Shown: one piece after another, positions 1 to 64,000 of the stretch
How positions within the stretch are numbered: position 1 is the stretch's first letter
Layout of the letters: each line of letters starts with the position of its first letter
Assembly (NCBI GenBank): GCA_017935745.1
Contig: JAGBGX010000016.1
Coordinates: 831-64,830, forward strand
Direction of reading: 5' to 3'
DNA: 64,000 nucleotides
From: Treponema sp.
Lineage (GTDB): Bacteria; Spirochaetota; Spirochaetia; Treponematales; Treponemataceae
The notes under the pieces: model-generated
What the model was told of the DNA's origin: nothing
The model's input: the letters and a program-made list of their open reading frames with translations, nothing else
Database searches by the model: none
Made by a program: the position numbers and the translations under genes

Positions 1-275
1 ATAATGCCGAGCATACACAGTCCAAGACAGGCTATCTGATATGCCTTAGGCTTGCACGGCTCCATAAAAATATGGCAGAAATGTTCGTTTACAAAACTAC
101 CGTAAGCTGTTGCAATGGCAATCAGGAAAGCGGCAAGAAACACAGAACGTTGCCACAGGTGATCAAGCTCAAAGTCCCGGCAGTGAAACAGCTCGTCATA
201 AATGTCTCTGACAGTAATTTTCCCATTACTAGTACCGTTTCCACTGCCTTGGCTGGTATTACCAGTTTGATTCAT
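1..275 (-). CDS. Small membrane protein, 3' end outside window; resembles RipA/8xMP-type membrane proteins
   Basis: Absent from the ORF track because it runs off the edge. Manual translation from ATG 275 (AAGGAG RBS at 282-287): MNQTGNTSQG...IYDELFHCRDFELDHLWQRSVFLAAFLIAIATAYG...IACLGLCMLGI. Family match is from memory of the R-x-FE-x-x-x-x-WQR-TM motif. Confidence 0.6.
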   Translation of the reverse strand, partial: MNQTGNTSQGSGNGTSNGKITVRDIYDELFHCRDFELDHLWQRSVFLAAFLIAIATAYGSFVNEHFCHIFMEPCKPKAYQIACLGLCMLGI

Positions 276-301
276 ACATATCTCCTTGCATTATCAAATA
301 A

Positions 302-802
302 TTACAGATCTTTGAGCTTTGGATTAACCTCAGCCTTTATAGCTGCATACGAAAGAGGCACTACTTTACTTCTAAGATAAGCTCCTTTCGGAGTCTTTAC
401 GTACATTTCATCACGGTTGCTATATACAGTATATTCACCCACCTTCAGCACCGCAGCGTCAGTCCTTCTAATAAAATCTGCAACTGTATCTCTTTCCACT
501 GCATCGCTATCCCCAAATAGAGCATTATAAATCACACTAGGGTCAAGCGGATTTATTTCAAACAACAAAACGCACTCCTCCTCATGCCCCTTAACTCCAA
601 AAATAAAAGAACCATATCCAAGCACACTCTCCTCTTCACTGGCAAAATATGAATACCCTTCCTCTCCTTCTGGAAAGGATTGTTGACTAAGTGACTCCAC
701 AAACAAAAATAGAATCTGTTTTTTTTCTTCATACGTATCAGCAAACACTGCTGCTGAGCTAAGCAACATGCAAGCCGCCAATATAAACGCCTTCATTTTC
801 AT
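302..802 (-). CDS. Hypothetical secreted protein
   Basis: Signal peptide MKMKAFILAACMLLSSAAVFA; GGAGG RBS upstream; AT-rich. Confidence 0.7.
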   Translation of the reverse strand: MKMKAFILAACMLLSSAAVFADTYEEKKQILFLFVESLSQQSFPEGEEGYSYFASEEESVLGYGSFIFGVKGHEEECVLLFEINPLDPSVIYNALFGDSDAVERDTVADFIRRTDAAVLKVGEYTVYSNRDEMYVKTPKGAYLRSKVVPLSYAAIKAEVNPKLKDL

Positions 803-845
803 ACTTTCCTCCACTGCGCCGCACTAAATAAAGTATACGCTTACG

Positions 846-899
846 CTTAATTAAGTATTCAGGAATTTCACTATACCACTTAATTAAGTGTATTGTCAA
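846..899 (-). promoter_or_regulatory. Sigma70-type promoter with palindromic operators
   Basis: TTGACA (899-894), N18, TATAGT (875-870). Palindrome CACTTAATTAAGTG (877-890) lies in the spacer; second CTTAATTAAG at 846-855. Confidence 0.6.
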
Positions 900-932
900 G
901 TTTATAATCATTTAATAAAGTACAATCAGAGC

Positions 933-1250
933 ATGGATTTTGCGGAAAATCTAAAGGAACTGCTTGATGAAAAAGACATTATGGTAAAGGAGCTTTCCGC
1001 TGGAACAGGAATCAGCAAAAACACGCTGGAAAACTATCTTTCCGGGCAGAAGTCAATTCCGAATGCAGAAAATGCTGTAAAAATTGCACAGTTCATGGGA
1101 ACAACAGTTGAATTCCTTGTGACAGGAGAATCAAAAAGCCGTCCTCCCAAGCCCGATGAAGAAACGCAGCTTTTGCGCAGCCTCAAAAAGCTCAGGCGGG
1201 AAGATTTTGTTTCAATAAAAACGATCGTGGAGTCATTACTGTCAAAATAG
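933..1250 (+). CDS. XRE-family helix-turn-helix transcriptional regulator
   Basis: MDFAENLKELLDEKDIMVKELSAGTGISKNTLENYLSGQKSIPNAENAVKIAQFMGTTVEFL, a typical Cro/CI HTH. Confidence 0.9.
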   Translation: MDFAENLKELLDEKDIMVKELSAGTGISKNTLENYLSGQKSIPNAENAVKIAQFMGTTVEFLVTGESKSRPPKPDEETQLLRSLKKLRREDFVSIKTIVESLLSK

Positions 1251-1317
1251 CGCACTTCCGGCTGACACAAGGGTGCTTTTTCACTAAACTATTTTATAGA
1301 AGATTTTGGAGGATTTT

Positions 1318-1884
1318 ATGAGAAAAAATTTCGGTGCAAAGGAATGGCTGTACCCTATGCCGGTCCTTATCATTGCCTCTTACGGAAGCGACGGAACGCC
1401 AGACGCCATGAACGCCGCCTGGGGCTCAATCAGCGATGACAAGCAAATCGGAATCTGCGTGAGCGCTTCACACAAGACAGTGCAGAACATACAGGAGCGC
1501 AAGGCGTTCACGGTAAGCGTGGGAACGGCTGATTTTGTGACTGAATGCGACTACGTGGGCATCGTTTCGGCAAACGACAATCCGGCAAAATTTGAACAGT
1601 CTGGATTTCATGCGCAAAAGTCGGAATTTGTTGACGCGCCGCTTATCCAGGAGCTTCCGTTCGCCCTTGAATGCAAGCTGATAAGCTACGACAAGCAGTC
1701 AAGCCACCTTTTCGGCGAAATTGTAAATGTAAGCATTGATGAGCGCATACTGACAGGCAGCGGAACAGTCGATGTTAAAAAGCTCAGTCCCATTGCCTTT
1801 GACCCGGTAAACCATACGTACCTGACGCTCGGCGAATCTGCCGGAAAAGCGTTCAGCATAGGGCTTGCGCTCAAAAACAGCTGA
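1318..1884 (+). CDS. Flavin reductase family protein (flavoredoxin-like)
   Basis: LYPMPVLIIASY...NAMNAAWG...APLIQELPFALEC...LFGEIV motifs. Confidence 0.9.
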   Translation: MRKNFGAKEWLYPMPVLIIASYGSDGTPDAMNAAWGSISDDKQIGICVSASHKTVQNIQERKAFTVSVGTADFVTECDYVGIVSANDNPAKFEQSGFHAQKSEFVDAPLIQELPFALECKLISYDKQSSHLFGEIVNVSIDERILTGSGTVDVKKLSPIAFDPVNHTYLTLGESAGKAFSIGLALKNS

Positions 1885-1943
1885 AACCAGCAGGCTGGCA
1901 CGCGCTTATCCTGCCAGTCTGGCTCAGGACATGTATCTCTGAT

Positions 1944-3236
1944 TTACGGCAGCTTGTTGCTTTCGGAAGAATCAAGCTTCATATAATACGAATCGACGAT
2001 TCTGCGTATGTCGTGAATATTTGAAACAATCATATGGTCTTCAAAAATTTCAATCTTGCCTCTGTCCATGAGCTTTAAAAGCTCGACTTTTGCCCGCGCC
2101 TGGGAGACAGCGGCCCAGCTTGCAATATCATTCACTGTGATGTTGAATTTGCGCTTGAAGCTTCCGCTGCCGTCATTTCTCCGCGAGGCTCCGCCGGAAA
2201 GCTCTTCATACATAAGGAACACATCGCAAATTCTGGCCGGAATTTCCTTTATCAGTATGATTTTAAACTGCCTGTTCTGGTCATAAATCCGCTTGCAAAA
2301 AAGCTTGAGCAGATTCATGACAATCTGCGGATTTCCGAGGACAAGCGTCTTGAAATTTTCCTTGTTGAATTCAAGGCAGGAAACATCAGTTCTGGCTATG
2401 CACGATGCGCTCCGCTGCGAATTGTCAAGGATTGCCATTTCCCCGAAAAACGCGCCGCTGCTGAGAATGTCAAGGCTTTTGTTATGGTCTTTAATGCACT
2501 TTGTAATCTGGACTTCGCCCTGGGTAATCAGATAGAATGTTTCGCCAGGCTCAAATTCGCTTATGATGACATCTCCCGCCTTATACTGCTTGGTGAAGCG
2601 TCCAAAGGCAGGCAGGGAAAACTGATTCAAGGAAGAAGCGGAAGCTCCTGCTGCGGACTCCTGCGGATACTGATTTCTCAGCCGCGCTTTTTCCGCACGG
2701 CCGCGCGAGTCAGAAAAAAGCCTCAGTATGCTTTCCCTGTTTGAAGGGCTGGGATTGATTTTGAGAATCCGCGAAAGCACATCGCAGCAGCTTTTGAACT
2801 GCCCGTCATTGTAAAATCCCTGCGCCACCATCATCATTCCGACTTCCGGGGAAATCGCAATAATGTCGCTGTGCAGAAACTGCTCCATTTTCCTGTGGAT
2901 TTCACGCAGCGACTTGCTGAAGACACGGAGCATTTTTTCAGTAATAATGCTCTTTGAGCCGAACATCTGCTCAAATTCAAGAACCGTCAGCTGAACGACA
3001 ACTGAGTCAACAAGCACCGATGCGGTCACCAGGCTCGGCATGCGGGCAAGTGCGCTTTTCACGCCGAAAAATTCCCCGATCCGAAGCTGCTCTGAAATTT
3101 GCGTTCCTGTTTCCAAGTCCATGCTTCTCAAGGCGACCGCGCCTGACTGCAAAATGTAAATGTTTTCGTCCTTGTCGCCTTCAAAAAATATAATCGATCC
3201 CTTGGTAAACTGAACTGTCCGCGGCATGAAAATCAC
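1944..3236 (-). CDS. Crp/Fnr-family regulator with two cNMP-binding domains
   Basis: Two cNMP domains (GEFFGVKSAL...; GAFFGEMAILDNSQRSAS), helical linker, C-terminal HTH-like segment. Confidence 0.85.
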   Translation of the reverse strand: MIFMPRTVQFTKGSIIFFEGDKDENIYILQSGAVALRSMDLETGTQISEQLRIGEFFGVKSALARMPSLVTASVLVDSVVVQLTVLEFEQMFGSKSIITEKMLRVFSKSLREIHRKMEQFLHSDIIAISPEVGMMMVAQGFYNDGQFKSCCDVLSRILKINPSPSNRESILRLFSDSRGRAEKARLRNQYPQESAAGASASSLNQFSLPAFGRFTKQYKAGDVIISEFEPGETFYLITQGEVQITKCIKDHNKSLDILSSGAFFGEMAILDNSQRSASCIARTDVSCLEFNKENFKTLVLGNPQIVMNLLKLFCKRIYDQNRQFKIILIKEIPARICDVFLMYEELSGGASRRNDGSGSFKRKFNITVNDIASWAAVSQARAKVELLKLMDRGKIEIFEDHMIVSNIHDIRRIVDSYYMKLDSSESNKLP

Positions 3237-3384
3237 ATCCTCCAGGCTTTCTTTTCATAGATCAAGCTGACTCCATGTCAAGCCTGACCCAAGAACTGCT
3301 TTGCACTCCCGTAAAAGCGGCTTTTTAAAAGCATATCGCTTCACTCTAGCATATTTTTTAAATTTATTCTACATTTTACAGTGA

Positions 3385-3637
3385 TTATTGAGCGTTTAAA
3401 ATCATCCGCTGAAATGGCGCGGCTGATTTTAACTACAGTTTCTTACGAAACTGTCCTATTGACATATGTGCGAGGCAGACACTGCCTCGCACATGAAAAC
3501 ATCATTTCTCGATTCTGAAGAATCGTTCAATGATGTTTTTTAAGGAATGTTTAAAATCAGCTACTGAAATGGCGCGGCTGATTTTAACTTGCAGTTTGCA
3601 AAACAAACTGTCTTATTGATTTTAGGAACATTTAAAA
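3385..3637. repeat. Composite intergenic repeat: two ~70 bp direct units with internal hairpins flanking two extra hairpins
   Basis: Units 3394-3462 and 3549-3619 share CTGAAATGGCGCGGCTGATTTTAACT and AAACTGTC-TATTGA. 13-bp-stem hairpin at 3466-3494; nested hairpin at 3496-3539. Confidence 0.85.
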
Positions 3638-3651
3638 ACTGCGGACATACA

Positions 3652-4530
3652 ATGATAGACTTGCACACTCATTCTTCAGCATCAGACGGAACATACGGGC
3701 CTTCCCAGCTGATAGATTACGCGGCGCAGAAAAACCTGACTGCGCTGGCCCTTACAGACCACGACACCGTTGACGGAATTCTGGAAGCGCAGGAGCAGGC
3801 GCGCAGGTGCGGCATTGCCTTTATTCCAGGAATTGAAATTTCTGTGGAATGGCCGACGGGAGAATTCCACCTGCTCGGACTGGGGCTTAAGACGCTTTCT
3901 CCAGAACTCGCAAAGCTTATCCGCTTTCTGAGGGCGGAACGGGATTCCCGGAACAGAAAAATAGCGAAAAAACTGCGGGAACAGCATATCAGCATAACGT
4001 ATGAAGAAGTTGCTGAAAAGGCAGGAACAAATACAGTCGGGCGTCCGCACTTTGCAAGTATTCTGGCGGAAAAAGGCATCGTGAAGGAACGCAAGGAGGC
4101 TTTTGACCGCTTTCTTGCAAAAGGGCGGCCGTGCTACGTAAGCAGGACAGGCGCCGACCTGAATGATGCGGTAAACGCAATAAAAACGTCCGGCGGAATT
4201 CCCGTGCAGGCACATCCGCTTTCCATGTATGTTTCATGGGGAAAAATGGAAGAAACGCTGGCAGATATCCGCGCTCAGGGAGTGGAAGGGCTTGAAGCGT
4301 ACCATCCGGCAATACGCAGAGCAGAATCAGCCAGGCTTGAGTCCCTTGCAAAAAAACTCGGCATGATTGCAACAGCCGGAAGCGACTTTCACGGAAAGCA
4401 AGTCAGAGCAGACCGGGAAATAGGATTTACAGCCGGAGATATGCAGATTGAAGACAGGTTCTGGCTTGCAGAGCTACAGCCTGCCCTCGAAAAAATACAC
4501 AGCGGGACAGACCATAGCTTTGCTCTGTAA
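3652..4530 (+). CDS. PHP-domain phosphoesterase (TrpH/YciV-like)
   Basis: MIDLHTHSSASDG, LTDHDT, GIEIS, HLLG, GRPH, AHP, GSDFHG. Confidence 0.92.
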   Translation: MIDLHTHSSASDGTYGPSQLIDYAAQKNLTALALTDHDTVDGILEAQEQARRCGIAFIPGIEISVEWPTGEFHLLGLGLKTLSPELAKLIRFLRAERDSRNRKIAKKLREQHISITYEEVAEKAGTNTVGRPHFASILAEKGIVKERKEAFDRFLAKGRPCYVSRTGADLNDAVNAIKTSGGIPVQAHPLSMYVSWGKMEETLADIRAQGVEGLEAYHPAIRRAESARLESLAKKLGMIATAGSDFHGKQVRADREIGFTAGDMQIEDRFWLAELQPALEKIHSGTDHSFAL

Positions 4531-4532
4531 AG

Positions 4533-4949
4533 CTATTTTACAGCAAGAAGCGCACCCAGAATGACAAGATGCTGGGCAAGCATATACAGCCAGCCAAGGA
4601 AATTCCCGGCACCGCCAGAAAGAATTCCTCTGAAGCCGACAATGTCAGCAAGCACAATTGCAATCACCCAGACAATGATTGCTATAAAGGCAAGAACAGA
4701 GCCAAAACTGCCGAACCTGTCGCCGATAATCAGCTTGAGAATCATAAAGATTCCGACTAAAAGCTCAATCACGCCGAACACAACTGCAAGAATGCTTGCC
4801 AGATCGCCTGAGAAAACAGACTTAATTGATTTTACCGCAAAGTCGCCGCCGCCCTGCAAGGCATAAATTCCGCCGACTGCAAGCATCACGCCGACTGCAA
4901 GCTGCAAGATTACAAGCGCGGCTGACCACGTTCCTTTTTCATTTCTCAT
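4533..4949 (-). CDS. Hypothetical 4-TM membrane protein
   Basis: Four hydrophobic segments; GGAGG RBS. Confidence 0.75.
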   Translation of the reverse strand: MRNEKGTWSAALVILQLAVGVMLAVGGIYALQGGGDFAVKSIKSVFSGDLASILAVVFGVIELLVGIFMILKLIIGDRFGSFGSVLAFIAIIVWVIAIVLADIVGFRGILSGGAGNFLGWLYMLAQHLVILGALLAVK

Positions 4950-5136
4950 AGAAACCTCCTGTTTATATCTTTAAAAATATAACAGGCTTTCATGAAAATT
5001 CAACATATAAATGCAGTTTTTTTTCCTTTTTTTGCAGAGCTGCCAGACGGAAGATGGCACAGCCGCCTGCCGTATAAACGTACAGCAGGCAGCTGAAAAA
5101 AACAGGAACTGCTAGTTTCCGGCAGAAGTCTGAGAA

Positions 5137-6123
5137 TCAGTCAACATCGAGATCTTTCAAATCAACAGGATCACTCATTGATGTAATCATCCAACCAAGC
5201 CTTTTTGAAGAAGGAACTGATAGAGACCATCTTCTTTGCACCATGATAGTGTTACAGTCGTACCTGTTTGCATTTTCAAGCCACTTTTTGTATTCGCCTA
5301 AAGTGCCGTCCATAAGACCAATTGTATCAAATATTTTATTATCACTTTTATCTATATAACTATAATAAAGATCGCCTCCAATCCACTGTGTATATGAACG
5401 CCAGTGATCAGGATCTCCTACACAAACAGCAGCACCGTCACAGTTTTCCGCCTTCTTGGCTCCCTGAGGAAAGGCGAACTGTATATCAGGATCTTTAAAG
5501 TGAATAAAAATCACAGGTTTTTCTTCCGAATTGCCTTCACTATCCGTAAAGTCACCATTTTTTTCTGGAGAATACATTGTAACCACAGGCTTAAAATCGC
5601 TCCTGCTGGCTTTGATTCTTCCAAGGCCGCCAACTGCTGTAACGGTAACATGATCAGTGACAATATTCTTTCTCCAGTCAAGAGCACTATGATCAGAAGG
5701 ATCAAAGTCTACATCAATTGTGTATGTTTTTCCCGGCTCAACAAGCGGATACACAAGACCGTCCATATCTTCCATATCAACAGGACTTGCTTCCGGCGTA
5801 ATAGTGCCATCAGATTCTGCCGGATTACACCAAATATTGATATGCCCCACGCCGCCTAATTTCTCGATGCTGTCAGGAACTCTTATGTTAAAGTGAATGC
5901 CGTCACTTTCCGCCCATGCAGTCACTGCCTTGCGGCCGTCAGATGAAAGCAGCTCGCCTGAAACTGCCCCTTCCGGCTGAAAACCATTTGCACTGGAATT
6001 TCCTGAAGCTTCAGTATTTGAACCAAAACTGCCTGAGCCTGAATCCGAGCCGTCCGAGCAGGAAACAAACACCGCCGCTGCCATAATCAGGGCCGAAACA
6101 AATGAGAGCGCGCTTTTTTTCAT
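5137..6123 (-). CDS. Spirochaetal lipoprotein of unknown function
   Basis: MKKSALSFVSALIMAAAVFVS-C lipobox followed by a Ser/Gly-rich tether. Confidence 0.85.
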   Translation of the reverse strand: MKKSALSFVSALIMAAAVFVSCSDGSDSGSGSFGSNTEASGNSSANGFQPEGAVSGELLSSDGRKAVTAWAESDGIHFNIRVPDSIEKLGGVGHINIWCNPAESDGTITPEASPVDMEDMDGLVYPLVEPGKTYTIDVDFDPSDHSALDWRKNIVTDHVTVTAVGGLGRIKASRSDFKPVVTMYSPEKNGDFTDSEGNSEEKPVIFIHFKDPDIQFAFPQGAKKAENCDGAAVCVGDPDHWRSYTQWIGGDLYYSYIDKSDNKIFDTIGLMDGTLGEYKKWLENANRYDCNTIMVQRRWSLSVPSSKRLGWMITSMSDPVDLKDLDVD

Positions 6124-6155
6124 AAAAAGCCTCCGTAGAATGAAATTTCACTTCC

Positions 6156-6182
6156 ATTCTACCCCCCCCCGATTTTTGTCAA
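6156..6182 (-). promoter_or_regulatory. Promoter with G9 in the -35/-10 spacer
   Basis: TTGACA-AAAATC-G9-TAGAAT (spacer 15), 33 nt upstream of the lipoprotein ATG. Confidence 0.75.
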
Positions 6183-6232
6183 GCCCCCTGCGTCAGTTTC
6201 CTGTCCTTTACTGTGCAACAGGCCTGGAGGCT

Positions 6233-7039
6233 TTATAACGGGAACGGCTTCTTTCTGAGGATTTCAAGGACGCCTTTGTCTGCTCCAAACGGAACAATGC
6301 TTGGCTGCTCATACACCGGGCTTATGACGATGCCAAGGTCAAGGCAGTGAATCAAAAATTCCCGATACCGCTCCTGCGGAACTTTCGGATGCAGGTACGG
6401 CCCCGTGCGCTCCCAGTACGGCACAACAGCCTTGTCGTATATGAACCAGTCTTTTTCCTGCCGCTCCTGAATTGCTGCAATAAGGTTGTACAGCGAGCGG
6501 GCAACGGCAGCTTCAACAGGAGACGGAAGCTTTATGTTTCTTTTAAAAGCGCCGGGATTTTCATGCGCAAGCTCATCCTTCACTGCAAGAATAAAAATTC
6601 CGCTTGTCCACGGCAGCGGCGGCTCAAGCATAATGCAGTCAATGCTGTCAAAGTCAACCTGGGCTGCCCATGGCTTCCAAAACAGCGTGCTGTGCGGACT
6701 TATGGACAGAGCGCAGGAAAGGCAGTCCTGCCTGTGCGAAAACAGAAAGACACAGCGGTGCGCGCCGAAAAACAAGCTGCTGTTAAACAGACTGTTTACT
6801 GCCTTTTCCAGACGGCCGGAAAAACAGGTTTTAAAGCTTCCCGTTGCGCCGCGGTCAAGCGCATTTTTCAGCATAGTGAAGGCAGAACTTCCGCCCCAGC
6901 CTAAAATGGCCCGCCCGTTTTCCTGATACAAGTCAGTCAGCCGCCGCCCCTTCTGTGTATACAAAAACGGCCCGCGCGCACGCTTTACATTTCCGTAGCG
7001 GAGAAAAACAGCTTCCGCTAAAAAATCAGTTTCATTCAT
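6233..7039 (-). CDS. Hypothetical protein, degenerate PLP-aminotransferase-like
   Basis: RARGPFLYTQKGRRLTDLY resembles class-III aminotransferase N-termini; protein is short (268 aa). Confidence 0.6.
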   Translation of the reverse strand: MNETDFLAEAVFLRYGNVKRARGPFLYTQKGRRLTDLYQENGRAILGWGGSSAFTMLKNALDRGATGSFKTCFSGRLEKAVNSLFNSSLFFGAHRCVFLFSHRQDCLSCALSISPHSTLFWKPWAAQVDFDSIDCIMLEPPLPWTSGIFILAVKDELAHENPGAFKRNIKLPSPVEAAVARSLYNLIAAIQERQEKDWFIYDKAVVPYWERTGPYLHPKVPQERYREFLIHCLDLGIVISPVYEQPSIVPFGADKGVLEILRKKPFPL

Positions 7040-7072
7040 TTCAGCTGATTATACAGGAAAAAGCACGCAATG

Positions 7073-8470
7073 TCATTTGCCGACACAAAAACGGCTGAAA
7101 ATAGTTTCAAGCACATCGTCAGGAGAAACTTCGCCGGTAACTTCCCCGAGGCTTGCAAGCGCGTCCTCCAGATCCTGAACAACGGCATCAAGCCCGTAGC
7201 TGGCAGTGCGGGAAATTTCCAGGGCGTGAGTTATGCGCTCCAAGGCTTCTTCAACTGAGTTTTTCTGGCGTTCTGAACCAAGGCCGGCCTGTTCCCGCTC
7301 CGTGAATTCCGTGCCGAGAATCAGTTTTTTTATCTTCAGAATCAGGCTTTCAATTCCTGCTCCGCTTTTTGCTGAGACGGCAGCAGTCTCGCGCCACGCC
7401 TTCTTCATCTCAGTTACATTTGAAATTTCAGCCTTGTCACATTTGTTCAGAACAAGTATGAGCGGAACTGCCGGATGCGACTCCATGAAGCTGATGTCAT
7501 CGGCTGAAATTCCGGCGGAAGCGTCAACAAGATAGAGAATGACATCCGCGCCCGCGCTCAAGTCCTTTGCAAGCTCCACGCCTTTCGCTTCTACCGCATC
7601 GTCAGTGCTGCGAATTCCGGCAGTGTCAAAAAGCCGCACTGGAATTCCTGAAAAGTCCGCCCAGCTTTCAAGCCAGTCGCGTGTTGTTCCTTCAGTGCTG
7701 CTTACAATCGCCCGCTCTTCCTTTAAAAGCGAATTGAACAGGCTCGATTTTCCGGCGTTCGTTTTTCCGCACAGCACAACTTTTGCGCCGTCCTGATATA
7801 TTTTTTCAGCTCTCCACGAGGAAGCAAGATCCGAAAGCTGTTTCTGCGCCTGCTCCAGAAAAGACGGATCAAACGAATCTGAAACAGTTTCTTCATCCTC
7901 AGGATATTCAATTTCAACTTCAATGGCGCTCAGCGTGTCAAGAATCAGCTTCTTGACTGAATCAATCTGATTGAAAAGAGAACCGCACAGACGGCCGGCC
8001 GCACGGCTTCTGGAGCTGTCCGTCTTGCTGTCGATAATTTCCTTTACAGCCTCAGCTCTGGTCAAGTCAGTTTTTCCGTTGACATACGCCCTGAAAGTGA
8101 ATTCGCCGCGCTCAGCCTTTCTAAAGCCGTTTTCAAGCAGAAGTGAAAAAACTGCTGTGACAACGCTTATTCCGCCGTGACAAAAAATTTCAACCATGTC
8201 TTCGCCGGTAAACGATCTGGGGCTTCTGTAGACCGCTGCCATCACTTCGTCAATTCTGCGTTCTTTTTCAGGAAGAGCCGGATTTACAATCCAGCCGTGA
8301 ACAAGCGAATTTCCCGGCGCGCGCATGACAGCTTCCGCACGTGAAAAAATCCTGCTGAAAAGAGTGATGCTGTTCTTTCCGCTCGCACGGACAATTCCAA
8401 TCGCGCCAGGAGCCAAGGCTGTCGCAATGGCAGCAATCGGCTCGTCAGGAACATACCTGGGCCTATTCAT
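7073..8470 (-). CDS. mnmE: tRNA modification GTPase MnmE/TrmE
   Basis: EPIAAIAT..G.GAIGIVRASG, SFTGEDMVEIFCHGG, GKTNAGKSS, GTTRD, DTAG, NKCD, C-terminal FSRFCVGK. Confidence 0.98.
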   Translation of the reverse strand: MNRPRYVPDEPIAAIATALAPGAIGIVRASGKNSITLFSRIFSRAEAVMRAPGNSLVHGWIVNPALPEKERRIDEVMAAVYRSPRSFTGEDMVEIFCHGGISVVTAVFSLLLENGFRKAERGEFTFRAYVNGKTDLTRAEAVKEIIDSKTDSSRSRAAGRLCGSLFNQIDSVKKLILDTLSAIEVEIEYPEDEETVSDSFDPSFLEQAQKQLSDLASSWRAEKIYQDGAKVVLCGKTNAGKSSLFNSLLKEERAIVSSTEGTTRDWLESWADFSGIPVRLFDTAGIRSTDDAVEAKGVELAKDLSAGADVILYLVDASAGISADDISFMESHPAVPLILVLNKCDKAEISNVTEMKKAWRETAAVSAKSGAGIESLILKIKKLILGTEFTEREQAGLGSERQKNSVEEALERITHALEISRTASYGLDAVVQDLEDALASLGEVTGEVSPDDVLETIFSRFCVGK

Positions 8471-10916
8471 GGCGGCCTGCGGAAAAAGGCCTGATGCGCA
8501 GAAGATTCCGCGACGGCACCGCTCTGACTTCATAGTCAGCATCCTGCTCAAGAACAGAATGCCATATAGAAATCATTTCCTTTGAGCGCAGCTCTTCTTC
8601 CTCTGCATTTTCCGGCGCGGGCTGCTTTTCCTTTTCACCTGAACTGAAAGCCGGGAGGCGCTTCTGCAAGTCGCACTCGTTTTTGTGCCACGGTGAAATT
8701 TCATTGTCCTGCGGATCCGGGCTGATATCCTCGTAATATCCGCCTGAATTGTTCCAGTACATATAGCCGCGGTCAAGTCCGTCCCGCACACCGAACACTT
8801 CGCGCAGAACATACTTCTTGTCGTAATACGCTCTGTCGTAACGGACTCCCATATAAAACGCCTGAATCCACGGACGCACGACAATCCTGTTTCTGGCGAT
8901 GACCGTATTCCTGTACGAGCCGTAAAAATAAATTCGGTACGGCCTCTCTTCGCGCGGAGCATAGTCAAGAAAACTCTGCTCAAAATGAGACGGATAGAAC
9001 ATCGGGCAGATGACATCAACATATTCACTCATCAGCTCAACGTCCTGCCCGGTCCGTGTTCCGCTGCGGTACCATCCGTTTGCACCGTAAATATCAATGC
9101 CGATCGGCGCATTTATATTTTTTCTGGCATAAGACAGAAATGAAACAAGAGCGCTTTCCTTGTCCATGCCTTTGTCCTTCCAGCGGTAGGAAGCTGAGCC
9201 GAGGTTTGTACCGTCAGTAGGAAACCGTATATAGTCAAACTGAATTTCATCAAAGCCGCGCTCAATCAGCTCCTTTGCAATTTCAACATTGTATTCCCAT
9301 ACTTCCTCGCTGTACGGATCAACCCAGTTTTCATCATAATACACAGTCCTGGTGCCTGTGACAGATCCCGCCTCGTTCTTGACTTCCTCTGTTCCGCGGA
9401 TTCCGACCCACGGCGCATTTGTCCGCGAATTCCAGACCGCATATTTTCCGCCGCTGTATGAAGCAAGGTTTCTGTCCTTAAAGACGACAATGCGGGCAAT
9501 CAGGTACGTTCCGTCTTTTTTAAATTCGCTGACAACCTGCTCCACATCTATTTTATACTGGGTGACTTTTCCCTTTTGCCTGAGCATGGAATTTTCAGGC
9601 TCAAAGCGCAAAAGGCCGTAGTCGTCCTTCATATCGATGACAACCGCATTAAGCTTGTTGTCCGAAATAATATTCCGGTACTTGCTGATTCCGCTGCTGT
9701 TTCTAAGCTGATATACAGACGCATAGACAGCCTTCCGCTTGTCCGCCTTTTCGCCCCACGGAGTCAGAATCACATCGGGATTCAAGAGGAACAGCTCCTT
9801 CAGCTCAAGGGCTGAGTCAAAGCCGGAAAACCGTCCAGGAACATACGCAGCATTTACGATTGAGCGCGCCGCATTCAGATGACTCTTCCACGAGTCAAAT
9901 CCCTTCAGCCTCTGCACAGTTCCGTCCGCAAGAGAATATGAAGCAAGCGAGCCGACTGTTGAAAACACAATGTCAGAGCCTGCCTGGCAAAGCCCGTCAA
10001 TCGTGCCGCACGGATCCGCGCCCTGATATATTTTTTCGCCGCGCTTTGTCTTCCAGTTGAACCGGTAGATGTTCGGAAGAAATGACTGGGAAAGATACAT
10101 TTCAGCATACACAGTTCCATCGGAACGCCTGCACAGAACAGGAAGAATGTCTGCAATCTCATCAATCTGCGTAAGGCTTTCCATCGCCGAAAAACCTGCG
10201 CTCACATATATCCAGGCAGGACGGCTTGCATCAGCCCGGCAATAGCTGAAGCCGCGGATTGGATGCGACATAAAGACAACAGTTTCGCTCCCGGCAATTC
10301 CGCCGTCTTTTCCGTAGACTGGCATCTTGGAAACTGCAACAGCCTTCATTCCCGGAGTGCCGTCTCCCGCAGAGCCGAGCGAAGCCCATGATACGCCGCC
10401 GTTCCGTGTTATAAACACTTCATCCTTTGTGGCAGTGACAAGAACATCAGGATCAAACGGATCTGCGCAGATATCCTTGAGGAGAGATGTTTTTTCAATA
10501 AGCGATTTTTTCTGCCCGTCATACTGCTTTACAATAAGCGACGGAAGCCCGGTGTTGCGGTACGTGAATGTCTTTAAATCCGAAGATGAAACGATTCCCT
10601 TTTCAGTGAGGAAAAACCACTGTGCGGAAGTTTTTAAAATGCGCTCTACTTTTCCTTCCGTCCACACAGGATCTGCCATTCCGCTCGGCATAATCCTGAA
10701 AAGTCCCGCGTCCGTTCCAATTAAAAACGGCTCATCCGTTTCCGCTGATTTTTTTTCAGCCTGAATATCAGGAAGCTGATACAGGGGCTTTGTCTGGGCA
10801 TATAAAAAATGCAGGGAGCACAGCGCCAGCGCCAGTCCGCACCTGAAAAATCCTGCGCCTCTTACACCGAACCTCAAGCGGCTTGAAATGCACAATTTTA
10901 AAAAGATAGTTCGCAT
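8463..10916 (-). CDS. Secreted putative glycoside hydrolase (DUF4015-like TIM barrel with N-terminal propeller-like region)
   Basis: NAVVIDMKDDYG, IARIVVFKD, WVDPY, GFDEIQFDYIRFP, IGIDIYG, DVICPMFYPSH, RPWIQAF. Confidence 0.8.
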   Translation of the reverse strand: MRTIFLKLCISSRLRFGVRGAGFFRCGLALALCSLHFLYAQTKPLYQLPDIQAEKKSAETDEPFLIGTDAGLFRIMPSGMADPVWTEGKVERILKTSAQWFFLTEKGIVSSSDLKTFTYRNTGLPSLIVKQYDGQKKSLIEKTSLLKDICADPFDPDVLVTATKDEVFITRNGGVSWASLGSAGDGTPGMKAVAVSKMPVYGKDGGIAGSETVVFMSHPIRGFSYCRADASRPAWIYVSAGFSAMESLTQIDEIADILPVLCRRSDGTVYAEMYLSQSFLPNIYRFNWKTKRGEKIYQGADPCGTIDGLCQAGSDIVFSTVGSLASYSLADGTVQRLKGFDSWKSHLNAARSIVNAAYVPGRFSGFDSALELKELFLLNPDVILTPWGEKADKRKAVYASVYQLRNSSGISKYRNIISDNKLNAVVIDMKDDYGLLRFEPENSMLRQKGKVTQYKIDVEQVVSEFKKDGTYLIARIVVFKDRNLASYSGGKYAVWNSRTNAPWVGIRGTEEVKNEAGSVTGTRTVYYDENWVDPYSEEVWEYNVEIAKELIERGFDEIQFDYIRFPTDGTNLGSASYRWKDKGMDKESALVSFLSYARKNINAPIGIDIYGANGWYRSGTRTGQDVELMSEYVDVICPMFYPSHFEQSFLDYAPREERPYRIYFYGSYRNTVIARNRIVVRPWIQAFYMGVRYDRAYYDKKYVLREVFGVRDGLDRGYMYWNNSGGYYEDISPDPQDNEISPWHKNECDLQKRLPAFSSGEKEKQPAPENAEEEELRSKEMISIWHSVLEQDADYEVRAVPSRNLLRIRPFSAGRHE

Positions 10917-11023
10917 GAACTTTTTATCGGCATTTTAAAACAGAATTTTACTTTTTATTCGTGCGGAGGATTTTATACCTTCGGGGCTGCAGGCAGTACC
11001 CCGATGCTTGCACCGGGCACCGT

Positions 11024-12088
11024 TCATTGCAAAACAAGATCGCCTTCCTTTATCCAGCCGAGCTTCCTCAGTCCCGTGCAGAATATCCACGACAAAATTC
11101 CCGGAAGAACGAAGCAGACAAGGACAAGTCCAGTCCAGTCAGACAGCGAAGGAGAAACGGCAAGCGCGCCATGGGAAACAGCAACGCTGCTCGGCTCAAA
11201 CCATCCTGTGATAACACCAATCTGGCCGACAAGCCCGCACGTTCCCATTCCGCTTGAAACAGCAGCGCCGTTCATCTGCATTTTAAATATGCATGTTGAA
11301 ACCGGGCCTGTAATTGCAGAGACTGCAACAGGCGGAATCCATATCCGCGGATTCTTTATTATGTTCGGCATCTGAAGCATCGAAGTTCCAAGTCCCTGGG
11401 ACAAAAGGCCGCTCCATCTGTTTTCCCTGAAGCTCATGACGGCAAACCCGACCATCTGGGCGCAGCAGCCTGCAACCGCGGCTCCTCCTGCAAGGCCGGT
11501 AAGACCGAGCGCAGCGCAGATTGCGGCAGAACTGACTGGAAGCGTCAAAAGAATTCCGACAATGACTGAAATCAGAATTCCCATAAGGAACGGACGCAGC
11601 GTTGTAGCCCACACAATCAGGCTGCCGAATGCAGAGGCCGCCGCCCCGATATGCCTTGCAAGAAGCACTGTAAACAGAACGCCTGCAAGAATAGTAACAA
11701 GCGGAGTTACAATAATATCGACTTTTGTCTTCTTGCTGACAAGCGAACCGCACTCGCAGGAAAGAATCGAAATAACAAGAACCGCAAGCGGTCCTCCCGC
11801 CCCGCCCGTACTGTTTGCAGCCGCGCCAACCGCAGCAAGAGTGAACAGCACAAGCGAAGAAGCTCCCATCACATAGCCGATTCCGACAGCCATTGCCGCT
11901 CCCACTACATGAACTTCCGAAGCAAAATTGCCCGCCTCCACAAGAAACGAAAAGACAGGATTTTCACCAAGCCGAAGAAGCTGCTGTCCGAGAGTCTTTA
12001 TAATGGTTCCAATCAAGAGCGATGAAAACAACCCCTGAGCCATTCCGCTCATTGCATCAATGCAATACCGCTTTACATACTTATTCAT
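11024..12088 (-). CDS. PTS EIIC-like membrane protein (PfoR/PTS_EIIC_2 family)
   Basis: DAMSGMAQGLFSSLLIGTII, LPVSSAAI, GTSMLQMPNI, SSGMGTCGLVG. Confidence 0.88.
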   Translation of the reverse strand: MNKYVKRYCIDAMSGMAQGLFSSLLIGTIIKTLGQQLLRLGENPVFSFLVEAGNFASEVHVVGAAMAVGIGYVMGASSLVLFTLAAVGAAANSTGGAGGPLAVLVISILSCECGSLVSKKTKVDIIVTPLVTILAGVLFTVLLARHIGAAASAFGSLIVWATTLRPFLMGILISVIVGILLTLPVSSAAICAALGLTGLAGGAAVAGCCAQMVGFAVMSFRENRWSGLLSQGLGTSMLQMPNIIKNPRIWIPPVAVSAITGPVSTCIFKMQMNGAAVSSGMGTCGLVGQIGVITGWFEPSSVAVSHGALAVSPSLSDWTGLVLVCFVLPGILSWIFCTGLRKLGWIKEGDLVLQ

Positions 12089-12247
12089 GATTCCTCCACA
12101 AAAAAATTTGCAATGCAAAATTTCAGAGACAGTCTTTTTGTATTGATGAAGTGATAGGAGCGCTCGTAGGCCCGTTAGACAAGAGTTTTGCCGACAGTCA
12201 TCGAAAACAGAATTTTCAGTGAAATAATTATATCACAAATAAAAAAT

Positions 12248-12305
12248 AAAATCAACATACCTCGACACAAACGTCGGGGTATGAACCCCTCCGCACGAAT
12301 CAACA
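12248..12305 (+). repeat. REP-like element, copy 1
   Basis: CATACCTCGAC-ACAAAC-GTCGGGGTATG hairpin plus tail AACCCCTCCGCACGAATCAACA; related copies at ~15190-15310, ~23558 and ~56708. Confidence 0.8.
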
Positions 12306-12384
12306 TGATTTGCGCAAAACATCCGGCATGAAATCCGGCGCCTTCTGTATACGCGTTTCTTATTTTATGCTATTCTTTTTTTGT

Positions 12385-13311
12385 ATGATTCATTTCATTG
12401 TAAATCCTGTCTCCAAGTCAGGAAAAGGCCTGAAGCTCTGGAAGAACAGGATCGAGCCGGTGCTGCGGGCAAAAGATATCGGTTACAGCCTTGATTTTTC
12501 AAAGGAACACGGAGACGTTACAAGCATCTGCTCGCGCCTCAGCAGAAACGCCTCTAAGGAAAAAAACTGCACAGTTGTGATTCTGGGCGGAGACGGAACT
12601 TTGAATGATGCTGTTCAGGGAATTGAAGATTTTGAAAACACAGTGCTTGCCTATATTCCCGCCGGCTCCAGCAATGACTTTGCGCGCGACATGCATCTTT
12701 CAAAATCCGTAAAAAAATCCCTTGAGCGCATTCTGTCAGGACAGGAACCGAAGCTTCTGGACATCGGAGAAGTCACAACTGAAAAAACGAAGCGCCGGTT
12801 TGCAGTAAGCTGCGGAATCGGATTTGATGCCGCTGTCTGCCAGCGCGCCTCCCATTCATACGTAAAAAAAACGCTCAACAAATTCGGACTTGGAAAGCTC
12901 ACATACCTTGCAATCGCCCTGCGCCAGCTGCTCAGCGCGCCAGAGTCTGACTGCCAGATTGAATTCAGCAGCGGAGAAAAACTGCTCCTGAAAAAATTTC
13001 TGTTTGCAGCATCCATGGTTCACTCCTACGAAGGAGGAGGCTTCAAGTTCTGCCCGAAGGCCAGCTGCACTGACGGCAAGATGAACCTGTGCGCAGTAAA
13101 CGGAAAGTCAGTCCCGGGAATTCTGCTTGCGCTGCCCACAGCGTTTTTCGGTCTTCACGGACTGTTCAAGGGCATTCACCTTCTTGAATTTGACAGCGCA
13201 ACAATCACATCAGACGTGCCGCTGTGGCTTCACACTGACGGCGAAGTCTGGCAGAAGTCTTCGCAGATAACAGTCCGCACTTTTGAAAAAAAACTGAAGA
13301 TAATTGTTTAA
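12385..13311 (+). CDS. Diacylglycerol/lipid kinase family (YegS/BmrU-like)
   Basis: FIVNPVSKSG, VILGGDGTLND, IPAGSSNDFA, GIGFDA, YEGGG, HTDGE. Confidence 0.92.
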   Translation: MIHFIVNPVSKSGKGLKLWKNRIEPVLRAKDIGYSLDFSKEHGDVTSICSRLSRNASKEKNCTVVILGGDGTLNDAVQGIEDFENTVLAYIPAGSSNDFARDMHLSKSVKKSLERILSGQEPKLLDIGEVTTEKTKRRFAVSCGIGFDAAVCQRASHSYVKKTLNKFGLGKLTYLAIALRQLLSAPESDCQIEFSSGEKLLLKKFLFAASMVHSYEGGGFKFCPKASCTDGKMNLCAVNGKSVPGILLALPTAFFGLHGLFKGIHLLEFDSATITSDVPLWLHTDGEVWQKSSQITVRTFEKKLKIIV

Positions 13312-13347
13312 AGCAAACTGCCAAACCATTGCGGCTTATTCTAACTT

Positions 13348-14064
13348 ATGTCAAGGAAGGCATTCATGAATGGAAAAAAAATGCAGTATCACCGCGAGCT
13401 TGAAAAAACGCTGGCCTCCCTTGCGACAGACGCACCGGCCGCAAACCGTCCTTCACTTCTGCTCCATGCCTGCTGCGCGCCCTGCTCATCGCACGTAATT
13501 GAATTTCTTGCATCCCGCTTCAATATAACGCTCCTGTATTACAATCCGAACATTTATCCCGAGGCTGAATACAGCAGGCGTCTTTCTGAGCTGCGGCAGT
13601 TTCTGCCCCGGTTTCCGCCGGCATCACAGAATTCAGTCAGCCTTGCTGAAGAAACATATCACAGTGAGGAATTCTTCAGCGGAATACGCATCAAGGAAAA
13701 CCCGGAGCTTGCCGCTGAAAAAGAAAAGGGAGAACGGTGCGCAAGATGCTATCGGCTCCGGCTTGAGCATGCGTGCCGCTTTGCAACAGAACACGGCTTC
13801 ACTTTTTTCTGCACAACGCTTTCCATAAGTCCCTTTAAAGATGCGCAGAAAATAAATGAAATCGGAGCCGAGCTTGCCGCATCATCCGGCGGAAAAACAC
13901 AATGGCTGTATTCAGACTTTAAAAAGAAAGGCGGATTCCTGCGGAGCCTTGAGCTGAGCGCGCAGTTCGGCCTGTACCGGCAGCAGTACTGCGGCTGCAT
14001 TTTTTCCATGAACCGCTCTAGCATGAGTCACGGACAACAAGCGACGACGGAAGAACAACCGTAA
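13348..14064 (+). CDS. queH: Epoxyqueuosine reductase QueH
   Basis: LLLHACCAPCS, YNPNIYP..EY..R, RC.RCY..RL, YRQQYCGCIFS. Confidence 0.93.
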   Translation: MSRKAFMNGKKMQYHRELEKTLASLATDAPAANRPSLLLHACCAPCSSHVIEFLASRFNITLLYYNPNIYPEAEYSRRLSELRQFLPRFPPASQNSVSLAEETYHSEEFFSGIRIKENPELAAEKEKGERCARCYRLRLEHACRFATEHGFTFFCTTLSISPFKDAQKINEIGAELAASSGGKTQWLYSDFKKKGGFLRSLELSAQFGLYRQQYCGCIFSMNRSSMSHGQQATTEEQP

Positions 14065-15046
14065 TCGCGTCCGCGCCTTTTCCTGCCGAGCCGCTTACAA
14101 TCATTGAAACGGCCCGCTCTCCCATGGCTTTTTTCTGGACGTTCATCGTTGTCAAGGGCGGGCATGTATAGGCGGAGCTTTCAATATTATCTATGCTGAT
14201 CAGAGCAACGTCCGACGGAACAGCAACTGCCCTTTTTCCAAGAGCGCTAAGCACGCCGATTGCAACTTCGTCAGAGCCGCAGATAAGCGCGCGCGGAAGC
14301 TTTCCTGCCTCCGCAATCGAGTCAGCCGCCCGAAAGCTTTCCCTCATGTCGAACGTTTCAGCCAGAAAAAAATCAGGCTCCTTCAGTTCAATTCCGTTTC
14401 TGGAAAATGCCTGACGGACTCCGTCCATGCGCCCGTCCTTCTGTCCGATATAGCCGATGTCACGGTATCCTTTTTCTATCAGAAATTCCGCCGCACGCTG
14501 CGCAGTTTCACGCCGGTCAAACATAACGCTGCTCAGTCCTTCATACTGAAATTCCACGCAGACTATCCGTGAAAGCCGCTCCTTTATCTTTTCCATTATC
14601 TTCAGGTCTTCTTCTGTCTTCAGGCACTGATCCACAGCCACCAGAATCAGCGCGCCGATTTCCTCTTCGTGAATCAGGGCATTGCAGAGAACGGGATTTT
14701 TCAGCTCATAAAAAAAGCGTATAAAGCTCACCTGGCAGTTCTGCCTGTGGGCTTCAGTGTGAATGCCGGAAATAATTTCAGCATAGTACGGACGCAAAAA
14801 CACATCCGCTGAGCAAAGCACAACTCCGATTTTATTAGACGCGAACGCAACGTCTCCCTGCTGCAAAACCTGCGCCGCCTTGTTCGGCCGGTATCCGAGC
14901 CGCTCTATCGCATCAAGAATTCTTTTGCGGGTTTCCAGCGCAACGGATCTGTCGGAATTTCCGCTTATGACATAGCTTACCATGCTGCGTGTAACGCCGG
15001 CTTCCCGTGCAACATCATTCTGTGTAACTGATGATTTCATCTGCAT
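14018..15046 (-). CDS. LacI-family transcriptional regulator
   Basis: VTQNDVAREAGVTRSMVSYVIS, LGYRPN, GSDEVAIG, VPSDVALISIDN, LTTM. Confidence 0.93.
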   Translation of the reverse strand: MQMKSSVTQNDVAREAGVTRSMVSYVISGNSDRSVALETRKRILDAIERLGYRPNKAAQVLQQGDVAFASNKIGVVLCSADVFLRPYYAEIISGIHTEAHRQNCQVSFIRFFYELKNPVLCNALIHEEEIGALILVAVDQCLKTEEDLKIMEKIKERLSRIVCVEFQYEGLSSVMFDRRETAQRAAEFLIEKGYRDIGYIGQKDGRMDGVRQAFSRNGIELKEPDFFLAETFDMRESFRAADSIAEAGKLPRALICGSDEVAIGVLSALGKRAVAVPSDVALISIDNIESSAYTCPPLTTMNVQKKAMGERAVSMIVSGSAGKGADAITVVLPSSLVVRDSC

Positions 15047-15190
15047 TCCCTTTCCATAAAAATGAATATCAGCTTATGATTTTCAGATTATAAACAGCTT
15101 CAGGCTTGATGTAAAGACAGCCCTTGCATTTCAGCAGGCAAACTGCCTCAGCCGAAGTGCAAGGGCTTCCTTATGGAAAAATCAGGAGGC

Positions 15191-15332
15191 AATCAGCAGC
15201 CTCGACGCAAGCGTTGAGGCTGCTGTTCTCATAAGGTATCGCAGCCGGGTTTCATACCTTTCATTGCAATGCAAGCATCGAGGTATGAAACCCTCCGCAC
15301 GAATCAACACAAAAAGCAACTCGTGTTGATTA
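15191..15332 (+). repeat. Cluster of REP-like hairpins (copies 2a and 2b)
   Basis: GCAGCCTCGACGC-AA-GCGTTGAGGCTGC (15196-15223) and TTCATACCT...AGGTATGAAACCCTCCGCACGAATCAACA (15251-15309). Confidence 0.75.
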
Positions 15333-15438
15333 TAAATCAGTATATATGTCTTTTTTCCAGATGTCAAGTTTTTTCTGGCTTTTCTGCAAAAACAGCTTTC
15401 CAAAGGAGCAGCACCCCCTCAGAAAGCCTTTTTCACAG

Positions 15439-16653
15439 CTAGTCGATTTTTGTCATGTCCGCAACATCCTTGCTGTAGTCAACGCCTTCAATATCAAATC
15501 CATTGATAGCAAGAAAGTCATGGCGGATTCCGGCAAGATCAACAAGCTCGTTTACAGTATCCTCTGTCACTGCCGGCATAATTTTGTCCACTTCGGCCTG
15601 AACTTTCGGATCCATTTCCCAGTCATCCATTCTGATTCTGTTTTCCGAATCAACAGGAACAGTTCCGTCAGCCGTGTACAGACGCTCAGCAAAAAGACGC
15701 TCCATCTGCTCAATGCAGCCTTCATGCGTTCCCTGCTTTTTCATCACATTGAACAGGATGCCGAGATACTGTGTGATAATCGGAATGACAGAAGAAGAGC
15801 GGGTGATAAGGCCTTTGTTCACGCTTACATATGCAGCCCCGCCCGTTTTCTTCAGGAGAGAATCGATTGCATGGGCTTTCTTTTCCAGATCTTTTTTTGC
15901 CTCGCCGATTGTTCCGTCGCGGTAAATCGGATGGGACAGTGACGGACCGATATACGAATACGCAAGTGTGCGGCAGCCGTCCGCAAGAACTCCAGCCTGA
16001 GAAAGCTGCGTAATCCACCGCTCCCAGTCTTCGCCGCCCATAACTTTCACCGTCTGGGCAACTTCGTCCGCAGAAGCAGGCTCCGCAGAAGCCTGAACGA
16101 TTTTTCCGCTCATCATGTCAAGCGAGGCGCCTGAATACACCTGCCCTATCGGCTTGATGACAGAACGGTACATCACCTTTGTGTCAGGATCAGTGCGCAC
16201 AGGGCTTGCCAATGAATAAATCACAAGGTCAGCCTTTGCGCCCCATTCCTTTAAAAGCCCGATGACAGACGCGCGGCATTCATCACTGTACGCGTCAGCA
16301 TTGAATGTCTTTGTTTTCAGCCCGGCTTTTTCTGCGGCACGGTCAAACGCACGGTTGTTATACCAGCCCGGGGTTCCGCCTTTTACCGCTGTAGGCTCCT
16401 TTTCAAAGGAAACACCGACCGTATCGGCTCCGTACTCAAAGGCTGCGCTGATTCTGCTTGCAAGCCCGTAGCCTGTGGAGCAGCCGAGAACTAAAACAGT
16501 CTTGGGAGCATTTCCGCCTTCTGCACGCGTCTTTGTTCCGCGTTTGGCCTTTTGAGCAACAACATAGTCAATCTGATGTTCTGTTTCCCGCGCGCATCCT
16601 GCCGGATGAGCATTGATGCACATATTGCTGCGGATCATCGGTTTTATAATCAT
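15439..16653 (-). CDS. fabV: trans-2-enoyl-CoA / enoyl-ACP reductase FabV (Ter)
   Basis: MIIKPMIRSNMCINAHPAGC, VLVLGCSTGYGLASRI, GWYNN, YSLASP, MGGEDWE, GTIGEAKKDL, FLAINGF. Confidence 0.96.
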   Translation of the reverse strand: MIIKPMIRSNMCINAHPAGCARETEHQIDYVVAQKAKRGTKTRAEGGNAPKTVLVLGCSTGYGLASRISAAFEYGADTVGVSFEKEPTAVKGGTPGWYNNRAFDRAAEKAGLKTKTFNADAYSDECRASVIGLLKEWGAKADLVIYSLASPVRTDPDTKVMYRSVIKPIGQVYSGASLDMMSGKIVQASAEPASADEVAQTVKVMGGEDWERWITQLSQAGVLADGCRTLAYSYIGPSLSHPIYRDGTIGEAKKDLEKKAHAIDSLLKKTGGAAYVSVNKGLITRSSSVIPIITQYLGILFNVMKKQGTHEGCIEQMERLFAERLYTADGTVPVDSENRIRMDDWEMDPKVQAEVDKIMPAVTEDTVNELVDLAGIRHDFLAINGFDIEGVDYSKDVADMTKID

Positions 16654-16821
16654 TTACATATCTCCTGCATTAGTGAATAAAGGATTGTCTTTAAAGTCTA
16701 ACTGCTTTGATATTCTGCGTCAATATGTCAAATCTAAAATACAGAAAAAAAAGCGTATAAAAGGCAAAAAGCGTCACAGGCACTGTTCACTTTGCGCGCC
16801 GGATTTCCGAAAATATATACT

Positions 16822-17358
16822 ATGAAGAAAAAAGCAAATCTGTATGTCCCTTTTTTTTGCATCGCGTTCCTGTGCGTACTTCTGCAAAGCGCTTTTTCTG
16901 CGGTAAAAGTTTCCGAGCGGCGGCAAAAGCTCATTACACTTGCGCTTCAGTTTCAGGGGACAAAATATGTTTACGGCGGAAAAGAGCCCGCGCAGGGATT
17001 TGATTGCTCAGGGTATGTCACATACGTTGTGCGCACGGCAGCCGGAATTCAGCTTCCTAGATCCGCGAACGCAATATACCATTCGGACAAAGTAAAAAAA
17101 ATCCAGCCGAGCGAGCGCGAGCCGGGAGACCTGATGTTCTTTAAAAACGATATGAGCGCTGAAAGGATTACACACGTGGGCATTTACTGCGGCGTTTATC
17201 ACGGGCCGGTAAAAAAATTTGAAGGAAGGCGCGTCTTTATTTCAGCTGTCAGCGACGGCCCGAAAACCGGCGTTCAGCTTACGCTGATTGACGAGCGGTT
17301 CTGGAAAAACCATTTTTTTGCCTACGGACGTATTCTGCCCCGTACAACAGAGAAATAG
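16822..17358 (+). CDS. NlpC/P60 (C40) cell-wall peptidase
   Basis: YVYGG...GFDCSGYV...LPRSA...PGDLMFF...ITHVGIY. Confidence 0.9.
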   Translation: MKKKANLYVPFFCIAFLCVLLQSAFSAVKVSERRQKLITLALQFQGTKYVYGGKEPAQGFDCSGYVTYVVRTAAGIQLPRSANAIYHSDKVKKIQPSEREPGDLMFFKNDMSAERITHVGIYCGVYHGPVKKFEGRRVFISAVSDGPKTGVQLTLIDERFWKNHFFAYGRILPRTTEK

Positions 17359-17415
17359 AGCGGCTCCGCACAACAGAAAAGTAAAGCGGCCCCGTACAAC
17401 AGAAAAATAAACGCC
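17338..17415 (+). repeat. Three tandem 26-bp units across the NlpC/P60 stop codon
   Basis: CCCCGTACAACAGAGAAATAGAGCGG / CTCCGCACAACAGAAAAGTAAAGCGG / CCCCGTACAACAGAAAAATAAACGCC. Confidence 0.85.
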
Positions 17416-17531
17416 CATTTCTGTAACGGACAGCCGCCATTTTTGGTTTTATCTATGTCGCAGATAATTCACAAGGAGACATGATAAAAATTCTGACTAA
17501 AATCGCGTCAGAGTTTTTACGGGAGCTTTTC

Positions 17532-18188
17532 ATGGCACAGAAAAAGTATTTTTTTGCAACGTCATATATAGTGCTGCTGCTGGCATTTGCCGGCTGCTCG
17601 TCCGCACTAAAAATCAGCGCGCGCGCGGACGCAAGCCAAAGCTATGCTCTTTCCGTAGACATAGGAAAAACACTTTCCCAGACAATACAGTCCGCAGCGG
17701 AAGGACTGAGCGCAATGAGCGGCGCGGCACAGACTTCAGGAAGCACAGTTCTGTTTGAAACTGAAAAAATAAGGCATGCGCTGGAACAGTCCGGGTTTAA
17801 AAATGCTCAGGTTTCAAGCCCTGAATTTTCGCAGCTTTCTATCAGTGCAAGCGGAACAATAGAAGGGCTTGTCAAGCAGGGAAAGAATTACCTTGCTGTA
17901 AACCTCAGCCCGCAGACAGTTGGCGCGCTTCTGTCTTACGTTCCTGAGGAAACAAGAAGCTATATTGACCTTTTTATGGCTCCTGTCTTCACCGGTGAGC
18001 AAATGACAGCGGAAGAATATGCTGAGCTGGTTTCCGTCATCTATGGAGAAAGCCTTGCAGAGGAACTGAAAAAATCTGCCGTCCAGCTGACGCTCGCATC
18101 TCCTGCGGGAAAGACAAAATCATTTTCAATTCCGCTCGCAGACTTTCTTACGCTCAGCCAGAAGCAGACATACACCGTGAGCTGGTAA
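17532..18188 (+). CDS. Hypothetical lipoprotein
   Basis: Lipobox LLLAFAG-C. Confidence 0.75.
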   Translation: MAQKKYFFATSYIVLLLAFAGCSSALKISARADASQSYALSVDIGKTLSQTIQSAAEGLSAMSGAAQTSGSTVLFETEKIRHALEQSGFKNAQVSSPEFSQLSISASGTIEGLVKQGKNYLAVNLSPQTVGALLSYVPEETRSYIDLFMAPVFTGEQMTAEEYAELVSVIYGESLAEELKKSAVQLTLASPAGKTKSFSIPLADFLTLSQKQTYTVSW

Positions 18189-18190
18189 GC

Positions 18191-19948
18191 CTAAATGCCG
18201 TTGTAATGGGACGCGATTTTTTCCACAGCATATTCCTTGAATTCCTGCACAGAAAATGTCCGCTGCGGAATTTTAGATGAAAACCGGAAGCGGCAGGCAA
18301 CCGTGTTCTCTTCCTGCTCCTTTGCGCCTACAACAAGAATATACGGCGTCCGATGCTCTGTCGAAACAGTCTTTATCTTGGTTTTCATATTGCTGTCATC
18401 AGTATATGCGCGGCAACGCAGTCCGGCAGCCGCAAGTTCCTGCGCAACACGCTCAGCATAGCTGTTGAATTCAGGCGAAACAGGAACAACCGCAGCCTGT
18501 TCAAACGAAATCCAGGCAGGAAACGCGCCTGCGTAGTTTTCAATCAGGATTCCAAGAAACCGCTCAAGCGATCCGAGCACCGCGCGGTGCAGCATGACGG
18601 GATGATGCTTCTGGTTATCCGCTCCGATGTACTGCGCATTAAGCCGTTCCGCGCTCGGAAGCTGATAGTCAAGCTGAATTGTTCCGCACTGCCACTGGCG
18701 GCCAAGCGCATCGGTCAGCGTGAATTCAAGCTTGGGGCCGTAGAACGCGCCTTCCCCAGGCTGAATTTCATATTTCATTCCGGCTGATGTGCAGGCGGCG
18801 GCAAGCGCTTTTTCGGCGTGCTGCCATGTTTCAATTTCACCAACATGATCCTCAGGCATTGTGCTGAGCTTTATCAGAAGATTCTTGTCAAAGCCGAAGT
18901 CCTTGTAGACATCAAGCAGCAGGCGGCAGAACTTTGCAACTTCCGCTTCAATCTGCTCTTCCGTGCAGATAATATGAGCATCGTCCTGAACAAATCCGCG
19001 CACACGCATAATTCCGTGGAGCGTTCCGCTCGGCTCGTTGCGCACACAGTGCCCGAATTCTGCAAGGCGCAGCGGCAGTTCCCGGTAGGAACGGATCTTT
19101 GAATTGAAGATTTCAAGCGCGCCGGGACAGTTCATGGGCTTGACTGCAAAAATGCGCTTTTCGCTTTCAGTGATAAACATATTTTTCTGGTAATGCCCCC
19201 AGTGTCCTGAGCGTTCCCACAGAGAGCGGGGCATGATGGCCGGCGTGTTCACTTCCTGATATCCGTCCTTCTGGATTTTTTCGCGCATGTAGTCTTGCAG
19301 CGCAACATACATTGTCCAGCCGTTCGGATGCCAGAAAATCTGCCCGGGATCCTCCGGGTCAAGATGAAACAGGTCAAGCTGGACGCCAAGCTTTCTGTGG
19401 TCGCGCTTTTCAGCTTCTTCAAGCATGGCAAGGTATTCCTTCAAATCGTCAGGCTTGTAAAAGCAGGCCGCGTATATGCGTGTCAGCATCGGACGTGCCA
19501 CATCTCCTTTCCAGTATGCGCCGGCAACACTCATCAGCTTGAACGACTGCGCATTGATTTCCTTTGTGTTTGCAACATGCGGGCCGCGGCACAAGTCAAT
19601 ATATCCGTCCTGCTGGTATGCTGTAATCACCTCGCCTTCAGGAAGCTCTTTTATCAGCTCGGCTTTGTACGGCTGATCCTTGAAAAGCTCAAGCGCTTCC
19701 TCCCGGGAAATTTCCCTGCGGACAAAATCATGGCTTCCGGAAAGAATCCTGCGCATTTCCTTTTCAATTGCAGAAAAATCATCTGCGGAAACAGTTTTGT
19801 CAGACGGAAACTCAAAGTCATAGTAAAAGCCGTTTTCAATCGCCGGCCCGATTGCTGTTTTTGTTCCGGGGAAAAGACGGAGCACTGCCTCAGCCATAAC
19901 ATGGGCACAGCTGTGGCGCACTGTCTGAAGTTTTTCATCAACTGCCAT
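18191..19948 (-). CDS. thrS: Threonyl-tRNA synthetase
   Basis: [70 protein letters not shown]. Confidence 0.99.
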
Positions 19949-20025
19949 AAGTCATTCCTTGCAAAAATAATAATAGTAGGATAGTCTTTTTTTCATTATG
20001 TTTCAACATAGCGCACGGCAGGAAT

Positions 20026-21306
20026 TCATGAACCGACTCTTTCTATGTGCGCTCCAATCGACTGAAGCCGGGAAACAAGATGCTCGTATCCGCGCTCAAT
20101 CTGGTACACATTGCTGATTCTGCTTTTTCCCCGGGCGCAGAGCGCGGCAATCACCATTGCCATGCCGGCCCGCACATCAGGAGAAACAAGATGCTCGCCG
20201 TGCAAAGAGCTTGGGCCTGCCACAACGGCACGGTGGGGATCACAGAGCGTAATCCGCGCGCCCATGCTTATCAGCTTGTCCACAAAGAACATCCGGCTTT
20301 CAAACATCTTTTCAAAAATCAGGACTGTGCCTTCCACCTGCGTTGCAACAACGGTCATAATCGAAGTCAGATCCGGCGGAAATCCCGGCCACGGGCTGTC
20401 ATCGATTTTCGGAATCATGCCGCCAAGATCCATGTTCACTTTCAGCTCCTGATCAGATGAAACGGAAAGGACATCGCCTTCAACTTCCCAGCGTATTCCA
20501 AGCTTTCCGAACGAAACTTTCAGCGGACGCAAGTCATTTGCCCTGACGCCGGTTATTTTCAGCGAGCTGCGGGTGGCGGCCGCAAGCCCGATGAACGAGC
20601 CGATTTCCATGAAGTCCGGGCCGATTGAAAAGTCGCAGCCGTGCAGCTTTTCCACGCCGTCAATCTGAAGAATATTGGAGCCGATGCCGCGAATGTCCGC
20701 GCCCATTGCATTGAGCATGCTGCACAAGTCCTGAACGTGAGGCTCGCTCGCTGCGTTTGTAATCTCTGTGTGCCCTTCAGCGAGAACTGCCGCCATCACG
20801 GCGTTTTCTGTTGCGGTGACTGATGTTTCGTCCAAAAAAATATCAGCTCCCGCAAGCTTGTTCGCGCTGAATTCAAATTTTCCGTCAACTGAAACCCGCG
20901 CGCCAAGCTCCTGAAGCGCAAGAAAATGCGTGTCAAGCCTTCTTCTTCCTATGACATCACCGCCGGGAGGAGACATGACAGCCTTTCCGGCACGGGCAAG
21001 AAGCGGCCCTGCAAACAGAATGGAAGCCCGGATTTTTTTGCTCAGCTCCGCGGGAATGTCAGTGCGCACAATGTCACAGGCCGCAATTTCCCAGACATTT
21101 TCCGAGATTTTTTTTACCGCTGCGCCAAACGACTCCAAAATCGAAAGCATCACGCGGGTGTCTTCAATTTCAGGAACATTCCGAAGCGTAACTGTCCCGG
21201 AAGTGAGCAGCGCAGCCGCAATGCACGGAAGCGCGGCATTTTTATTTCCGCTCGCCTTGACGGTTCCGTTGAGAGGAAATCCGCCTTCTATTCTATACTC
21301 ATACAT
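20026..21306 (-). CDS. murA: UDP-N-acetylglucosamine 1-carboxyvinyltransferase
   Basis: SGNKNAALP, IRASIL, PGGDVIGRRRLDTH, SVTATEN, AASEPHV, PWPGFPPDL, DVRAG, IERGYE. Confidence 0.97.
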   Translation of the reverse strand: MYEYRIEGGFPLNGTVKASGNKNAALPCIAAALLTSGTVTLRNVPEIEDTRVMLSILESFGAAVKKISENVWEIAACDIVRTDIPAELSKKIRASILFAGPLLARAGKAVMSPPGGDVIGRRRLDTHFLALQELGARVSVDGKFEFSANKLAGADIFLDETSVTATENAVMAAVLAEGHTEITNAASEPHVQDLCSMLNAMGADIRGIGSNILQIDGVEKLHGCDFSIGPDFMEIGSFIGLAAATRSSLKITGVRANDLRPLKVSFGKLGIRWEVEGDVLSVSSDQELKVNMDLGGMIPKIDDSPWPGFPPDLTSIMTVVATQVEGTVLIFEKMFESRMFFVDKLISMGARITLCDPHRAVVAGPSSLHGEHLVSPDVRAGMAMVIAALCARGKSRISNVYQIERGYEHLVSRLQSIGAHIERVGS

Positions 21307-21373
21307 ACAGGCATTATAAAGGGAATCAAAAAAAATTGCAATTTTGAAGCGGAAGAGAACATGCAGCTTTCTG

Positions 21374-22627
21374 TCATTCTGACGGCTCCTGCGAGCACAG
21401 CCTGACAAGCACTTCCAAAGCCTTTTCCATCTGGTTCAGGCTGACCCATTCTGTCCGGGAGTGAAAATTGTGTCCGCCGGTAAAAATGTTCGGGCAGGGA
21501 ATTCCCATTTCCGTGAGCCGCGAACCGTCCGTGCCGCCGCGGATCGGCGTAAAGACAGGCTCAATGCCGGATGCCCGGTAAGCTTTCACAAGACGTTCCA
21601 CTGTTTCCGGGTGCTGATCCATTTTTTGCTTCATGTTCAGATACTGCTGCGTATGCACAACAGACACTGTTCCGCCCGCCGATTCAGCAGCAGAGCGCGC
21701 AAGCAAATCAACGGCTGACTTCCGCCGGCTGATTCCGTCAAAGTCAAAATCCCTCAGCAGCAGCGAAACCTTGGCTTCTTCAATGGAGCCTTCAATTGAA
21801 ACTGGAGCATAGAATCCCTGCCTGCCGTCTGTTGTTTCAGGACGCTCGGCAAACGGCAGACCCGAAACAAACTGGGAAGCCATGCTGATTGCATTCACCA
21901 TGACTCCCCTGGCAGTTCCTGTGTGGCATGCTGTTCCTGCAAATGTTACATCGCTTCTGAAGGCATTGAAGCATTCTGTTTCCAGCTCGCCTATGTGGCC
22001 GCCGTCAACTGTGTACGCGCATTCTGACTGCAAGAGTGCACGGGGCACTTTGTCCATTCCATGGCCAGTTTCTTCGTCAGGAGAAAAAATCACTTCTATC
22101 TGGCAGTGCTTTGCTTCAGGATGCTCTTTAAAATAGGCAAGGCATGTCATGATTTCCGCAATGCCGGCCTTGTCGTCCGCGCCAAGCAGCGTTGTGCCGT
22201 CGCTTGTAATGACTGTCTCCCGGTTTTGTGCAGCGGCTGCAAGAAACTTGTCCTTTTCAGGATCCAGAGCAGCTCCGCCGGCAAGCCTGATAATTCCGCC
22301 CGAATAGCACTCGTGAATCACCGGCTTTACATTTTTCCCGGAAACTTCTTCAGATGTGTCAATATGAGCGAGGAGGCAGAGCGATTTTTTGCTCTGGCAG
22401 TTTGAAGGCAGCAGCCCGTATGTGTAGCAGAATTCTGTCGTCTGCGCATTTTCAAGCCCCAGCGACTTCAGCTCACGCAGCAGGATGGCAGCCATGTCGC
22501 GCTGCTGCGGAGTGCTCGGCATAACAAGCGAGTCAGCGCACGAGACAGAGCTTTCGCTGTATGTCTGCACATACTGCAAGAACCGGCTTAAAAGCTCATT
22601 CTTCAGTTCAGAGATTGTTTCAGTCAT
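21374..22627 (-). CDS. pepT: Peptidase T (tripeptide aminopeptidase)
   Basis: AHIDTS, TSDGTTLLGADDKAG, PDEETG, YTVDGG, IRGGTDG, NIFTGGHNFHS. Confidence 0.95.
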   Translation of the reverse strand: MTETISELKNELLSRFLQYVQTYSESSVSCADSLVMPSTPQQRDMAAILLRELKSLGLENAQTTEFCYTYGLLPSNCQSKKSLCLLAHIDTSEEVSGKNVKPVIHECYSGGIIRLAGGAALDPEKDKFLAAAAQNRETVITSDGTTLLGADDKAGIAEIMTCLAYFKEHPEAKHCQIEVIFSPDEETGHGMDKVPRALLQSECAYTVDGGHIGELETECFNAFRSDVTFAGTACHTGTARGVMVNAISMASQFVSGLPFAERPETTDGRQGFYAPVSIEGSIEEAKVSLLLRDFDFDGISRRKSAVDLLARSAAESAGGTVSVVHTQQYLNMKQKMDQHPETVERLVKAYRASGIEPVFTPIRGGTDGSRLTEMGIPCPNIFTGGHNFHSRTEWVSLNQMEKALEVLVRLCSQEPSE

Positions 22628-23448
22628 GACTTATAATAAATCCTGCCGGCAACTTTTTCAAGGGCATCAAGAATTTCAGGATCATATTTTTCAGCAAGCG
22701 AGCGCATTTCCTGCAAGGCATTTTTTTTGCTCAGGACTTTATGATAGCTTCTCCGGCTGACAAGCGAAATGTAGCTTTCCGCCGCATGAATCAGCCGCGC
22801 CACATACGGAATTTCATTTCCCCGCAGACCTTCAGGATAGCCTGAGCCGTCCTGATTTTCATGATGGCACAAAAACGCTTCCATAAAAACCGAAAGATAT
22901 TCCTCAGGAATCAAATCAATATAATACAGGTTCCGGGAAACATGGCTTTTCATGCTCTCCTTTTCTTTCCTGGACAGCACTTCCGAATGGAACAGCGACG
23001 GCCGCACATCAAGAAAGCCTGCATCGCGCACCATTGCCGCACACGAAAACAAAATGCAGTCCAAAGGCGCCGCGTCTGTAAACCGAAGGATTTCGTAGAC
23101 AAGCTGGCTGACATTCTTGGAATTGTTCCGGCGGTTTGTATGCGTGTCGATTACAGAGCCAAGAAGCACGCAGCCTTCCACAAGTTCCCGCAGGCGCTTT
23201 TTTTCTTCAGGCGGAACGGAAAGCGATTCCAAGTCCTTTATCAGCGGAAGATTCCTTAAATATGTTTTTGCAGCGATTTTTTCTCTGATGTATACAGCGG
23301 CAAAAAACAAGGCGGCGCACAAAATCACAAGCACGCCTGCAAACAGAACTGAAAGCAGCACAGAAACAAGCGCCGCAGCAGAAACTCCCGGAACCAGATC
23401 CTGCACAAAAGGAACAATTTCTGCCTGAATTCCGCTGCTCTCATTCAT
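22624..23448 (-). CDS. Membrane-anchored HD-GYP-like protein, degenerate HD site
   Basis: HHENQDGSGYPEGLRGNEIPYVARLI, but RD replaces HD (AAMVRDAG). Confidence 0.8.
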   Translation of the reverse strand: MNESSGIQAEIVPFVQDLVPGVSAAALVSVLLSVLFAGVLVILCAALFFAAVYIREKIAAKTYLRNLPLIKDLESLSVPPEEKKRLRELVEGCVLLGSVIDTHTNRRNNSKNVSQLVYEILRFTDAAPLDCILFSCAAMVRDAGFLDVRPSLFHSEVLSRKEKESMKSHVSRNLYYIDLIPEEYLSVFMEAFLCHHENQDGSGYPEGLRGNEIPYVARLIHAAESYISLVSRRSYHKVLSKKNALQEMRSLAEKYDPEILDALEKVAGRIYYKS

Positions 23449-23557
23449 CGCGCTATTTTACCATGCATGGCAGGAATATGCAATTCTGTGCCAGGCAAAA
23501 AACGCCGCGTCCTCCAAAAGAAACACACCGCGCCCGGCACAGGAAAAATGAGCGGAT

Positions 23558-23599
23558 CCCGGCGCAAAACCGGGCATGAACCATTCCGCACGAACCGGG
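23558..23599 (+). repeat. REP-like element, copy 3 (diverged)
   Basis: CCCGG-CGCAAAA-CCGGG hairpin followed by CATGAACCATTCCGCACGAACCGGG. Confidence 0.6.
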
Positions 23600-24683
23600 C
23601 TAGAATGAATAGGTATATGTCAGCGGAAAGGAAATGAATGTGTCTCCGTCAACCGTTTCATAATTTACGCCTGCCTCAAAAGAATGGTTTCCGTACGCAT
23701 AGCCGATATTCGGATTCACGCCGATAACAGGCTTTTCTCCATCGGAAGAATTGTCAACAAGAAGGATTCCCGTGACATTTGCCGTGAACGACTCTGTAAA
23801 ATCATAGGCAGCCGTGCAAGCCACATACAAGTCATAGTCTGAATCCTTGTCATCCAAGTTCGCAAGAATTTCCGCAGCCACGCCAAATGCGCCAGCTGAA
23901 TACTCGGCCGCAGCACTCAAAAGATTTTCTCCGAACACACCGAATTCCTCTGAAATGCTCAGGTCATCAAATCCGGCAGCCTTTTCCTTGCTGTACGAGT
24001 ACCCCCCCCCGGATAACAAGCTCCTGCTCTGCAAGCGGCGCAACCTGCGCAAAAATGCCGAACGCCCTCTGGTCGCTGTCAGCAGCATCCTGAACAGAAG
24101 CCCCCGCAGAAAACAGCTCGCCCCATGCATAGCTGATTCCAAAGCCAACGTTGAACTTCATGTCAGAATCATCTTCATTTTTTCCGCTGAAGAAATTGAC
24201 ATCGTCTTCCCCGCCAAACGGAGCTGTTGCAGAAACGCTCAGTCCGTCTATCGGCCGGAAAATAACTGTAAATCCGTCCGAGCCGAAATTTCCCGTGCTC
24301 AGATTGTCATCATAAATCGGAAGATACGAACCGTCTGAATAAATGTCCTCATGAAATCCAAGCGACAGCTTTTCAACCGGGCGGAATTCAACAAACCAGT
24401 CAATGTCATCCCACGCCACGCCGAAATTCCTGCCGTTCCAGTCATCCAGTATAAACGTGACATCAATTCCGGCGTCAAGCCGTTCCGATGTAAACAGAAC
24501 GACCGCATTTTCTTCAATTCCGGCAAAATCTGTTTCCGTGCCGTCCGCACCGTAGGAACCGCCTTTTTTTATTGACGCGACATCAGACGAAAGCTCGCTT
24601 GTGAATTCAACCGTCTGGGCAGACAGACTGAAGCCGGCAAAAAGCAGCGGAACAAGAACCGCGGCAGCCTTATTGATTTTCAT
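23600..24683 (-). pseudogene. Outer-membrane beta-barrel protein frameshifted at a G9 tract (possible phase-OFF allele)
   Basis: Signal-peptide ORF 24683-23967 and barrel C-terminus ending TYTYSF join as ...VIRGGYSYSK... if G9 (C24002-24010) is G8; product 360 aa. Confidence 0.85.
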
Positions 24684-24719
24684 ATATACTCCTTAGAGGT
24701 TATTTAGTGCTAATTAAAA

Positions 24720-24762
24720 TTAGTTATAACTAACTATAAAGCATCCCGCCTTTCTTTGTCAA
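24720..24762 (-). promoter_or_regulatory. OMP gene promoter with palindromic operator
   Basis: TTGACA (24762-24757), N18, TATAGT (24738-24733); perfect palindrome TTAGTTATAACTAA at 24720-24733. Confidence 0.6.
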
Positions 24763-24840
24763 CATGTTTTTGCTTTTTTTAGCCGAAAACTGAATTCGCT
24801 TCCCCTAAAGAGCAGCTCTCTTTTTCAGCCCTTGCACTCA

Positions 24841-25587
24841 TCATTGTTTCCATCCATCGTACTTTTCACACTCAAGGATTTCCTTTGCCCGGGCGACACG
24901 CTCCGCAGACGGGCTTTCTGTGTCCTTTAAAACATAATCGATTCCCAGATCCTTGTACTTCATTGCGCCAAGCCCATGGTACGGAAGAATTTCCACGCGC
25001 TGCACATTGCTGAGCGTCCGGATAAAGTCGCGGGTGAGCATCAGATATTCATCATTGTCTGTAATGCCCGGCACAAGAACGTGGCGGATCCAGATCGGCT
25101 TTTTGATTCCATCAAGATAGCGGAACATTTCCCGGATGTTTTTGCCGGTATGCCCGGTAAGCTGCACATGCTCATCTTCATCAATATGCTTTATGTCCAT
25201 GAGCAGCAGATCTGTCACACTCATCAGCCGCCGGAACTGCTCAAACCACGCGCCTTCCTTCGTAAACGGGCCGCCCGCAGTGTCGATGCATGTATTGATT
25301 TTCTGTTCCTTTGCCTTTGTGAAAAGCTCAAGCAGAAAATCAATCTGCATGAGCGGCTCTCCGCCGGAAACAGTAATGCCGCCTTTTTCACCCCAGTACT
25401 CCCGGCATGTCAAGGCTTCCGCCAGAAGCTCATCTGCTGTATACGGCTTTCCTTTCGTTATGTCCCAAGTGTCCGGGTTATGGCAGTACTTGCAGCGCAG
25501 CGGACATCCTGCAAAAAAAATAATAAACCTGACTCCCGGCCCGTCCACAGAGCCAAACGACTCCAGCTGATGAATATATCCTGTCAT
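24841..25587 (-). CDS. pflA: Pyruvate formate-lyase activating enzyme (radical SAM)
   Basis: ESFGSVDGPGVRFIIFFAGCPLRCKYCHNPDTW, SGGEPL, WIRHVLVPG, LPYH. Confidence 0.97.
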   Translation of the reverse strand: MTGYIHQLESFGSVDGPGVRFIIFFAGCPLRCKYCHNPDTWDITKGKPYTADELLAEALTCREYWGEKGGITVSGGEPLMQIDFLLELFTKAKEQKINTCIDTAGGPFTKEGAWFEQFRRLMSVTDLLLMDIKHIDEDEHVQLTGHTGKNIREMFRYLDGIKKPIWIRHVLVPGITDNDEYLMLTRDFIRTLSNVQRVEILPYHGLGAMKYKDLGIDYVLKDTESPSAERVARAKEILECEKYDGWKQ

Positions 25588-25719
25588 ATCGTTTTCCTGA
25601 TAAAATGGTGTACCGTACAGTATAGCACAGATTCAAAAAGGTGTCAGCCTCCCGCCGCAGACATGCACAAATCAAACAGGCAGATTGCCGCCAGGAGAAC
25701 AGCAGGGCGGTTCAGTTTT

Positions 25720-27165
25720 TTATGCACCCGCTCTTCCCTCCGCCCTGTTCACCATGGAGCGCAGATTTACAACGCCGTCAATCACCGACTCTGAAATCTT
25801 GACGAGCTTCTTGTAGCTGTCCTCAAGCTCAATCTTCGACATCGAGTCCTTGCGCTCAAAGACGGTTTTGACAAGCGCGTGCAGCTCGGCATGGTCTTTC
25901 ATAATGCCGGCGAACACCGGAGACGAGGTGACTCCGTACTTTTCCGCCTCGTTGTCAAGCCATTTTCCGAGCGCGCAGGCATGGTGGTCGGAAAGCGACA
26001 CCATCCCGGGACTCATCTTTCCGTCAATGAGCGCGCGGACTTTTGTAATCCAGCTTAGGTGGCGCAGCACGACCAGCGTGAACGGGAACAGCTGCGCGCT
26101 TTCCGCCTCCGGCCGCGTCTTTCCGGCAATCTCGCTCACCATCGTGTCAATGTCGAGCGTCAGAGAAATCATCTTGTCCACATCGGAAAGCTCGGAGGTC
26201 ATCAGGGAGTTGATTTCATCCGAGTTGCTCTTGATGACTTCAAAGCTCTGGTTGTTCTCTTCATTTGACGAGACGATTTTGTTCACATTCTCCGCAACGC
26301 CGTCGCAGTTCCGCTTGAGATTCTCCGTCGTCTCCGCCACAAGCCGGGACGCATTCAGAATCTCCTCGCTTCCCGCCGAAAGGTTTTCCATCTCCGACGT
26401 TATTTCAGTGAACGCCTTCGCTGTCTCGCCGACTGTTCCGCTCAGCCACTTCATCGTTGTGCCGGTCGCATCGACTATGCTGTGCGCGTCCGACAGCGTG
26501 TCAATCATGTTCTTCAGCGTCTTTCCGATGTTTCCCGCGTTCTCTTTTGTAACTTCAGAAAGGCTCCTGATTTCCTCGGCGACGACGGAAAATCCCTTTC
26601 CCGCCTCTCCGGCATGGGCAGCCTCAATCGCGGCGTTCATCGCAAGCATGTTCGTCTTCTCGCTGATGCCGTTTATGACGGTGATGATGTTCTTCATCAC
26701 GTCGATGTTCTCGCTCATCACTCCGATAACCGAAAGGACGCGGTCCGTCTTCTCGGAGGCATCGTCAACAGCGGAGGAAAGCTCGCCTGCAAGCGTAATT
26801 TTGTCCGAGACAATGCCCGCGACTGTCCGGATTGACTCCGATATATGCTCAACGGAAGTTTTTATCGTTCCGCCGAGGCTCTCCACGCTTTCGTTCACGT
26901 CCTTCATCTGCGAGTTTATGCCGACAATCGCATCGACGGCTTCCTTTGTGTTCCGGGCAAACGTCATGAACCTGTCCTGCTGGACAAGAATGTCGGAAAT
27001 TGTCCGCGACGAATTTTCTATCGACTCCCGGAACGCAAGCGAAAGTGTCTCTGTTGCATCGGTAATCTTTCTCGCATCATCATAGACCGTCTTTCTGTCA
27101 ATCTTCTCTGATTCGGCTGCGCGGTCATCGCTCACAGCGGCATTTTTATTCTTTCTATTAAACAT
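25720..27165 (-). CDS. Soluble methyl-accepting chemotaxis protein with C-terminal CZB zinc-binding domain
   Basis: [30 protein letters not shown]; CZB ligands in RHLSW...[12 protein letters not shown]...HAELH; no TM segment. Confidence 0.92.
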
Positions 27166-27261
27166 GTCTGAAATTATAACTGATTTTCAGCAATATTCAA
27201 CATAAATTTTACCGCCGCTCCTCCCTGTCGGAAGCGGACGCCGATTTCAGAAAAAGGACTG

Positions 27262-27297
27262 AAAAAAACGCCCTGCCTCCACATTGGAAACAGGGCG
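27262..27297 (-). terminator. Intrinsic terminator after pflB
   Basis: CGCCCTG...CAGGGCG stem followed by a U7 tract on the minus strand. Confidence 0.75.
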
Positions 27298-27323
27298 CAT
27301 GACGCACACTTTCGGCTTTCGGC

Positions 27324-29621
27324 CTACAGGCTTGCGTGGCAGGTGCGGGCGATAACGTCGTCCTGCTGTTCTTTTGTCAGGTTGATAAAGCGCACGGCAT
27401 AGCCGGAAACGCGCACGGTGAAGTTCGCGTACTCAGGCTTCTCAGGATGCGCCTGGCAGTCCTTGAGCTTCTCCACGCCGAACACGTTCACGTTCAGGTG
27501 ATGCGCGCCCTTGTCGAAGTAGCCGTCCATCACGCTTACAAGGTTTGTAATCCGCTCGTTCTCATCATGGCCGAGCGCATTCGGATTGATTGTCTGCGTG
27601 TTGGAGATTCCGTCAAGCGCATACTTGTACGGAACTTTTGCAACGGAGTTCAGCGACTTGACAAGACCCTTTGTCTCCGCGCCGTACGACGGATTTGCTC
27701 CCGGCGAGAACGGCTCATGAGCCTTGCGTCCGTCCGGCAGCGCGCCCGTCGCCTTTCCGTACACAACATTCGACGTGATTGTCAGAATTGATGTCGTCGG
27801 CTCGGCATTGCGGTATGTCGGGTTCTTTTCGATTTTTGCCATAAACGCCTTCAGAAGCCACGTTGCAATCTCGTCAGCGCGGTCATCGTCCTGCCCGTAG
27901 CGCGGGAAGTCGCCCTCAATCTCAAAGTCGCTTGCAAGCCCGTGGTCATCGCGGATAACCTTCACCTTTGCATACTTGATTGCGCACAGCGAGTCAACAA
28001 CATGGCTGAAGCCTGCGATTCCCGTTGCAAACGTGCGGCGCACATTCGTGTCGATGAGGGCAAGCTCCGCGGCCTCGTAGTAATACTTGTCGTGCATATA
28101 GTGAATCGCATTCAATGTGTTCACGTACAGCTTTGCAAGCCACTCAAGCATCACATCGTACTTGCGCATCACTTCGTCATAGTCAAGATACTCGGAAGTA
28201 ATCGGCGCAAGCTCAGGGCCTACCTGCACATACGGAGTAAGCCCCGCGCCCTCGTCCTTTCCGCCGTTGATGGCGTACAGAAGCGCCTTCGCAAGGTTCG
28301 CGCGCGCTCCGAAGAACTGCATTTCCTTTCCTGTCTGCGTTGCCGAGACACAGCAGCAGATTGAATAGTCATCTCCCCAGATCGGGCGCATAACATCATC
28401 GTTCTCGTACTGAATTGAAGATGTGTCGATGGAAATCTTGGCCGCATACCGGCGGAACTTTTCAGGCAGCCGCTTTGAATACAGAACAGTGATGTTCGGC
28501 TCCGGGGACGGCCCCATGTTCTCAAGCGTGTGCAGGAAGCGGAAGTCGTTCTTTGTAACCATGTCGCGTCCGTCCTGTCCGAGACCTGCAACCTCAAGCG
28601 TCGCCCAGATCGGGTCGCCGGAGAACAGCTGGTTGTAGCTTTCGATACGAGCAAAGCGCACCATGCGGAATTTCATGACGATATGGTCAACAAGCTCCTG
28701 CGCCTTCTCCTCCGTAAGAATTCCGTTCTTGATGTCGCGCTCGATGTAAATGTCGAGGAACGTTGAGATGCGTCCGACTGACATAGCCGCGCCGTTCTGC
28801 GTCTTGATTGCCGCAAGATAGCCGAAGTACAGCCACTGGAACGCTTCCTTTGCATTCTTTGCCGGATTTGAAATGTCGTAGCCGTAGATTGCAGCCATCG
28901 CCTTGATGCCCTTGAGCGCCTTAATCTGCTCGGCGATTTCCTCGCGGAGGCGGATAATGTCCTCAGTCATCGTGCCGTTGCCGCAGTTCAGCTTGTCCTG
29001 CTCCTTGCACTGGATAAGGTAGTCGATTCCGTACAGAGCAACACGGCGGTAGTCGCCTACAATGCGTCCGCGGCCGTATGTGTCCGGCAGTCCCGTCAGA
29101 ATGTGGGACTTGCGCGCCGCGCGGATTTCCGGCGTATAGACATCAAACACAGCGTCAGAGTGCGTCTTGTGATATTCGGTGAAAATGCGGTGCAGCTCCT
29201 TGTTCGACTCATAGCCGTACATCTGGGTTGACTGCTCTGCCATCTTGATTCCGCCGTACGGCATGAACGCGCGTTTGAGCGGCTTGTCAGTCTGAAGTCC
29301 GACGACCTGCTCCAGCTCCTTTCCTTCCGGGCAGATATAGCCGGCAGGATGAGAAGTAAGCCCGGTCACAACATCGGTGTCCAGATCGAGAACGCCGGAG
29401 CGCTCCTTTCCGTCAAGACCGATGCATTTCTTGTTATGCTCGGCTTTCTGAAGCTTCTGAAGCTCGTCAAAAAGCTTTTTTGTAGCGGCTGTCGGCCCCG
29501 CCAGAAATGACTCGTCTCCGCTATACTGAGTATAGTTGGCCTGAATAAAATCACGGACATTGACTTCGCTTGTCCATAAGCCTTTAGGGTTGAAGCCCTC
29601 CCATTCAGTTCTCATGTTCAT
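27324..29621 (-). CDS. pflB: Formate C-acetyltransferase (pyruvate formate-lyase)
   Basis: [21 protein letters not shown]-like [18 protein letters not shown], glycyl-radical motif TVRVSGYAV. Confidence 0.98.
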
Positions 29622-29743
29622 ATAAAACCTCTTTTGTCTGTTAATAGAATCATGTCAGCAAGAAACATTGGAACCAGTATAAACCATTGCCGTTTTTTAT
29701 GCAATTGTTATCTGTCTCCAGCCAGCAATATAACAGAAAATAT

Positions 29744-29758
29744 TTGTAATAGTTACAA
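29744..29758. promoter_or_regulatory. Candidate operator in the pflB/groEL divergent region
   Basis: TTGTAA-TAG-TTACAA inverted repeat in an AT-rich spacer; regulator unknown. Confidence 0.3.
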
Positions 29759-29979
29759 TATTGATTATAATACAATTACAGAAAATAGCAAGCAGTTTTT
29801 CAAAAAAAAGCATTATTTTCAAGAAAAAAAAACAGCGGGCTATTTCGGCATGCTTATAATATAAATAATAGAAGAAAAAAAATCGAAAAAAATGTTGTCG
29901 ATTTTCATTATTTTTGGTATCTTTTATTTCAAATAAATTACATTTTAGCCTGAAAAGGCATTTAATAGGAGCAGAAAAA

Positions 29980-31617
29980 ATGGCAAAACAGTTGATTTAC
30001 AGTGAAGAAGCACGCAAAAAGATGCTGAGCGGAGTAGAACAGATTGCCCGCGCAGTAAAAGTGACACTCGGACCATGCGGACGCCTTGTCATGCTTGACA
30101 AAAAGTACGGCGCGCCGACAATCACAAAGGACGGTGTTTCTGTTGCAAAGGAAATCGAACTGAAGGATCCGTTTGAAAACATGGGCGCCCAGCTTGTGCG
30201 CGAAGTCTCTTCAAAGACAAATGATGTTGCCGGAGACGGAACTACGACAGCTACTGTTCTTGCATACGCAATTGTACGCGAAGGACTCAAGGCAGTTTCA
30301 GCAGGCATGACGCCGATTGAAATCAAGCGCGGAATCGACAAGGCGACTGCAATCGCTGTTGAAGAAGTCAAGAAAAACAGCCGCGCAGTAAAAGGCAATG
30401 ATGACATCACCCACGTTGCAACAATTTCCGCCAATAATGATGTGGAAATCGGCAAGATTCTCGCTGATGCAATTGAAAAGGTCGGAAAGGACGGCGTCAT
30501 TACTGTTGAAGAGTCAAAGAACATGGACACAACAGTAAAGATTGTAGAAGGAATGCAGTTTGACCGCGGATACATTTCATCATACTTTGTAAACGACCGC
30601 GAGCGCATGGAAGTGAACTACAGCGATGCATATGTGCTCATTCATGATGAAAAAATCAGCACGATGAAAGACCTTCTGCCGGTTCTTGAAAAAGTTGCCC
30701 AGACAGGAAAGCCGCTTGTCATCATTGCGGAAGATCTGGACGGAGAGGCGCTTGCCACGCTCGTAGTAAACAGCATCCGCGGAACGCTCAAGTGCTGCGC
30801 AGTAAAGGCTCCTGGATTCGGAGACAGAAGGAAGGAAATGCTTCAGGATATCGCAATCCTGACCGGCGGAAAAGTCATTACAAAGGATCTGGGACTTAAG
30901 CTTGAGTCAGCGGACATCTCTGACCTTGGACAGGTGAAGTCAGTAAAGATTGACAAGGACAACACAACGCTTGTTGACGGTGCCGGAGACAAAAAAAGCA
31001 TTTCAGACCGCATTGCTGAAATCAAGAATCAGATTGAAAAATCTACAAGCGACTACGACAAGGAAAAGCTCAAGGAGCGCCTTGCAAAGCTTTCAGGCGG
31101 CGTTGCTGTAATCAACATCGGCGCAATCACCGAAACAGAGATGAAGGAAAAGAAATTCCGCGTGGAAGACACACTTGCCGCTACCCGTGCTGCCCTGGAG
31201 GAAGGAATTGTCTGCGGCGGCGGAATTGCGCTCATTGAAGCAAGCAAAGTCCTTGACGCAGCCAAAGAGAACCTTACAGGAGATGAAAAGGTCGGATTCC
31301 AGATTATAAAGCGCGCGCTTGAAGAGCCGATCCGCCAGATTGCAGAAAATGCCGGTGTTGACGGCGCAGTCGTGGCAGACAAGGCAAAGAATGAAAAGAA
31401 AGGCATCGGATTCAATGCCGCAACTCAGGAATGGGTGAACATGATGGATGCAGGAATCATTGATCCGGCCAAGGTTGCGCGCTGCGCTTTGCAGAACGCA
31501 GCTTCTGTGGCGGGAATGCTCCTCACAACAGAATGCGCTATTACTGACATTCCAGAGCCTCCTGCTCCGGCCGCAGCACCTCAGCCGGGAATGGATGGAA
31601 TGGGCGGAATGTACTAG
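29980..31617 (+). CDS. groL: Chaperonin GroEL
   Basis: [42 protein letters not shown] tail. Confidence 0.99.
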
Positions 31618-31659
31618 CCAAAAGCCCCGGCGGCAGTCTCCGGGCTGCATGCAGGAAGC

Positions 31660-31696
31660 AAAAAGCCGCTTTCCATTACGGAAAGCGGCTTTTTTT
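31660..31696 (+). terminator. Intrinsic (bidirectional) terminator after groEL
   Basis: AAAAAGCCGCTTTCC-ATTAC-GGAAAGCGGCTTTTTTT. Confidence 0.9.
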
Positions 31697-31768
31697 CTGT
31701 AAAAAAGCGAACACTGCGGGCGCAAAAAAAACGCACACGCAAAAACCGCCGGAAATCCGGCAGCAGCC

Positions 31769-34111
31769 TTATTCTATACGCGCATTGACAGCCTTTTCCA
31801 TTGTAATCGGCTTTCCGGCGGCAGTCAGATTTTTTCCGGCGGCCTGAGCCAGCCCGTTCACGGTTCTGTATTCAACCTTGCAAAAGCGGTCTATGTCAAT
31901 CTTTGCAGGCTTTTCGCACGGCTCGCTTCCTTCAAGGACAACCTGGGTTCCCGGCGCAGCCCACGGCGCAGTCAGAAGCTCCACCCGCTCACTTCCGCCT
32001 TCAGTATAATCAGCGGCAAGAAGCATTCCACGGCTTTCAACGCCCTTCATTTTGCGCGGCGCAAGGTTCGCGGCGATGATAACGTGCTTTCCGAGAAGCT
32101 CTTCTTCCTTCAGGTACGGACGAAGCCCGGACTGGATAATGCGCTCGGTTCCGCTTCCGTCGTCAAGATGCTCTATATACAGCTTGTCGCCCTGAGGATT
32201 CGTTTCCACGCTCACGATTTTTGCAACCTTCAGCTCAATGTACCTGTTGAAATGCTCAGCCTGATTTTCCGCAAAATTTGTGCCGCCATCCTGCTTTGGC
32301 ACGCTCTTTTTTGCATCCGGCTTTGCGGCCTTGGCTCCAGCCTCTGCCGCCTGAGCTTTCTGCACGCTATGGCTCTTTGAATCCGGCTGCATAAGGATTT
32401 CCAAGTCAATTTCGCCGGCAACGCACGGAACGCCAATCTGCCAGTTTTCCAGAACCTGCGGATGAATTTCACCAAAGATGCCGGCTTGCCTTCCGTTCAC
32501 CATGATTCCCGCCTGACGCCCCGGAATAAAGCGCGGGTCGCTTGTCTCCTGGACAGTATACTCATGATCAAGGTAATACAAAATCGTGCTGACTTCGCTT
32601 GCGGCCCCGTTGAAATTTGCGCTGCTGGACGCGGTAAGGAAGCCGAGGCTTTGAACTGTCCTTGTGCCGGAATTTTCAGCTTCATCAATAAAGGCAATCT
32701 TCCCGATTTCAAAAATTTTATGCGGATACACGGCATTTGCGCTCTGGGCTTCAGCTTCAAACAGCGATGCAATAATTGACGGACGGACAAACTGATAGTT
32801 TTCGCTCATCGGATTTGCTATTTCAATAACCTTGCTGCCGTCTGTTCCCATGTTGTCAATGTACGTTTTGCGGGAGCCGAGGTAATTGAAAATCATTTCC
32901 TGATAGCCGATTCCCGTCATGATGTCCTTTACCTTGCGGCTGTACCTTGTGAGAGGAAGCAGACGTCCGATGGTGAAGTCGCCGGGCTTTTCAGGCGCAA
33001 AGAATTCAAGCCCTTTTCCGATCATCACGTCTTCAATCACATCGACTTCGTGCAGAAAATCATTGCGGTACGGAGCCGGGGTGAGCGTAAACACAGTGTC
33101 GGCTCCGTCCTTCCGCGAGGAAACGCTGCTTCCCATGCGGCTCAGGGCATCCTTCACCTCTTCTTCGCCAAGGCTGCATCCGAGCTTTTTGTTTACCGCT
33201 GAAAGCCGGGCTTCTGTGGAAGGCTGAAAATAATACGGAACAGTCACATCATTCCCGAACCCGGTGTCATACTCGTGATGAATTTTCACCGGGAGAATCG
33301 CATACCCGGCGTCAGCAAAATCGCAGGCAACGATATTTGCCGCAAGCATAAGATCCTTCATGTCGGAGCCGGTAAGCTCAACCATCAGCTCTGTGTCGCC
33401 CACTTCAATCTGGCCGAGCGTTGCGCTGTTGATTATCGGGCTCATGCTCATAATTTCGCCTGAATCATCCTGCAAGACAGGATACTTGTCAAAATCCTTC
33501 AGAATCCAGCCGTATTCCTTTCCTTTCGGATGGCTTTCAACAATCTGGCGGCACGTAAGCTTTTCCCCGCCCTGAAGCGGCACAAAGCTCACCGCGTCAG
33601 GATCCGCCGCCACAAAATGGACGGGCCACCTGATGCTGGCGGCACGGTACACGCCCATAGACAGAGCCTTGCGCTTGCGCCCGAAGTTCCAGGCGAGCTT
33701 TTCCTGCGTCTGCATGATGTCAATGAGCATTTCATTTGTAACAGGCTTTCCGCTGATAACAAACGCCACCATAAACGGCCGGATATCTTTCAGGGCGGCA
33801 TCCACAATGGCAAGCCTGTTTCCGGCATTCTGTATGTTTCCGGCTGACGACATGAACGAGCTGTAGTCGGAATGCGGAGCGCCTTCATGCTCGCGCAGAC
33901 ACCGGGCAACACCGCCGCAAGACCACAGGTCAGGCCTGTTTGTGTCGTTCAGCTCGATTTTTATGACACGCTCATTTTCCGGCGCGGAACCGTCCGGCTT
34001 TTCATCAAGCTCCGCCTTTGCAGACGTGAGTTTTTTTTCAAGCGTGTCCCAGTCATATTTTGTTCCAAGCAGATTGAAAAAGAGCTTTTCGTTTACTTCG
34101 ATTTTGGGCAT
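31769..34111 (-). CDS. pheT: Phenylalanyl-tRNA synthetase beta subunit (archaeal/spirochaete type) with C-terminal tRNA-binding OB domain
   Basis: IELNDTNRPDLWS, QTQEKL, PYRNDFLHEVDVIEDV, RPSIIASL; after an Ala/Lys linker, ELKVAKIVSVE...ANLAPRKMKGVESRGMLLA (EMAP/Trbp111 type). Confidence 0.95.
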   Translation of the reverse strand: MPKIEVNEKLFFNLLGTKYDWDTLEKKLTSAKAELDEKPDGSAPENERVIKIELNDTNRPDLWSCGGVARCLREHEGAPHSDYSSFMSSAGNIQNAGNRLAIVDAALKDIRPFMVAFVISGKPVTNEMLIDIMQTQEKLAWNFGRKRKALSMGVYRAASIRWPVHFVAADPDAVSFVPLQGGEKLTCRQIVESHPKGKEYGWILKDFDKYPVLQDDSGEIMSMSPIINSATLGQIEVGDTELMVELTGSDMKDLMLAANIVACDFADAGYAILPVKIHHEYDTGFGNDVTVPYYFQPSTEARLSAVNKKLGCSLGEEEVKDALSRMGSSVSSRKDGADTVFTLTPAPYRNDFLHEVDVIEDVMIGKGLEFFAPEKPGDFTIGRLLPLTRYSRKVKDIMTGIGYQEMIFNYLGSRKTYIDNMGTDGSKVIEIANPMSENYQFVRPSIIASLFEAEAQSANAVYPHKIFEIGKIAFIDEAENSGTRTVQSLGFLTASSSANFNGAASEVSTILYYLDHEYTVQETSDPRFIPGRQAGIMVNGRQAGIFGEIHPQVLENWQIGVPCVAGEIDLEILMQPDSKSHSVQKAQAAEAGAKAAKPDAKKSVPKQDGGTNFAENQAEHFNRYIELKVAKIVSVETNPQGDKLYIEHLDDGSGTERIIQSGLRPYLKEEELLGKHVIIAANLAPRKMKGVESRGMLLAADYTEGGSERVELLTAPWAAPGTQVVLEGSEPCEKPAKIDIDRFCKVEYRTVNGLAQAAGKNLTAAGKPITMEKAVNARIE

Positions 34112-34282
34112 GATTTCCTCTGGTTATATTATAGTAAAAATTGTGATGATTCTTACAGTATACCGAAACGAATGCAAAACTTCAATCGCAAAAAAAAGCG
34201 GGAAAAAGCGAATGATGAATAAAAGCCCGGAGACACGGAAGCAATGTTCAAGGAGCGTTTTTTGTGGTCGTCAACACTTGGT

Positions 34283-35209
34283 TTACATCGTACGGTCATC
34301 AATACTTTGCGTAGCGGCAATGCTGTTGATGATAACCTTGAATTCGTCTGCTCTACGTTCGTAACGTAAAGATTGATTGTTAACTTTATCATTAGAGACC
34401 ATATCATTTAGCCCATATAAACTTTCGTTATACAAGGCTAACTCGATGACTTTCTTTAACACTGCCGAATCAGTGTTGGTCATACCAGCAATGTTGTTTA
34501 ACGATTTGTTCATAATCGCTTTGGCTTTGTCCACGGTTAGTTCATTGTAACTAAGGTTAGCCATAGCCAACTCGGAGACATAAGTATTTTCGGGTAAGTC
34601 CTTCATGTCTCTATTGGCTTGCAACGCTAGAGAACCCTTACCCATTCCCAGCGATTCATTGTAGGCATTATGTGCCAGTTTGTAATAACTGGCTACATAG
34701 GCGTGATAATCTTCGGTAGTATAATTACTTAAAAGAACGTTTTCCATTTTATCGAAAAGGGGGGCAAAGGCGTAGTAATTGGCGTTAATATTATCGGCAA
34801 TGTTTTGTTCGCTGTTGTATTTTTGTAACACCGTGTCAATCATTTTGTAATAATTATTGTCGGTTTGCCCAGTAACCGCCGTTTGTAATTCAGTAACTTT
34901 TTGGCGCATAAATTTTTGAGCCATGGTGTAGGCATCGGTAAATTTTTGATTCTTAACCGCTTGTTCTTCGTAATACCACTCAGTATCTTCGGCAACAAAT
35001 TTTTGACCACCCAATTCTTCGTCGATGTAGTATGCGGGGTATTGATCGGGGTTAACGGGGTTGGTCGGTTCGGTGGGGTCAATGCCGGGGTTAACGGGAT
35101 TGGTGGGTTCTTCGTAGTAATTGTCGTTACTCGTGCTGCTTCCGACGGAACACCCTGTGAGAACCACCGCTGTTGTAATAACAGCTGAAATTTTTACAAT
35201 TTTTTTCAT
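34283..35209 (-). CDS. AT-rich lipoprotein with Pro/Asn tether
   Basis: MKKIVKISAVITTAVVLTG-C; EPTNPVNP twice; GGAGG RBS at 35215-35219. Confidence 0.85.
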   Translation of the reverse strand: MKKIVKISAVITTAVVLTGCSVGSSTSNDNYYEEPTNPVNPGIDPTEPTNPVNPDQYPAYYIDEELGGQKFVAEDTEWYYEEQAVKNQKFTDAYTMAQKFMRQKVTELQTAVTGQTDNNYYKMIDTVLQKYNSEQNIADNINANYYAFAPLFDKMENVLLSNYTTEDYHAYVASYYKLAHNAYNESLGMGKGSLALQANRDMKDLPENTYVSELAMANLSYNELTVDKAKAIMNKSLNNIAGMTNTDSAVLKKVIELALYNESLYGLNDMVSNDKVNNQSLRYERRADEFKVIINSIAATQSIDDRTM

Positions 35210-35225
35210 GTAATCCTCCACATAA

Positions 35226-35275
35226 GAAAAAGTTGAAACCAGATTACCCCCCCCCGCCATTTTGTCAAGCATTTT
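35226..35275 (-). promoter_or_regulatory. Poly-G promoter block, copy A
   Basis: TTGACA-AAATGGC-G9-TAATCT (spacer 16); 36 bp (35240-35275) identical to 38441-38476. Confidence 0.8.
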
Positions 35276-35330
35276 CTGTATTTTTTCAGGTATATATGAA
35301 GTGAAGAGGAAAAAACAACAGCATATACAT

Positions 35331-36224
35331 ATGGAAACAAAAGCATCTGCCGCTCCCTGCCCGCTCACGCTCGAAGAAAAATGGGAGCGGGCAACACTCG
35401 CGGACAACTTCATCTTCTATAAGATCATGTCGGAAAATCCCGGCGTCTGCAAGGAGCTTCTGGAGATCCTGCTTGGAATCGAAATTGACCGCCTCGAAAA
35501 ACCTATCGCAGAAAAGAATGCCAAGGTTGACTACGACTCGAAAGGTATCCGCTTCGATGTGTACACCAAGGGCGGAGGACGCTGCTTCGATATCGAAATG
35601 CAGACAGCCGGCCGCCAGAACCTCGCAAAGCGGGCGCGCTACTACCAGGGGCTGATGGACGTGGACACGCTGAAGGCAGGCGAAGCGTACAGCGCGCTCA
35701 AGGACAGCTACGTCATCTTCCTGTGCATGGGCGACTTTATCGGGAGCGGGCTTCCCGTCAGCACGTTCGAGAACATCTGCCGCGAAGACAAAGGCATCGC
35801 GCTCAACGACCGCGCCTACAAAGTCTTTTTCAACGCGGAGAAATATGATACAATGGCAGACAGGGAACAGAAATCATTCTTTAAATTTCTGCGTTGCGGC
35901 GCGTCCGAATCGGCGTTCACAAAAAAGCTTGATGCCATGGTGGAGCGGGCAAAACACAACGCACAGTGGAGGCATCAGTTTATGACATGGAGCATAGCAA
36001 TGCAAGATGCGGTAGATGCCGCAGTTGAAGAGGCGGTGGAGATTGCCGTTGAGCAGGAGCGCGCGCGGAGCCTGCAAGAGGGCGCGCAGCAGAAAGCATT
36101 CGAGACCGCGCGGAAAATGCTGGAAACAAACATCGGCACCATGGAACAGATTGCCGATATTGCCGGACTTCCCCTTGAGCAGGTGGAGCAGCTCCAGCAG
36201 GAACTGTGCGCTGCGGAAAAATAA
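35331..36224 (+). CDS. Rpn-family recombination-promoting nuclease / putative transposase (PD-(D/E)XK type)
   Basis: DNFIFYKIM, GIRFDVYT...FDIEMQ, KRARYYQGLMD, SYVIFLC, variable helical C-terminal tail. Confidence 0.92.
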   Translation: METKASAAPCPLTLEEKWERATLADNFIFYKIMSENPGVCKELLEILLGIEIDRLEKPIAEKNAKVDYDSKGIRFDVYTKGGGRCFDIEMQTAGRQNLAKRARYYQGLMDVDTLKAGEAYSALKDSYVIFLCMGDFIGSGLPVSTFENICREDKGIALNDRAYKVFFNAEKYDTMADREQKSFFKFLRCGASESAFTKKLDAMVERAKHNAQWRHQFMTWSIAMQDAVDAAVEEAVEIAVEQERARSLQEGAQQKAFETARKMLETNIGTMEQIADIAGLPLEQVEQLQQELCAAEK

Positions 36225-36284
36225 CAGCTTTATTTGCCAGGAATCAGCCTTTTTTTACCTGGCGTTTTGTGCTATACTTCCTGC

Positions 36285-37115
36285 ATGGAAAAAACGATTC
36301 TCATCGCAGGAAAAAACATGCCGGATGCCGGGACGTTCACAGACGGAATTTCAGTTTCGGGCAGGAATATTATTGTAACCGGGCCGCAAAACAGAACTGA
36401 CGAGCCGCCAAAGAAGCTTACAATTGCCGAGCGCAAGTCAAATCAGGCGGCGTATGAAGAGGAAAAAAATCAGGAGGCAAAATCAGGGCTTTGCACAATC
36501 GAATGGAACAAGTCTTCTCCGCTTTCCGCACGCTCGCTCGTTTTGCAGACAATCACGATTTTCGGGCGGATGGACGAAGCCGTGCTTTTCTTTGACGAGG
36601 AATGGTTCGCTTCCCGGGCTGAAAAAATGGACAGCGAGGAAATTTCCCGCGGCTGCGATGAAATGATTGCAGGCTATCAGTATCTTGCAGTAGAAATCAT
36701 TTCAACATTCCAGAAAAAAGACGCATCGGAAGCTCCCGGCACGCTCGTCTTCCTGCTCAAGGAAACTCCTTCCCGGGCTGATGTTCTGCATGACTCCACG
36801 CTGAACAACGGGCTGCGCTCAATTGCATCTCCGCTCGTGTCTGCCGGTGCCGCAGCATTTGTGTCTTTTGCCGAAAATCTTGCGGCCGTCTGCGCAGACT
36901 CCGCCTTTGTAAATGTAGTGCTCGTGCGCGACTCAAGCGCAGCAGAAGGATACCGCCGCGATGATGAGACAGGAAGATGGCTGTGCACGTACCTGAACAG
37001 CCTGGAGGACGGAACGCAAAAGCCGGGAAAGAAAACGGTGCAATGGATACGCCCCGGTGTAAAGCAGCCGTCTTCAGGCGGATTCAAATTCTTTAAAAGG
37101 CAAGCCCGCTCATGA
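36285..37115 (+). CDS. Hypothetical protein (Rossmann-like, SDR-derived?)
   Basis: Long ORF with core-like codon usage, coupled to the MgtC-family gene by an ATGA overlap. Confidence 0.7.
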   Translation: MEKTILIAGKNMPDAGTFTDGISVSGRNIIVTGPQNRTDEPPKKLTIAERKSNQAAYEEEKNQEAKSGLCTIEWNKSSPLSARSLVLQTITIFGRMDEAVLFFDEEWFASRAEKMDSEEISRGCDEMIAGYQYLAVEIISTFQKKDASEAPGTLVFLLKETPSRADVLHDSTLNNGLRSIASPLVSAGAAAFVSFAENLAAVCADSAFVNVVLVRDSSAAEGYRRDDETGRWLCTYLNSLEDGTQKPGKKTVQWIRPGVKQPSSGGFKFFKRQARS

Positions 37116-37777
37116 CGGAAGCCGGTTTTCTTTTTGAGAGCATTATAAAGATTCTTGCAGGAGCATTGTGCGGCGCGCTTCTCGGATTCGAGCGGAAAAG
37201 CCACAACCGGGCCATCGGAATGCGCACGCTGATTCTTATATGCGTTTCCTCAACGCTGCTTTCCGAGCTTTCAGTCTGGATGGCTTTGGCAGGAAGAGGA
37301 GATCCTGCGCGGATTGCGGCGGGCGTAATCAGCGGAATCGGGTTCCTTGGCGGCGGCGCGATCATGAAGCAGGGCATGAACATCAAGGGGCTTACTTCGG
37401 CTGCCATAATCTGGACCGCGGCATCATTCGGGCTTGCGATTGGAGCCGGGCTGTACGTGCAGGTCGGAATCGCGCTCGCGCTCACGCTGTTCCTGCTGAT
37501 TTTTCTGGAGCGGGTCGAAGCGAAATGGTTTCCGGCGCAGAAGAACAAGACGCTTCAGCTCTGCTTTGCAAATGAACCGCCCGACATGAAAAAGCTCAAG
37601 GAAGCAGTCCAGGCGCACGGCCTGATTATCATCGACATGAACGTGAGCCGCATCATTTCTGAAAGGCAGACTGTCATCCGCTATCTGGTGAAAGTTCCCA
37701 AGGAAGACGACTTTTCAACGCTTATTGAATCCCTGAAGGCAATCGGAACCCTCAGCGAATTTTCAATCGCGGACTGA
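37112..37777 (+). CDS. MgtC/SapB family membrane protein
   Basis: GALLGFER...AIGMRTLIL, DPARIAAGVISGIGFLGGGAI, GLTSAAIIW. Confidence 0.93.
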   Translation: MTEAGFLFESIIKILAGALCGALLGFERKSHNRAIGMRTLILICVSSTLLSELSVWMALAGRGDPARIAAGVISGIGFLGGGAIMKQGMNIKGLTSAAIIWTAASFGLAIGAGLYVQVGIALALTLFLLIFLERVEAKWFPAQKNKTLQLCFANEPPDMKKLKEAVQAHGLIIIDMNVSRIISERQTVIRYLVKVPKEDDFSTLIESLKAIGTLSEFSIAD

Positions 37778-37878
37778 ACACCTCTGAAAAGACAGCAAAA
37801 AGAAGCTCCTCCTGCGATACAGTAATCTGCATCATAAAAGGAGCTTCAGGAGGCTTGTGCCGCTTGAGACAAAAGCGG

Positions 37879-38406
37879 TTATCTGGTGAACTTCAAGTCA
37901 AAGGTTAATAAACGATAGTCCGTGCTGTTCTTCTTAACAGGAACAGTGCCTTTCATAGTAAAAGTGCTGCTTTCTGGATTTGTCATTTCAATTTTATTTG
38001 AAGCCGCAACCGTACCCCAGTAATAGGCATCTTTATACTTTATTATATCACTACTAAATGTTATTGATTCCTTTCCCATCGGAATATTTGAATCACCACT
38101 CCACGAAGCTTCAAATTTATATTTCTTCTCATTTGTCTGATTATAAGCTGAAACTTCCCAAGAAATCTGGCCTGCATCCACAGCACACAAAACAGTCCTC
38201 GCATCTTCTGCTGCTATGATTTTTCTTGTGTTCTTGTTCTCCTCAGCTTCAATATAGCTGACATCTCCTTCCGCTGTAAGCCTATAACTATAACTCCTGT
38301 CTGTGGTAGTCGTATCGACATCACCATCGATTTCCACTTCCTTCTGGCAAGATGCAAGCATCATCACCGACACAATGCCCGCGAGGGCAACCATTGCTTT
38401 TTTCAT
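37879..38406 (-). CDS. AT-rich lipoprotein
   Basis: MKKAMVALAGIVSVMMLAS-C lipobox. Confidence 0.85.
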   Translation of the reverse strand: MKKAMVALAGIVSVMMLASCQKEVEIDGDVDTTTTDRSYSYRLTAEGDVSYIEAEENKNTRKIIAAEDARTVLCAVDAGQISWEVSAYNQTNEKKYKFEASWSGDSNIPMGKESITFSSDIIKYKDAYYWGTVAASNKIEMTNPESSTFTMKGTVPVKKNSTDYRLLTFDLKFTR

Positions 38407-38426
38407 ACGTTTTCTCCTTAAAAGTA

Positions 38427-38476
38427 TAAAAATCTGAAATCAGATTACCCCCCCCCGCCATTTTGTCAAGCATTTT
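38427..38476 (-). promoter_or_regulatory. Poly-G promoter block, copy B
   Basis: TTGACA-AAATGGC-G9-TAATCT; C9 at 38448-38456; direct repeat of copy A. Confidence 0.8.
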
Positions 38477-38656
38477 TTCAGATAAAAATATTTTTTTATT
38501 ATGAAAATTTTCTGTTGAAGAAACTGCGGCAAACATATATTATTGAAAGAAAGCGGCGCTGATTTGCGCGGAGAGCCATATCCGCCTTCCGGCTGAAATA
38601 TACAATTGCAAGGAACGCACTGCGTTACAATCCGTCTATTTTTCAGGAAGTGAAAG

Positions 38657-40138
38657 ATGCTCAATATACATAACAACACATCCAACATCAAAAGGGAAAT
38701 CCTTGTGCGCATTGCGCGGCTCCAGCTTCAGGGAAAGCTTGAAGAAGGCGTCCACTTTATTCCGCGGGAAATGGCTCCGCGCGACAAGCCTCCGCTGCGC
38801 TGCTGCATCTTCCATGACCGGGAAATTCTGCGGATGCGCGTTGTTGCGGGCATGGGAATTTCCGTGGAAAACATAGACGAAGAGGCAACCTTAGGCTCCT
38901 TTGCACGGCAGGCTGTCAGCCGCGAAAAGCCGACATGGCCCATGCTCACCGTTCTCGATGAAGCGTGCAACGGCTGCGTCAAGGCGCACTTCATGGTTAC
39001 AAACGCATGCCAAGGCTGCTATGCGCGCCCCTGCATGATAAACTGCCCCAAAAAGGCGATAACTGTTGACCGCCGCGCAGCAATCGATGAAAAGCTCTGC
39101 ATAAACTGCGGCAAGTGCATGGAAAACTGCCCGTATCACGCCATCATAAAAATTCCTGTTCCCTGCGAGGAAGCATGCCCGGTAGGTGCAATTTCAAAGG
39201 ACGAAAAGGGGCACGAAAAAATCGACTACCACAAGTGCATTTTCTGCGGAAACTGCATGAGAAGCTGTCCGTTCGGTGCCATGATGGACAAAAGCCAGCT
39301 TGTCGATGTCATAAAGCACATCATGGACTGCAAAAAAGTCGTGGCACTGTATGCGCCGGCAATCGCATCCCAGTTCGCAGTCACTCCGGGGCAGCTTGAG
39401 TCTTCGCTTGTGGCAGCCGGATTCAGCCGGGTGTGGGAAGTTGCGGTCGGAGCCGACATCTGCGCAGACAACGAAGCACGGGAATTTGAAGAGCGCATGG
39501 CGCGCGGCGACAAAATGATGACGACTTCCTGCTGCTCCGCGTATGTGCGGGCAGTGCACAAGCATGTTCCTGCGCTGCGGGAATGCGTCTCTGAGACAAG
39601 AAGCCCCATGCACTACACCGCCGAAATCGCCAAGAAAGCAGATCCCGGCTGCATCACGGTCTTTATCGGGCCGTGCCTTGCAAAAAAGCGGGAAGGCCTT
39701 GATGATGATCTTGTTGATTATGTTCTGACAGCGGAAGAAATTTCAGCGTTCTTTGAAGCACGGGAAATTGACCCGGCACAGATGGACAGGCGCCATGAGT
39801 CAATCATTCCGACTGCAAGCGGGCGGAATTTCGCAAAGTCAGGCGGCGTGCTTGACGCAGTGGCACTGAGGCTCACAGACAAGTCTATCCTGCGTCCGGC
39901 AAAAATCAACGGGCTGAGCAAGGCCGGAATGAAAATGCTGAATGCCTACGGCATGATTAACGCCGGGAAAATTCCTGCCAAGCCGGACACTCCGAACCTG
40001 ATTGAAGTCATGTCGTGCGAAGGCGGCTGCATTGCAGGCCCTTCCGTTGTGTCGGCAGTAAAGCAGGCTGAAATTCAGCTTGAAAAATACGTTCAGGAAG
40101 GCTCAGCAAACACAATCGGAGCAAAATCCGCTGACTAA
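38657..40138 (+). CDS. Monomeric [FeFe] hydrogenase (group B-like) with 2x[4Fe-4S] domains
   Basis: H-cluster motifs TSCCSAY, GPCLAKKREG, EVMSCEGGCIAGP; ferredoxin CxxCxxCxxxCP motifs. Confidence 0.92.
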   Translation: MLNIHNNTSNIKREILVRIARLQLQGKLEEGVHFIPREMAPRDKPPLRCCIFHDREILRMRVVAGMGISVENIDEEATLGSFARQAVSREKPTWPMLTVLDEACNGCVKAHFMVTNACQGCYARPCMINCPKKAITVDRRAAIDEKLCINCGKCMENCPYHAIIKIPVPCEEACPVGAISKDEKGHEKIDYHKCIFCGNCMRSCPFGAMMDKSQLVDVIKHIMDCKKVVALYAPAIASQFAVTPGQLESSLVAAGFSRVWEVAVGADICADNEAREFEERMARGDKMMTTSCCSAYVRAVHKHVPALRECVSETRSPMHYTAEIAKKADPGCITVFIGPCLAKKREGLDDDLVDYVLTAEEISAFFEAREIDPAQMDRRHESIIPTASGRNFAKSGGVLDAVALRLTDKSILRPAKINGLSKAGMKMLNAYGMINAGKIPAKPDTPNLIEVMSCEGGCIAGPSVVSAVKQAEIQLEKYVQEGSANTIGAKSAD

Positions 40139-40302
40139 AGGCTGCATGCCCTTGCCCTTCAGATACGCCGTTTTAGCGGCTGTGTTTAAACGTTCCGGCA
40201 ATACAATTTTCCGGCACCGCTTCACTAAACGCTTCATTTGTGATAAGATACATTCTACTGCCAAGCAGATTTTGCAAAAGCAGTTTATAACAGGATTGCA
40301 AA

Positions 40303-41139
40303 ATGAACAGAATCTTAGAAAAGAAGCAGCTTTCAGAAAATGTCTACTACATGAAATTCGAGGCGGCCGATATTGCACGGAACCGCAAGGCCGGACAGTT
40401 TTTAATTGTCCAGTATAACGATGAGACGGGAGAACGCATTCCGCTGACAATCGCTGACGCAAGCGCAGAGGAAGGCTGGATTGCAATTGTGTTTCAGGCT
40501 GTCGGCGCAAGCACGGCTAAAATTGCGCAGCTCGAGCCGGGAGACAGCCTTGCAGCAGTGCTCGGCCCGCTGGGAACTCCGTCCCGCATAGAAAAATACG
40601 ATGCGCCTGTCCTGTGCGTCGGCGGCGGAATCGGAACTGCCCCGCTCTACCCGATTGTCCAGGCTCTAAAGGAAGCCGGAAACAAAGTCATCGTTGTTAT
40701 CTGCGCGCGCACAAAGGATCTTTTGATTTTTGTTGAAGAAATGAAGGCAATCGCGGACGAAGTCATAATCATGACAGACGATGGAAGCGCCGGACGCAAG
40801 GGAGTTTCAACAGTTCCTGTGGAAGAGCTGTGCCAGTCGCAGACGCCTCCTGCTGAAGTGATTGCAATCGGCCCGCCCATTATGATGAAATTCGTGTGCG
40901 CGGCTACGGCAAAATATGGAATCAAGACAACCGTTTCGCTGAACACAATCATGATTGACGGAACGGGAATGTGCGGCGGCTGCCGCGTAAGCATCGGCGG
41001 AAAGACACGGTTTGTCTGCGTTGACGGCCCTGACTTTGACGGGCATCAGGTGGACTGGGACAATATGCTCACGAGAATGAAAAGCTTCAGGCCTCAGGAA
41101 GAAGAAGCAAAGCACAGGTGCCATATCGGGCTGAAATAG
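40303..41139 (+). CDS. nfnA: NfnA-like FAD/NAD-binding subunit (sulfide/dihydroorotate dehydrogenase-like)
   Basis: GERIPLTIAD, GPLG, GGGIG.AP, IGPPIMMK, DGTGMCGGCRV, CVDGP. Confidence 0.88.
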   Translation: MNRILEKKQLSENVYYMKFEAADIARNRKAGQFLIVQYNDETGERIPLTIADASAEEGWIAIVFQAVGASTAKIAQLEPGDSLAAVLGPLGTPSRIEKYDAPVLCVGGGIGTAPLYPIVQALKEAGNKVIVVICARTKDLLIFVEEMKAIADEVIIMTDDGSAGRKGVSTVPVEELCQSQTPPAEVIAIGPPIMMKFVCAATAKYGIKTTVSLNTIMIDGTGMCGGCRVSIGGKTRFVCVDGPDFDGHQVDWDNMLTRMKSFRPQEEEAKHRCHIGLK

Positions 41140-41181
41140 AGAGGCACGCAAGACTGCCCATTACACTGCGGAGTTGAAAGT

Positions 41182-42669
41182 ATGGAATATAAAAGCGCAG
41201 AAACACTGGCTCAGACTGCAAGAGACGAATATGCAAAAATCAAGGGAAAAGAGCTGACAAACAAGGACCGCATGGCGATTCCCCAGATGGAAATGATCTC
41301 GGGAGAGCCGCGGGTCAGGGCGAGGCAGATGACGGAAGTTGCCCTAGGCTACACAGAAGAGCAGGCAATCGTGGAAGCGAACCGCTGCCTTCAGTGCAAA
41401 AATCAGCCGTGCGTTTCAGGCTGCCCGGTAAACGTCCAGATTCCCGCATTTATTGCCCAGGTTGCAAAAGGCGAATTCAAGGCGGCGGCAGACACTATCA
41501 AGCAGACAAACCTGCTGCCTGCAATCTGCGGCCGCGTCTGCCCTCAGGAAAAGCAGTGCCAGGGTCAGTGCACCGTCGGAAAGGCCTTACAGAATCCTGA
41601 AAAGTCAGTCAGCATTGGGCGGCTTGAGCGGTTTGTGGCAGACTGGGAGCGCGAAAAAGGACTGGCAACCGTGCCGCAGGCAGCTCCTTCAACAGGAAAA
41701 AAAGTCGCGGTCATCGGCTCAGGGCCGGCAGGACTGACCGTTGCCGCTGACTGCCGCAGAGCAGGACACGATGTCACCGTATTTGAAGCATTCCACAAGG
41801 CGGGCGGCGTCATGGTGTACGGAATCCCCGAATTCCGCCTGCCAAAATCAATCGTTCAGGCTGAAGTTGAAAACCTGAAGAAAATGGGCGTCCGCTTCGA
41901 GCTGAATTTCCTTGTCGGGCGGACTGCCTCTGTCCAGCAGCTTCTGAGTGAAAAAGGATTCGATGCGGCGTTTGTCGGAACAGGCGCCGGACTGCCGAAA
42001 TTCTTCGGAATTCCCGGGGAAAACTACATCGGCGTGTTCAGCGCAAACGAATATCTTACCCGCGCAAACCTGATGAAAGCCTACGACCGCGAAAAATCAG
42101 ACACTCCGTACTATCCTGCAAAGACCGTTGTCGTCTGCGGCGGAGGAAATGTCGCGATGGACGCTGCCCGCATGGCGCTGCGCCTCGGAGCCGAAACAGT
42201 GTATGTTGTGTACCGCCGCTCGCGGGTGGAAATGCCTGCCCGCCGCGAAGAAGTTGACCACGCGGAAGAAGAAGGCGTTATCTTCAAATTCCTTGAAAAT
42301 CCTGTGGAAATTCTGGGCGATGCAGAGACAGGAAAAGTCACCGGAATAAAGGCTCTGTCATATGAGCTTGGCGAGCCGGATGAAAAAGGACGGCGGCGGC
42401 CTGTGGAAATAAAAGGCAGCGAGCATGAAATTCCGTGCGATGCAGTGATTGTCGCCCTGGGAAACAATTCAAATCCGCTGATTCCGGCAACAACTCCGCA
42501 AATCACGGTTGACGGACACGGACATATTTCAGTTGATGAACATCAGGCTACCAGCATGACAAAAGTATGGGCCGGAGGTGACATTGTTCTTGGAGCTGCA
42601 ACCGTAATTCTGGCAATGGGAGAAGGACGAAAGGCGGCCGCGGCCATAAACGAATACCTTTCGCACTGA
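41182..42669 (+). CDS. nfnB: NfnB-like / GltD-like NADPH oxidoreductase
   Basis: EANRCLQCK, CPVNVQIP, CGRVCPQEKQC, GSGPAGL, GGGNVAMD, AGGDIVLG. Confidence 0.88.
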   Translation: MEYKSAETLAQTARDEYAKIKGKELTNKDRMAIPQMEMISGEPRVRARQMTEVALGYTEEQAIVEANRCLQCKNQPCVSGCPVNVQIPAFIAQVAKGEFKAAADTIKQTNLLPAICGRVCPQEKQCQGQCTVGKALQNPEKSVSIGRLERFVADWEREKGLATVPQAAPSTGKKVAVIGSGPAGLTVAADCRRAGHDVTVFEAFHKAGGVMVYGIPEFRLPKSIVQAEVENLKKMGVRFELNFLVGRTASVQQLLSEKGFDAAFVGTGAGLPKFFGIPGENYIGVFSANEYLTRANLMKAYDREKSDTPYYPAKTVVVCGGGNVAMDAARMALRLGAETVYVVYRRSRVEMPARREEVDHAEEEGVIFKFLENPVEILGDAETGKVTGIKALSYELGEPDEKGRRRPVEIKGSEHEIPCDAVIVALGNNSNPLIPATTPQITVDGHGHISVDEHQATSMTKVWAGGDIVLGAATVILAMGEGRKAAAAINEYLSH

Positions 42670-42713
42670 GCCGGCAGCGCCAGCGAAAAGCGTTTTCTGT
42701 TTTTGGAGACATA

Positions 42714-44468
42714 ATGGAAACTACATATACGGCGCACGGAAGCGCCGTTCTCATGCCGTCACTGCTGGGAATGTATGCCTGCGTGCTGAAAATCATTCCC
42801 TCGCAGGACACGTGTATTCCTATAAGCGCGGATGAAAAGGCAGAAAAGCTGCTTCAGTTTTACGGAAAAGAAAAAAGCGCGGAAACAGTTCTCGGCATAA
42901 TTGAAAACGGCGCGGCATATCCCTTTAAAAAAGAACTCAAGGAATTTCTTGAGCCTGCCACAGCGGCCGCCAGGCTTAACGGAAAAAAATTCATAAGCAT
43001 CGAGTACCTTCGTCTTGACGGCGGATGGTCGCTTGCAAGCCTTGCGCCGTGCGAATACGATGCGGAAGGAGCAGCGCGCTCCCTGCTTCTTTTTATTCAG
43101 GACAGCTACAAGAACATAGAGCGGTACAACAAGGAAACACAGCGTTCAAAAATCCAGGAAGACATTGCATTCGCGCTCAGCACAAAATATATTTCAATCT
43201 ATCACGTTGATCTGGACAAGGATCTCTTTACTATTCAGCAGATAACAACCGGGCTTAGAAATGATGTAGCGGAATTCGTCCAAGACGCGCCGCAGCGGTT
43301 TTTCTCCGCAATAAAAACGTATATACAGGTATTCGCCTCGAGCGAAGAGCAGGAATACCTTGAATCAGTGATAAACCGTTCTTACATAGTGAGCAGATTC
43401 CAGAAAGAGCCGAGCTTTTCAATACGATACAGTGTAAAGCCAAATCCTGAAAACCAGGTGTACTTTGAAATTTCGTTTATCGATGCATCAAAATCAGCGG
43501 ACGAGCATATCATGATTCTTGCGTGGCGATGCATTGATGACATAATGAAGAAGGAAATTGAATACCAGAAGCTGCTCAAGCAGACGCTTAACGACACAAA
43601 CAAGACATATCAGGAAGTCCTCCGGCTCCAAAGCAGCGGCATCATTGCATATCAGCACGACACAAAAAAAATCACCATCATAAACAATGCCGCATGCAGA
43701 ATCCTCGGAATAAAAGGCGCAAGCAATATCAAGGACGACATCGCGCGGCTGAGCAGCAGATGGACAATGAAGAACCCGCGGAAAATTCTGTATCTCCTCA
43801 TGAACATCAGGGCAGACGAAAAGCCGCTTCAGTTTGAATTCACAATGCGCCATGACAACGGAGAGCAGGTGAACATCATGGCCCAGGCAAAAATGATTGA
43901 GCTTGAGTCAAAGGAAGTCCTTGTCCTCATTTCCCTGACTGACATAACGGAACAGGCGCGGGCTGAAGAAAAATTCCGGCACCTTTCCGAAACAGACGCC
44001 CTCACCGGGATTCCTAACCGCGGCTTCGGCGAAACGAAAATGAAAAAGCTTCTGAGCCGCAAAAAAGAAGGAATGTTCTGCATAATCGATGTTGACAAAT
44101 TCAAGCCGATAAATGACACATACGGACATTCCGCCGGAGATCTTGTGCTGAAAAAAATCGCCGCCGCGCTCAGGGAATCATTCAGGCCGGAAGACATTGT
44201 GTTCCGTCTGGGCGGAGATGAATTCGCTGTTTTTTCTGCCGGAATACAGACTGAAGCGGAAGCCTTGCACGCAATCCAGGCGTTCACAGACGCAGCAAAG
44301 AAACTGACGTTCCCTGCATTCAGCGGCATTTCTGTCTCGCTGAGCATCGGAGCCGCATTCTGCCGCAGCAGCGGAAACGAAACATTTGACTCGCTGTACA
44401 TACGGGCGGACAACGCGATGTACAAGTCAAAGAAAGCCGGCGGCGGAATGGTAAGTTTTTGCCAGTAA
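42714..44468 (+). CDS. PAS-containing diguanylate cyclase
   Basis: TDALTGIPNR, IIDVDKFKPINDTYGH, I-site RPED, RLGGDEF, ADNAMY. Confidence 0.92.
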   Translation: METTYTAHGSAVLMPSLLGMYACVLKIIPSQDTCIPISADEKAEKLLQFYGKEKSAETVLGIIENGAAYPFKKELKEFLEPATAAARLNGKKFISIEYLRLDGGWSLASLAPCEYDAEGAARSLLLFIQDSYKNIERYNKETQRSKIQEDIAFALSTKYISIYHVDLDKDLFTIQQITTGLRNDVAEFVQDAPQRFFSAIKTYIQVFASSEEQEYLESVINRSYIVSRFQKEPSFSIRYSVKPNPENQVYFEISFIDASKSADEHIMILAWRCIDDIMKKEIEYQKLLKQTLNDTNKTYQEVLRLQSSGIIAYQHDTKKITIINNAACRILGIKGASNIKDDIARLSSRWTMKNPRKILYLLMNIRADEKPLQFEFTMRHDNGEQVNIMAQAKMIELESKEVLVLISLTDITEQARAEEKFRHLSETDALTGIPNRGFGETKMKKLLSRKKEGMFCIIDVDKFKPINDTYGHSAGDLVLKKIAAALRESFRPEDIVFRLGGDEFAVFSAGIQTEAEALHAIQAFTDAAKKLTFPAFSGISVSLSIGAAFCRSSGNETFDSLYIRADNAMYKSKKAGGGMVSFCQ

Positions 44469-44498
44469 CAGCCTCAAAATGCGCCCGGAAACAGCCGC

Positions 44499-44531
44499 AG
44501 CCACGGCTCCAGAGGCGCCGTGGCTCTTTTC
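44499..44531 (+). terminator. Terminator between the GGDEF gene and the convergent ORF
   Basis: AGCCACGGC...GCCGTGGCT stem followed by CTTTTT. Confidence 0.7.
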
Positions 44532-44533
44532 AG

Positions 44534-47011
44534 TCATCTGTCAAACAGTTTCCACAGCGTGATGCTTGCGCCGCCGGAAACAGCGCCGGCATACTGATTT
44601 TTTGAAGATTCTTCGCCTTCCACATCCTTGCTGTAAGTATAGCCCTGCGGCTTGCAGAAAAGATCTATTGAAACACGCGGAGAGACTCTCAGCTCAAGCC
44701 CGCCTTTGACATATCCATAGCAGCCAAAGTCAGCATCCTCTCTTATTTTCACGCTGCCTATGCCGCCGCCCAATTCGATATACGGGCGGATTCTTTTAAA
44801 CGGAACTGAAACTCCGAAGAGAATATAGGCGAACAGTGAATCCCAGTCATTATCTTTTAACCATGTATTTGCACCGCCTCCTATATATCCTCCTGAAAAT
44901 AACTTACTCATCGGAGGAAACACTGCTTCCAGCAGATTAAAAGCGCCAGCGCTGAAGTACTTCAGTTCAAGCGCGTAGTTCTGCACCGCCGGAGAAAAGT
45001 CTCCGCTTAAAGAAAAGCCCAGCCGTCTGGAGTCATACAATCCGTCATTCCGTATTTTTTTCATCTGCTTTTCGGCTTCTTTTTCCTGCCGCAGCTGCTC
45101 TTCCTCTGCCGCCTTCGCCTCGGCGGCGGTGCGCTGGTGCTCTTTTTCTTCCGCGTCCTTTTGCGCAAAATAATTCAAGGCAGGCGCGTATCCTTTTTCG
45201 GCGGCGCGGCGCATCAAGCTCGAGGAAGCCGATTCATTTCCGATTTTGTCTGCTGAAAGCGCGAATTCATACAGCAGATATGACGGAACATTCTTGCCCG
45301 AAGACGGGACAATTCCAGCATAGTATTCCGCCGGAATATAGCATTCAGGGAACGACACGATTTTTTCAAGACCGGCCGTTTCTTCGCTGTGCAGGATTTT
45401 TCCGTTCAGCGTGTCCTTTATGCGCAGATTCCTGAAGCGAATCTGGTACTGCGACGGAACGCTCCACGGCTCCACGGTGTAATCGACTTCAAACGTTAAG
45501 ACAGGCTCGCTGCGCGCAAAAAGCGAATTGTACATATCGACGGCATCAAGAAATTCATTGTACGCATCGTCTTCCTGCTCTGCGCTGCGGAAGCTTCCCT
45601 GCATTTCCGAAAACGGCTTTTTTCCCGTCAGATCCTGATACGAAATAGAAGCCTGATACTGCCCGAGGCTTTCTTTTCCGTCATTGTAGAAATACAGGAG
45701 AACCGGCCATGCGTTTGTGTTTCCGTCGAACGCGCCGATGCTGTACTGCATATCCTTTTCGTTTTTTATTGAAGAAATGGTGACGGTCGTTTTTTCGAGG
45801 AACTGGTAGTCGCTGACGATTTCCGCAAGCAGCGAAGTGCTTGCCGGCTGCATTTCTTTTTCGACGGCGGCTTTTTCCTTGTCCGCCTGAGAACGCAGTT
45901 TGGCAAGAAGCGTTTCAATTTCCCGGCTTCTGCGCTCAGCTGCGTCAGAAGTCGGTTTTCCACCCGAAAGTTCGGCGGCGCGCCACGGACGCGCTTCGAC
46001 TTCGGCTTTCTTCACCTTGAATTCTGCGTCCGCCGCGCTGTCAATTTCTTCCTTCCGCTTGGAAAGCTCCGCCTGAAGCTCGTTGAACGTCTTTTTTTTC
46101 ATTTCGAGGAACGCGATGCGCTCCATGATGCCGGACCCCTGCACCTTTGCGGCGCGCACATCCTTCACCTTCCGCTCGATTTCATCAATCATGCTGTTGC
46201 GCTTTTTGATTGCCGCTTCCTTGCGGTTCGCCTCAGCCACCATATCAGCCTGCCGCTTTTTCTGCTCGTCAAGAAGACGCCGTTCGCGCTCCTGCGCCGC
46301 CTTGAGTTTCTGCGCATTCAAGGCTTTCTGCGCTTCCAGTTTCTTCTTCTGCGTCTCCGCGTCCGCCTTCACAGACATACTGAACACCGCTATCTGCGCG
46401 TCAAGTTCCTTCATCTGCTGGCTGAAGCGTTCTTGCTCCTTTTTTTCCAGCTCGAGCTGCTGGCTCACGGAAAGGTCTGCCTCGCCGTGCTGGAGAACGT
46501 ACCGCTCCGCCGCGCTCAAGGCGATGTCGAGCCGTCCGCACAAAGCGAGCGTCACTTCGTCGACTGCGCCGGGACGCGCGTAGAGCTCCTCAAGTTTACT
46601 GTACTGCTTGCTCGTTATGCTTACCCGGTGAACGCCCGTAGTCAGGTCCGTAAAGTCAATGCTCAGCGTGTATGCGCTCCCCGCCTTCCGCGCGGAAGAA
46701 AACAGCGCGTACTTTGCATTCACCAGCTTTCCGATTTCGATAATGTCGCTTTCGCTGTGCGCGGTTGATTCCGACCTGCGCTGCTGCTCCTTGACCTTCC
46801 GTTCCGCCGCCTCGTCAACCACAGTCGAAAAATCGGTGTACTTCTGCACGTTTTCTTCAAGCAGGCTCTGAAGATGATTGGGAAGCCACGCATTCCCCGA
46901 TATGTTCTGAAGCTCCGTCTGAAGGACAACGACATTTCCCGCCGGCTGCGCGAATCCGGCAAGACCAGCCGCCGCAAGGAATATGACCGCGAACGTTCGT
47001 TTTGAAAGCAT
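44534..47011 (-). CDS. Large exported protein: CsgG/TolB-N-like domain, coiled coil, C-terminal beta-barrel-like region
   Basis: Signal MLSKRTFAVIFLAAAGLAGFA; IIEIGKLVNAKYALFSS motif; long E/K/Q/R coiled coil; alternating aromatic/Gly strands at the C-terminus. Confidence 0.7.
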   Translation of the reverse strand: MLSKRTFAVIFLAAAGLAGFAQPAGNVVVLQTELQNISGNAWLPNHLQSLLEENVQKYTDFSTVVDEAAERKVKEQQRRSESTAHSESDIIEIGKLVNAKYALFSSARKAGSAYTLSIDFTDLTTGVHRVSITSKQYSKLEELYARPGAVDEVTLALCGRLDIALSAAERYVLQHGEADLSVSQQLELEKKEQERFSQQMKELDAQIAVFSMSVKADAETQKKKLEAQKALNAQKLKAAQERERRLLDEQKKRQADMVAEANRKEAAIKKRNSMIDEIERKVKDVRAAKVQGSGIMERIAFLEMKKKTFNELQAELSKRKEEIDSAADAEFKVKKAEVEARPWRAAELSGGKPTSDAAERRSREIETLLAKLRSQADKEKAAVEKEMQPASTSLLAEIVSDYQFLEKTTVTISSIKNEKDMQYSIGAFDGNTNAWPVLLYFYNDGKESLGQYQASISYQDLTGKKPFSEMQGSFRSAEQEDDAYNEFLDAVDMYNSLFARSEPVLTFEVDYTVEPWSVPSQYQIRFRNLRIKDTLNGKILHSEETAGLEKIVSFPECYIPAEYYAGIVPSSGKNVPSYLLYEFALSADKIGNESASSSLMRRAAEKGYAPALNYFAQKDAEEKEHQRTAAEAKAAEEEQLRQEKEAEKQMKKIRNDGLYDSRRLGFSLSGDFSPAVQNYALELKYFSAGAFNLLEAVFPPMSKLFSGGYIGGGANTWLKDNDWDSLFAYILFGVSVPFKRIRPYIELGGGIGSVKIREDADFGCYGYVKGGLELRVSPRVSIDLFCKPQGYTYSKDVEGEESSKNQYAGAVSGGASITLWKLFDR

Positions 47012-47100
47012 TTTCTTCTGGCTCCTTTGGTTGAATTGCAATTTTCGTTGTTGAAAATTTAAATGAACGTTAAAAATCACACATTTTTTTGTGTAAATTT

Positions 47101-47775
47101 TTACCAACCTCTATTCTCCTTATAAAAAGTCTCTATTTCAGCACGTGTAACATGGTTATTATTGCAAATTTCCTGAATCCATTTTTCATATTTAGGATCA
47201 TCTGAAAGAAGTTTTTTCTCCCAAAGTGTTGCACAAAACCACATATCAGCGAGATATGATTTATCAACATTGTAACTCATTACTTTAGTACCAGGTTTAT
47301 TTTCAATATATTTTTTCCAATTTGAAACGGCATTTGTAAAATCGCCTTTTGCACCATAAGCATCGCCAAGTGATACATAGATGGGATAAAAATTAGGATC
47401 ATAATTCTCTGCAACCACCTTATAATCTGCAATTGCCGCATCATAATTTTTAAGACGATAATACGAATGACCTCTTTGTAAATATGCATTGATCTCAATT
47501 CCAGTCCAGGTACGAGAAAACTCATAAAAATCGGAATTAGTCGCCATCGCCCAGGACTTCGCTTTTTGCTCAACTTCATCTTCTTCTTTTAAACGAAGAT
47601 CAATAACCTGTGTATACGCCTTTATTGCATTTTCATAATCGCGTTTTTCATAATACTCATCGCCTCTTATAGACCATTTCTCTACATCTGTTGTTTGTGC
47701 ATAAAGGCTTGCAAAAAACGCCATATACACAACGGCAACAAGTACAGACTTCTTCAACACGCAAATACGTTTCAT
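47101..47775 (-). CDS. Exported TPR-repeat protein
   Basis: Signal peptide; GDEYYEKRDYENAIKAY, AYLQRGHSYYRLKNYDAAIADY, YVSLGDAY. Confidence 0.85.
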   Translation of the reverse strand: MKRICVLKKSVLVAVVYMAFFASLYAQTTDVEKWSIRGDEYYEKRDYENAIKAYTQVIDLRLKEEDEVEQKAKSWAMATNSDFYEFSRTWTGIEINAYLQRGHSYYRLKNYDAAIADYKVVAENYDPNFYPIYVSLGDAYGAKGDFTNAVSNWKKYIENKPGTKVMSYNVDKSYLADMWFCATLWEKKLLSDDPKYEKWIQEICNNNHVTRAEIETFYKENRGW

Positions 47776-47847
47776 CTTTTACTCCTTTGACTAACCTTTT
47801 CAGCCTCTGTATTATTTTTCAGTTGCTCATACGAGCAGCTGTTTTTT

Positions 47848-48414
47848 TCACAATCGTTTTTCGATTCCGCCCATCATGATTCTGTCGGCATATTCTGAAG
47901 GCGTTTCGCCGAATTTGTTTTTGCGGTTTTCGTTCGCGCCTGATTCAACCAAAACCTAAGTGATGTCATCGAATATTTGTGCAACTGTTTTCATAACTTC
48001 TTTTTTTCCTCCGCCTTTCCGTCCATTGCTATTGGCAAAAACGAAAGAACGGCCTTTGTCTTTTCCGTAATATTTGTGATGGCGGCAATCTGATTTTCAT
48101 TGGAATTTTCTTCAAGCAAAACCGAAGAAATCTTTCCGCCGAATTTCAGTATCGTAAAATGCACTGGAGTGAAGCCGTCTGAATTTTTTGAACACATCGC
48201 CATGTAGCCATATCTTGTAAAACGGCGAATAGTTTCCATATCAAAATTTTTTATGGTGATAAATAATTCTTGAAACATATCCGTGCAAACCTCTTTAGCA
48301 AACAATCTCTCTCACTGCAAATTCAAATTTTCCAAATCCCAGTCGAGAGAAAGCGCGACCAATTTCACATCAGAACCCACACATAGTTCGTCGTAACGGG
48401 ACTTCTATTTGCAT
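47848..48414 (-). pseudogene. Decayed ankyrin-repeat gene
   Basis: Fragments ...SKNSDGFTPVHF... and ...VLVESGANENRKNKFGETPSEYA... lie in different frames; stops at 48312-48314 and ~47956-47958; frameshift at A7 (48001-48007). Confidence 0.6.
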
Positions 48415-48420
48415 GTTTTC

Positions 48421-50973
48421 TCAAATGATATTCAACACTGCTCCTGCTTCTTTTAAAATGGGAACAAGTTCTGGCTTTTCGTGAAGTGCGGCAAAAAGCA
48501 ATGGCGTGTTTCCGTTCTTGGTCTTATAATTCACATCCGCGCCGTAGGTAATCAGAAGTGAAACTATTTCCGCATCGCCAATGTTAATAGCAGATTCCAA
48601 AGGAGTTTGCGGGATTTTCTTTTCGGTTGAATTCGAGCGTTCAAAATTGACATCCGCACCGTTTGAAATCAAGAACAAAACCATTTCTTTTTGGCGGAAA
48701 CAAATAGCTGCAGTCAGAGGCGTGTTGCCATCGGAATCTTCGCAATTGACATTTGCTCCTCTATCAAGAAAAAACTGTGCAACTTCAGTCGTCGGCATAA
48801 CGGCGGCAACACAAAGCACCTCGTCAGAATTCGCGCCGTTTTCCATAAGCAGAGAACACATTTCCTTGTTTATCATTTGAAACGCAATCATCAAGGGCGA
48901 ACCGAACTTTCTGCTTTTTTTATTCGGGTCTGCACCGTTTTTCAACAAAATCAAAACAGCATCTTTATTGTTTTGACTAACGGCAAAAGTCAAAGGAGTG
49001 TATCCGTTATATGCCGATTCCAAATTGACATCCGCGCCTTTTTCAATCAAAAGCGAAACAATTTTGAAGTTTTTTGTATCAATAGCAGACATCAATGCAG
49101 TTTCTATCTTATAGGAATTTCTGTTGATTTCCGCACCGGCATTCAATAAAATGGAAACCACTTTTTTGTTCTTTTTAATAATAGCTTTTTGCAACACAGT
49201 AAATTCATCCATTATCGTCAAATTGACATCCGCACCTTTTTCTATCAGAAGAGAAACAATTTCTTCATCATTGATAGCCGTAAATAATGGTGCTGTATTA
49301 TTTGATATATGGTTGACATCCGCGCCTTTTTCTATTAAAAGAGAAATAATTTCCTTATTTTTCTCTATAATAGCACGATCTAATGGTGTAACTCCGTACT
49401 TGGCTTCATGTGCAAGATTTGCTCCTTTTTCTATCAAGAGAGAAATAATTTCTTTATTCTTTTCATGAATAGCCCATTCCAATGGTGTATTCTCTTTCTT
49501 GTCTGCGTGTTCAATATCCGCGCCTTTTTCCAACAGAAATGAAACCATATCAATATGCCCATTTACAACTGCTGATGATAACGGTGTCACTCCGTCTTCG
49601 TTTTCACATTCGATGTTCGCACCTTTTTCTAATAAAAGAGAAACCATGTCAAGATTTCCATTACAAGCTGCCGTGAATAACGGTGTGCCTTCGTATTTGC
49701 CCTTGCATTCAATATCCGCTCCATTTTTTATAAGCAGCTCTACAAGATTTTTATCATCGTTTTCTATCGCAAAGAATAAAATCGGCTTTCCTTCATAATA
49801 AAAATTGGTATGTGCAGCTTTTTTTGCAAAAAGTGAAAGCAAATCTTCATTCTCATTTTTTATGGCAAAATCCAATGCCGGTTTTAAACTAGAATCATCA
49901 TTGCCAATGTTTGCTCCTTTTTTTAATAAAAGTGAAACTAAGTCTGCATTTTCATTTTGAATGGCCAAATCCAATGCTGTTCTATAACTTGAATCAATTC
50001 TGTTAATGTTCGCACCTTTTTCCAGCAAAAGAACAACTATATCAATATTTCCATTTTGCACTGCATTCAACAATGGAGTTCTTCCGTTTTCACCAATACA
50101 TTCAATATTTGCACCTTTTTCCAATAAAAACGAAATTATGATTTTATCGCAATTCTTCACAGCAATAAGCAACGGTGTTTGAGCAGAAAAATCTTTATAA
50201 TTTACGTCTGCACCTTTTTTCAGTAAAAACTCAACTGTTTTTATATCACTTTTTGCCACAGCAGAAATCAATCGATATGTATACTTTTCCTTTTTTTGTT
50301 TGCGTCTTTCTTTATTGCTAGCAGCAATTTTTTTTGAAATTATCATTATCCAGAACAATAACACGAGCAACAAAATAATAGAAATATATGCAATCATTTT
50401 TCCAGGAAATTCAGAAGATACATTTTCCAAACTATCTAAATCAGCTGTATACAACAAAACTGAACTGGCCACTTTTGCAATCCCAATAAGAATCATTGTG
50501 CATAATGATTCACCAAACAAAGCATTCAAACTTGCCACGATTACATAGGGAGCTATAAAAACACCTCCAAAACAAAATAACATCCCTGCAACAACTCCCA
50601 CATCTGAAAATGACAATGACAATCCGATCCCCCAAAATATAGTTGCGATAATGTTCATTACTTTTGTAGATGTTGCATCTGGATCAAACTCTTCTGCTGA
50701 AAAAGAACTGACAAAAAAAAGAATGATAATTTCTGATCCAAGCGCAAAAAACCAAAGCCAAAAACCTGTTGCTCCTGCTGTTAACGCCACTCCACAGAAT
50801 AATCCAATAATACCAAAAAGAATAACACCCACTACTGCCATTTTCATCCTCTTAACTCTAAATGCCCATTTTTTAATCTCCGAGAAATCGGAAAAATCAC
50901 CATCAGTTTCGTTTGGCGCAAAAATTAGTCCATCTGCAACGGAAGTTATTGCAAAGTCTTTTTTGTATAACAT
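48421..50973 (-). CDS. Membrane protein with ~5 N-terminal TM helices and a long ankyrin array
   Basis: Hydrophobic N-terminus, then more than 15 TPL..A....N..IVSLLIEKGADVN repeats. Confidence 0.92.
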   Translation of the reverse strand: MLYKKDFAITSVADGLIFAPNETDGDFSDFSEIKKWAFRVKRMKMAVVGVILFGIIGLFCGVALTAGATGFWLWFFALGSEIIILFFVSSFSAEEFDPDATSTKVMNIIATIFWGIGLSLSFSDVGVVAGMLFCFGGVFIAPYVIVASLNALFGESLCTMILIGIAKVASSVLLYTADLDSLENVSSEFPGKMIAYISIILLLVLLFWIMIISKKIAASNKERRKQKKEKYTYRLISAVAKSDIKTVEFLLKKGADVNYKDFSAQTPLLIAVKNCDKIIISFLLEKGANIECIGENGRTPLLNAVQNGNIDIVVLLLEKGANINRIDSSYRTALDLAIQNENADLVSLLLKKGANIGNDDSSLKPALDFAIKNENEDLLSLFAKKAAHTNFYYEGKPILFFAIENDDKNLVELLIKNGADIECKGKYEGTPLFTAACNGNLDMVSLLLEKGANIECENEDGVTPLSSAVVNGHIDMVSFLLEKGADIEHADKKENTPLEWAIHEKNKEIISLLIEKGANLAHEAKYGVTPLDRAIIEKNKEIISLLIEKGADVNHISNNTAPLFTAINDEEIVSLLIEKGADVNLTIMDEFTVLQKAIIKKNKKVVSILLNAGAEINRNSYKIETALMSAIDTKNFKIVSLLIEKGADVNLESAYNGYTPLTFAVSQNNKDAVLILLKNGADPNKKSRKFGSPLMIAFQMINKEMCSLLMENGANSDEVLCVAAVMPTTEVAQFFLDRGANVNCEDSDGNTPLTAAICFRQKEMVLFLISNGADVNFERSNSTEKKIPQTPLESAINIGDAEIVSLLITYGADVNYKTKNGNTPLLFAALHEKPELVPILKEAGAVLNII

Positions 50974-51027
50974 CTACAAAATCCTGATATATTTTACCTT
51001 ATACATTCATTTTTGATTCTGCATCAG

Positions 51028-51051
51028 TAAAAGTCCCAATTGGGACTTTTA
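51028..51051. repeat. Perfect 24-bp palindrome
   Basis: TAAAAGTCCCAATTGGGACTTTTA. Confidence 0.9.
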
Positions 51052-51066
51052 ACTTGTTAAAAATCA

Positions 51067-51267
51067 TTATTTTTCCAACAAGATTTTTACGGTTTTTTCA
51101 GGATCACCGTTGTGATATCCTCGGCTATTTCCATCTTTGTTAAAAATCTCATTTCCAAAATACTCGCCTGCATAGTTACCATCTTTGTCGTACACTTTGC
51201 CTATGTCGCTAGTACCATCATAAGATCCCAACTTGTTACCATTTGAATCAAGTACGATTCGTGCCAT
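51067..51267 (-). CDS. Small beta-rich protein (beta-flower-like repeats)
   Basis: Repeated (V/I)(L/Y/F)D..G..(L/A)G units; GGAGG RBS. Confidence 0.65.
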   Translation of the reverse strand: MARIVLDSNGNKLGSYDGTSDIGKVYDKDGNYAGEYFGNEIFNKDGNSRGYHNGDPEKTVKILLEK

Positions 51268-51338
51268 ATTTTTGCCTCCACAGCAGTAAATTTATTTAAA
51301 CGTGAAACTCACGTTTTTTACCAAGATAAAGAATTTCA

Positions 51339-51800
51339 TTAGTTGGCTGACATTCCTCCCCAACTTTTCAAAACTGCGATGGATTTTTCAAGTCCTCCGA
51401 TTTCCGCCATATCCAAAGCAGTTTGCGAGCAATAATTTATACAATTTACATCTGCGCCTGTTTCTAACAGCAGTTTCACCACATCAGAAAAATCTTTGTT
51501 ACCACCAACCGCCCACATCAACGGAGTAAGTCCATATTCATCCGAAGCATTTACATCCGCACCATTTTCTATAAGCAGTTTTACAATGCTTTTTTGTCCT
51601 TCATGTGCTGCACGCATCAATACGGTCTTTTTGTATTTGTTTTTTGCATTCGCCAGAGATTTGTTATACTCCAAGGCGGAATACACAAAATCAATGTAGC
51701 CCCGTTCACACGCTTCAATAAATGTGTCCGAGTCCACATTTTTGGCAGACCGTTTTCCTGTCCATTTGAACGAAAGTTGTTCAATTTCATCTTGCGTCAT
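51339..51800 (-). CDS. Ankyrin-repeat protein
   Basis: TVLMRAAHEGQKSIVKLLIENGADVN, GLTPLMWAV. Confidence 0.9.
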   Translation of the reverse strand: MTQDEIEQLSFKWTGKRSAKNVDSDTFIEACERGYIDFVYSALEYNKSLANAKNKYKKTVLMRAAHEGQKSIVKLLIENGADVNASDEYGLTPLMWAVGGNKDFSDVVKLLLETGADVNCINYCSQTALDMAEIGGLEKSIAVLKSWGGMSAN

Positions 51801-51858
51801 TTTTACCTCTTAATAAAAAATCATAGACAATTTTTCCCGTTCCTTGAATTTATTAAAC

Positions 51859-52164
51859 TTATGCAAATTCTAGCAAATCTACAATTTTATGATGTCCTGC
51901 CGCACGAGCAAAATTAATTGCTTTTAAGCCCCGCACTCTTACATCAGCATCCGCACCATTTCTCAAAAGCAATGCTACAATTTCATAATTTCCTGCTTCT
52001 TCAAGGCAAGCGTAAATTAAAGCTGTCAAACCTTCGTTGTCACGCGCATTGACATCCGCACCACGACTTATAAGATCTTCCGCCAATGCGACATTGCCTT
52101 GATTGCAAGCAACCATGAGTGCCGTAATTCCGCCTCCGATGGTCTCATTTGGATTTTCAAACAT
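51859..52164 (-). CDS. Ankyrin-repeat protein
   Basis: GITALMVACNQGN...GADVNARDNEGLTALIYAC. Confidence 0.9.
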   Translation of the reverse strand: MFENPNETIGGGITALMVACNQGNVALAEDLISRGADVNARDNEGLTALIYACLEEAGNYEIVALLLRNGADADVRVRGLKAINFARAAGHHKIVDLLEFA

Positions 52165-52246
52165 TCTTTCCTCCTGATTATTGTTTCAAGCAGACACAAT
52201 TACATGCGCCTATTGATTATCAATAAAACAATAAACTTGCATTATT

Positions 52247-52867
52247 TTACCACCGTGCACCATGCTGTTCTAAAAGTTCCACTATATCAAAATGTTTTCC
52301 TTTATATGCAAGTTTTATTGCGGTGGTACCATCATTATCATCATTTACTTTAGCACCTTTACTTATAAGAAATTCAACTAAATGTATTTGCCCCTCCTGG
52401 GCAGCGAACATAAGTGGTGTAAAACCGTCATAGTCTTTTCTATTCACATCAGCACCTTTGTCTATAAGCAATTCTGCAACATCTTTATACCCTCTACTAC
52501 TTGCCCACATAAGTGCATCCATACCATCATTTTTTCTTGCATTTATATCCGCACCATTATCCAGTAACAATTCCACTATATCCTTATGCCCTTTATAACT
52601 TGCACAAATCAAAGCATTTTCATTCTGCATTGTTTCACATTGCATATTTACATTTGCCCCATGCGATATAAGCAACTCAACTATTTCTTTATAGCCTTGA
52701 AGAGATGCAATAAGTAATACAGTCATACCATTTTCTTTTTTAATATCTGCTAGTTGTCTATCTTTTTCTAATGCGGTTTTTACGTAAGCAACATCATTAG
52801 TTGTACAAGCATAGACGAATTTATCTTTTTCCATCTCTTCACTTTCGTTTTTTTCTCTATAATTCAT
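52247..52867 (-). CDS. Ankyrin-repeat protein
   Basis: Five ankyrin repeats, e.g. GMDALMWASSRGYKDVAELLIDKGADVN. Confidence 0.92.
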   Translation of the reverse strand: MNYREKNESEEMEKDKFVYACTTNDVAYVKTALEKDRQLADIKKENGMTVLLIASLQGYKEIVELLISHGANVNMQCETMQNENALICASYKGHKDIVELLLDNGADINARKNDGMDALMWASSRGYKDVAELLIDKGADVNRKDYDGFTPLMFAAQEGQIHLVEFLISKGAKVNDDNDGTTAIKLAYKGKHFDIVELLEQHGARW

Positions 52868-52968
52868 AAAAAGCTCCTATTTATTTTAAACGGGTACAAT
52901 ACATTATGCCCGCCTATTCTTTATTCGCAATGTTCTGCAAAATATCGTAATAGTTTTCTTTTCGCCAC

Positions 52969-53400
52969 CTATGACTCACCTGAATTATTACCGCTTTGCT
53001 GCACGAACTTTTTGTTGATGTATATGTCAATAATCGAGCCCAGCAAAACAAGCATCCATCCTGTAAAAATTATAGTTGCACCTCGTTGGGTATCACCTTC
53101 GTCCATAAATTTGAAGTAAGGGATAAGTCCACAGATCACATCCGGAACAAGAAAGATTAAATCGTTTGTGAACTTTTTGTCTTTTTTCTCTTTTTTGTCT
53201 AATAAGGCAAAAATGCCGAGCAACGCAATGATGGCTATTATCAGCACCGCCCACATGCAAATGCCATAGCCTGCTGTTTCGCTTTTCGCGAGCCATTCTT
53301 TTGCAAGTTGTGCGCCGTTCATATCGCATGCGACTGGTTGAAAAAATCCTATGACTACCAAAAGCCATCCAAATTTAGCGATAAATTTTCCTAATTTCAT
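52969..53400 (-). CDS. Hypothetical 4-TM membrane protein
   Basis: Four hydrophobic segments; AGGAGG RBS. Confidence 0.75.
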   Translation of the reverse strand: MKLGKFIAKFGWLLVVIGFFQPVACDMNGAQLAKEWLAKSETAGYGICMWAVLIIAIIALLGIFALLDKKEKKDKKFTNDLIFLVPDVICGLIPYFKFMDEGDTQRGATIIFTGWMLVLLGSIIDIYINKKFVQQSGNNSGES

Positions 53401-53513
53401 AAAAATACCTCCTTAAATAAAATCCGATAGCAGTCCATGCCCCGCATCTGATGCAGCACTCGTTCTGCATATAGCGCAGATTATAATCTGCCACATCACT
53501 TTCACTGGCTGCC

Positions 53514-54338
53514 TTACTTAAGCATCAGTTCAAGCGTAAGATTCGCATCCTCGGCTGCTTGTTTTGCCGGATCTTTTTCTGCGGCTTGCGATTCTTTGTA
53601 GCGCGCGCTTTCTGCCTCAAGGCGGGCAATTTGCTCACGGTACAGGGCTGCTTCTTCCTGCGCTTTCTTAAGCTCCTTCTTGTCTGCGTCCTCTTTCATT
53701 TCGCTGAACAGCGCACCGATTTTCTTCTGCGTTTCGGTCTCAAGGTTCGCGCCGCCCATCACATCCATCAGATATTTCTTGCAGAGTGCGTCCCATGCTT
53801 CCTGGCTCATCGAATACACGGTGTAGTACACGTAGTATTCCTCGCGCTCCTTCGTATCCGCAGACGTCCGGCGCACTTTCTGCCAGAAGCCGCGCTCCTC
53901 GCGGAGACCGCTCATATCAGCCTTTGTCTCGCTCGCGGCAAGATACACTGCCTCAAGCTGATTCACATCGTTCAATCCCTGCCCCACGCGTCCGATGACT
54001 TTCTGAGAAAGCTCCGCCGCCTGAGAGTACGCGAATCCGGCACGGGAAAACGCCTGCGCCTGTGCCTGCGTTTTTCCTGTCGCGGGACTGACTTTTACAA
54101 TGCGGCTGCTTTCGATATTCAAGTCCTGCTTCGCCTTGTCGGAATTTCCTTTGCGTGCAGTGACAAGCCATTCGGGTGCGGCATCCAGACCAAGCGTCCT
54201 GTCTTCCCAGTCAACCACGGCAACTTTGTCGATGTCGTTCTTGTCGGCAACCGGCGCATTGCTTCCTTTTGTGGAAGCACATCCGGCAAACGCAAGAGCC
54301 AGTGCGGCAGCGGCCGCTTTGTACATCAATCGTTTCAT
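53514..54338 (-). CDS. Lipoprotein (LPP20-like)
   Basis: Lipobox ALALAFAG-C; APEWL motif; coiled-coil tail. Confidence 0.75.
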   Translation of the reverse strand: MKRLMYKAAAAALALAFAGCASTKGSNAPVADKNDIDKVAVVDWEDRTLGLDAAPEWLVTARKGNSDKAKQDLNIESSRIVKVSPATGKTQAQAQAFSRAGFAYSQAAELSQKVIGRVGQGLNDVNQLEAVYLAASETKADMSGLREERGFWQKVRRTSADTKEREEYYVYYTVYSMSQEAWDALCKKYLMDVMGGANLETETQKKIGALFSEMKEDADKKELKKAQEEAALYREQIARLEAESARYKESQAAEKDPAKQAAEDANLTLELMLK

Positions 54339-54370
54339 TTTTTTCCTCCATTATTGATATGAACAATATG

Positions 54371-55360
54371 TCATGGGCGTATGCCCTCATACCCTTGCAA
54401 AAACTGCCCGCTGACTTCCTCCGCAAGCTTGGGGAGCGCGCGGCGTTTTGCGGTTTCAAGCGAATATGCGGCGGTCTTTTCCTGTGCCCGGCACTGGAAC
54501 GAATGAACGGCTTCTCCGGTCCTGCCCCGCACCGTCACGATGAGCGAAGGGCGCACGGCAACCGGGTCATTTCCTTCCGCGTTCAGGTTAATATCAGCCT
54601 CAGCAATGCAGCGTCCGTTGTCTGAGACGGCGAATCCCGCCTCCTCGAATTTCTGTGCGATTGCGCTCCGAATGATTCCGTCCGCGTCTTCCGCGCACAC
54701 AATCCGCACGGACACGCTTTTCTTTTTTGCGGCGAGCAGCGACGGCACGGAAAGGGCGCGTTCCTTGCTTTCGGCAAAAACCGAATCCGCCTCGGGATAT
54801 ATAAGCCTTCCGTATGCGAGCGAGGAAAAGAAATCCTGCGCGCTGTCCCACGCGTCCTTGTAGAAGGCGCACGCACGGAATGACTCTGCTTCACTTTGCG
54901 CCTTTTCCATGAACGAAAGGAACACTGCCTCCTTGGCACGAATGTCGGGAAGCATCTGCTTCCACGCCTTGTCACGGTCGATGTACGCCACGCAGTACCA
55001 TATTTTTTTGTGCTGATACGGCTCCGTAAATTCCGTTCCGTACAGTTCCGCCTGCGATGTTATGAGGACATCGTCCTGCGTTTCCGCCAGTTCTGTTCCG
55101 CCGGATGTTGAAAGCGATGTGGAAAGCGTTGCCTGCACTTTGCTTTTGAGATAACGTGCAATTGCCGAAAGCGCGTCCGTCCGTGCCAGCTCCGCGCTCC
55201 TGCCCGTTCCCCGCTGCGCAATATACGCCGAATCAGGAAACACCGACTTCCAGCCGATCACCCACTCAGGCGGACGCTCCTTTGCCGCGGCAGGCAGGCA
55301 CATCAGGCAGAGAAAAAAGCAGCTTATAAAAACGGCGTTCTTTTTCATCCAATTCTCCAC
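54371..55360 (-). CDS. Exported LPP20-domain protein
   Basis: RPPEWV...YIAQRGTG...ARTDALSAIARYLKSKVQ pattern. Confidence 0.7.
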   Translation of the reverse strand: MENWMKKNAVFISCFFLCLMCLPAAAKERPPEWVIGWKSVFPDSAYIAQRGTGRSAELARTDALSAIARYLKSKVQATLSTSLSTSGGTELAETQDDVLITSQAELYGTEFTEPYQHKKIWYCVAYIDRDKAWKQMLPDIRAKEAVFLSFMEKAQSEAESFRACAFYKDAWDSAQDFFSSLAYGRLIYPEADSVFAESKERALSVPSLLAAKKKSVSVRIVCAEDADGIIRSAIAQKFEEAGFAVSDNGRCIAEADINLNAEGNDPVAVRPSLIVTVRGRTGEAVHSFQCRAQEKTAAYSLETAKRRALPKLAEEVSGQFLQGYEGIRP

Positions 55361-55369
55361 ACTGCCGAA

Positions 55370-56242
55370 TCAGCTGCCGGCCGTGTATTTGATTGCGTAT
55401 GTGCCAGTATGTTCACCCCATTTATAGTTATGCCATATACTATTATTAACAATGGTAGCCGCAGTAGTTATGATTATTACACCATCAATCGGTGCCTCAA
55501 ATATGAATGGTTTTGACCAAAGGCAATCAGCATCACCATAACTTCCACAAATAACAGAATTTTCATTGTGATATTCCTGGCTATATACAATCTTTAGCCC
55601 TACATCTGCGGTTTTTGTACCGTTTCCATCGCCTGCATCATTGAGCCAAATAAAATATTTCATACCCTTTTGAACTGTGATAGAATATTTGTTTGTCTGT
55701 CCAGGAACAATTATGCTGTCATCTTTCCACACTCCTTCATAAAGAGTGTCATATTCCGGGCGGGTTGTATATTTTATTGCGTATGTACCAACACCATGTT
55801 CCCATCCAGAGGCATAAGCTGCCGCGGTTATCGTAATAGTACCGCTGCCCGATGCAAGAAATGTAAACGGTTTTTTCCAACAGTCTTGTACGCTGCTGTA
55901 GTTGCCGCTGATTGTCGTGCCGTCGCTGTGATATATTTTCAAGCCTATATCGGCGGTTTTCGTGCCGTCTCCGTCATCTATATCATTCAAATGAATAAAA
56001 TACCGGGTCCTAGCAGCAACATTTATAGAATATCTGTCTGTCTGGCCGTCTTTGGAAATCGTGCCGTCCGTCCATGCGCCCTCGACAAGAACGGGAACGC
56101 CCTGGCTGCTGCCTTCATTTCCGCTGGAATTCCCGCTTCCGCCGGACTTTTCATCCTCGTCGTCGGACACAAAATCGCACCCGGCAAGCACCAATCCAAG
56201 GACAAACGCCAAAAGCAGCTGCACTTTGACAAATCGCTTCAT
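55370..56242 (-). CDS. Lipoprotein with two tandem beta-sandwich (PPC-like) domains
   Basis: Lipobox LVLAG-C; two ~110-aa repeats sharing EG.W.D..I...GQT..YSI...LND..DG.GTKTAD.GLKI...GTYAIKYT. Confidence 0.8.
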   Translation of the reverse strand: MKRFVKVQLLLAFVLGLVLAGCDFVSDDEDEKSGGSGNSSGNEGSSQGVPVLVEGAWTDGTISKDGQTDRYSINVAARTRYFIHLNDIDDGDGTKTADIGLKIYHSDGTTISGNYSSVQDCWKKPFTFLASGSGTITITAAAYASGWEHGVGTYAIKYTTRPEYDTLYEGVWKDDSIIVPGQTNKYSITVQKGMKYFIWLNDAGDGNGTKTADVGLKIVYSQEYHNENSVICGSYGDADCLWSKPFIFEAPIDGVIIITTAATIVNNSIWHNYKWGEHTGTYAIKYTAGS

Positions 56243-56362
56243 GCTCACCTCCATAAAATGCACAACCATCAGTTTGTAATTACATACTGACAGCATTTTG
56301 ATTTCCTGTCAATCCGCCAGTTATAATTTACACACTGATAGTTAAGCAACGTTTCTATTATT

Positions 56363-56686
56363 ATGACAGAACACGAAATACGGATATTGTTTGGACAAAA
56401 TGTGAAGTTTTTCAGAAAGGAAAAAAACATCTCGCAGATGCAGCTTGCGGAAAAGGCCGACCTCACGTTCAATTTTATAAACGACATTGAAAACGGAAAG
56501 AAATGGGTTTCGCCGAACACGCTTTCCAAGCTGAGCGCGGCGCTTGACGTCCAGCCCTACCACTTCTTCCTGCCCGTCCAGAACGCGCGGCAGTCCGGAA
56601 AAAGCGAGCTGCTTTCGGCGTTTTCCGACGATGTCCTGAACCAAATCAGCACAGTCTTCCGCGAGACGGTGGAGCGGTACAAGTGA
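56363..56686 (+). CDS. XRE-family HTH regulator
   Basis: FGQNVKFFRKEKNISQMQLAEKADLTFNFINDIENGKKWVS. Confidence 0.9.
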   Translation: MTEHEIRILFGQNVKFFRKEKNISQMQLAEKADLTFNFINDIENGKKWVSPNTLSKLSAALDVQPYHFFLPVQNARQSGKSELLSAFSDDVLNQISTVFRETVERYK

Positions 56687-56707
56687 AGGCCCGTGCGGCG
56701 CGCGCCC

Positions 56708-56761
56708 GGTTCGTGCGGAGGACTTCACACCCCGACGGCCTGCGTCGAGGCTGTTGATTTT
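56708..56761 (-). repeat. REP-like element, copy 4
   Basis: Reverse complement AAAATCAACAGCCTCGACGCAGGCCGTCGGGGTGTGAAGTCCTCCGCACGAACC matches 12248-12303. Confidence 0.8.
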
Positions 56762-56827
56762 CAGCCGGAAAGCATGGATACTTTCTGCGATCGCATTTCC
56801 AAAAATCCGCATATCAAGGAGGACAGC

Positions 56828-57517
56828 ATGAGCGGGATCCCAAGCCCGGACCAGATTTTTCCGAACGAGTACAAGACATCGGTGTTCCTTAAAAACGTCA
56901 TCACCGCGCCGAACATTTTTGTGGGCGACTACACCTACTACGACGATGCGGACGCGCCCGAGCTGTTCGAGAAGCGCAACGTCCTCTTCAACTATCCCGA
57001 GTTCGGCGACCGGCTCATCATCGGCAAGTTCTGCCAGATTGCGAGCGGCACGCAGTTCATCATGGGAAGCGCGAACCACCGGCTTTCGAGCGTTACGACA
57101 TATCCGTTCAACGTTTTCGGCGGAAGATGGGAAGAGAACACGCCGCCGCACCTCTCGCAGCTGCCGCGCAAGGGCGACACCGTCATCGGAAACGACGTGT
57201 GGCTCGGGCGCGAGTGCCGCATCATGCCGGGCATCCACATCGGCGACGGCGCAATCATCGCGGCGTACTCGGTCGTGGCAAAGGACATCCCGCCCTACAC
57301 CGTCGCAGGCGGAAACCCCTGCCGCCCCATCAAGCCGCGCTTCGACGGGGAGCTTGCGGAACTGCTCCTGCGCCTCAAGTGGTGGGACTTCGCGCCGGAA
57401 CAGCTCGCCGACTTCCTGCCGGACTTGTGCAATGCGAACCTCGATCAGGTACGCGAAAAAATCCGGCGGATGCTTGAAGAGCGGGAAACGCCGGGCAAGA
57501 ATCATCGTAACGCATAA
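56828..57517 (+). CDS. Vat/CatB-type xenobiotic O-acetyltransferase (streptogramin A acetyltransferase-like)
   Basis: NIFVGDYTYYDD, LIIGKFCQIASG, ANH catalytic His, TTYPF, KGDTVIGNDVW, IGDGAIIAAYSVV, LKWWD. Confidence 0.88.
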   Translation: MSGIPSPDQIFPNEYKTSVFLKNVITAPNIFVGDYTYYDDADAPELFEKRNVLFNYPEFGDRLIIGKFCQIASGTQFIMGSANHRLSSVTTYPFNVFGGRWEENTPPHLSQLPRKGDTVIGNDVWLGRECRIMPGIHIGDGAIIAAYSVVAKDIPPYTVAGGNPCRPIKPRFDGELAELLLRLKWWDFAPEQLADFLPDLCNANLDQVREKIRRMLEERETPGKNHRNA

Positions 57518-57710
57518 GGACGCGGGGCTTTCTATTTCGGCGGCGTTCAACATCTTTGCGAAGAAAGTTGTCCGCGAGCACAGGATTCCGTTCGACATCA
57601 CTAACGAAGATCCGTTCTACAGCGCGGAAAACCAGGAGAGGCTGGCGCAACGAATCGCAGACATGGAGCATGGCGTGAACTGCTCGGAACACGACCTGAT
57701 AGAAGCATGA
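57516..57710 (+). pseudogene. 5'-truncated RelB/DinJ-family antitoxin
   Basis: GLSISAAFNIFAKKVVREHRIPFDI..DPFYSAENQERL; no start codon, N-terminal ribbon-helix-helix strand missing. Confidence 0.75.
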
Positions 57711-57733
57711 AAAAAATCTGGCATGATGCGGCA
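57707..57733 (+). pseudogene. Stub of a Txe/YoeB toxin gene
   Basis: ATGA overlap with the relB remnant; MKKIWHDAA resembles YoeB N-termini, then homology stops. Confidence 0.5.
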
Positions 57734-57746
57734 CACACTACTACAG

Positions 57747-58472
57747 CTAGCGGTTTTCTCCGGGCGGTTCTGCTGATTCTGCCTGCGGCGGAGCGTTCTC
57801 TTCTTCGGGAAATTCCGTCCGGGCGGCGGATTCCGTTCCTGCATTCTTCCGGCGGAAAATCAGCCTGAAAATCGCGGGAAGGTTCAGCTTGACCCGTATG
57901 CCGTACTCAAGCCCCTGCCGCATGATTTCGCTGCTGAACGCGTTGCCGCCGTTGCTCAGGGGATGGCGGTAGCCGATGAACGCGTCCGCCATGACGTAGC
58001 CGAAGAAATTCTGCTTCCAGCCGACTTCGCCAAACAGCGAGATGAGCGTGTCCTTCCGCTCGCTGTCCGAAAGCCCGTCCCCCTTGTACATCAGGAAGTC
58101 CGTTCCGCACCCCGCGCCCACGTACAGCCAGTCAAGCCCGCGCCCGAACGGATAGCACAGCGCCTCCAGCTGGATGCCGACGGTCGTAACGGTCATGCCA
58201 GTGTCCGCAGGCATCATGGTCATGTGGGAAAACCCGCCCTTGACGGCAAGACGGCTGAGCAGCGCCGCCTCGTAGGAAACCCCAAGCCCCCAGCCGTTGT
58301 TCTTCAGCCCGGTTCCAAGATAGCCCAGGTCGAACGAAAGGATGCGGCGGTTGGCAGATTGTTCCGCGCCGGATGCCGACGGAGCCAGGCAGAAAAGCAG
58401 CGCCGCGATGACGGCTGAGAAAAACCGATGCGCATCTTTCCGCGGCGCCCTGCCCGGCAAAAGGAATTCCAT
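57747..58472 (-). CDS. Probable outer-membrane beta-barrel protein (DUF3575-like)
   Basis: Signal peptide; amphipathic strands SFDLGYL, GLGVSYE, GEVGWKQ, DAFIGY. Confidence 0.6.
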   Translation of the reverse strand: MEFLLPGRAPRKDAHRFFSAVIAALLFCLAPSASGAEQSANRRILSFDLGYLGTGLKNNGWGLGVSYEAALLSRLAVKGGFSHMTMMPADTGMTVTTVGIQLEALCYPFGRGLDWLYVGAGCGTDFLMYKGDGLSDSERKDTLISLFGEVGWKQNFFGYVMADAFIGYRHPLSNGGNAFSSEIMRQGLEYGIRVKLNLPAIFRLIFRRKNAGTESAARTEFPEEENAPPQAESAEPPGENR

Positions 58473-58558
58473 GCGCCTTTTGTATCAGATTTTGCGGAAA
58501 AAGGAAAGCCTAGGACGCGCGACTGGAACAGAATGTATTTTTTTGCTACAGTAAGAAA

Positions 58559-58756
58559 ATGTATGTGCCGACAGAACGGGAAAAGGCAGTTTTGGAATTT
58601 CTCAAGGAAAAGGGGCGTCCTGTTCATGAAACGGAAATTGCCGCCGCTTTGAAAACGGTTTCCGCTGCGCTCGACGGCTGCCGTGCAAAAAACTTTGCCG
58701 AAAAAGATGAGCGCGGATTTTTTCATCTGACGCAATCCGGCAGAAACGCCTTTTAG
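58559..58756 (+). CDS. Small winged-helix protein
   Basis: EREKAVLEFLKE...ETEIAAALK...GFFHLTQSG pattern. Confidence 0.5.
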   Translation: MYVPTEREKAVLEFLKEKGRPVHETEIAAALKTVSAALDGCRAKNFAEKDERGFFHLTQSGRNAF

Positions 58757-58765
58757 CCCGACACG

Positions 58766-59884
58766 CTAATACAGCGCGTTGTACTGCCCCGCAATCCGCT
58801 CCCACGTGTAGAGCCGCTTCCCGGCTTCCGCCATGGCCGCAGCGGTTTCAGGGAAACGTCCGCTTTCTTCTATTATAATACGCGCAATGTCGTCCGCCGT
58901 TTTCCAGTAGAGCGCCTTATCCTCGGTGGTGGCGCGGTTGTACACGCAGTCGAACGCAAGCACCGGCAGCGCAAGGTTCATCGCCTCCACAAGGCTGGGA
59001 TTCGTTCCGCCCGCAGAATGTCCGTGAACGTACAAGGCCGCGTTCGAGCGGAGCCAGTTCACGGTATGCGGTTCGTAGACCGGCTCAAGCAGATGAAGAT
59101 TCCCGAACGCAGAGAACGCTTCCTTCAGCTTTCTTCCGTAGGCTGAATTCTGCCAGTTGCCGACGGCGACAAGCTGCCTCCCGGGAAGACGGGAGAACGC
59201 CTCCAGAATCACGTGGATGTTGTTCTCAGGCTCAATGCGGCAGACGGTAACGGCATACGGCTCTTTGCAGAACGGATACGATTCATACAGGGAACCGTCG
59301 CAGACTTTTGCGGCATGGTCGCCGCCGTAGGCAATCAGCTCGACACGCTTTTTCGCCGCCGCCCGGTACTCCGACGCAACGTAGTCCGTGATTCCGCGGT
59401 TGTCGCCGATGATAACGTCGGAACAGCGCACCGCCATCCGCTCGCTGAATTTCAAAAGCCGCCGTGCAAACCAGCTCCATTTATCGCGCTTCCATTCAAG
59501 CCCGTCGATGTTCGTGATGATTTTTCCCTTGAACCGCCGCCTGATGTACGGCAGGAACAGGCAGCCAGACACGCCCAGAATCAGCATGACGTCCGCGCCG
59601 AGCGACCGCCTCATTCCGTCAAAATCGTAGAGGATGCTTTCCGCGCCGTTCGCATCGCGGTCAAGGTAGACAAGATGCGCGCCCTTGTACGACTCAAGGT
59701 GCGTCTCATATTTTTTCGCCGGGCAGAAAACCGTGTACGCAACGCCCGGCGGCGTCCAGTCCAGCAAGTTATCCACAAGCGACTCGAATCCGCCGTAGCA
59801 GGCCGGAACGCCCGCCGTGCCGATGACGGAAACGCGGATTTTTGGAGAAGAACTGACGGCATTACAAGAAAACGAATTGCTCAT
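58766..59884 (-). CDS. GT4 glycosyltransferase with DUF1972 domain
   Basis: IIGT-like VIGTAGVPACYGGFES, TNIDGLEWKRDKW, RIEPENN, HGHSAGGTNPSLVEAM. Confidence 0.92.
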   Translation of the reverse strand: MSNSFSCNAVSSSPKIRVSVIGTAGVPACYGGFESLVDNLLDWTPPGVAYTVFCPAKKYETHLESYKGAHLVYLDRDANGAESILYDFDGMRRSLGADVMLILGVSGCLFLPYIRRRFKGKIITNIDGLEWKRDKWSWFARRLLKFSERMAVRCSDVIIGDNRGITDYVASEYRAAAKKRVELIAYGGDHAAKVCDGSLYESYPFCKEPYAVTVCRIEPENNIHVILEAFSRLPGRQLVAVGNWQNSAYGRKLKEAFSAFGNLHLLEPVYEPHTVNWLRSNAALYVHGHSAGGTNPSLVEAMNLALPVLAFDCVYNRATTEDKALYWKTADDIARIIIEESGRFPETAAAMAEAGKRLYTWERIAGQYNALY

Positions 59885-59950
59885 TTGAACGCTCCTCGCG
59901 CAAAAGTATTTTTATATGGAAAATTCCGATGAATTCGTGTATAGTTATAT

Positions 59951-60226
59951 ATGAAAGCGGAGGCAAGAATGCAAGGTACATTCACAGTCAGAAAAGACGA
60001 ACTAACAATAGACTTTCTGAAAAGTCTGAAGAAAATGTTCTCTGGAAATGTCCTGGATATTACAGTCAGCGACAATTTTGACGGCTCATCGGAATCGCAA
60101 ACCAAAACAGACATGGACGAAACGGAATATCTTTTGAGCAACCCGGCGAATAAGAAATTTCTGCTTGACGGAATTGCAGAAATCGAAAAAGGCAACGTCA
60201 AAAAAATCGAACTGGAAGCGTTATGA
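59951..60226 (+). CDS. Antitoxin partner of YoeB (YefM-like C-terminus, atypical N-terminus)
   Basis: DETEYLLSNPANKKFLLDGI; overlaps the toxin start. Confidence 0.75.
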   Translation: MKAEARMQGTFTVRKDELTIDFLKSLKKMFSGNVLDITVSDNFDGSSESQTKTDMDETEYLLSNPANKKFLLDGIAEIEKGNVKKIELEAL

Positions 60227-60486
60227 TTACAATAATCGCTTTTTACAAAACTGCCTACGAAGACTACAACGTCTGGGAAGAAACTGACAAGAAAATATTC
60301 AAACGCATAAAAGAACTCATCAAAGACATTTCCCGCAATCCGTTTGAAGGAATCGGAAAACCGGAGCCGCTCAAACACGAACTTTCCGGCTACTGGTCCA
60401 GAAGAATAAATGACGAACATAGAATTGTTTACAAGATTACCGACAATATGCTGTACATTCTTTCTTGCAGGGAGCATTACAAATAA
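60223..60486 (+). CDS. yoeB: Txe/YoeB-family addiction-module toxin
   Basis: AYEDYNVW..TDKKIFKRIKELIKDISRNPFEGIGKPEPLKHELSGYWSRRINDEHRIVY...SCREHY. Confidence 0.95.
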   Translation: MITIIAFYKTAYEDYNVWEETDKKIFKRIKELIKDISRNPFEGIGKPEPLKHELSGYWSRRINDEHRIVYKITDNMLYILSCREHYK

Positions 60487-60495
60487 GGTTGCTTT

Positions 60496-60852
60496 ATGGA
60501 TTACGCAGCTTTTACACTTTCTGAAATTGAAGACGCAATTCTTAACCTCAACAACAAAGGGAAAGCGATTCCATGTGAACTTTCCGCGCTGATTCCGACA
60601 AAACTTGACGAGCATATACGCTTTCTTGAAGACAAACTCAATAATATGCAGAATTCCGAAACGCAGAACACCGACTGCCAGAAGAAACTCGTCCACGAAC
60701 TTGAAACCTGCAAAAGCTGGAAAGCAAAACGCGAATACTACGGCTTTGATGATCCCGAAAGCAAGCACAAATATGAAAAAGCAAACGGACTTCCTGCGGA
60801 AGTATTCGAAATTATAGAGAAAGAAATTTATTTTTGCAGAAACGGGATGTAG
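60496..60852 (+). CDS. Hypothetical protein
   Basis: 118-aa ORF 9 nt after yoeB with an AAGG RBS. Confidence 0.6.
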   Translation: MDYAAFTLSEIEDAILNLNNKGKAIPCELSALIPTKLDEHIRFLEDKLNNMQNSETQNTDCQKKLVHELETCKSWKAKREYYGFDDPESKHKYEKANGLPAEVFEIIEKEIYFCRNGM

Positions 60853-60854
60853 AA

Positions 60855-61305
60855 TCATTCTTTGCTCCGAATTTTTATTACCCGGCAGGGAACGCCCGCA
60901 CAAACCGAATTATCTGGCAAATCTTTATTCACTACGCTGCCCCCCAATGCACACAAAGTCCCCAATCGTTACAGGCTTGCAGACAAGCGTGTTCATGCCG
61001 ATAAAACAGTTGCTCCCGATGTGTACTTCACCGACATCATAGGAAAGTGTTGCGGGATTATAAAAATGAGTAAGAATTTTTGTTCCGCTGGTAATAGTTG
61101 TGCCGTCCCCTACAAAAATATGATCCGGATACAAATCATCAAACAGGACAGAATGCCCGATAAAGCAGTTTTTCCCGATGTGAATGCCTGTAAGGCGCAG
61201 CAGCTTTACTCGCAGTGCGCTTGTCAAAAAGAACGACTTATAGCACCATGCAAAAATAAATCGGCGCAGGAATCGGAAAAGGTTATATTGTCTTGTTGCT
61301 GTCAT
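60855..61305 (-). pseudogene. Hexapeptide-repeat acyltransferase frameshifted at a G6 tract
   Basis: IGDFVCI-G6-C then, in another frame, GSVVNKDLPDNSVCAGVPCRVIKIRSKE*; G8 (or G5) restores the frame. Confidence 0.85.
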
Positions 61306-61421
61306 ACAGCCTCCTCACAACATTTTTCACAGCACAAAAGTACTGCCGGACATTCTTATTTTTGAAAAGCGGTTTTCTTATGAAAGCTCAGCACTCAATT
61401 TTCTGACAGCAGAAAACCAAA

Positions 61422-61450
61422 TTGACACATACTATTATATGTGTTACTTT
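61422..61450 (+). promoter_or_regulatory. hicAB promoter with inverted-repeat operator
   Basis: TTGACA-N17-TACTTT; ACACATA-N6-TATGTGT spans the spacer. Confidence 0.7.
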
Positions 61451-61467
61451 ATATGCAGGAGGGATGA

Positions 61468-61665
61468 GTGAAAAGCTATTCTTCACGGGAAGTCATAAAA
61501 CTGCTCAAAGAAGACGGCTGGTACGAAGTTGACTGCACAGGCTCCCACCACCAGTTCAAGCACCCGTCAAAACCCGGAAGAACAACTGTCAAGCATCCTG
61601 ACAAGGATATTCCTCCGAAAACGCTTCGCAGCATTGAGCGGCAGAGCGGACTGAAATTTGAATGA
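61468..61665 (+). CDS. hicA: HicA-family toxin
   Basis: SSREVIKLLKEDGW...GSHHQFKHP...TTVKHPDKDIPPKTLRSI. Confidence 0.95.
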   Translation: MKSYSSREVIKLLKEDGWYEVDCTGSHHQFKHPSKPGRTTVKHPDKDIPPKTLRSIERQSGLKFE

Positions 61666-61674
61666 GGTGAAGCA

Positions 61675-62082
61675 ATGAACAGCGAGCGGATTTTTTATCC
61701 AGCGGTATTTACCTACGAAGCCGGAAAAGAAATTGCTGTTGAGTTTCCAGACCTTGGCTGCGCGACTTCCGGCGTGAACGAAGATGATGCCTTTCTTTCC
61801 GCAAGGGAGCTTTTGGGCTGTGTCATATTCGGCCTTGAGCAGGACGGAGAAGCAATTCCAAAGCCTTCCCGGCTTTCCGACATCAGGACTGAATCCAATG
61901 AGCGAGCAGTCCTTGTTGATGTGTATATGCCTGCCGTCCGGCTCGCGCACGAAAACAAGTCCGTAAGCCGGACAGTAACAATCCCCTCATGGCTCAATGC
62001 GCGCGCGCTGGCGGAAAACATCAACTTCAGCCAGGCTCTTCAAGAAATCCTCTGCCGCAAGCTTGGAGTTCTAACTGAATAA
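61675..62082 (+). CDS. hicB: HicB-family antitoxin
   Basis: YPAVF...VEFPDLGCATSG...IPKPS...VSRTVTIPSWL...NFSQALQE. Confidence 0.95.
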   Translation: MNSERIFYPAVFTYEAGKEIAVEFPDLGCATSGVNEDDAFLSARELLGCVIFGLEQDGEAIPKPSRLSDIRTESNERAVLVDVYMPAVRLAHENKSVSRTVTIPSWLNARALAENINFSQALQEILCRKLGVLTE

Positions 62083-62117
62083 TCAGAAACTGATTTTCAA
62101 AAATAAAAATGTCAAAG

Positions 62118-62158
62118 AACGCGCCCTGTATTTCAGCAAAGCTGAAACCTAGGGTGTT
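62118..62158. terminator. Hairpin between hicB and the convergent glycosyltransferase
   Basis: AACGCGCCCT..TTTCAGC-AAA-GCTGAAA..AGGGTGTT. Confidence 0.55.
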
Positions 62159-62269
62159 ATTATCAATCGGCAAAGCAAGCAAAAAAAACAACAATGCCAA
62201 TGTTCGAAAACCAGTTTTTTCCGTTCGGAAATTTCAGAATGGTTGTCCATGAGGCCAAAAATTGAAACT

Positions 62270-63367
62270 TCACCTTAATTCTCCAAATAAATCAAAAAAT
62301 CTTTTCTCATAGTGTTCCAATGTCAGGTACGAACAAAATGCATTCCTTGCCAGTTTTGAATAATCAGCAAGCAAATTCACATTATCTACAAAAAATTCTA
62401 TTGCAGTTACAAATGACATATCATCATTCGGCTTTATTGTTCTGGAAAAGGTTTCATCAAGAATTTCGACTGCACCTCCGTTGTCTGTGGTTATTACCGG
62501 ACGGGAAAACATCATTGCCTCAAGAACGGTAGTCGGGAAAGGGTCGGACATAAGGCTTGGAACAAGAACTACATTTGCGGATTTATACATTTCATCAATA
62601 TTCTGTGAAAAATCATGTACTGAAACTAGTCCTATCAAATTTTTCGATTTTACATCATCTTGCAAACGTGCATACAATTCAGGTTTAAATGGCGGCGCAC
62701 TTCCGAACAAATCGATATGAATTTTTCTTTTGTATTCTTCAGGCAATTTATGTAAGGCTGACAGCAAAAACCACTGCCCTTTCTGCGGCATAAAACGTCC
62801 CGGAAGAACAAAACGGATTTTTCCATCAGAATTGATTTTGTTTTCCAAAAAAACAGCAGCTATATCCGGGATTCCGTTATGAACAACTGGATACTTTCCA
62901 GAAAAAAACAAATTCTGTTTTACATGTTCTGAAACGCACACAACTTCATTCGCTCCTGTTTTAGCAAGAAAGGAAAAACCAAAATTCAAAAATGTATTTG
63001 AAATAATTTCATGCACATATAAAACACGTTTTCTTGAAAAATGTGCAAATAAAAGAAGCACTGTTGCCAATGTGTTGCAGAAACAGTAATCAAACTTCTT
63101 TCCTGAAAACAATCTTCTGCACTGAAAAATTTTAGACGGGAGCTTCACATAGTCAAGCAGCTTCAATTTAGAATGAACAATCGGAAGCTTCGCAAAAATT
63201 TTTATCTCTATTTTTGTAGAAATTGCTTTTATGTACTCAACAAGAACTCCATCTTTAGGAAGGAGGACAGTTATCTCATGCTTTGCATTCAGCATTTTGA
63301 GCATATACAGCATTATTTTGTCGGCACCATAAAGCTCAACAGACGGATGCACAAAAAGCAACTTCAT
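62270..63367 (-). CDS. GT4 (GT-B) glycosyltransferase
   Basis: HPSVELYGAD, YVHEI, VVHNGI, GRFMPQKGQ, PSLMSDPFPTTVLEAM. Confidence 0.92.
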   Translation of the reverse strand: MKLLFVHPSVELYGADKIMLYMLKMLNAKHEITVLLPKDGVLVEYIKAISTKIEIKIFAKLPIVHSKLKLLDYVKLPSKIFQCRRLFSGKKFDYCFCNTLATVLLLFAHFSRKRVLYVHEIISNTFLNFGFSFLAKTGANEVVCVSEHVKQNLFFSGKYPVVHNGIPDIAAVFLENKINSDGKIRFVLPGRFMPQKGQWFLLSALHKLPEEYKRKIHIDLFGSAPPFKPELYARLQDDVKSKNLIGLVSVHDFSQNIDEMYKSANVVLVPSLMSDPFPTTVLEAMMFSRPVITTDNGGAVEILDETFSRTIKPNDDMSFVTAIEFFVDNVNLLADYSKLARNAFCSYLTLEHYEKRFFDLFGELR

Positions 63368-63900
63368 TTAACAACGCTCCTTGATTTTTCTAGCCGGGAC
63401 ACCTGCATATACGCAATTCGGTTCAGTTGATTTTGTAACGACTGCACCGGCACCGATTACACAGTTATCAGCAATCTTTATATTTCCAATCACAATGGAA
63501 TGAACTCCCATATTCACATTATCACCTATTACAGGAACTCCAAAATTACCAGCACCAATCACCCCCCCCGAATTACAAGATTTTTACCAATCTCAGTCTT
63601 TCCATTTATTACAACCCCTGTACAATGATGAATTACAAAACCACCACCAATTCTTGTTCTTGAAGGAATATCACAACCATTCTTTAATGAGATATATCTG
63701 TATAAAAATCGCTCCATACAATAAATTGGAAACAATACTTTTTTCGTCCGAAGAAACTGACACAATCTAAAATGAAAAACTATTTTAAATTCACGTAAAG
63801 TTAAAAACAAAAAGAAAAAATTTATTTTCTCTCTACCAAGTTCTATTCTCCATGCTTCCTTATCACTATTTAATAAATCCAAAAATTCAAAAAACTTCAT
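63368..63900 (-). pseudogene. Serine-acetyltransferase-like (LbH) O-acetyltransferase frameshifted at a G8 tract
   Basis: IGGGFVIHHCTGVVINGKTEIGKNLVIR-G8-TGA; continuation VIGAGNFGVPVIGDNV...IGAGAVVTK...YAGVPAR is in another frame; G9 or G12 restores it. Confidence 0.88.
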
Positions 63901-64000
63901 TTAACACTTCCTCATTACTTAGAAAATACAGTTTGATAAGCCAGTAAACTTTCTGGTGCTGAAAAAAAGGCATACTTCAAGATATTCAGTAAATAACAAC

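Follow-up and report, generated by a model that had tools for sequence, protein, structure and literature searches.

Poly-G tracts in promoter spacers and coding regions as a probable genome-wide phasome of a gut-commensal Treponema

We consider it highly probable that the six G/C runs found in a 64-kb window (the whole stretch of DNA that was analysed) belong to a genome-wide phasome of about 80 poly-G contingency tracts with independent slipped-strand switching. This view rests on where the tracts lie, how over-represented they are, what they are predicted to do to reading frame and promoter spacer, and the length changes seen from strain to strain and from one sample to another of a single strain. 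According to the mechanism that we propose, each tract would gain or lose one G on its own, via slipped-strand mispairing in replication. In one class the tract takes up the spacer of the promoter, and its length would set how far the -35 and -10 boxes stand apart and so the strength of transcription, G8-G9 giving spacers of 15-16 nt, against an optimum of 17 nt, which would be a low setting; in the other class, a one-G change within a coding region would shift the frame and truncate or restore the protein. The main targets would be lipoproteins, outer-membrane proteins (OMPs) and glycan-modifying enzymes, with restriction-modification (RM) and methylase genes elsewhere, and the outcome may be a population mixed in its surface make-up.

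Tracts in the window and in the genome

A full scan of the window letters gave exactly six C runs of 6 or longer on the plus strand: C9 at 6162-6170, 24002-24010, 35247-35255 and 38448-38456, C6 at 60940-60945 and C8 at 63562-63569. All six read as G on the coding minus strand, where the context is C-Gn-T at five of them and T-G6-C at the sixth; G runs of this length on the plus strand amount to a single G6. All the runs listed in the preliminary description, with their C-(G)n-T or T-(G)n-C contexts, are present, and thrS, pheT, pflB and groEL are intact, in line with its view that core genes here are unbroken. The set that it took to be window-wide is in fact genome-wide, and its promoter design, being present in 52 of 121 Treponemataceae genomes and in 12 of the 24 genera sampled, is family-wide; a reversed control pattern had no matches in the same 121 genomes. 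The window is also unremarkable in tract density (5 tracts, where the density of the genome as a whole predicts 2.0; P = 0.05), and beyond the tracts themselves no common feature of the six sites was found in it. The six runs are a local sample of the genome-wide tract set, not a system specific to the window.

The 2.64-Mb genome holds 82 G/C runs of at least 8. Whole-genome counts for lengths 5 to 12 were 407, 21, 2, 35, 44, 2, 0 and 1, and order-4 Markov genomes gave about 390, 27, 2 and 0.2 runs for lengths 5, 6, 7 and 8 or more, so that the distribution is bimodal, with runs up to 7 fitting the null and runs of 8 or more standing about 400-fold in excess (82 seen, about 0.2 expected). To this over-representation against genome composition, which is one mark of contingency loci, two others can be added: homopolymers of at least 7-8 lie in promoters or 5' coding regions, and a one-unit change in length alters the frame or the promoter geometry in silico. 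The genome belongs to an uncultured rodent-gut Treponema, with T. zioleckii as its closest named relative.

The genome being a metagenome-assembled draft, and some platforms being error-prone at homopolymers, one might suspect that miscalls made both the runs and the frameshifts, but such an artefact is exceedingly improbable and close to refuted. Short-read contigs built independently from three samples (380-560x) repeat every tract length, without a difference over more than 30 kb; in strains of other studies these tracts are present too, and lengths of 8 and 9 can be told apart; and runs of up to 7 fit expectation, only functional positions carrying runs of 8-9.

Promoter spacers and lipoprotein genes

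The expected enrichment at lipoprotein genes was borne out by a genome scan for TTGACA-spaced G tracts. It gave 21 promoters of the form TTGACA-N-Gn-TAnnnT, each with its tract wholly between the -35 and -10 hexamers, of which 17 precede lipobox proteins and 3 other signal-peptide proteins (odds ratio 58, p = 1.5e-16).

In the window, the sequence confirmed that G9 runs fill the promoter spacers of three lipoprotein genes on the minus strand, with a signal peptide and a lipobox Cys encoded 3' of each promoter; a Pfam search with the three lipoproteins matched no family. The promoter at 6156..6182 (TTGACA 6182-6177; a 15-nt spacer made of AAAATC and G9, the latter at 6170-6162; TAGAAT 6161-6156) serves a gene for a 328-aa lipoprotein at 5137..6123 (ATG at 6123; MKKSALSFVSALIMAAAVFVSC followed by SDGS). 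Its tract is G8 in strains X10 and X17 and G9 in X11, and a paralogue of the gene with the same promoter lies at G000:C17:44154. The second promoter, at 35241..35268 (TTGACA 35268-35263; a 16-nt spacer of AAATGGC and G9, 35255-35247; TAATCT 35246-35241), precedes a gene for a 308-aa lipoprotein at 34283..35209 (ATG at 35209; MKKIVKISAVITTAVVLTGC followed by SVGS). The third, at 38442..38469 (TTGACA 38469-38464; a 16-nt spacer with G9 at 38456-38448; TAATCT 38447-38442), is a near-identical copy of the second block, recurs at G000:C9:217810, C9:222378 and C13:282302, and precedes a gene for a 175-aa lipoprotein at 37879..38406 (ATG at 38406; MKKAMVALAGIVSVMMLASC followed by QKE), which is one of at least four paralogues, every one with a poly-G promoter. 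The tract at 38448 is G8 in X5 and X10, and that at 35247 is G8 in X10, with the caveat that paralogous promoters may mis-map; calls at both tracts in other strains are weakened, since short contigs from paralogous promoters map there.

The spacers of these window promoters, 15-16 nt, fall short of the genome optimum of 17 nt, which is defined by promoters without poly-G, whose spacer lengths in this genome have a sharp 17-nt peak (41, versus 2-8 at 15, 16 and 18 nt). Among the 21 poly-G promoters the spacer is 15 nt in 8, 16 in 9, 17 in 2, 18 in 1 and 19 in 1, and almost throughout it lies 1-2 nt below the optimum, in some strains 3 nt. Either these promoters are normally set low or off, or something is missing from the spacer model. 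The earlier impression that most switches are sub-optimal or OFF holds for the window, with its 15-16-nt spacers and three broken or truncated frames; it does not hold genome-wide, where roughly half of the coding tracts are ON and half OFF, a full or a truncated ORF being separated by plus or minus one G.

Coding tracts and length variation

The first of the coding tracts in the window lies in an outer-membrane beta-barrel-like gene (23600..24683, minus strand; signal peptide, C-terminal ...TYTYSF), which is broken at its internal G9 (24010-24002): G8 or G11 closes a frame of 363 codons, and G9 leaves 241 and 185 open codons. The gene has a weak Pfam match to Porin_4 and intact homologues of 338-380 aa in genomes of the same genus. 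Its tract has the intact-frame length, G8, in X10, is an interrupted 8-nt tract in X5, X11 and X4, and reads as C9 at 380-530x depth in X1-X3.

The two other genes, also on the minus strand, encode hexapeptide-repeat acetyltransferases. At 60925..61305 (Hexapep match, E = 3e-11) a contracted tract, G6 (60945-60940), truncates the product to 126 aa, G5 or G8 giving 152-153 aa; strain X5 has C8 here, that is two extra C, and the G6 length itself is within chance expectation genome-wide. We rejected the possibility that this tract splits one gene into ORFs of 126 and 340 aa, as no tract length fuses them. At 63368..63900 the gene is broken at G8 (63569-63562), with which the frame yields 113 aa, G9 giving 177 aa; the piece after the tract matches Hexapep/Hexapep_2, and both pieces show hexapeptide repeats or their context. 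This gene lies directly upstream of a GT4 glycosyltransferase gene (62270-63367; GT4 match), and its locus is missing from strains X5, X10 and X17. The glycan locus of the window is AT-rich, and a simple gene caller is unreliable there. Three runs had been placed exactly at frameshifts, and for the OMP and for the acetyltransferase at 63562 the frames are indeed broken there; the G6 at 60940 causes a truncation and joins no neighbouring ORF.

Elsewhere in the genome the remaining tracts lie in the 5' part of coding sequences for lipoproteins, OMPs, glycan acyl/acetyltransferases, glycosidases, restriction/methylase genes and a few regulators, and coding tracts cluster directly after signal peptides. 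The notion of a set acting only on surface genes is not borne out: outside the window, an MmeI-like RM enzyme and two DPPY methylases (small ones, which may be phage-borne orphans) are interrupted at G8/C8 tracts beside their catalytic motifs, and tracts also lie in a TetR gene, 3'-terminally in LysR and HD-GYP genes, upstream of uvrA and in repeat elements. A switching role is hard to see for tracts placed in repeat elements, in regulators or at the 3' end of a gene.

Strain comparison bore out the expected variation, tract length differing at 9 of the 10 tracts checked among closely related strains, about 1% diverged; all calls come from assembled contigs. On a 10-kb contig of X10 there are 88 substitutions and only two indels, both at tracts. 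X17, X19 and X20 have all 30 SNPs over 2.9 kb in common, their sole difference being one tract (8 versus 9), and are three samples of a single strain. X1-X3, from the source study, show one length per tract in their contigs and are identical everywhere, at all tracts examined, which makes them uninformative as same-strain replicates. The changes would be reversible, would affect expression and may have adaptive value against host IgA or phage; as to the switching rate, it may be modest, since MutS and MutL are intact in this genome. For the same reason mismatch-repair loss was rejected as a global cause.

These independent tract states also bear on whether many genes are set together in trans, for instance by a regulator that binds G tracts or by a phase-variable methylase (a phasevarion); the preliminary description spoke of a candidate coordinated system. 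A promoter block, TTGACAAAATGGC-Gn-TAATCT, is common to many lipoprotein genes, three methylase/RM genes carry tracts themselves, and in T. pallidum a CRP homologue acts alongside poly-G length (PMC7864442). Coordination is nonetheless very improbable: each locus shifts its tract length independently of the others from strain to strain and from sample to sample, the tracts have no linked regulator gene, and we found no trans-acting element. The earlier proposal is supported in so far as this commensal-type Treponema bears slipped-strand-type contingency tracts at lipoprotein promoters, in an OMP gene and in two glycan acetyltransferase genes.

Flank signature, known systems and significance

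Promoter and non-promoter tracts alike are flanked by the signature 5'-(A)C-Gn-TA-3', G is nearly always on the sense strand, and lengths keep to a narrow band of 8-9. Hidden -10 boxes behind the TA after non-promoter tracts were rejected, position +6 not being T-enriched, as was stop-codon selection, TAC being the commonest following triplet; replication-strand bias was also rejected as a cause of the G orientation, for it does not exceed the strand bias of genes in general. In view of the signature, the sense-strand placement and the narrow length band, we see a small chance that some sequence-specific process, beyond passive slippage and selection, seeds or maintains the poly-G tracts of this Treponema genus; candidates are context-dependent polymerase slippage, or nicking or modification of an ACGT-like site. 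The roughly 20 lipoprotein promoters would then be mostly OFF at a mutational equilibrium length, as rare-ON bet-hedging by a commensal.

Still less probable, in our opinion, is that the tracts are mere mutational hot spots, produced by context-dependent bias and serving no selected switch, the broken genes being pseudogenes in the making. Several features would fit this: the strong flank at non-promoter tracts, pointing to mutation as their source, the confinement of lengths to 8-9, promoter spacers almost never at optimum, and the tracts that lie within repeat elements, regulators or the 3' ends of genes. Hot spots do not sit well, however, with 21 tracts placed precisely between -35 and -10, with the 58-fold enrichment at lipoprotein genes, with a promoter design conserved in 12 genera, with coding tracts clustered just 3' of signal peptides, or with the same loci being intact in sister strains.

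Contingency switching has a close model in the same family, the poly-G tracts of T. pallidum tp0126 (an OmpW homologue) and tprE/G/J/L. There, at tp0126, a poly-G lies between -35 and -10 of a gene for an exported or outer-membrane protein, with a 17-nt optimum spacing; tracts typically measure 8-11, and a large number in each genome are variable, with 76% of 17 further T. pallidum tracts varying in length (PMC7864442). Unlike T. pallidum, the bearer here is a gut commensal with about 20 such predicted promoters, mostly of lipoprotein genes, whose block is spread over a paralogue family and whose consensus lengths are nearly all below optimum. A different arrangement is seen in tprL, whose tract overlaps the -10 region. 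The porA gene of Neisseria meningitidis, encoding a surface porin, likewise uses a promoter-spacer homopolymer as a volume control acting through the -35/-10 distance, but it is a single locus in a proteobacterium, and here the design is multiplied about 20-fold, on lipoproteins.

The phasomes of Campylobacter jejuni and Helicobacter resemble this one in having tens of G8-G10 tracts per genome, bimodal run lengths, targets that comprise surface proteins, RM genes and glycan-modifying enzymes (acetyl- and glycosyltransferases), and ON and OFF states mixed in one genome. They differ in lacking MutS/MutL mismatch repair, of which this Treponema has both components, and in having tracts mostly inside coding regions, whereas a quarter here are promoter-spacer tracts. 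We know of no description of the C-Gn-TA flank signature in these bacteria. The interrupted MmeI-like enzyme and DPPY methylases recall phasevarions (Mod, Type I/IIL), although they lie outside the window. In function, the tract-bearing genes (surface proteins, glycan enzymes, RM systems) agree with known phasomes.

Multi-locus, repeat-driven phase variation is seen as mainly a pathogen trait, which a 2025 review treats as an open question with possible database bias (PMC11868660). In a comparative treponeme study, homopolymeric tracts were reported to be fewest in T. ruminis, a gut commensal with 15 G/C tracts of at least 7, versus 100 in T. pallidum (PMC8049484). The gut commensal described here has 84 such tracts, whose targets are lipoproteins, OMPs, glycan acetylation and DNA methylation, and we infer that on/off switching of the slipped-strand type employed by the syphilis agent probably operates here at a large scale in a non-pathogen. 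Given this abundance, and the design in 12 of 24 genera, poly-G surface phase variation appears to be a general treponemal strategy and not a syphilis-specific one. Apparent pseudogenes may be OFF phases, which should be taken into account in annotating treponemal MAGs, and cultivable or gut-model relatives can be offered for study of the T. pallidum mechanism.

Long G tracts of the window and of the genome

The window corresponds to C20:831-64830 of the draft genome under study (G000, GCA_017935745.1; 2.64 Mb in 20 contigs, 48.4% G+C), and a scan of its full length finds exactly six + strand C runs of at least 6 nt, namely C9 at 6162, 24002, 35247 and 38448, C6 at 60940 and C8 at 63562. They are the six runs of the preliminary description, and all read as G on the - strand, on which the genes in question are encoded; the core genes thrS, pheT, pflB and groEL are intact, as it had stated. 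The GroEL sequence shares 94% identity with GroEL of uncultured Treponema MAGs and 87% with the Treponema zioleckii protein, and near-identical DNA occurs in gut metagenomes, several labelled rat gut, hence the bacterium was rightly called a commensal-type Treponema.

According to our analysis, the runs belong to a much larger set. G/C runs of 5, 6, 7, 8, 9, 10 and 12 nt number 407, 21, 2, 35, 44, 2 and 1 in the genome, while five order-4 Markov genomes trained on it give about 390, 27 and 2 runs of 5, 6 and 7 nt and 0.2 of at least 8 nt. Runs up to 7 nt thus fit composition and those of 8-9 nt are in approximately 400-fold excess; nearly all tracts have 8 or 9 nt, and A/T run counts fall monotonically with length. 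Of the 82 runs of at least 8 nt, 5 fall in the window, where 2.0 are expected (P = 0.05), and the window should be seen as a sample of a genome-wide property rather than as the site of a system of its own. The number of G8 windows in a genome varies inside the genus from 0-3 to over 80.

At contig ends, the assembly is broken by several families of multi-copy repeats, and every one of them has a poly-G tract of its own beside a terminator-like hairpin (C6:3, C11:3, C14:79567, C15:92 and C16:92; C1:406 and C2:77689; C1:41723, C5:197651 and C9:1052; C2:186, C5:189/205 and C16:319589). The repeats may represent an IS-like element or mobile promoter cassettes.

Promoter spacers and coding targets

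Three of the window tracts, the G9 runs at 6162, 35247 and 38448 (- strand; spacers of 15, 16 and 16 nt), are fully enclosed by a consensus TTGACA on one side and a TAnnnT box on the other, with a ribosome-binding site and a start codon about 30-35 nt 3' of the -10 box. The genes that follow encode lipoprotein signal peptides (...VFVSC|SDGS, ...VLTGC|SVGS and ...MLASC|QKE), and a Pfam search of the three proteins matched no family. Such spacers contain 21 of the 82 tracts and precede 17 lipobox proteins and 3 other signal-peptide proteins, at a background of 7.4% lipobox-like genes among those predicted (odds ratio 58, p = 1.5e-16).

In promoters that lack poly-G (TTGACA-Nx-TAnn[AT]T, up to 120 nt from a start codon), a spacer of 17 nt is by far the commonest, with 41 cases versus 2, 8 and 7 at 15, 16 and 18 nt. 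Since the poly-G spacers measure mostly 15 (n=8) or 16 nt (n=9), and rarely 17 (n=2), 18 (n=1) or 19 (n=1), most would reach the optimum with one or two additional G. Of 121 Treponemataceae genomes sampled, 52 have the TTGACA-N-Gn-TAnnnT pattern, in 12 of 24 genera, with the highest count, 20, in G000, and the reversed control pattern had no match in the 121; the design is old and widespread. Experiments have demonstrated this arrangement at tp0126 of T. pallidum and at porA of N. meningitidis (PMC7864442).

Most non-spacer tracts lie in coding regions, often right after the signal peptide, or a few bases 5' of a start codon. Their genes encode two SBP lipoproteins, GH5, GH16 and CAP-domain lipoproteins, BNR/sialidase-like, OMP_b-brl, trypsin-like and secreted ankyrin proteins, two Acyl_transf_3 proteins, several hexapeptide transferases, FdtA, a WecA-like transferase, an MmeI-like type IIL enzyme and two N6_N4 DNA methylases (Pfam), which is a classic phasome make-up. 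A few non-surface genes are also affected (a TetR gene, the 3' ends of LysR and HD-GYP genes, the 5' regions of uvrA and of a MIF-like gene), so that the proposed restriction to surface genes, true of the window, does not extend to the system with its restriction-modification and regulatory members. As predicted from tract length, about half of the coding tracts in the assembly are ON and half OFF.

At C3:23768, C12:133905 and C12:137294 the MmeI-like restriction-modification gene is split at C8 just 5' of its NPPF motif and the two DPPY N6/N4 methylases at G8 immediately past DPPYG, making these candidate phase-variable methylation systems. At C1:13983, C4:47000 (ahead of a lipoprotein gene), C9:258399 and C12:91399 poly-G stands 5-13 nt 5' of the start codon, at the expected Shine-Dalgarno place, where its length would alter the spacing from ribosome-binding site to start codon.

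In the window, G9 at 24002 breaks the frame of an outer membrane protein gene (24683-23600, - strand) which is continuous over 363 codons at G8 or G11. Its product starts with a cleavable signal peptide, has segments of alternating polarity, ends in ...TYTYSF and matches Porin_4 weakly; in another five species of the genus the homologues are intact (338-380 aa). The hexapeptide-type transferase at 63562 (C8, - strand) is predicted to have 113 aa at G8 and 177 aa at G9; the part 3' of the tract matches Hexapep, and a GT4 glycosyltransferase gene comes next. At 60940 (- strand), a hexapeptide acetyltransferase is cut short by G6 at 126 aa, and G5 or G8 would give 152-153 aa. Division of one gene into two halves was considered here and rejected, because no tract length joins the neighbouring ORFs; strain X5 has C8 at this place, hence G6 is a contracted tract, as had been suspected.

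Length variation between strains

Tract lengths were compared on assembled contigs of public sequencing runs (handles X), whose strains are about 1% diverged, and 9 of 10 tracts were variable. The 9-nt tract at 6162 has 8 nt in X10 and X17 and 9 in X11; that at 24002 has 8 in X10; those at 35247 and 38448 have 8 in X10 and in X5 and X10, respectively, both subject to possible mapping to paralogues; and 60940, 6 nt here, has 8 in X5. Elsewhere, C13:83755 (9 nt) has 8 in X10, C9:156350 (9) has 8 in X10, X13 and X17 and 5 in X28, C9:161301 (8) has 9 in X10, X17, X19 and X28, C9:163509 (9) has 8 in X11, and C13:85495 (8) is the same in X10. A 10-kb contig of X10 differs by 88 substitutions and only two indels, both at tracts. 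The strongest evidence for tract instability comes from X17, X19 and X20, three samples of one rat-gut study that carry one strain: they have in common all 30 SNPs against G000 over 2.9 kb and differ only at C9:156350, with 8, 9 and 9 nt. An HD-GYP-like gene has this poly-C (L003:1351) at its 3' end, where a change in length alters only the C-terminal tail.

In the source-study samples X1-X3 every examined tract is identical at 380-560x depth, which is uninformative on switching and rules out assembly error as the source of the tracts. Loss of mismatch repair, to which instability is tied in Campylobacter and Helicobacter, is rejected as a cause here, because MutS and MutL are both intact. Tract states vary locus by locus, with no pattern across loci among the strains, and the suggested coordination therefore finds no support.

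In place of the tract at 24002-24010, X5, X11 and X4 have 8 nt with an interruption (TCCCGCCC on the + strand), which would lock the gene in frame; tracts are therefore gained or lost across short evolutionary distances. X4 is an RNA run, and its contigs span the gene. The locus 61300-64000, which contains the acetyltransferase broken at G8 as well as the GT4 gene, is missing in X5, X10 and X17 and is a strain-specific glycan island. In X17 the two poly-G promoter blocks, which are nearly identical, stand without the 3.2 kb that separate them here (35270 is joined to 38484 through 13 other letters). The missing segment contains a PD-(D/E)XK transposase-like gene of the Rpn type at 35331-36224, and the difference is likely to stem from an insertion or from recombination of one promoter copy with the other.

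Flank signature and significance

Long tracts stand in the context (A)C-Gn-TA on the G strand: T follows 73% of runs of at least 8 nt versus 10-12% of runs of 3-5 G, and C precedes 79% of long versus about 50% of short runs. C-G8+-TA outnumbers its reversed control 44:0 in G000 and 23:5, 28:2 and 21:1 in the same-genus genomes G082, G138 and G154. The signature also holds at the 57 unique non-promoter tracts, where neither of the causes examined, hidden -10 boxes and stop codons, explains it. Of about 55 tracts assignable to a gene, about 50, among them all 21 in promoters, have their G on the sense strand, a bias greater than replication strand accounts for (47 vs 28 in favour of the G-rich replication strand, which is not above the general gene-strand bias of 67%). 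A sequence-specific process that seeds or maintains the tracts is conceivable because of this signature, the sense-strand G and the lengths of 8-9, and we regard it as improbable.

Taken on sequence grounds, the tracts are best interpreted as genuine contingency loci of the slipped-strand type at surface and glycan genes; this part of the preliminary description stands, and its coordinated, window-specific system gives way to a genome-wide set that would switch independently. The mechanism is already known and is alike in T. pallidum (tp0126, tprE/G/J/L), where 13 of 17 further tracts are variable (PMC7864442), in N. meningitidis porA and in the C. jejuni phasome. The present genome adds some comparative value: G/C tracts of at least 7 nt number 100 in T. 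pallidum, 78 in T. pedis, 26 in T. denticola and 15 in T. ruminis, and the authors remarked that the gut commensal T. ruminis had the fewest (PMC8049484), whereas G000, also a commensal, has 84. A practical consequence is that OFF-phase genes in treponemal MAGs will get annotated as pseudogenes.

Follow-up and report, generated by a model that had tools for sequence, protein, structure and literature searches.

Results

A porin-like gene split at a run of nine Gs

The window considered here, by which we mean the whole 64-kb stretch of DNA that was analysed, carries on its minus strand (23600..24683) a gene for a predicted porin-like outer-membrane protein (OMP) that is split by a frameshift. 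The gene, delimited by its reading frames, by full-length homologs and by the modelled barrel of a 98%-identical ortholog, breaks at a homopolymer of nine Gs (24002..24010, minus strand; C9 on the plus strand), which occupies codons 224-226 and lies 62% of the way into the coding sequence. Reading the frames across the window confirms that this split is a genuine observation. The first open reading frame, ORF1 (23967..24683, minus strand), encodes 238 amino acids, namely the signal peptide and N-terminal 224 residues of the barrel followed by 14 out-of-frame residues and a TGA stop. The C-terminal third of the barrel, about eight strands corresponding to residues ~227-360, follows in another frame (23600..24001, minus strand) and ends at a TAG stop. 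In the G9 state the gene measures 1084 nt (3n+1), and its in-frame state comprises 360 codons plus the stop. Translating the gene at each tract length yields 360 amino acids for G8, 238 for G9 and a truncated product again for G10, in agreement with a preliminary description of this locus according to which removal of a single G would join the two ORFs into a protein of 360 residues that has a signal peptide and ends in Phe. The one-frame protein starts with MKINKAAAVLVPLLFAGFSLSAQ and ends with FPLTYTYSF.

The predicted Sec signal peptide, MKINKAAAVLVPLLFAGFSLSA (24618..24683, minus strand; cleavage site presumed), contains no lipobox Cys, and at the other end of the protein aromatic and hydrophobic residues alternate (LTYTYSF) in a manner resembling a beta-signal with terminal Phe. 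A ribosome binding site, AAGGAG (24689..24694, minus strand), is located 5 nt upstream of the ATG and is preceded by a putative sigma-70-type promoter, TTGACA-18 nt-TATAGT (24733..24762, minus strand), which matches the consensus at 11 of 12 positions and has no G tract within it. A pattern match places a terminator-like hairpin with a T-rich tail on the 3' side of the gene (23524..23542, minus strand). A promoter scan of the OMP locus found nothing beyond the gene's own upstream promoter; the idea that the tract helps to drive the HD-domain gene downstream from within the OMP gene was dropped because no acceptable -35 stands at the right distance, TTGTTA being a mere 12 nt from TACTCG. For modelling, translating across the tract with a four-letter codon (CGGN read as Gly) was rejected, since in-frame CGG codons upstream, at positions 67 and 142, would then shift as well; the intact 98%-identical ortholog was used in its place.

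The read-through protein is a predicted outer-membrane barrel

A search with the read-through protein retrieved 48 homologs of 343-404 amino acids that span both halves of the OMP, and these include two intact 360-residue orthologs, P0001 (98% identity) and P0002 (88% identity). Where the homologs have a name at all, it is that of a hypothetical protein from Treponema (either uncultured Treponema sp. or unclassified Treponema), and one fragment in a cluster of 59%-identical orthologs is labelled T. succinifaciens. The window and the loci of P0001 and P0002 have a common gene order, with a methyl-accepting chemotaxis protein (MCP), a pflA-like radical-SAM activase, the OMP, an HD_5 gene and an M20 peptidase. 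That alignments cross the junction throughout, in orthologs from the same neighbourhood, establishes the two ORFs as halves of one gene, as the preliminary description had assumed. The gene is single-copy in its own genome and, among 30 relatives, is present only in the same genus.

Sequence profiles say little about what the protein is. The matches to Porin_4 (PF13609; 16.8 bits against a gathering threshold of 27) and PorP_SprF (PF11751; 17.7 against 22.3) fall below threshold, as does that to OMP_b-brl (PF13505), and the protein is assigned to none of these three Pfam families; among 34 family members only 4-7 show such weak matches to outer-membrane barrel models. There was no match to the OMP in NCBIfam, nor any match of the family profile to PDB sequences.

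Structure prediction is more informative. An AlphaFold2 model of the intact ortholog P0001, built on a 34-sequence alignment, is all-beta behind an N-terminal helix (pLDDT 82.5, pTM 0.81). The helix, residues 5-19, coincides with the signal peptide region and has low pLDDT, which fits a cleaved leader. When the model was submitted to Foldseek, each of the best 50 PDB matches listed was an outer-membrane barrel, be it a porin, a substrate channel or the alginate exporter AlgE, with OprB, OccK/OprD, the major outer-membrane protein (MOMP) of C. jejuni, OmpC/OmpF and AlgE recovered at a probability of 1.00 and TM-scores of 0.45-0.58. The beta-barrel that had been proposed from the sequence is therefore supported by the predicted fold. 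Known porins of this kind (OprB, OccK/OprD, MOMP, OmpC/OmpF) share with the predicted protein a similar size, an all-beta barrel, a C-terminal aromatic residue and a signal peptide, and the OMP has a strongly conserved internal GSYLPIYDDN where porins have their constriction loop; it differs from them in its sequence identity of only 9-15%, in TM-scores no higher than the range given above and in lacking any Pfam porin match at threshold. On the strength of the model we call the protein porin-like by fold, of the roughly 16-18-stranded barrel class, and do not claim a named family for it. The tract codons sit in a strand predicted with high confidence (residues 221-231), so that the G9 product lacks the last ~8 strands together with the C-terminal aromatic signal and, if the model is right, would be unable to close the barrel.

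Tract alleles in other strains

All population evidence comes from conspecific contigs (~99% nucleotide identity) in Logan and ENA, which we found by exact-protein look-ups. Tract patterns with flexible content had no match in JGI metagenome contigs or GTDB representatives once the genome itself was excluded, the species apparently being absent from both. Several kinds of allele are evident at the tract site. An interrupted form, GGGCGGGA, is found at locus L001 and in an 88%-identical relative (L002), where the gene is intact, and a second interrupted form, GGGCGGGG, occurs at loci L019-L022, which are intact at the tract site. An uninterrupted, in-frame G8 is present on six contigs (L028-30, L031, L032 and L033) that represent four haplotypes and encode intact 360-residue proteins reading IRGGY, so that the ON form anticipated from the sequence does occur in nature. 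Finally, G9 is carried by the window and by an independent Logan contig (L018, from SRR12529200) that is 100% identical to it over 1.4 kb. Altogether we encountered six intact 360-residue conspecific variants of the OMP.

The G8 haplotypes are 10-16 substitutions apart and the overall pattern is mosaic. Being found on four diverged haplotypes, the uninterrupted tract is an established allele rather than a one-off. The G9 allele is distinguished in a different way: the extra G is the sole private position of the window's OMP allele when compared with all conspecific loci, and downstream of the tract the allele is free of additional stops, of indels and of substitutions peculiar to it, which means that the OFF allele shows no secondary decay.

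Judged from these alleles, the tract appears to have been born within the species by point substitution from an interrupted GGGCGGG(A/G). The substitutions needed to form it are GCG to GGG, which replaces Ala by Gly, and GGA to GGG, which is synonymous. Of the eight conspecific haplotypes, three have the site interrupted; among the five that bear the tract, four have G8.

G tracts across the genome

Is a run of this length exceptional in its genome? The assembly (2.64 Mb, 20 contigs, 48.4% GC) contains 407, 21 and 2 G/C runs of lengths 5, 6 and 7, where ~2528, 612 and 148 would be expected from independent bases. Runs of at least 8 then number 82, with 35 at length 8, 44 at length 9 and three longer ones. 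The distribution is thus bimodal, G6-G7 being nearly absent ahead of the 79 runs at 8-9, and this depletion followed by a peak implies that the OMP tract is no chance run. The window alone holds five such tracts (6162-6170, 24002-24010, 35247-35255, 38448-38456 and 63562-63569), all five with C on the plus strand. Across the genus, the tract load of a genome, counted as overlapping G8 matches, lies anywhere between 1 and 134.

We scored the 80 tracts that have enough flanking sequence. Of these, 21 lie in promoter spacers, 4-10 nt downstream of TTGACA, with 20 of the 21 abutting TAnnnT; spacers are mostly 15-16 nt long (range 15-19), and in most cases a ribosome binding site and ATGAAAAA follow ~30-40 nt further downstream. 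Others, as read from sequence, are situated inside or just after lipoprotein signal peptides. Tracts inside genes are found, by Pfam assignment, in two N6_N4 DNA methylases and in one gene each for an Acyl_transf_3 O-acyltransferase, a BNR-repeat protein, a hexapeptide transferase, a CotH kinase and a trypsin-like protease. In the assembly, roughly twelve tract genes look OFF.

As a control tract we considered the G9 at 6162..6170 (minus strand), which occupies the spacer of a TTGACA...TAGAAT promoter before a lipoprotein gene (6123..5137). Here, too, strains differ in length: the window, L034, L036 and L038 have G9, and L035 and L037 have G8. Polymorphism between strains for G8 and G9 is therefore a matter of observation at two tracts.

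Instability of the tracts is not to be sought in missing mismatch repair, an explanation we discarded on finding genes for MutL, MutS and a further MutS paralog.

A number of further features of the tract set deserve mention in their own right. At 55 non-promoter tracts whose flanks are unique, C precedes the run in 71% and T follows it in 62% (TA in 45%); neither the preference for C-Gn-T(A) flanks nor the almost exclusive lengths of 8 and 9 is confined to the promoter family. Two paralogous N6/N4 DNA methylases with a DPPY motif have a G8 directly after DPPY (C12:133905-133912 and C12:137294-137301), both apparently out of frame in this assembly, which makes them candidates for phase-variable regulation of the phasevarion type. 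At C13:182650 and C13:52018, tracts fall in ORFs with barrel-like C-termini and a terminal Phe, both of which look OFF; one encodes a 426-residue protein with a weak POTRA match and the other a trypsin-like protease whose C-terminal domain is rich in beta structure, and by their sequences the two may be further phase-variable outer-membrane proteins. In the relative L002 the HD_5 neighbour of the OMP gene is split (192 + 102 aa) beside a C8 run (L002:2918-2925) that the window strain does not have, indicating that tract positions turn over between close lineages.

Several contigs also break near tracts. A G8 or G9 stands at, or within ~100 nt of, the contig end at C6:3-11, C11:3-11, C15:92-100, C16:92-100 and C14:79567-79574, these tracts belonging to a multi-copy repeat, CGCAAAACGCAC-Gn-TACGGCAGAACT. 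Similarly, Logan contigs L039 and L040 begin ~30 nt downstream of the promoter tract at 6162, and L038 begins 15 nt upstream of it. Such breaks could reflect length heterogeneity at the level of reads, or just repeats.

Probable switching, loss and regain of the same gene

We think it probable, at roughly 0.68, that the G9 is a slippage-prone contingency tract, now OFF, which controls the reading frame of a single-copy porin-like OMP and forms part of a genome-wide set. Under this reading, the gene, a member of an OMP family restricted to gut-type Treponema, would be transcribed from its own constitutive-looking promoter, and expression would be set by the reading frame as the G tract in codons 224-226 slips. 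With G8 the frame would be open, and the 360-residue precursor would be made, exported and inserted by way of its C-terminal aromatic beta-signal; with G9 translation would end after 224 native and 14 foreign residues, no barrel would form and the surface protein would be absent. The tract, having arisen from its interrupted predecessor, would have joined a phasome of ~80 G8/G9 tracts located in promoter spacers and in genes for surface proteins and modification enzymes. We further infer that flipping within a lineage is frequent, reversible and due to slipped-strand mispairing.

A slippage switch is not the only process that can leave a frameshift in a homopolymer. Imagine that in certain hosts the porin is a burden or a danger, as a phage receptor or as a target of antibodies or bacteriocins, or that it is simply dispensable, so that any mutation inactivating the gene is favoured or tolerated; the G9 allele would then be a young pseudogene, broken at its most mutable site. 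Some of the strains without an uninterrupted tract indeed carry knock-outs elsewhere in the gene. Locus L019 has gained a G in a G4 run (giving 169 + 186 aa), L020 and L021 have lost a T from a T5 run within the signal peptide, which leaves a 272-residue product (P0053, present on four contigs), and L022 has lost an A from an A7 run. These events are independent: L020/L021 and L022 are one substitution apart, yet their lesions differ. Counting the G9 of the window, there are six independent indel events in the OMP (1083 bp) versus none in the flanking genes of 747 and 825 bp at 12 loci, and the chance that all six should fall in the OMP is ~0.005 by simple length proportion. The excess of knock-outs is, in other words, specific to this gene. 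Loss extends beyond the species: in the T. succinifaciens-type ortholog, which is 59% identical, residue 123 is replaced by a TAG stop (GSY to GS*) at five loci from different samples (L023-L027). In that cluster of fragments (cluster 2) most lengths are possibly contig-end truncations, and the 122-residue nonsense allele is the only one verified at the DNA level; P0070 is probably chimeric, judging from a C-terminus that resembles a response-regulator receiver domain.

These knock-outs, along with the absence of indels next door and the fact that the tract is not conserved throughout the species, are what loss of function would predict, and because the OMP is also disrupted at non-tract sites, selection for loss alone could explain G9 without any selected switching. 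Four observations argue against loss as the whole story. First, the window allele has suffered no secondary damage. Second, intact alleles are still common, both in the species, with its six intact variants, and in the T. succinifaciens-type ortholog, where an intact allele (P0007, 521 member sequences) is abundant alongside the nonsense one. Third, the species has both G8 and G9 alleles, and in length the tract belongs to exactly the class of the genome's other ~80 tracts. Finally, locus L031 (10001-11083) contains two indels 20 nt apart, one adding a G (G4 to G5) and the other removing one (G5 to G4), that compensate each other, so that five residues are rewritten (WGELFSAGAS to WGRAVFCGAS) and the 360-residue frame is kept. 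As far as sequence can tell, this pair is evidence of a lost frame regained, pointing to selection to recover the protein. Loss of function overlaps with the switch, reversibility being the sole difference between the two; we regard it as unlikely as a full account of the locus, although it is the strongest of the competitors. The most economical reading of the pattern is a slippage-prone contingency tract, at present OFF, in a porin whose expression is repeatedly selected for as well as against.

A second concern is that the extra G is a sequencing or assembly error, the true tract being in frame and the gene intact. Homopolymers are the commonest place for consensus indel errors. Against this, an exactly identical 238-residue ORF1 product is found on 6 public contigs from several assemblies, including the Logan contig from another run; the genome is 99.95% complete, which speaks against widespread frameshift errors; and other G8/G9 tracts are in frame within ORFs of 899, 500 and 443 amino acids. 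We consider an error highly improbable. Less plausible still is that the G9 form continues to be expressed, RNA polymerase slippage or ribosomal frameshifting yielding some porin so that the tract merely tunes its dose: slippage on long homopolymers occurs in other bacteria, but G8 is the commoner natural form here, which suggests that the frame matters.

Returning to the contingency switch, several features of the tract counsel restraint even so. In slippage switches the tract is more commonly found near the 5' end of its gene, and a position 62% into the OMP counts against a switch. With three of eight haplotypes interrupted, the tract does not qualify as a regulatory feature that is conserved, the predominance of G8 among tract-bearing haplotypes (four of five) means that it could be fairly stable, and with MutS and MutL present slippage rates need not match those of Campylobacter or Helicobacter.

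Discussion

ON/OFF switching of surface proteins by poly-G tracts is textbook knowledge in Neisseria, Haemophilus, Campylobacter and Helicobacter. Phase variation of OMP genes by intragenic poly-G has been described in the first three of these genera, the meningococcal HmbR and HpuAB being examples (PMC3786947, PMC6321876), and the mechanism is well established (PMC3786947, PMC6321876, PMC2831843). The present case resembles those systems in having ~8-10 Gs within the ORF of a surface protein, such that one unit more or less toggles the frame from ON to OFF or back, and in having a genome-wide set of tracts, with bimodal run lengths, that is enriched in surface and restriction-modification genes. 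It departs from them in that the organism is a gut spirochete, the protein family is unrelated, the tract sits two thirds into the gene and lengths are nearly all 8 or 9; moreover, mismatch repair genes are present, and switching is inferred from alleles that differ between strains.

Closer to home, T. pallidum has poly-G tracts at tprE/G/J, tprF/I, tprL and tp0126, the last encoding an OmpW homolog (PMC7864442). These tracts, of ~8-10 Gs, accompany putative OMP genes; their length varies in vivo, and some of them are inside ORFs (PMC7864442). Tracts in promoter spacers are likewise on record, for tp0126 and for porA of N. meningitidis (PMC7864442). The notion that OMPs are scarce in treponemes also stems from T. 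pallidum. Both organisms belong to Treponema in the broad sense, and in both one subtype of tract lies between the -35 and -10 elements, as at 21 promoters here. But the characterised T. pallidum tracts act on transcription through the promoter, whereas the OMP tract would act on the reading frame; the OMP, unlike the T. pallidum proteins, is neither a Tpr/MOSP nor an OmpW homolog; and the host of the ~80 tracts described here is of the free-living gut commensal type. A literature search on poly-G switching in gut commensal treponemes found no description of it. Most likely, then, the mechanism is a known one, and it is the gene and the host group that are new for a poly-G slippage switch. Modestly interesting additions are that the birth of the tract is visible in the population, that the porin has been lost in parallel and that the frame has been regained in one lineage.

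It is tempting to join these elements into a single history, in which a contingency tract was born at the level of the species, the interrupted GGGCGGG(A/G) giving rise to G8 and G8 to toggling, in a porin under strong and fluctuating surface-directed selection as a phage receptor or antibody target; strains that never acquired the tract would have gone OFF through other short homopolymers, and at least one would have regained its frame by a compensating slip. We offer this history tentatively, as a possibility that falls somewhat short of even odds. The selective agent would presumably be directed at the cell surface, for example a phage, a host antibody or a bacteriocin.

What would follow for gut treponemes? 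Public data contain natural ON, OFF, tract-less and compensated alleles of the OMP, a series with which one can ask whether phage, IgA, bacteriocin or something else selects against a spirochete surface protein in the gut and which shows a contingency tract arising from an interrupted precursor. For annotation, two fragments that would pass as hypothetical proteins are best treated as one probable phase-variable OMP gene, and the ~80 tracts imply that some twelve genes which look like pseudogenes here are probably in a switch state. If the history sketched above is correct, gut treponemes, among them the lineages that characterise the guts of animals and of non-industrialised human populations, would run a phasome on the scale of that in Campylobacter, with ~80 G8/G9 tracts in a C-Gn-TA context and a restriction to two lengths, 8 and 9.

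Follow-up and report, generated by a model that had tools for sequence, protein, structure and literature searches.

Poly-G spacer promoters as probable phase-variation switches of predicted surface lipoproteins in a gut Treponema

Two identical 36-nt blocks in a 64,000-nt stretch of Treponema DNA (the window, along which all positions are numbered unless another contig is named) are no special pair, since both belong to a genome-wide and clade-wide class of promoters. Read from its letters and from alignment with the rest of this class, each block is a predicted sigma-70-type promoter on the minus strand in which 9 of the 16 spacer bases are G. We think, with considerable confidence, that the best explanation is that such poly-G spacer promoters phase-vary surface lipoproteins through slippage. 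The stereotyped promoters head self-contained modules of a single lipoprotein gene, and the segment enclosed by the two copies, once suspected to be mobile, is built around an ancestral pair of genes.

Results

The block (CAGATTA-C9-GCCATTTTGTCAAGCATTTT on the plus strand) is an exact 36-mer, present in direct orientation at 35240-35275 and 38441-38476, each time before a lipoprotein gene, just as an earlier note on this DNA had observed. A search allowing up to three mismatches gave two matches, and gave none in 100 shuffles. The copies are alike over 62 nt (85% identity) and lie 3201 nt apart, start to start. The features around and between them are:

34283-35209, minus strand: lipoA, predicted lipoprotein of 308 aa with signal peptide, LTGC lipobox and Pro-rich linker; MKKIVKISAVITTAVVLTGCS
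35241..35268, minus strand: predicted promoter copy 1, reading towards lipoA (-35 TTGACA at 35263-35268; 16-nt spacer AAATGGC plus G9 at 35247-35262, the G9 itself at 35247-35255; -10 TAATCT at 35241-35246)
35331-36224, plus strand: rpn, Rpn-family PD-(D/E)XK nuclease (TIGR01784, PF12784)
36285-37115, plus strand: hyp, conserved hypothetical protein of 276 aa without family match
37112-37777, plus strand: mgtC, MgtC-family membrane protein (PF02308, E 3.9e-31)
37795..37880, minus strand: conserved 3' end of the lipoB module with terminator hairpin, shared with the paralog at C13:282926-283022
37879-38406, minus strand: lipoB, predicted lipoprotein of 175 aa with signal peptide and lipobox; MKKAMVALAGIVSVMMLASC
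38442..38469, minus strand: predicted promoter copy 2, reading towards lipoB (-35 TTGACA at 38464-38469; spacer AAATGGC plus G9, the G9 at 38448-38456; -10 TAATCT at 38442-38447)

On the minus strand both copies read TTGACA-AAATGGC-G9-TAATCT, about 35 nt upstream of the lipoprotein gene, so that a homopolymer of at least 8 nt stands between recognisable -35 and -10 hexamers in each. The suggestion that the block is a poly-G promoter serving unrelated lipoproteins is thereby upheld, with ORFs carrying a signal peptide and a lipobox downstream of both copies. We base the promoter assignment on the family alignment and not on a simple promoter scan, which lists neither copy because TAATCT agrees with TATAAT in only 3 of 6 bases; the hexamer and tract coordinates of the promoters in the window were confirmed base by base.

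Searches of Pfam, NCBIfam and PDB sequences gave no match for lipoA, lipoB or hyp. LipoA has no paralog in the genome (it matches only itself), and a repeat search of 33-41 kb found in it a short Pro-rich repeat, three copies of 25 nt. LipoB is one of six paralogs. Aligned to those of C13 and C9, its 5' end (signal peptide and CQKEVEIDGD) and 3' end are conserved and the middle, that is the mature part, is divergent. The 3' end, with a terminator-like site at 37815-37795, is 92% identical to that of the C13 paralog, and this piece is present on other contigs too.

The promoter class becomes apparent at the scale of the genome. This 2.64-Mb gut Treponema genome has 84 G/C runs of at least 7 nt, far more than expected, and 79 of these are G8 or G9. 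The distribution is bimodal, with 407 runs of 5 nt, 21 of 6, 2 of 7, 35 of 8, 44 of 9 and 2 of 10; the 44 runs of 9 nt compare with 8.7 expected, and extrapolation of the observed decay predicts far below one. C-G8/9-TA occurs 43 times, against 0 for the control pattern, and 0-8 times in relatives of the same genus. G8/G9 tracts are also found within coding regions; the split of 50 coding to 34 intergenic tracts is approximate because the crude ORF caller over-extends starts.

The earlier note expected further copies, and the genome-wide search found them: 8 near-identical promoter cores and 20 sites with the layout TTGACA-N6-10-G8/9-TAnnnT (N7 in 14 of the 20). Members of the family share a cTTGACA start, conserved C...TA flanks of the tract and a non-G spacer AAATGGC or similar, and behind each stereotyped promoter come about 30 nt of 5'UTR, an RBS and the signal peptide of a lipoprotein. 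The catalogue of downstream ORFs, also proposed in the note, is equally telling: 17 of 20 have a signal peptide and a lipobox and two more a signal peptide alone, as predicted envelope proteins, and the lipoproteins fall into about 11 unrelated families. The modules do not cluster at a single locus; they are scattered over at least nine contigs, and only in C9:217-222 kb do several lipoB paralogs lie together. An exact-motif scan of genome contigs gave two matches in unrelated MAGs, which look like chance.

The window holds a third module of this kind:

5137..6182, minus strand: module 3, with predicted promoter (TTGACA at 6177-6182, AAAATC, G9 at 6162-6170, TAGAAT at 6156-6161)
5137-6123, minus strand: module 3 lipoprotein, 328 aa

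Tract length is variable, as the earlier note had supposed. These are differences between samples, and short-read contigs can mis-assemble homopolymer length, but at promoter 1 the tract is G8, not G9, in L023 and L027. L023 (G8) compared with L024 (G9) from one study has 0 mismatches and 1 gap over 3334 nt, and compared with L029 (G9), likewise within one study, 0 mismatches and 1 gap over 2791 nt; this sole gap coincides with the G8/G9 difference at promoter 1. At promoter 3 the tract is G8 in a rat-gut strain (X12, X14, X15, X21, all runs of one study) and G9 in X25, which has the same covered SNPs as the rat-gut G8 strain. A G8/G9 mixture at promoter 3 in X5 is equivocal, since the k-mers that span the tract are shared with a paralogous promoter. 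Orthologous promoters among sister species also vary in the number of G, for example G9 versus G11.

How such variation could act is suggested by the spacing of the hexamers. Ordinary TTGACA...TAnnnT pairs in this genome show a spacer peak at 17 bp (115 pairs, against 30 at 16 bp and 11 at 15 bp), whereas the pairs bearing a G tract have spacers of 15 bp (8) or 16 bp (9). We propose that slipped-strand mispairing at the tract during replication would add or remove one G and set the distance between -35 and -10 at 15, 16 or 17 bp, which would in turn alter promoter strength. Each lipoprotein would then be switched or dimmed stochastically and independently of the others, as in classical phase variation of the cell surface. 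Transcription would thus depend on tract length, the difference between the 17-bp peak of ordinary promoters and the 15-16 bp of tract promoters pointing in this direction. Probably the promoter is active with G9 (16 bp), strongest with G10 (17 bp) and weak or silent with G8 (15 bp), but the ON length is uncertain because none of the consensus tracts yields the 17-bp optimum. The RNA-labelled runs X4, X11 and X16 (Logan contigs) have flat, DNA-like coverage running through the promoter and mark no transcription start. The G8/G9 range is narrower than in typical contingency loci, a point that counts against phase variation.

One could instead imagine a static element, the G tract being a regulator binding site or a rigid spacer of a lipoprotein regulon, with G8/G9 differences due to slow divergence or assembly error and no hypermutable switch. 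We consider this very unlikely: the tract is the only difference across 3.3 kb of otherwise identical sequence within one study, haplotypes that share SNPs differ in tract length, G8/G9 tracts lie inside coding regions, for which a regulator site is not an applicable reading, and G runs of at least 8 are known mutational hot spots (PMC7864442). It would nevertheless agree with the very narrow length range of the 79 G8 or G9 tracts among 84, with the conservation of the non-G spacer (AAATGGC and similar) and of the C...TA flanks, and with the fact that a CRP-like regulator also acts on poly-G tpr promoters in T. pallidum (PMC7864442). The two ideas are not mutually exclusive.

The history of the locus can be read from sister species, which we reached through PheT; 30 genomes of the same genus or order were too distant for synteny, their nucleotide identity being about 70% and pheT not linked to the hydrogenase. 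Two sister species have the arrangement pheT / hyp-mgtC / hydrogenase, where the gaps measure about 100 nt and rpn, lipoA and lipoB are missing. Hyp is 76-79% identical in sister species and 32-52% in four congeners, in three of which it adjoins mgtC, and mgtC is about 70% identical and syntenic in sister species; in the window the hyp stop overlaps the mgtC start (ATGA). Judged by this synteny, hyp-mgtC is a vertically inherited ancestral core pair, and the DNA between copies 1 and 2 is, on the same comparison, not cargo, its hyp-mgtC backbone being core genome. Five sister species lack module 3 as well, between the orthologues of its flanking genes, so that all three lipoprotein units of the window are insertions relative to sister species. 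In the scenario that we envisage, a unit of lipoA, promoter and rpn and a unit of lipoB and promoter would have been inserted on opposite sides of hyp-mgtC. The promoter class itself is shared: five sister species have 9-14 sites each, mostly before lipoproteins, with 0-1 for the control pattern.

This bears on the claim that the blocks are recombination sites bracketing a mobile or excisable 3.2-kb segment, with Rpn helping to move the promoter or the cassettes, which we now regard as extremely improbable. It is true that the repeats are direct and exact over 36 nt, that the rpn ORF is a genuine member of its family (TIGR01784, E 2.9e-26, 92.9 bits against a cut-off of 52.1), and that the gene behind copy 2 differs between strains. 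However, the interval contains the ancestral hyp-mgtC pair, syntenic between pheT and hydrogenase in sister species that have neither rpn nor the two lipoproteins. Moreover, rpn is lineage-specific and single-copy in the 2.64-Mb genome, and therefore absent from the other 18 of the 20 promoters. It is also decaying: deletions remove 35064-35790 in X17, 35384-35941 in X11 and 35312-35709 in X12, and the ORF is truncated in L026 and L027, so that independent losses affect at least five strains in which promoters and lipoprotein slots persist. The depth in X1 is 362 in the interval versus 378 and 394 in the flanks, and the published role of Rpn is that of a toxin or antiphage protein (bioRxiv 10.1101/2023.05.02.539157). 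We thus rejected Rpn as a mobiliser on copy number, on decay in strains and on its absence from beside hyp in sister species; we take it to be a bystander and, by analogy with what is reported for enterobacterial Rpn proteins, probably a gene of defence or toxin-antitoxin type.

The only joint found between the copies, in X12, skips 3213 nt, but 13 foreign letters lie in it; it matches a strain with a lipoA-like gene in the position of lipoB and an upstream flank of the GGGCTTGA type, hence no excision. A search of contigs for 35275-38441 joins found no true excision junction, with the limit that the 36-nt repeat exceeds the Logan k of 31 and a rare excision could escape. Inversion switches, as in vsa or vpma shufflons, were also considered and set aside, as the copies are direct, the repeats in 33-41 kb include no inverted partner of the block, and of the ORFs scanned between the copies rpn alone resembles a recombinase.

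The idea of exchangeable cassettes fared better, in part. The proposed comparison of cargo across strains showed that the gene behind copy 2 (slot B) varies: at least four different genes occupy it among strains, including lipoA-like genes, and to this extent "exchangeable cargo" was right, although the interval itself is not what is exchanged. The promoter at this site varies as well, reading TTGACA-AAAATGGC-G8-TAAATT in L034 and TTGATA-AAATGGC-G9-TAATAT in L035 and L042, and lipoA is a mosaic among strains, with skips and replacements in X5, X12 and X16. After the insertion, slot B would have received one lipoprotein gene or another depending on the strain, the simplest route being homologous recombination at the conserved ends of the module, promoter/5' on one side and terminator on the other. 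The earlier note had itself named what would speak against its proposal, namely only two copies with fixed cargo in all strains and no length variation, and the data differ from this on every count.

The identity of the two blocks may need no special cause. Copies 1 and 2 share a 29-nt core with C9:217810, C9:222378 and C13:282302, to which the pair adds only about 6 nt of its own (AAAATG versus AAAGGG) and a common G9 state; in other strains slot B is found with either upstream variant. These observations suit a recent local gene conversion or duplication between neighbours, with nothing beyond family membership to explain, a view to which we give an even chance. Nothing contradicts it, and, being compatible with phase variation, it can be folded into that explanation.

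A bolder proposal, which we regard as unlikely, is that the promoter-lipoprotein units are autonomous plug-in cassettes colonising intergenic gaps of a conserved Treponema backbone. Such a cassette would consist of an A-rich upstream element, TTGACA-N7-Gn-TAnnnT, the 5'UTR, the signal peptide, a variable mature domain and a conserved terminator, and would be swapped across paralogous sites and strains, with its promoter and terminator ends as recombination handles. The insertion of all three units of the window relative to sister species and the variety of genes in slot B are in keeping with it; we found no dedicated mechanism of cassette insertion. If true, this would be a dispersed gene-cassette system with a built-in stochastic switch.

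Comparison with known systems

The poly-G lipoprotein promoters described here are a known kind of switch. In T. pallidum, tp0126 (an OmpW homologue) has a poly-G between -35 and -10 with an optimum of 17 nt, tprE, tprG, tprJ, tprF, tprI and tprL have promoter poly-G tracts, 76% of 17 further tracts are length-variable, and lengths vary within and between isolates, mostly from 8 to 10 G (PMC7864442). The likeness is close, with the same genus and a G run of about 8-10 nt inside a sigma-70-type promoter of an envelope gene. Our organism, however, is a commensal of the gut (rodent and other gut metagenomes). It has a larger set of tracts, 84 in all, of which about 20 sit in one stereotyped promoter; the genes behind this predicted promoter encode lipoproteins and not Tpr or OmpW barrels, and together with its 5'UTR it forms a near-identical module that recurs in front of unrelated gene families.

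In N. meningitidis, porA has a poly-G spacer and opc a poly-C at -35, and a homopolymer in the promoter spacer fixes how far apart -35 and -10 stand, tuning transcription over a scale that runs from high down to none (PMC7864442). The spacer layout of porA is found again here, but porA and opc are single loci in a proteobacterium, without a promoter module serving several lipoprotein families.

As for G/C tracts of at least 8 nt, Campylobacter jejuni and Helicobacter pylori resemble our genome in having a genome-wide excess of them with shorter runs depleted, mostly tied to surface structures (PMC11868660). Their tracts are mainly intragenic frameshift switches, whereas about one quarter of those found here lie in promoter spacers of one fixed design. 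Enterobacterial Rpn (YhgA-like), with which the ORF at 35331-36224 is linked by passing the TIGR01784 cut-off, is a toxin/antiphage system with an intragenic antitoxin and not a means of cassette mobilisation (bioRxiv 10.1101/2023.05.02.539157); no link between Rpn and the repeats was found here.

A different precedent is offered by the mycoplasmas. The Vlp system of M. hyorhinis is a set of several lipoprotein genes that each have a highly conserved promoter region of their own, in which a poly-A between -35 and -10 switches each gene ON or OFF independently according to its length; leader and signal peptide are constant from gene to gene and only the mature part varies, resulting in combinatorial surface variation. 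The lipoB-type modules are similar in that their paralogs have promoter, 5'UTR and signal peptide in common and diverge in the mature region. The modules as a whole differ in being dispersed over at least nine contigs, in about 11 unrelated families and with poly-G, whereas the vlp genes form a single cluster and change size via C-terminal tandem repeats. The Vlp system is cited in PMC11868660 (refs 20-21).

Implications

In practical terms the earlier reading stands corrected: by synteny, the DNA between the repeats belongs to the core genome, and nothing implicates Rpn. Until now, work on poly-G promoter switching in treponemes has treated it as a means of immune evasion by the syphilis agent. 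What is probably the same device, larger and more stereotyped, is present in an uncultured gut Treponema (about 20 lipoprotein promoters, 84 tracts in 2.6 Mb) and is conserved across at least six species, which suggests that the genus has in it a general and probably ancestral means of varying its surface in the host, possibly in response to antibodies, phages or a change of niche. The promoter, with its fixed grammar, provides a simple sequence rule to predict phase-variable lipoproteins in spirochete MAGs, and the replacement of genes from strain to strain behind a conserved switch is a natural system for studying how a variable surface repertoire is assembled.

A promoter class with a poly-G spacer

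The 36-nt block CAGATTA-C9-GCCATTTTGTCAAGCATTTT is present in two exact copies on the + strand of the window, at 35240-35275 and 38441-38476 (0 matches in 100 shuffles), and the similarity of the two copies reaches 62 nt at 85% identity. Read on the minus strand, each copy gives AAAATGC-TTGACA-AAATGGC-G9-TAATCT-G, and 37-41 nt past it come a ribosome binding site and the start codon (ATG) of lipoA (copy 1) or lipoB (copy 2), both ORFs with a lipoprotein signal peptide. Four genes lie between the copies: rpn, a 276-aa ORF, an MgtC-family gene and lipoB. The observation in the earlier note was correct in all details.

Genes behind and between the two copies of the block
34283-35209, minus strand: lipoA, lipoprotein signal peptide, MKKIVKISAVITTAVVLTGCS
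35331-36224, between the copies: rpn, TIGR01784 at 92.9 bits, PF12784
36285-37115, between the copies: hyp, the 276-aa ORF, no family match
37112-37777, between the copies: MgtC-family gene, overlapping the preceding hyp ORF by ATGA
37879-38406, minus strand: lipoB, lipoprotein signal peptide, MKKAMVALAGIVSVMMLASC

The share of the 36-nt identity that is specific to this pair is small (about 6 nt and the G9 state), atop a 29-nt core that is also found in three other promoters. Further copies exist, as a motif search of the whole genome (2.64 Mb, 20 contigs) shows: the near-identical core CTTGACAA(A/G)ATGGC-G8/9-TA occurs at 8 sites, and the layout TTGACA-N6-10-G8/9-TAnnnT at 20 tracts, with N=7 in 14 of them. 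One of the class, at 6156-6182, is a third promoter within the window and drives the lipoprotein encoded at 5137-6123. Seventeen of the 20 downstream ORFs have a signal peptide with a lipobox cysteine and two more have a signal peptide, and together the 20 represent about 11 unrelated families. The block thus belongs to a large class of promoters.

The relatives of its PheT place this genome as a gut or rumen-type Treponema, and public sequencing runs containing the region come from gut, faeces and rat-gut metagenomes. In this genome there are 43 occurrences of the motif C-G8/9-TA and none of the reversed control; 24 sampled genomes of the same genus have 0-8 occurrences each. Five sister species (PheT 81% identical) have 9-14 sites each of the form TTGACA-N6-8-G8+-TA (control, 0-1), and of those examined most lie ahead of a lipoprotein.

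On the + strand, at 35263-35268 and 38463-38492, the -35 box reads TTGTCA in reverse complement, and at copy 2 a promoter scan pairs this hexamer with AATATT across 18 bp; a divergent promoter may therefore lie back to back with the first, directed toward the hydrogenase gene at copy 2 and toward rpn at copy 1.

A maintained population of G tracts

The length spectrum of G/C homopolymers in the whole genome is bimodal (runs of 5, 6, 7, 8, 9, 10 and 12 nt number 407, 21, 2, 35, 44, 2 and 1, respectively), and the G8 and G9 tracts therefore form a distinct, maintained population. Among the 84 tracts of 7 nt or more, C precedes in 65 and T follows in 60 (TA in 57), in coding and intergenic contexts alike. 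Those in the window lie at 6162-6170, 24002-24010, 35247-35255, 38448-38456 and 63562-63569, and these coordinates were confirmed.

About 60 tracts are found outside the canonical promoter. Many of these are sense-strand tracts within ORFs, close to the 5' end or at the end of the ORF (the coding/intergenic split is approximate), and such positions suggest frameshift switches. At seven contig ends (C1:406, C2:77689, C6:3, C11:3, C14:79567, C15:92 and C16:92) the assembly is broken by a multi-copy sequence. This sequence opens with a G8 or G9 tract, and 54-55 nt further on lies an ORF that begins MRTKARGVRPFF (326 aa in C11); it may represent a family of repeated genes that has a G tract of its own. 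Other contig ends consist of rRNA.

Spacer length and probable switching

In this genome, ordinary promoter pairs (a perfect TTGACA and a TAnnnT that enclose no G tract) have a sharp maximum at a spacer of 17 bp: 115 pairs, as against 11 at 15 bp, 30 at 16 bp, and 35 at a spacer of 18 bp. The optimum of the RNA polymerase is thus the usual one. Since the pairs that hold a G tract mostly have spacers of 15 bp (8) or 16 bp (9), the gain or loss of one G shifts the promoter toward or away from this optimum.

Tract length differs between samples at two promoters. At promoter 1, the short-read contig L023 is identical to L024 over 3334 nt and to L029 over 2791 nt except for one gap, which coincides with a G8-versus-G9 difference; these contigs come from separate runs within a single study. 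At promoter 3 the tract is G8 in X12, X14, X15 and X21, all from the same rat study, and G9 in another run, X25, which has the same covered flanking SNPs. Orthologous promoters across sister species also vary in G number (G9 versus G11; CCCC-G8 versus CCC-G9), and several assemblies break exactly at G tracts. The G tract thus appears to be the mutable element of the promoter, and the length differences between samples and between species, together with the assembly breaks, bear the marks of slipped-strand mispairing.

In T. pallidum, tp0126 has a poly-G between -35 and -10 with best activity at 17 nt, tpr promoters respond to G number, and length variation was seen in 76% of 17 further tracts (PMC7864442). 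The promoters described here probably work like tp0126 and the tpr promoters: transcription would depend on tract length, G9 (16 bp) being active, G8 (15 bp) weak or off and G10 (17 bp) maximal.

An ancestral backbone, not an Rpn segment

The earlier note had also proposed that the two copies bracket an excisable 3.2-kb Rpn segment, and that Rpn might help to move the block. Neither proposal fits the comparison with related genomes. Two sister species (L048 and L050) have the gene order pheT, hyp-mgtC, [FeFe] hydrogenase, with 76-79% (hyp), 70% (MgtC) and 92% (hydrogenase) identity to the proteins of the window and gaps of only about 100 nt flanking hyp-mgtC; lipoA, rpn, lipoB and poly-G are all absent from this pheT-to-hydrogenase locus. 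The core of the segment is therefore a vertically inherited backbone, and the lineage-specific pieces are lipoA with promoter 1 and rpn (about 34112-36284) and lipoB with promoter 2 (about 37778-38560). Module 3, the promoter and lipoprotein at 5137..6182 on the minus strand, has likewise been inserted: the 268-aa and 138-aa proteins that flank it have orthologues lying side by side in five sister species. In more distant congeners that have hyp, mgtC adjoins it in 3 of 4, and the pair (36285-37777 in the window) looks like a conserved two-gene operon, in which the 276-aa protein would be a partner of MgtC.

The rpn gene is single-copy in the genome, so 18 of the 20 promoters have no rpn nearby. 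Gut strains carry lesions in and around it that are independent of one another: a 727-nt deletion (35064-35790, run X17) that takes, besides part of rpn, the whole of promoter 1 and the 5' part of lipoA; an internal deletion (35384-35941, X11) with 11 nt of microhomology; a deletion at 35312-35709 (X12) with a 28-nt filler; and truncated rpn ORFs in contigs L026 and L027. Among these strains hyp-mgtC and both lipoprotein slots persist. A role of Rpn in moving the block thus finds no support; Rpn proteins have been given a toxin/antiphage role with an intragenic antitoxin (bioRxiv 10.1101/2023.05.02.539157). In run X1 the depth of the interval between the copies (362) is close to that of the flanks (378 and 394). 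A joint of 35270 to 38484 in X12 was considered as a deletion and rejected, being the 5' end of a lipoA-like gene in slot B.

Exchange of the lipoprotein gene in slot B

The idea of exchangeable cargo survives in modified form: the gene in slot B, downstream of mgtC, does differ among strains behind the same kind of promoter. Contigs encoding an identical MgtC have lipoB there (the window, L021 and L028) or lipoA-like genes of three allele groups, 80-93% identical mutually and 67-73% to lipoA. Contigs on the hydrogenase side place the alternative genes behind TTGACA-AAAATGGC-G8-TAAATT (L034) or TTGATA-AAATGGC-G9-TAATAT (L035 and L042). Among lipoB and its paralogs the 5' end is conserved, beginning some 35 nt before the -35 box and continuing through the signal peptide and CQKEVEIDGD, and so is the 3' end (last codons and terminator, 37795-37890), while the middle diverges; such an arrangement favours replacement by homologous recombination. 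LipoA is mosaic between strains.

Strains also differ nearby. Three contigs (L037, L039 and L041) have an extra 279-283-aa ORF, absent from the window, that separates the hydrogenase from the gene for the NAD-binding subunit (window ~40140-40300), accompanied in L037 and L039 by an 84-aa ORF; these extra ORFs gave no Pfam match. In most other strains the region upstream of the hydrogenase is longer by a 12-nt insertion (GAACGGCACTTT) at 38612.

Comparison with known systems

The probable mechanism is of a kind already known. The likeness to N. meningitidis porA lies in the homopolymer in the promoter spacer, and that to M. hyorhinis Vlp in the organisation, with many lipoprotein genes each having its own conserved homopolymer promoter and leader; unlike Vlp, the gut Treponema system is dispersed, spans unrelated families and shows no obvious size variation based on repeats. 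Its new features are the commensal gut host, the scale, and a promoter grammar that is stereotyped. The 17-bp peak of TTGACA/TAnnnT pairs provides a usable promoter model for this uncultured Treponema.

Follow-up and report, generated by a model that had tools for sequence, protein, structure and literature searches.

An out-of-frame poly-G tract in a putative polysaccharide O-acetyltransferase gene of a metagenome-derived Treponema: a candidate contingency locus

The acetyltransferase gene and its neighbours

The gene discussed here belongs to a polysaccharide locus of the Wzx/EpsG type near the end of a 64,000-nucleotide stretch of Treponema DNA (hereafter the window), which lies on contig C20 of a 20-contig genome (G000) of 2.64 Mb and 48.4% GC. 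It occupies positions 63368..63900 on the minus strand, encodes a CysE/WcaB/EpsC-like LbH acetyltransferase, and is out of frame at a run of eight guanines. This run (G8, at 63562..63569; C8 on the plus strand) is flanked as C-G8-TG and falls at the Gly-Gly(-Gly) corner of one rung of the beta-helix. Across it the coding strand reads CTT GTA ATT CGG GGG GGG TGA, with the stop immediately 3' of the run. An earlier note on this DNA had proposed that ATT-C-G8-TGA ends the frame, and this is borne out. A 5' ORF of 113 codons (63559..63900, minus strand, with its TGA at 63559-63561) covers the N-terminal helices, the first coils of the beta-helix, and Asp77/His92, and is followed by a remainder of 64 codons in the next frame (63368..63562, minus strand). 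The remainder opens with a GTG that overlaps the TGA, and the resulting GTGA (63559-63562) has, in the G8 state, the geometry of termination-reinitiation. A Shine-Dalgarno-like GAGGAAG, read from the sequence at 63907..63913 on the minus strand, precedes the acetyltransferase ATG by 6 nt.

A slippage-prone repeat inside the ORF dictates the reading frame by its length. When the length of the run was altered in silico, the G9 allele gave a protein of 177 aa (…NLVIRGGVIGAG…), as had been claimed before, G12 gave one of 178 aa (…IRGGGVIGAG…), and G6 one of 176 aa; G7 and G10 were out of frame like G8. The G8 run is the sole lesion of the gene, both halves of which are open and conserved, and the ribosome-binding site is present.

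Some enzyme might conceivably be made in the G8 state, either at full length, through transcriptional or ribosomal slippage at the run, or in two pieces, through reinitiation at GTGA. The overlap of the TGA with the GTG that opens the 3' frame lends itself to such recoding, as does the capacity of the G run to pair with the anti-Shine-Dalgarno sequence. However, the spacing from a G-run Shine-Dalgarno to the GTG would be only 0-2 nt, and folding of a beta-helix made in two pieces is improbable. We consider recoding speculative, and hardly credible as an account of this gene. A separate candidate, an internal promoter at the tract (TTGTAA-11 nt-TGATTG), was rejected on the grounds of a spacer that is too short, a poor -10 box, and a scan that returned no notable match.

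Directly downstream lies an intact GT4 glycosyltransferase gene of 365 aa (62270..63367, minus strand; Glycos_transf_1, 1.3e-23, and Glyco_transf_4), the ATG of which comes straight after the acetyltransferase stop, in agreement with the placement given in the earlier note. An AAGGAG within the 3' end of the acetyltransferase gene (63378..63383, minus strand) provides the GT4 gene with a ribosome-binding site of its own. In related loci (L021, L022, L023, and L026 versus L020, L024, and L025) the GT4 gene is called at 365 aa on some contigs and at 341 aa, from a later start, on others. The order EpsG (364-366 aa), acetyltransferase (178 aa), GT4 (365 aa), and DUF1972 glycosyltransferase recurs in at least three other lineages, with the acetyltransferase intact. 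In the present locus the genes for the IspD-like cytidylyltransferase, the Wzx flippase, LicD, GT2, GT4, and the DUF1972 glycosyltransferase are all intact.

Two further genes of the locus are broken. Directly upstream of the acetyltransferase, and running past the end of the window, is an EpsG-like (Wzy-type) gene on the minus strand (64745-65839 of contig C20, equivalent to 63915-65009 in window coordinates), split into pieces of 142 and 213 aa. Set against the intact homologues of L024 and L020, the gene shows one additional T within a run of T (T8) and one G fewer (GGG as against GGGG); the two indels are 47 nt apart, with TAA and TGA stops between them. These lesions leave the EpsG-like gene dead, and its repair would need two independent reversions, of which one would have to occur where there is no repeat. 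The other broken gene encodes a second hexapeptide acetyltransferase (60855..61305, minus strand), which is out of frame at a G6 run (C6 at 60940-60945). Here G8 would be the canonical length (IGGGSVV), and G5 would be in frame and one residue short. A homologue from another sample (L027:6613-7068) has a run of G9 in the corresponding position (6975-6983) and is in frame.

Three of the ten or so genes of the locus are thus broken, and both acetyltransferase tracts are below their canonical length. A dead EpsG-like gene together with a second acetyltransferase that is out of frame makes decay of the locus a serious rival explanation. By this account the acetyltransferase would be a fixed pseudogene, whose tract either slipped a single time or shrank from a longer in-frame run, and switching would be over. 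The two lesions of the EpsG-like gene and the G6 of the second acetyltransferase, two short of its canonical G8, speak for it; the ribosome-binding sites of both the acetyltransferase and the GT4 genes, as well as the integrity of all the other locus genes named above, speak against it. We regard a fixed pseudogene as a real possibility, albeit not the one that we favour. On the state of the locus as such, contracted switches that are burning out fit at least as well as a switch that is poised.

Toxin-antitoxin pairs of HicA/HicB-like and YoeB type (61468-62082 and 59951-60486) sit on the opposite strand between the glycan genes. These insertions suggest a mosaic glycan locus that is prone to exchange.

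Family, fold, and the rung that carries the tract

The read-through protein matches Pfam Hexapep (2.6e-07) and Hexapep_2. Against the NCBIfam models it scored 92.3 for EpsC (cut-off 150), 70.9 for cysE (cut-off 210.65), and 66.1 for WcaB (cut-off 196), and passed none of them; it belongs to the family at large, and no named enzyme can be called its equivalog. Among solved structures it matches the serine acetyltransferase (SAT) 6wye (E 1.7e-15), and its D77-I-P and H91-H92-C-T-G align with the D-I-H and D-H-A-T-G of the catalytic loop of solved SATs. His92 is unchanged in all 79 homologues. The structure was predicted for a homologue (P0004) that is 68% identical, with an alignment of 79 sequences, and not for the broken protein of the window itself. 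In the model (pLDDT 96.6) residues 3-73 are helical and lead into a beta-helix, and its best 50 matches in the PDB are all serine acetyltransferases (TMq 0.78-0.83). The predicted fold is accordingly SAT-like, with an N-terminal helical domain and an LbH domain. GGG 112-114 of the model makes up the turn that links strand 109-111 to strand 115-117.

The assignment made in the earlier note, to a hexapeptide/LbH acetyltransferase of CysE/WcaB/EpsC type in a glycan locus, is therefore upheld by the Pfam, NCBIfam, PDB, and fold matches. WcaB (of colanic acid synthesis), EpsC, and CysE are the best family and fold matches, and the catalytic Asp/His loop is conserved with them. Unlike CysE and other SATs, however, the protein has 177-178 aa, is without the full SAT N-domain and C-tail, and is encoded in a glycan locus; a true CysE was ruled out by this length, the sub-threshold scores, and the locus context. 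Since the placement between the EpsG and GT4 genes is conserved in four lineages, we infer that acetyl is transferred to a sugar hydroxyl; both the "O-" and the acceptor are drawn from the family and the placement in a glycan locus. So read, the gene would encode a strain-variable polysaccharide O-acetyltransferase.

Intact homologues of 175-178 aa were found at 59-68% identity in a collection of 5.8 billion proteins, which held no in-frame version above 68% identity. Forty related genomes contained no orthologue, their best matches (39% identity) being longer CysE paralogues; a longer CysE-like paralogue is also present elsewhere in the same genome. A protein search of the genome contig collection returned nothing beyond one distant actinobacterial match.

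At the site of the tract the homologues use the codons AGA GGA GGA GGG TGT, CGT GGA GGA ACT GTG, or AGG GGG AGC, none of which contains a homopolymer. By this comparison the G run is a derived state, built of G-rich codons at the Gly-Gly(-Gly) corner. The stretch measures 11 nt here and 15 nt in the homologues, a shortfall of 4 nt that speaks for a fixed pseudogene. The consequence for the protein may be gauged from the distance between a conserved Asn and a conserved Gly of the rung, which is 11 residues in 79/79 homologues (down to 26% identity). The G12 form has the same 11 residues and aligns with 6wye across the rung without a gap, whereas the G9 form has 10, a length seen in 0/79 homologues. 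The period-6 aliphatic ladder that runs through the 3' part of the protein is likewise kept at the tract rung with G12 only. The earlier claim that G12 also restores the six-residue repeat is thereby substantiated, and the rung of G9, one residue short, makes the nearest in-frame allele structurally non-canonical, the canonical G12 being four insertions away. That the one-step allele has a rung length without precedent among the 79 homologues adds to the case for a fixed pseudogene.

The sequence beyond the frameshift weighs on the other side. All 64 codons can be read without a stop, and with 62-78% identity to the homologues they are conserved at least as well as the 5' part (54-69%); the stretch 3' of the lesion is free of decay.

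Another lineage bears a scar at the same corner. In the gene for homologue P0005 (L027:5001-5534) we noted a compensated pair of indels, -2 at the Gly-Gly codons and -1 about 20 nt later, which leaves eight codons out of frame (IRGSCDWGNNN) while a 177-aa ORF is kept. This pair indicates that the Gly-Gly corner is an indel hotspot in that lineage too.

Poly-G tracts across the genome and their lengths

The tract is one of many. Counts of G/C runs in the whole genome are bimodal, with 407 runs of five bases, 21 of six, 2 of seven, 35 of eight, 44 of nine, 2 of ten, and 1 of twelve. Runs of at least eight bases number 82, where the extrapolated decay of the shorter-run counts would lead one to expect fewer than one. 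The window itself holds nine overlapping G8 matches against 0.65 expected from dinucleotide shuffles, of which 0/100 reached nine, and all five of its runs of at least eight bases have G on the minus strand. The flanks are also shared: among the 80 runs that lie away from contig ends, the 5' base is C in 63, the 3' base is T in 58, and 41 read C-Gn-TA. Some 24 runs take the form TTGACA-N7/8-Gn-TA, and constitute sigma-70 promoter spacers preceding lipoprotein genes.

Other tracts, of G8-G10 and in a mixture of in-frame and out-of-frame lengths, are intragenic (C3:23768; C12:133905 and 137294; C9:83401; C16:270904; C13:228690 and 229476; C13:52018). The genes at these positions encode an RM enzyme of MmeI type (out of frame), a pair of N6/N4 DNA methylases, two AT3 membrane acyltransferases (one in frame and one out), a further hexapeptide acetyltransferase, and proteins resembling BNR/sialidase and trypsin-like protease; the gene for an outer-membrane protein has an intragenic tract as well. 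This set of genes is classic phasome content, and the methylases are candidates for phasevarions. The acetyltransferase lesion falls exactly in a class of tract that the genome maintains about 80 times, which tells against a fixed pseudogene, as a lesion of this class is still revertible. The mismatch repair genes mutS and mutL are intact, so that rates of slippage need not be high. Across the genus Treponema the abundance of such runs varies from 1 to 134 overlapping matches, and in the literature searched we found no description of tracts of this kind in gut or environmental Treponema.

The earlier note had drawn attention to an IRGG context common to the acetyltransferase tract and that of the outer-membrane protein. 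The resemblance is there, and extends to LVIRGG in both and to 8/10 matching upstream bases; it is within chance, which would by itself yield about 1.3 such pairs among 80 tracts. The R-G-G of both results from the C-Gn flank being read as CGG GGG GG. A copied LVIRGG cassette was rejected on that chance expectation, the flank occurring in no other tract.

Evidence on length variation at the acetyltransferase tract comes from a narrow sample. One and the same set of eight contigs carries the 113-aa piece, the 64-aa piece, and also the GT4 protein, and all eight encode the exact G8 products. The contig that was aligned (Logan, SRR12529200) matches C20 at 100% identity over 9,098 bp, G8 included; this is a single strain, and the eight G8 calls are for this reason not independent observations. 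Among these eight contigs, from one strain and with no independent strain that has the gene, no other tract length was seen; the exact flanks with a variable run gave 0 matches in the genome contig and metagenome contig collections. Records related through other genes of the window belong to the SRR125291xx-2xx run series or to a METAG scaffold. Many Logan contigs stop at repeated promoter blocks.

The presence of G8 in every available assembly is what a fixed pseudogene would give. Homopolymers are, on the other hand, error-prone, and the source is apparently a metagenome assembly (a record is labelled METAG); a true tract of G9, miscounted in sequencing or assembly, would leave the gene intact. 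Yet an independent k-mer assembly (Logan, SRR12529200) and other contigs repeat the G8, the G6, and the EpsG lesions, and the other tracts of the genome mix in-frame and out-of-frame lengths instead of being uniformly one base short. With independent assemblies in agreement, we judge a miscount to be very improbable.

Indirect signs of mutability come from elsewhere, among them the G6 and G9 of the second acetyltransferase and its relative, and the indel pair of L027. A promoter tract at 35247-35255 has nine C in the window, but C8 was found in a contig of a different study (L035:119, SRR34718483) that encodes an identical MgtC-like neighbour, and repeated elements within the genome differ as G8 against G9. 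Individual isolates of T. pallidum show poly-G tracts of 7 to 11 G (PMC7864442).

A candidate switch and its known counterparts

The interpretation that we favour, with a probability of about 0.58, is that strand slippage at a poly-G tract of contingency type shifted the frame of a polysaccharide O-acetyltransferase gene, which is seen here in its OFF state. Three observations argue for a contingency tract: the 82 runs where fewer than one is expected, their location in surface, glycan, and RM genes and in lipoprotein promoters, and the run-free codons of the homologues. Under this interpretation the gene would encode a small cytoplasmic sugar O-acetyltransferase that serves the Wzx/EpsG-type polysaccharide locus. 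This lineage would have come to write the Gly-Gly(-Gly) corner of the rung as a G run, prone to slipped-strand mispairing, and the tract would thereby have joined a genome-wide class of about 80 slippage-prone G8/G9 runs. At G8 the ribosome would meet the TGA after the tract and release a stub of 113 aa, which has the catalytic Asp/His loop and is without the last coils. As these coils form the acetyl-CoA site and the trimer contacts in this fold, the enzyme would be off and the sugar unit would be left unacetylated by it. Gain of one G (G9) would reopen the frame with a rung one residue short, and G12 would give the canonical protein. The population would then in fact switch between states, and the G9 protein may be active.

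The earlier note had taken the gene to be phase-variable, and this claim fares unevenly. The large set of G8/G9 contingency-type tracts in the genome and a gene that is otherwise intact sustain it; the uniform tract length among the eight contigs, a G9 rung length unseen in the family, and the broken neighbours do not. Consequences for recognition by antibodies or phages, which the note cited from other bacteria, are putative for this gene and are drawn from its family and context.

A more elaborate proposal, which we think rather unlikely, would make the tract a graded device of three states and the Gly-Gly corners of LbH acetyltransferases recurrent sites of poly-G switches. G8 would be OFF, G9, with its five-residue rung, may have altered activity or specificity, and G12 would be canonical. 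The tract studied here, its sister gene (G6 in this genome and G9 in a relative), and the indel scar in L027 fit the Gly-Gly-corner part of the proposal. On the three-state reading, contraction of the tract would be a route by which poly-G switches burn out.

Should the tract prove to switch, acetylation of a surface polysaccharide in a non-pallidum Treponema would vary by the device with which pathogens evade antibodies and phages, the tract being one of some 80 throughout the genome, and the biology of contingency loci would extend to commensal spirochaetes. A caution attaches to such readings. Where a single slip seems to separate a tract from ON, the canonical enzyme may lie four slips off, and neighbouring genes are already dead. 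A tally that takes frameshifted tracts for phase-variable genes can, for these reasons, overstate a phasome.

The mechanism that we propose is that of known phase-variable glycan O-acetyltransferases; the non-pallidum host and the position of the tract inside a structural rung set this gene apart. The nearest counterpart in fold is NeuO, a polysialic-acid O-acetyltransferase of the LbH type from the E. coli K1 prophage CUS-3, in which out-of-frame repeat lengths lead to a truncated, inactive protein (PMC3046976). Both are LbH glycan O-acetyltransferases whose frame is set by a slippage-prone intragenic repeat (PMC3046976). The repeat of NeuO is a heptanucleotide just past the start codon and encodes a dispensable N-terminal extension, whereas that of the Treponema gene is a mononucleotide G run. 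As this run is placed inside a structural rung of the beta-helix, its in-frame lengths are not equivalent, unlike those of NeuO. Switching of NeuO has, moreover, been demonstrated, while that of the Treponema acetyltransferase is a proposal.

Phase-variable O-acetylation of glycans through intragenic repeats is also known from oafA of H. influenzae and from lot3 and pglI of Neisseria, and the ON and OFF states alter recognition by antibodies (PMC10505976, PMC9558356). These genes likewise encode enzymes of surface-glycan O-acetylation with simple repeats inside the coding sequence. They differ in that their products are membrane AT3 (or AT3-SGNH) proteins and not LbH proteins, and in that the repeat of oafA is a tetranucleotide. 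The AT3 genes with G8/G9 tracts in this Treponema genome are closer counterparts of oafA, lot3, and pglI.

Within the genus, G runs of about 8-10 in the promoters of tprE/G/J, tprL, and tp0126 of T. pallidum vary within isolates and set the expression of surface proteins (PMC7864442). These best-studied tracts act on transcription through promoter spacing, whereas the acetyltransferase tract would act through a translational frameshift; the host here is a non-pallidum, metagenome-derived Treponema, and the frameshifted gene encodes a glycan-modifying enzyme. The promoter-spacer position of the T. pallidum tracts is the one taken by the 24 or so lipoprotein-promoter tracts of this genome.
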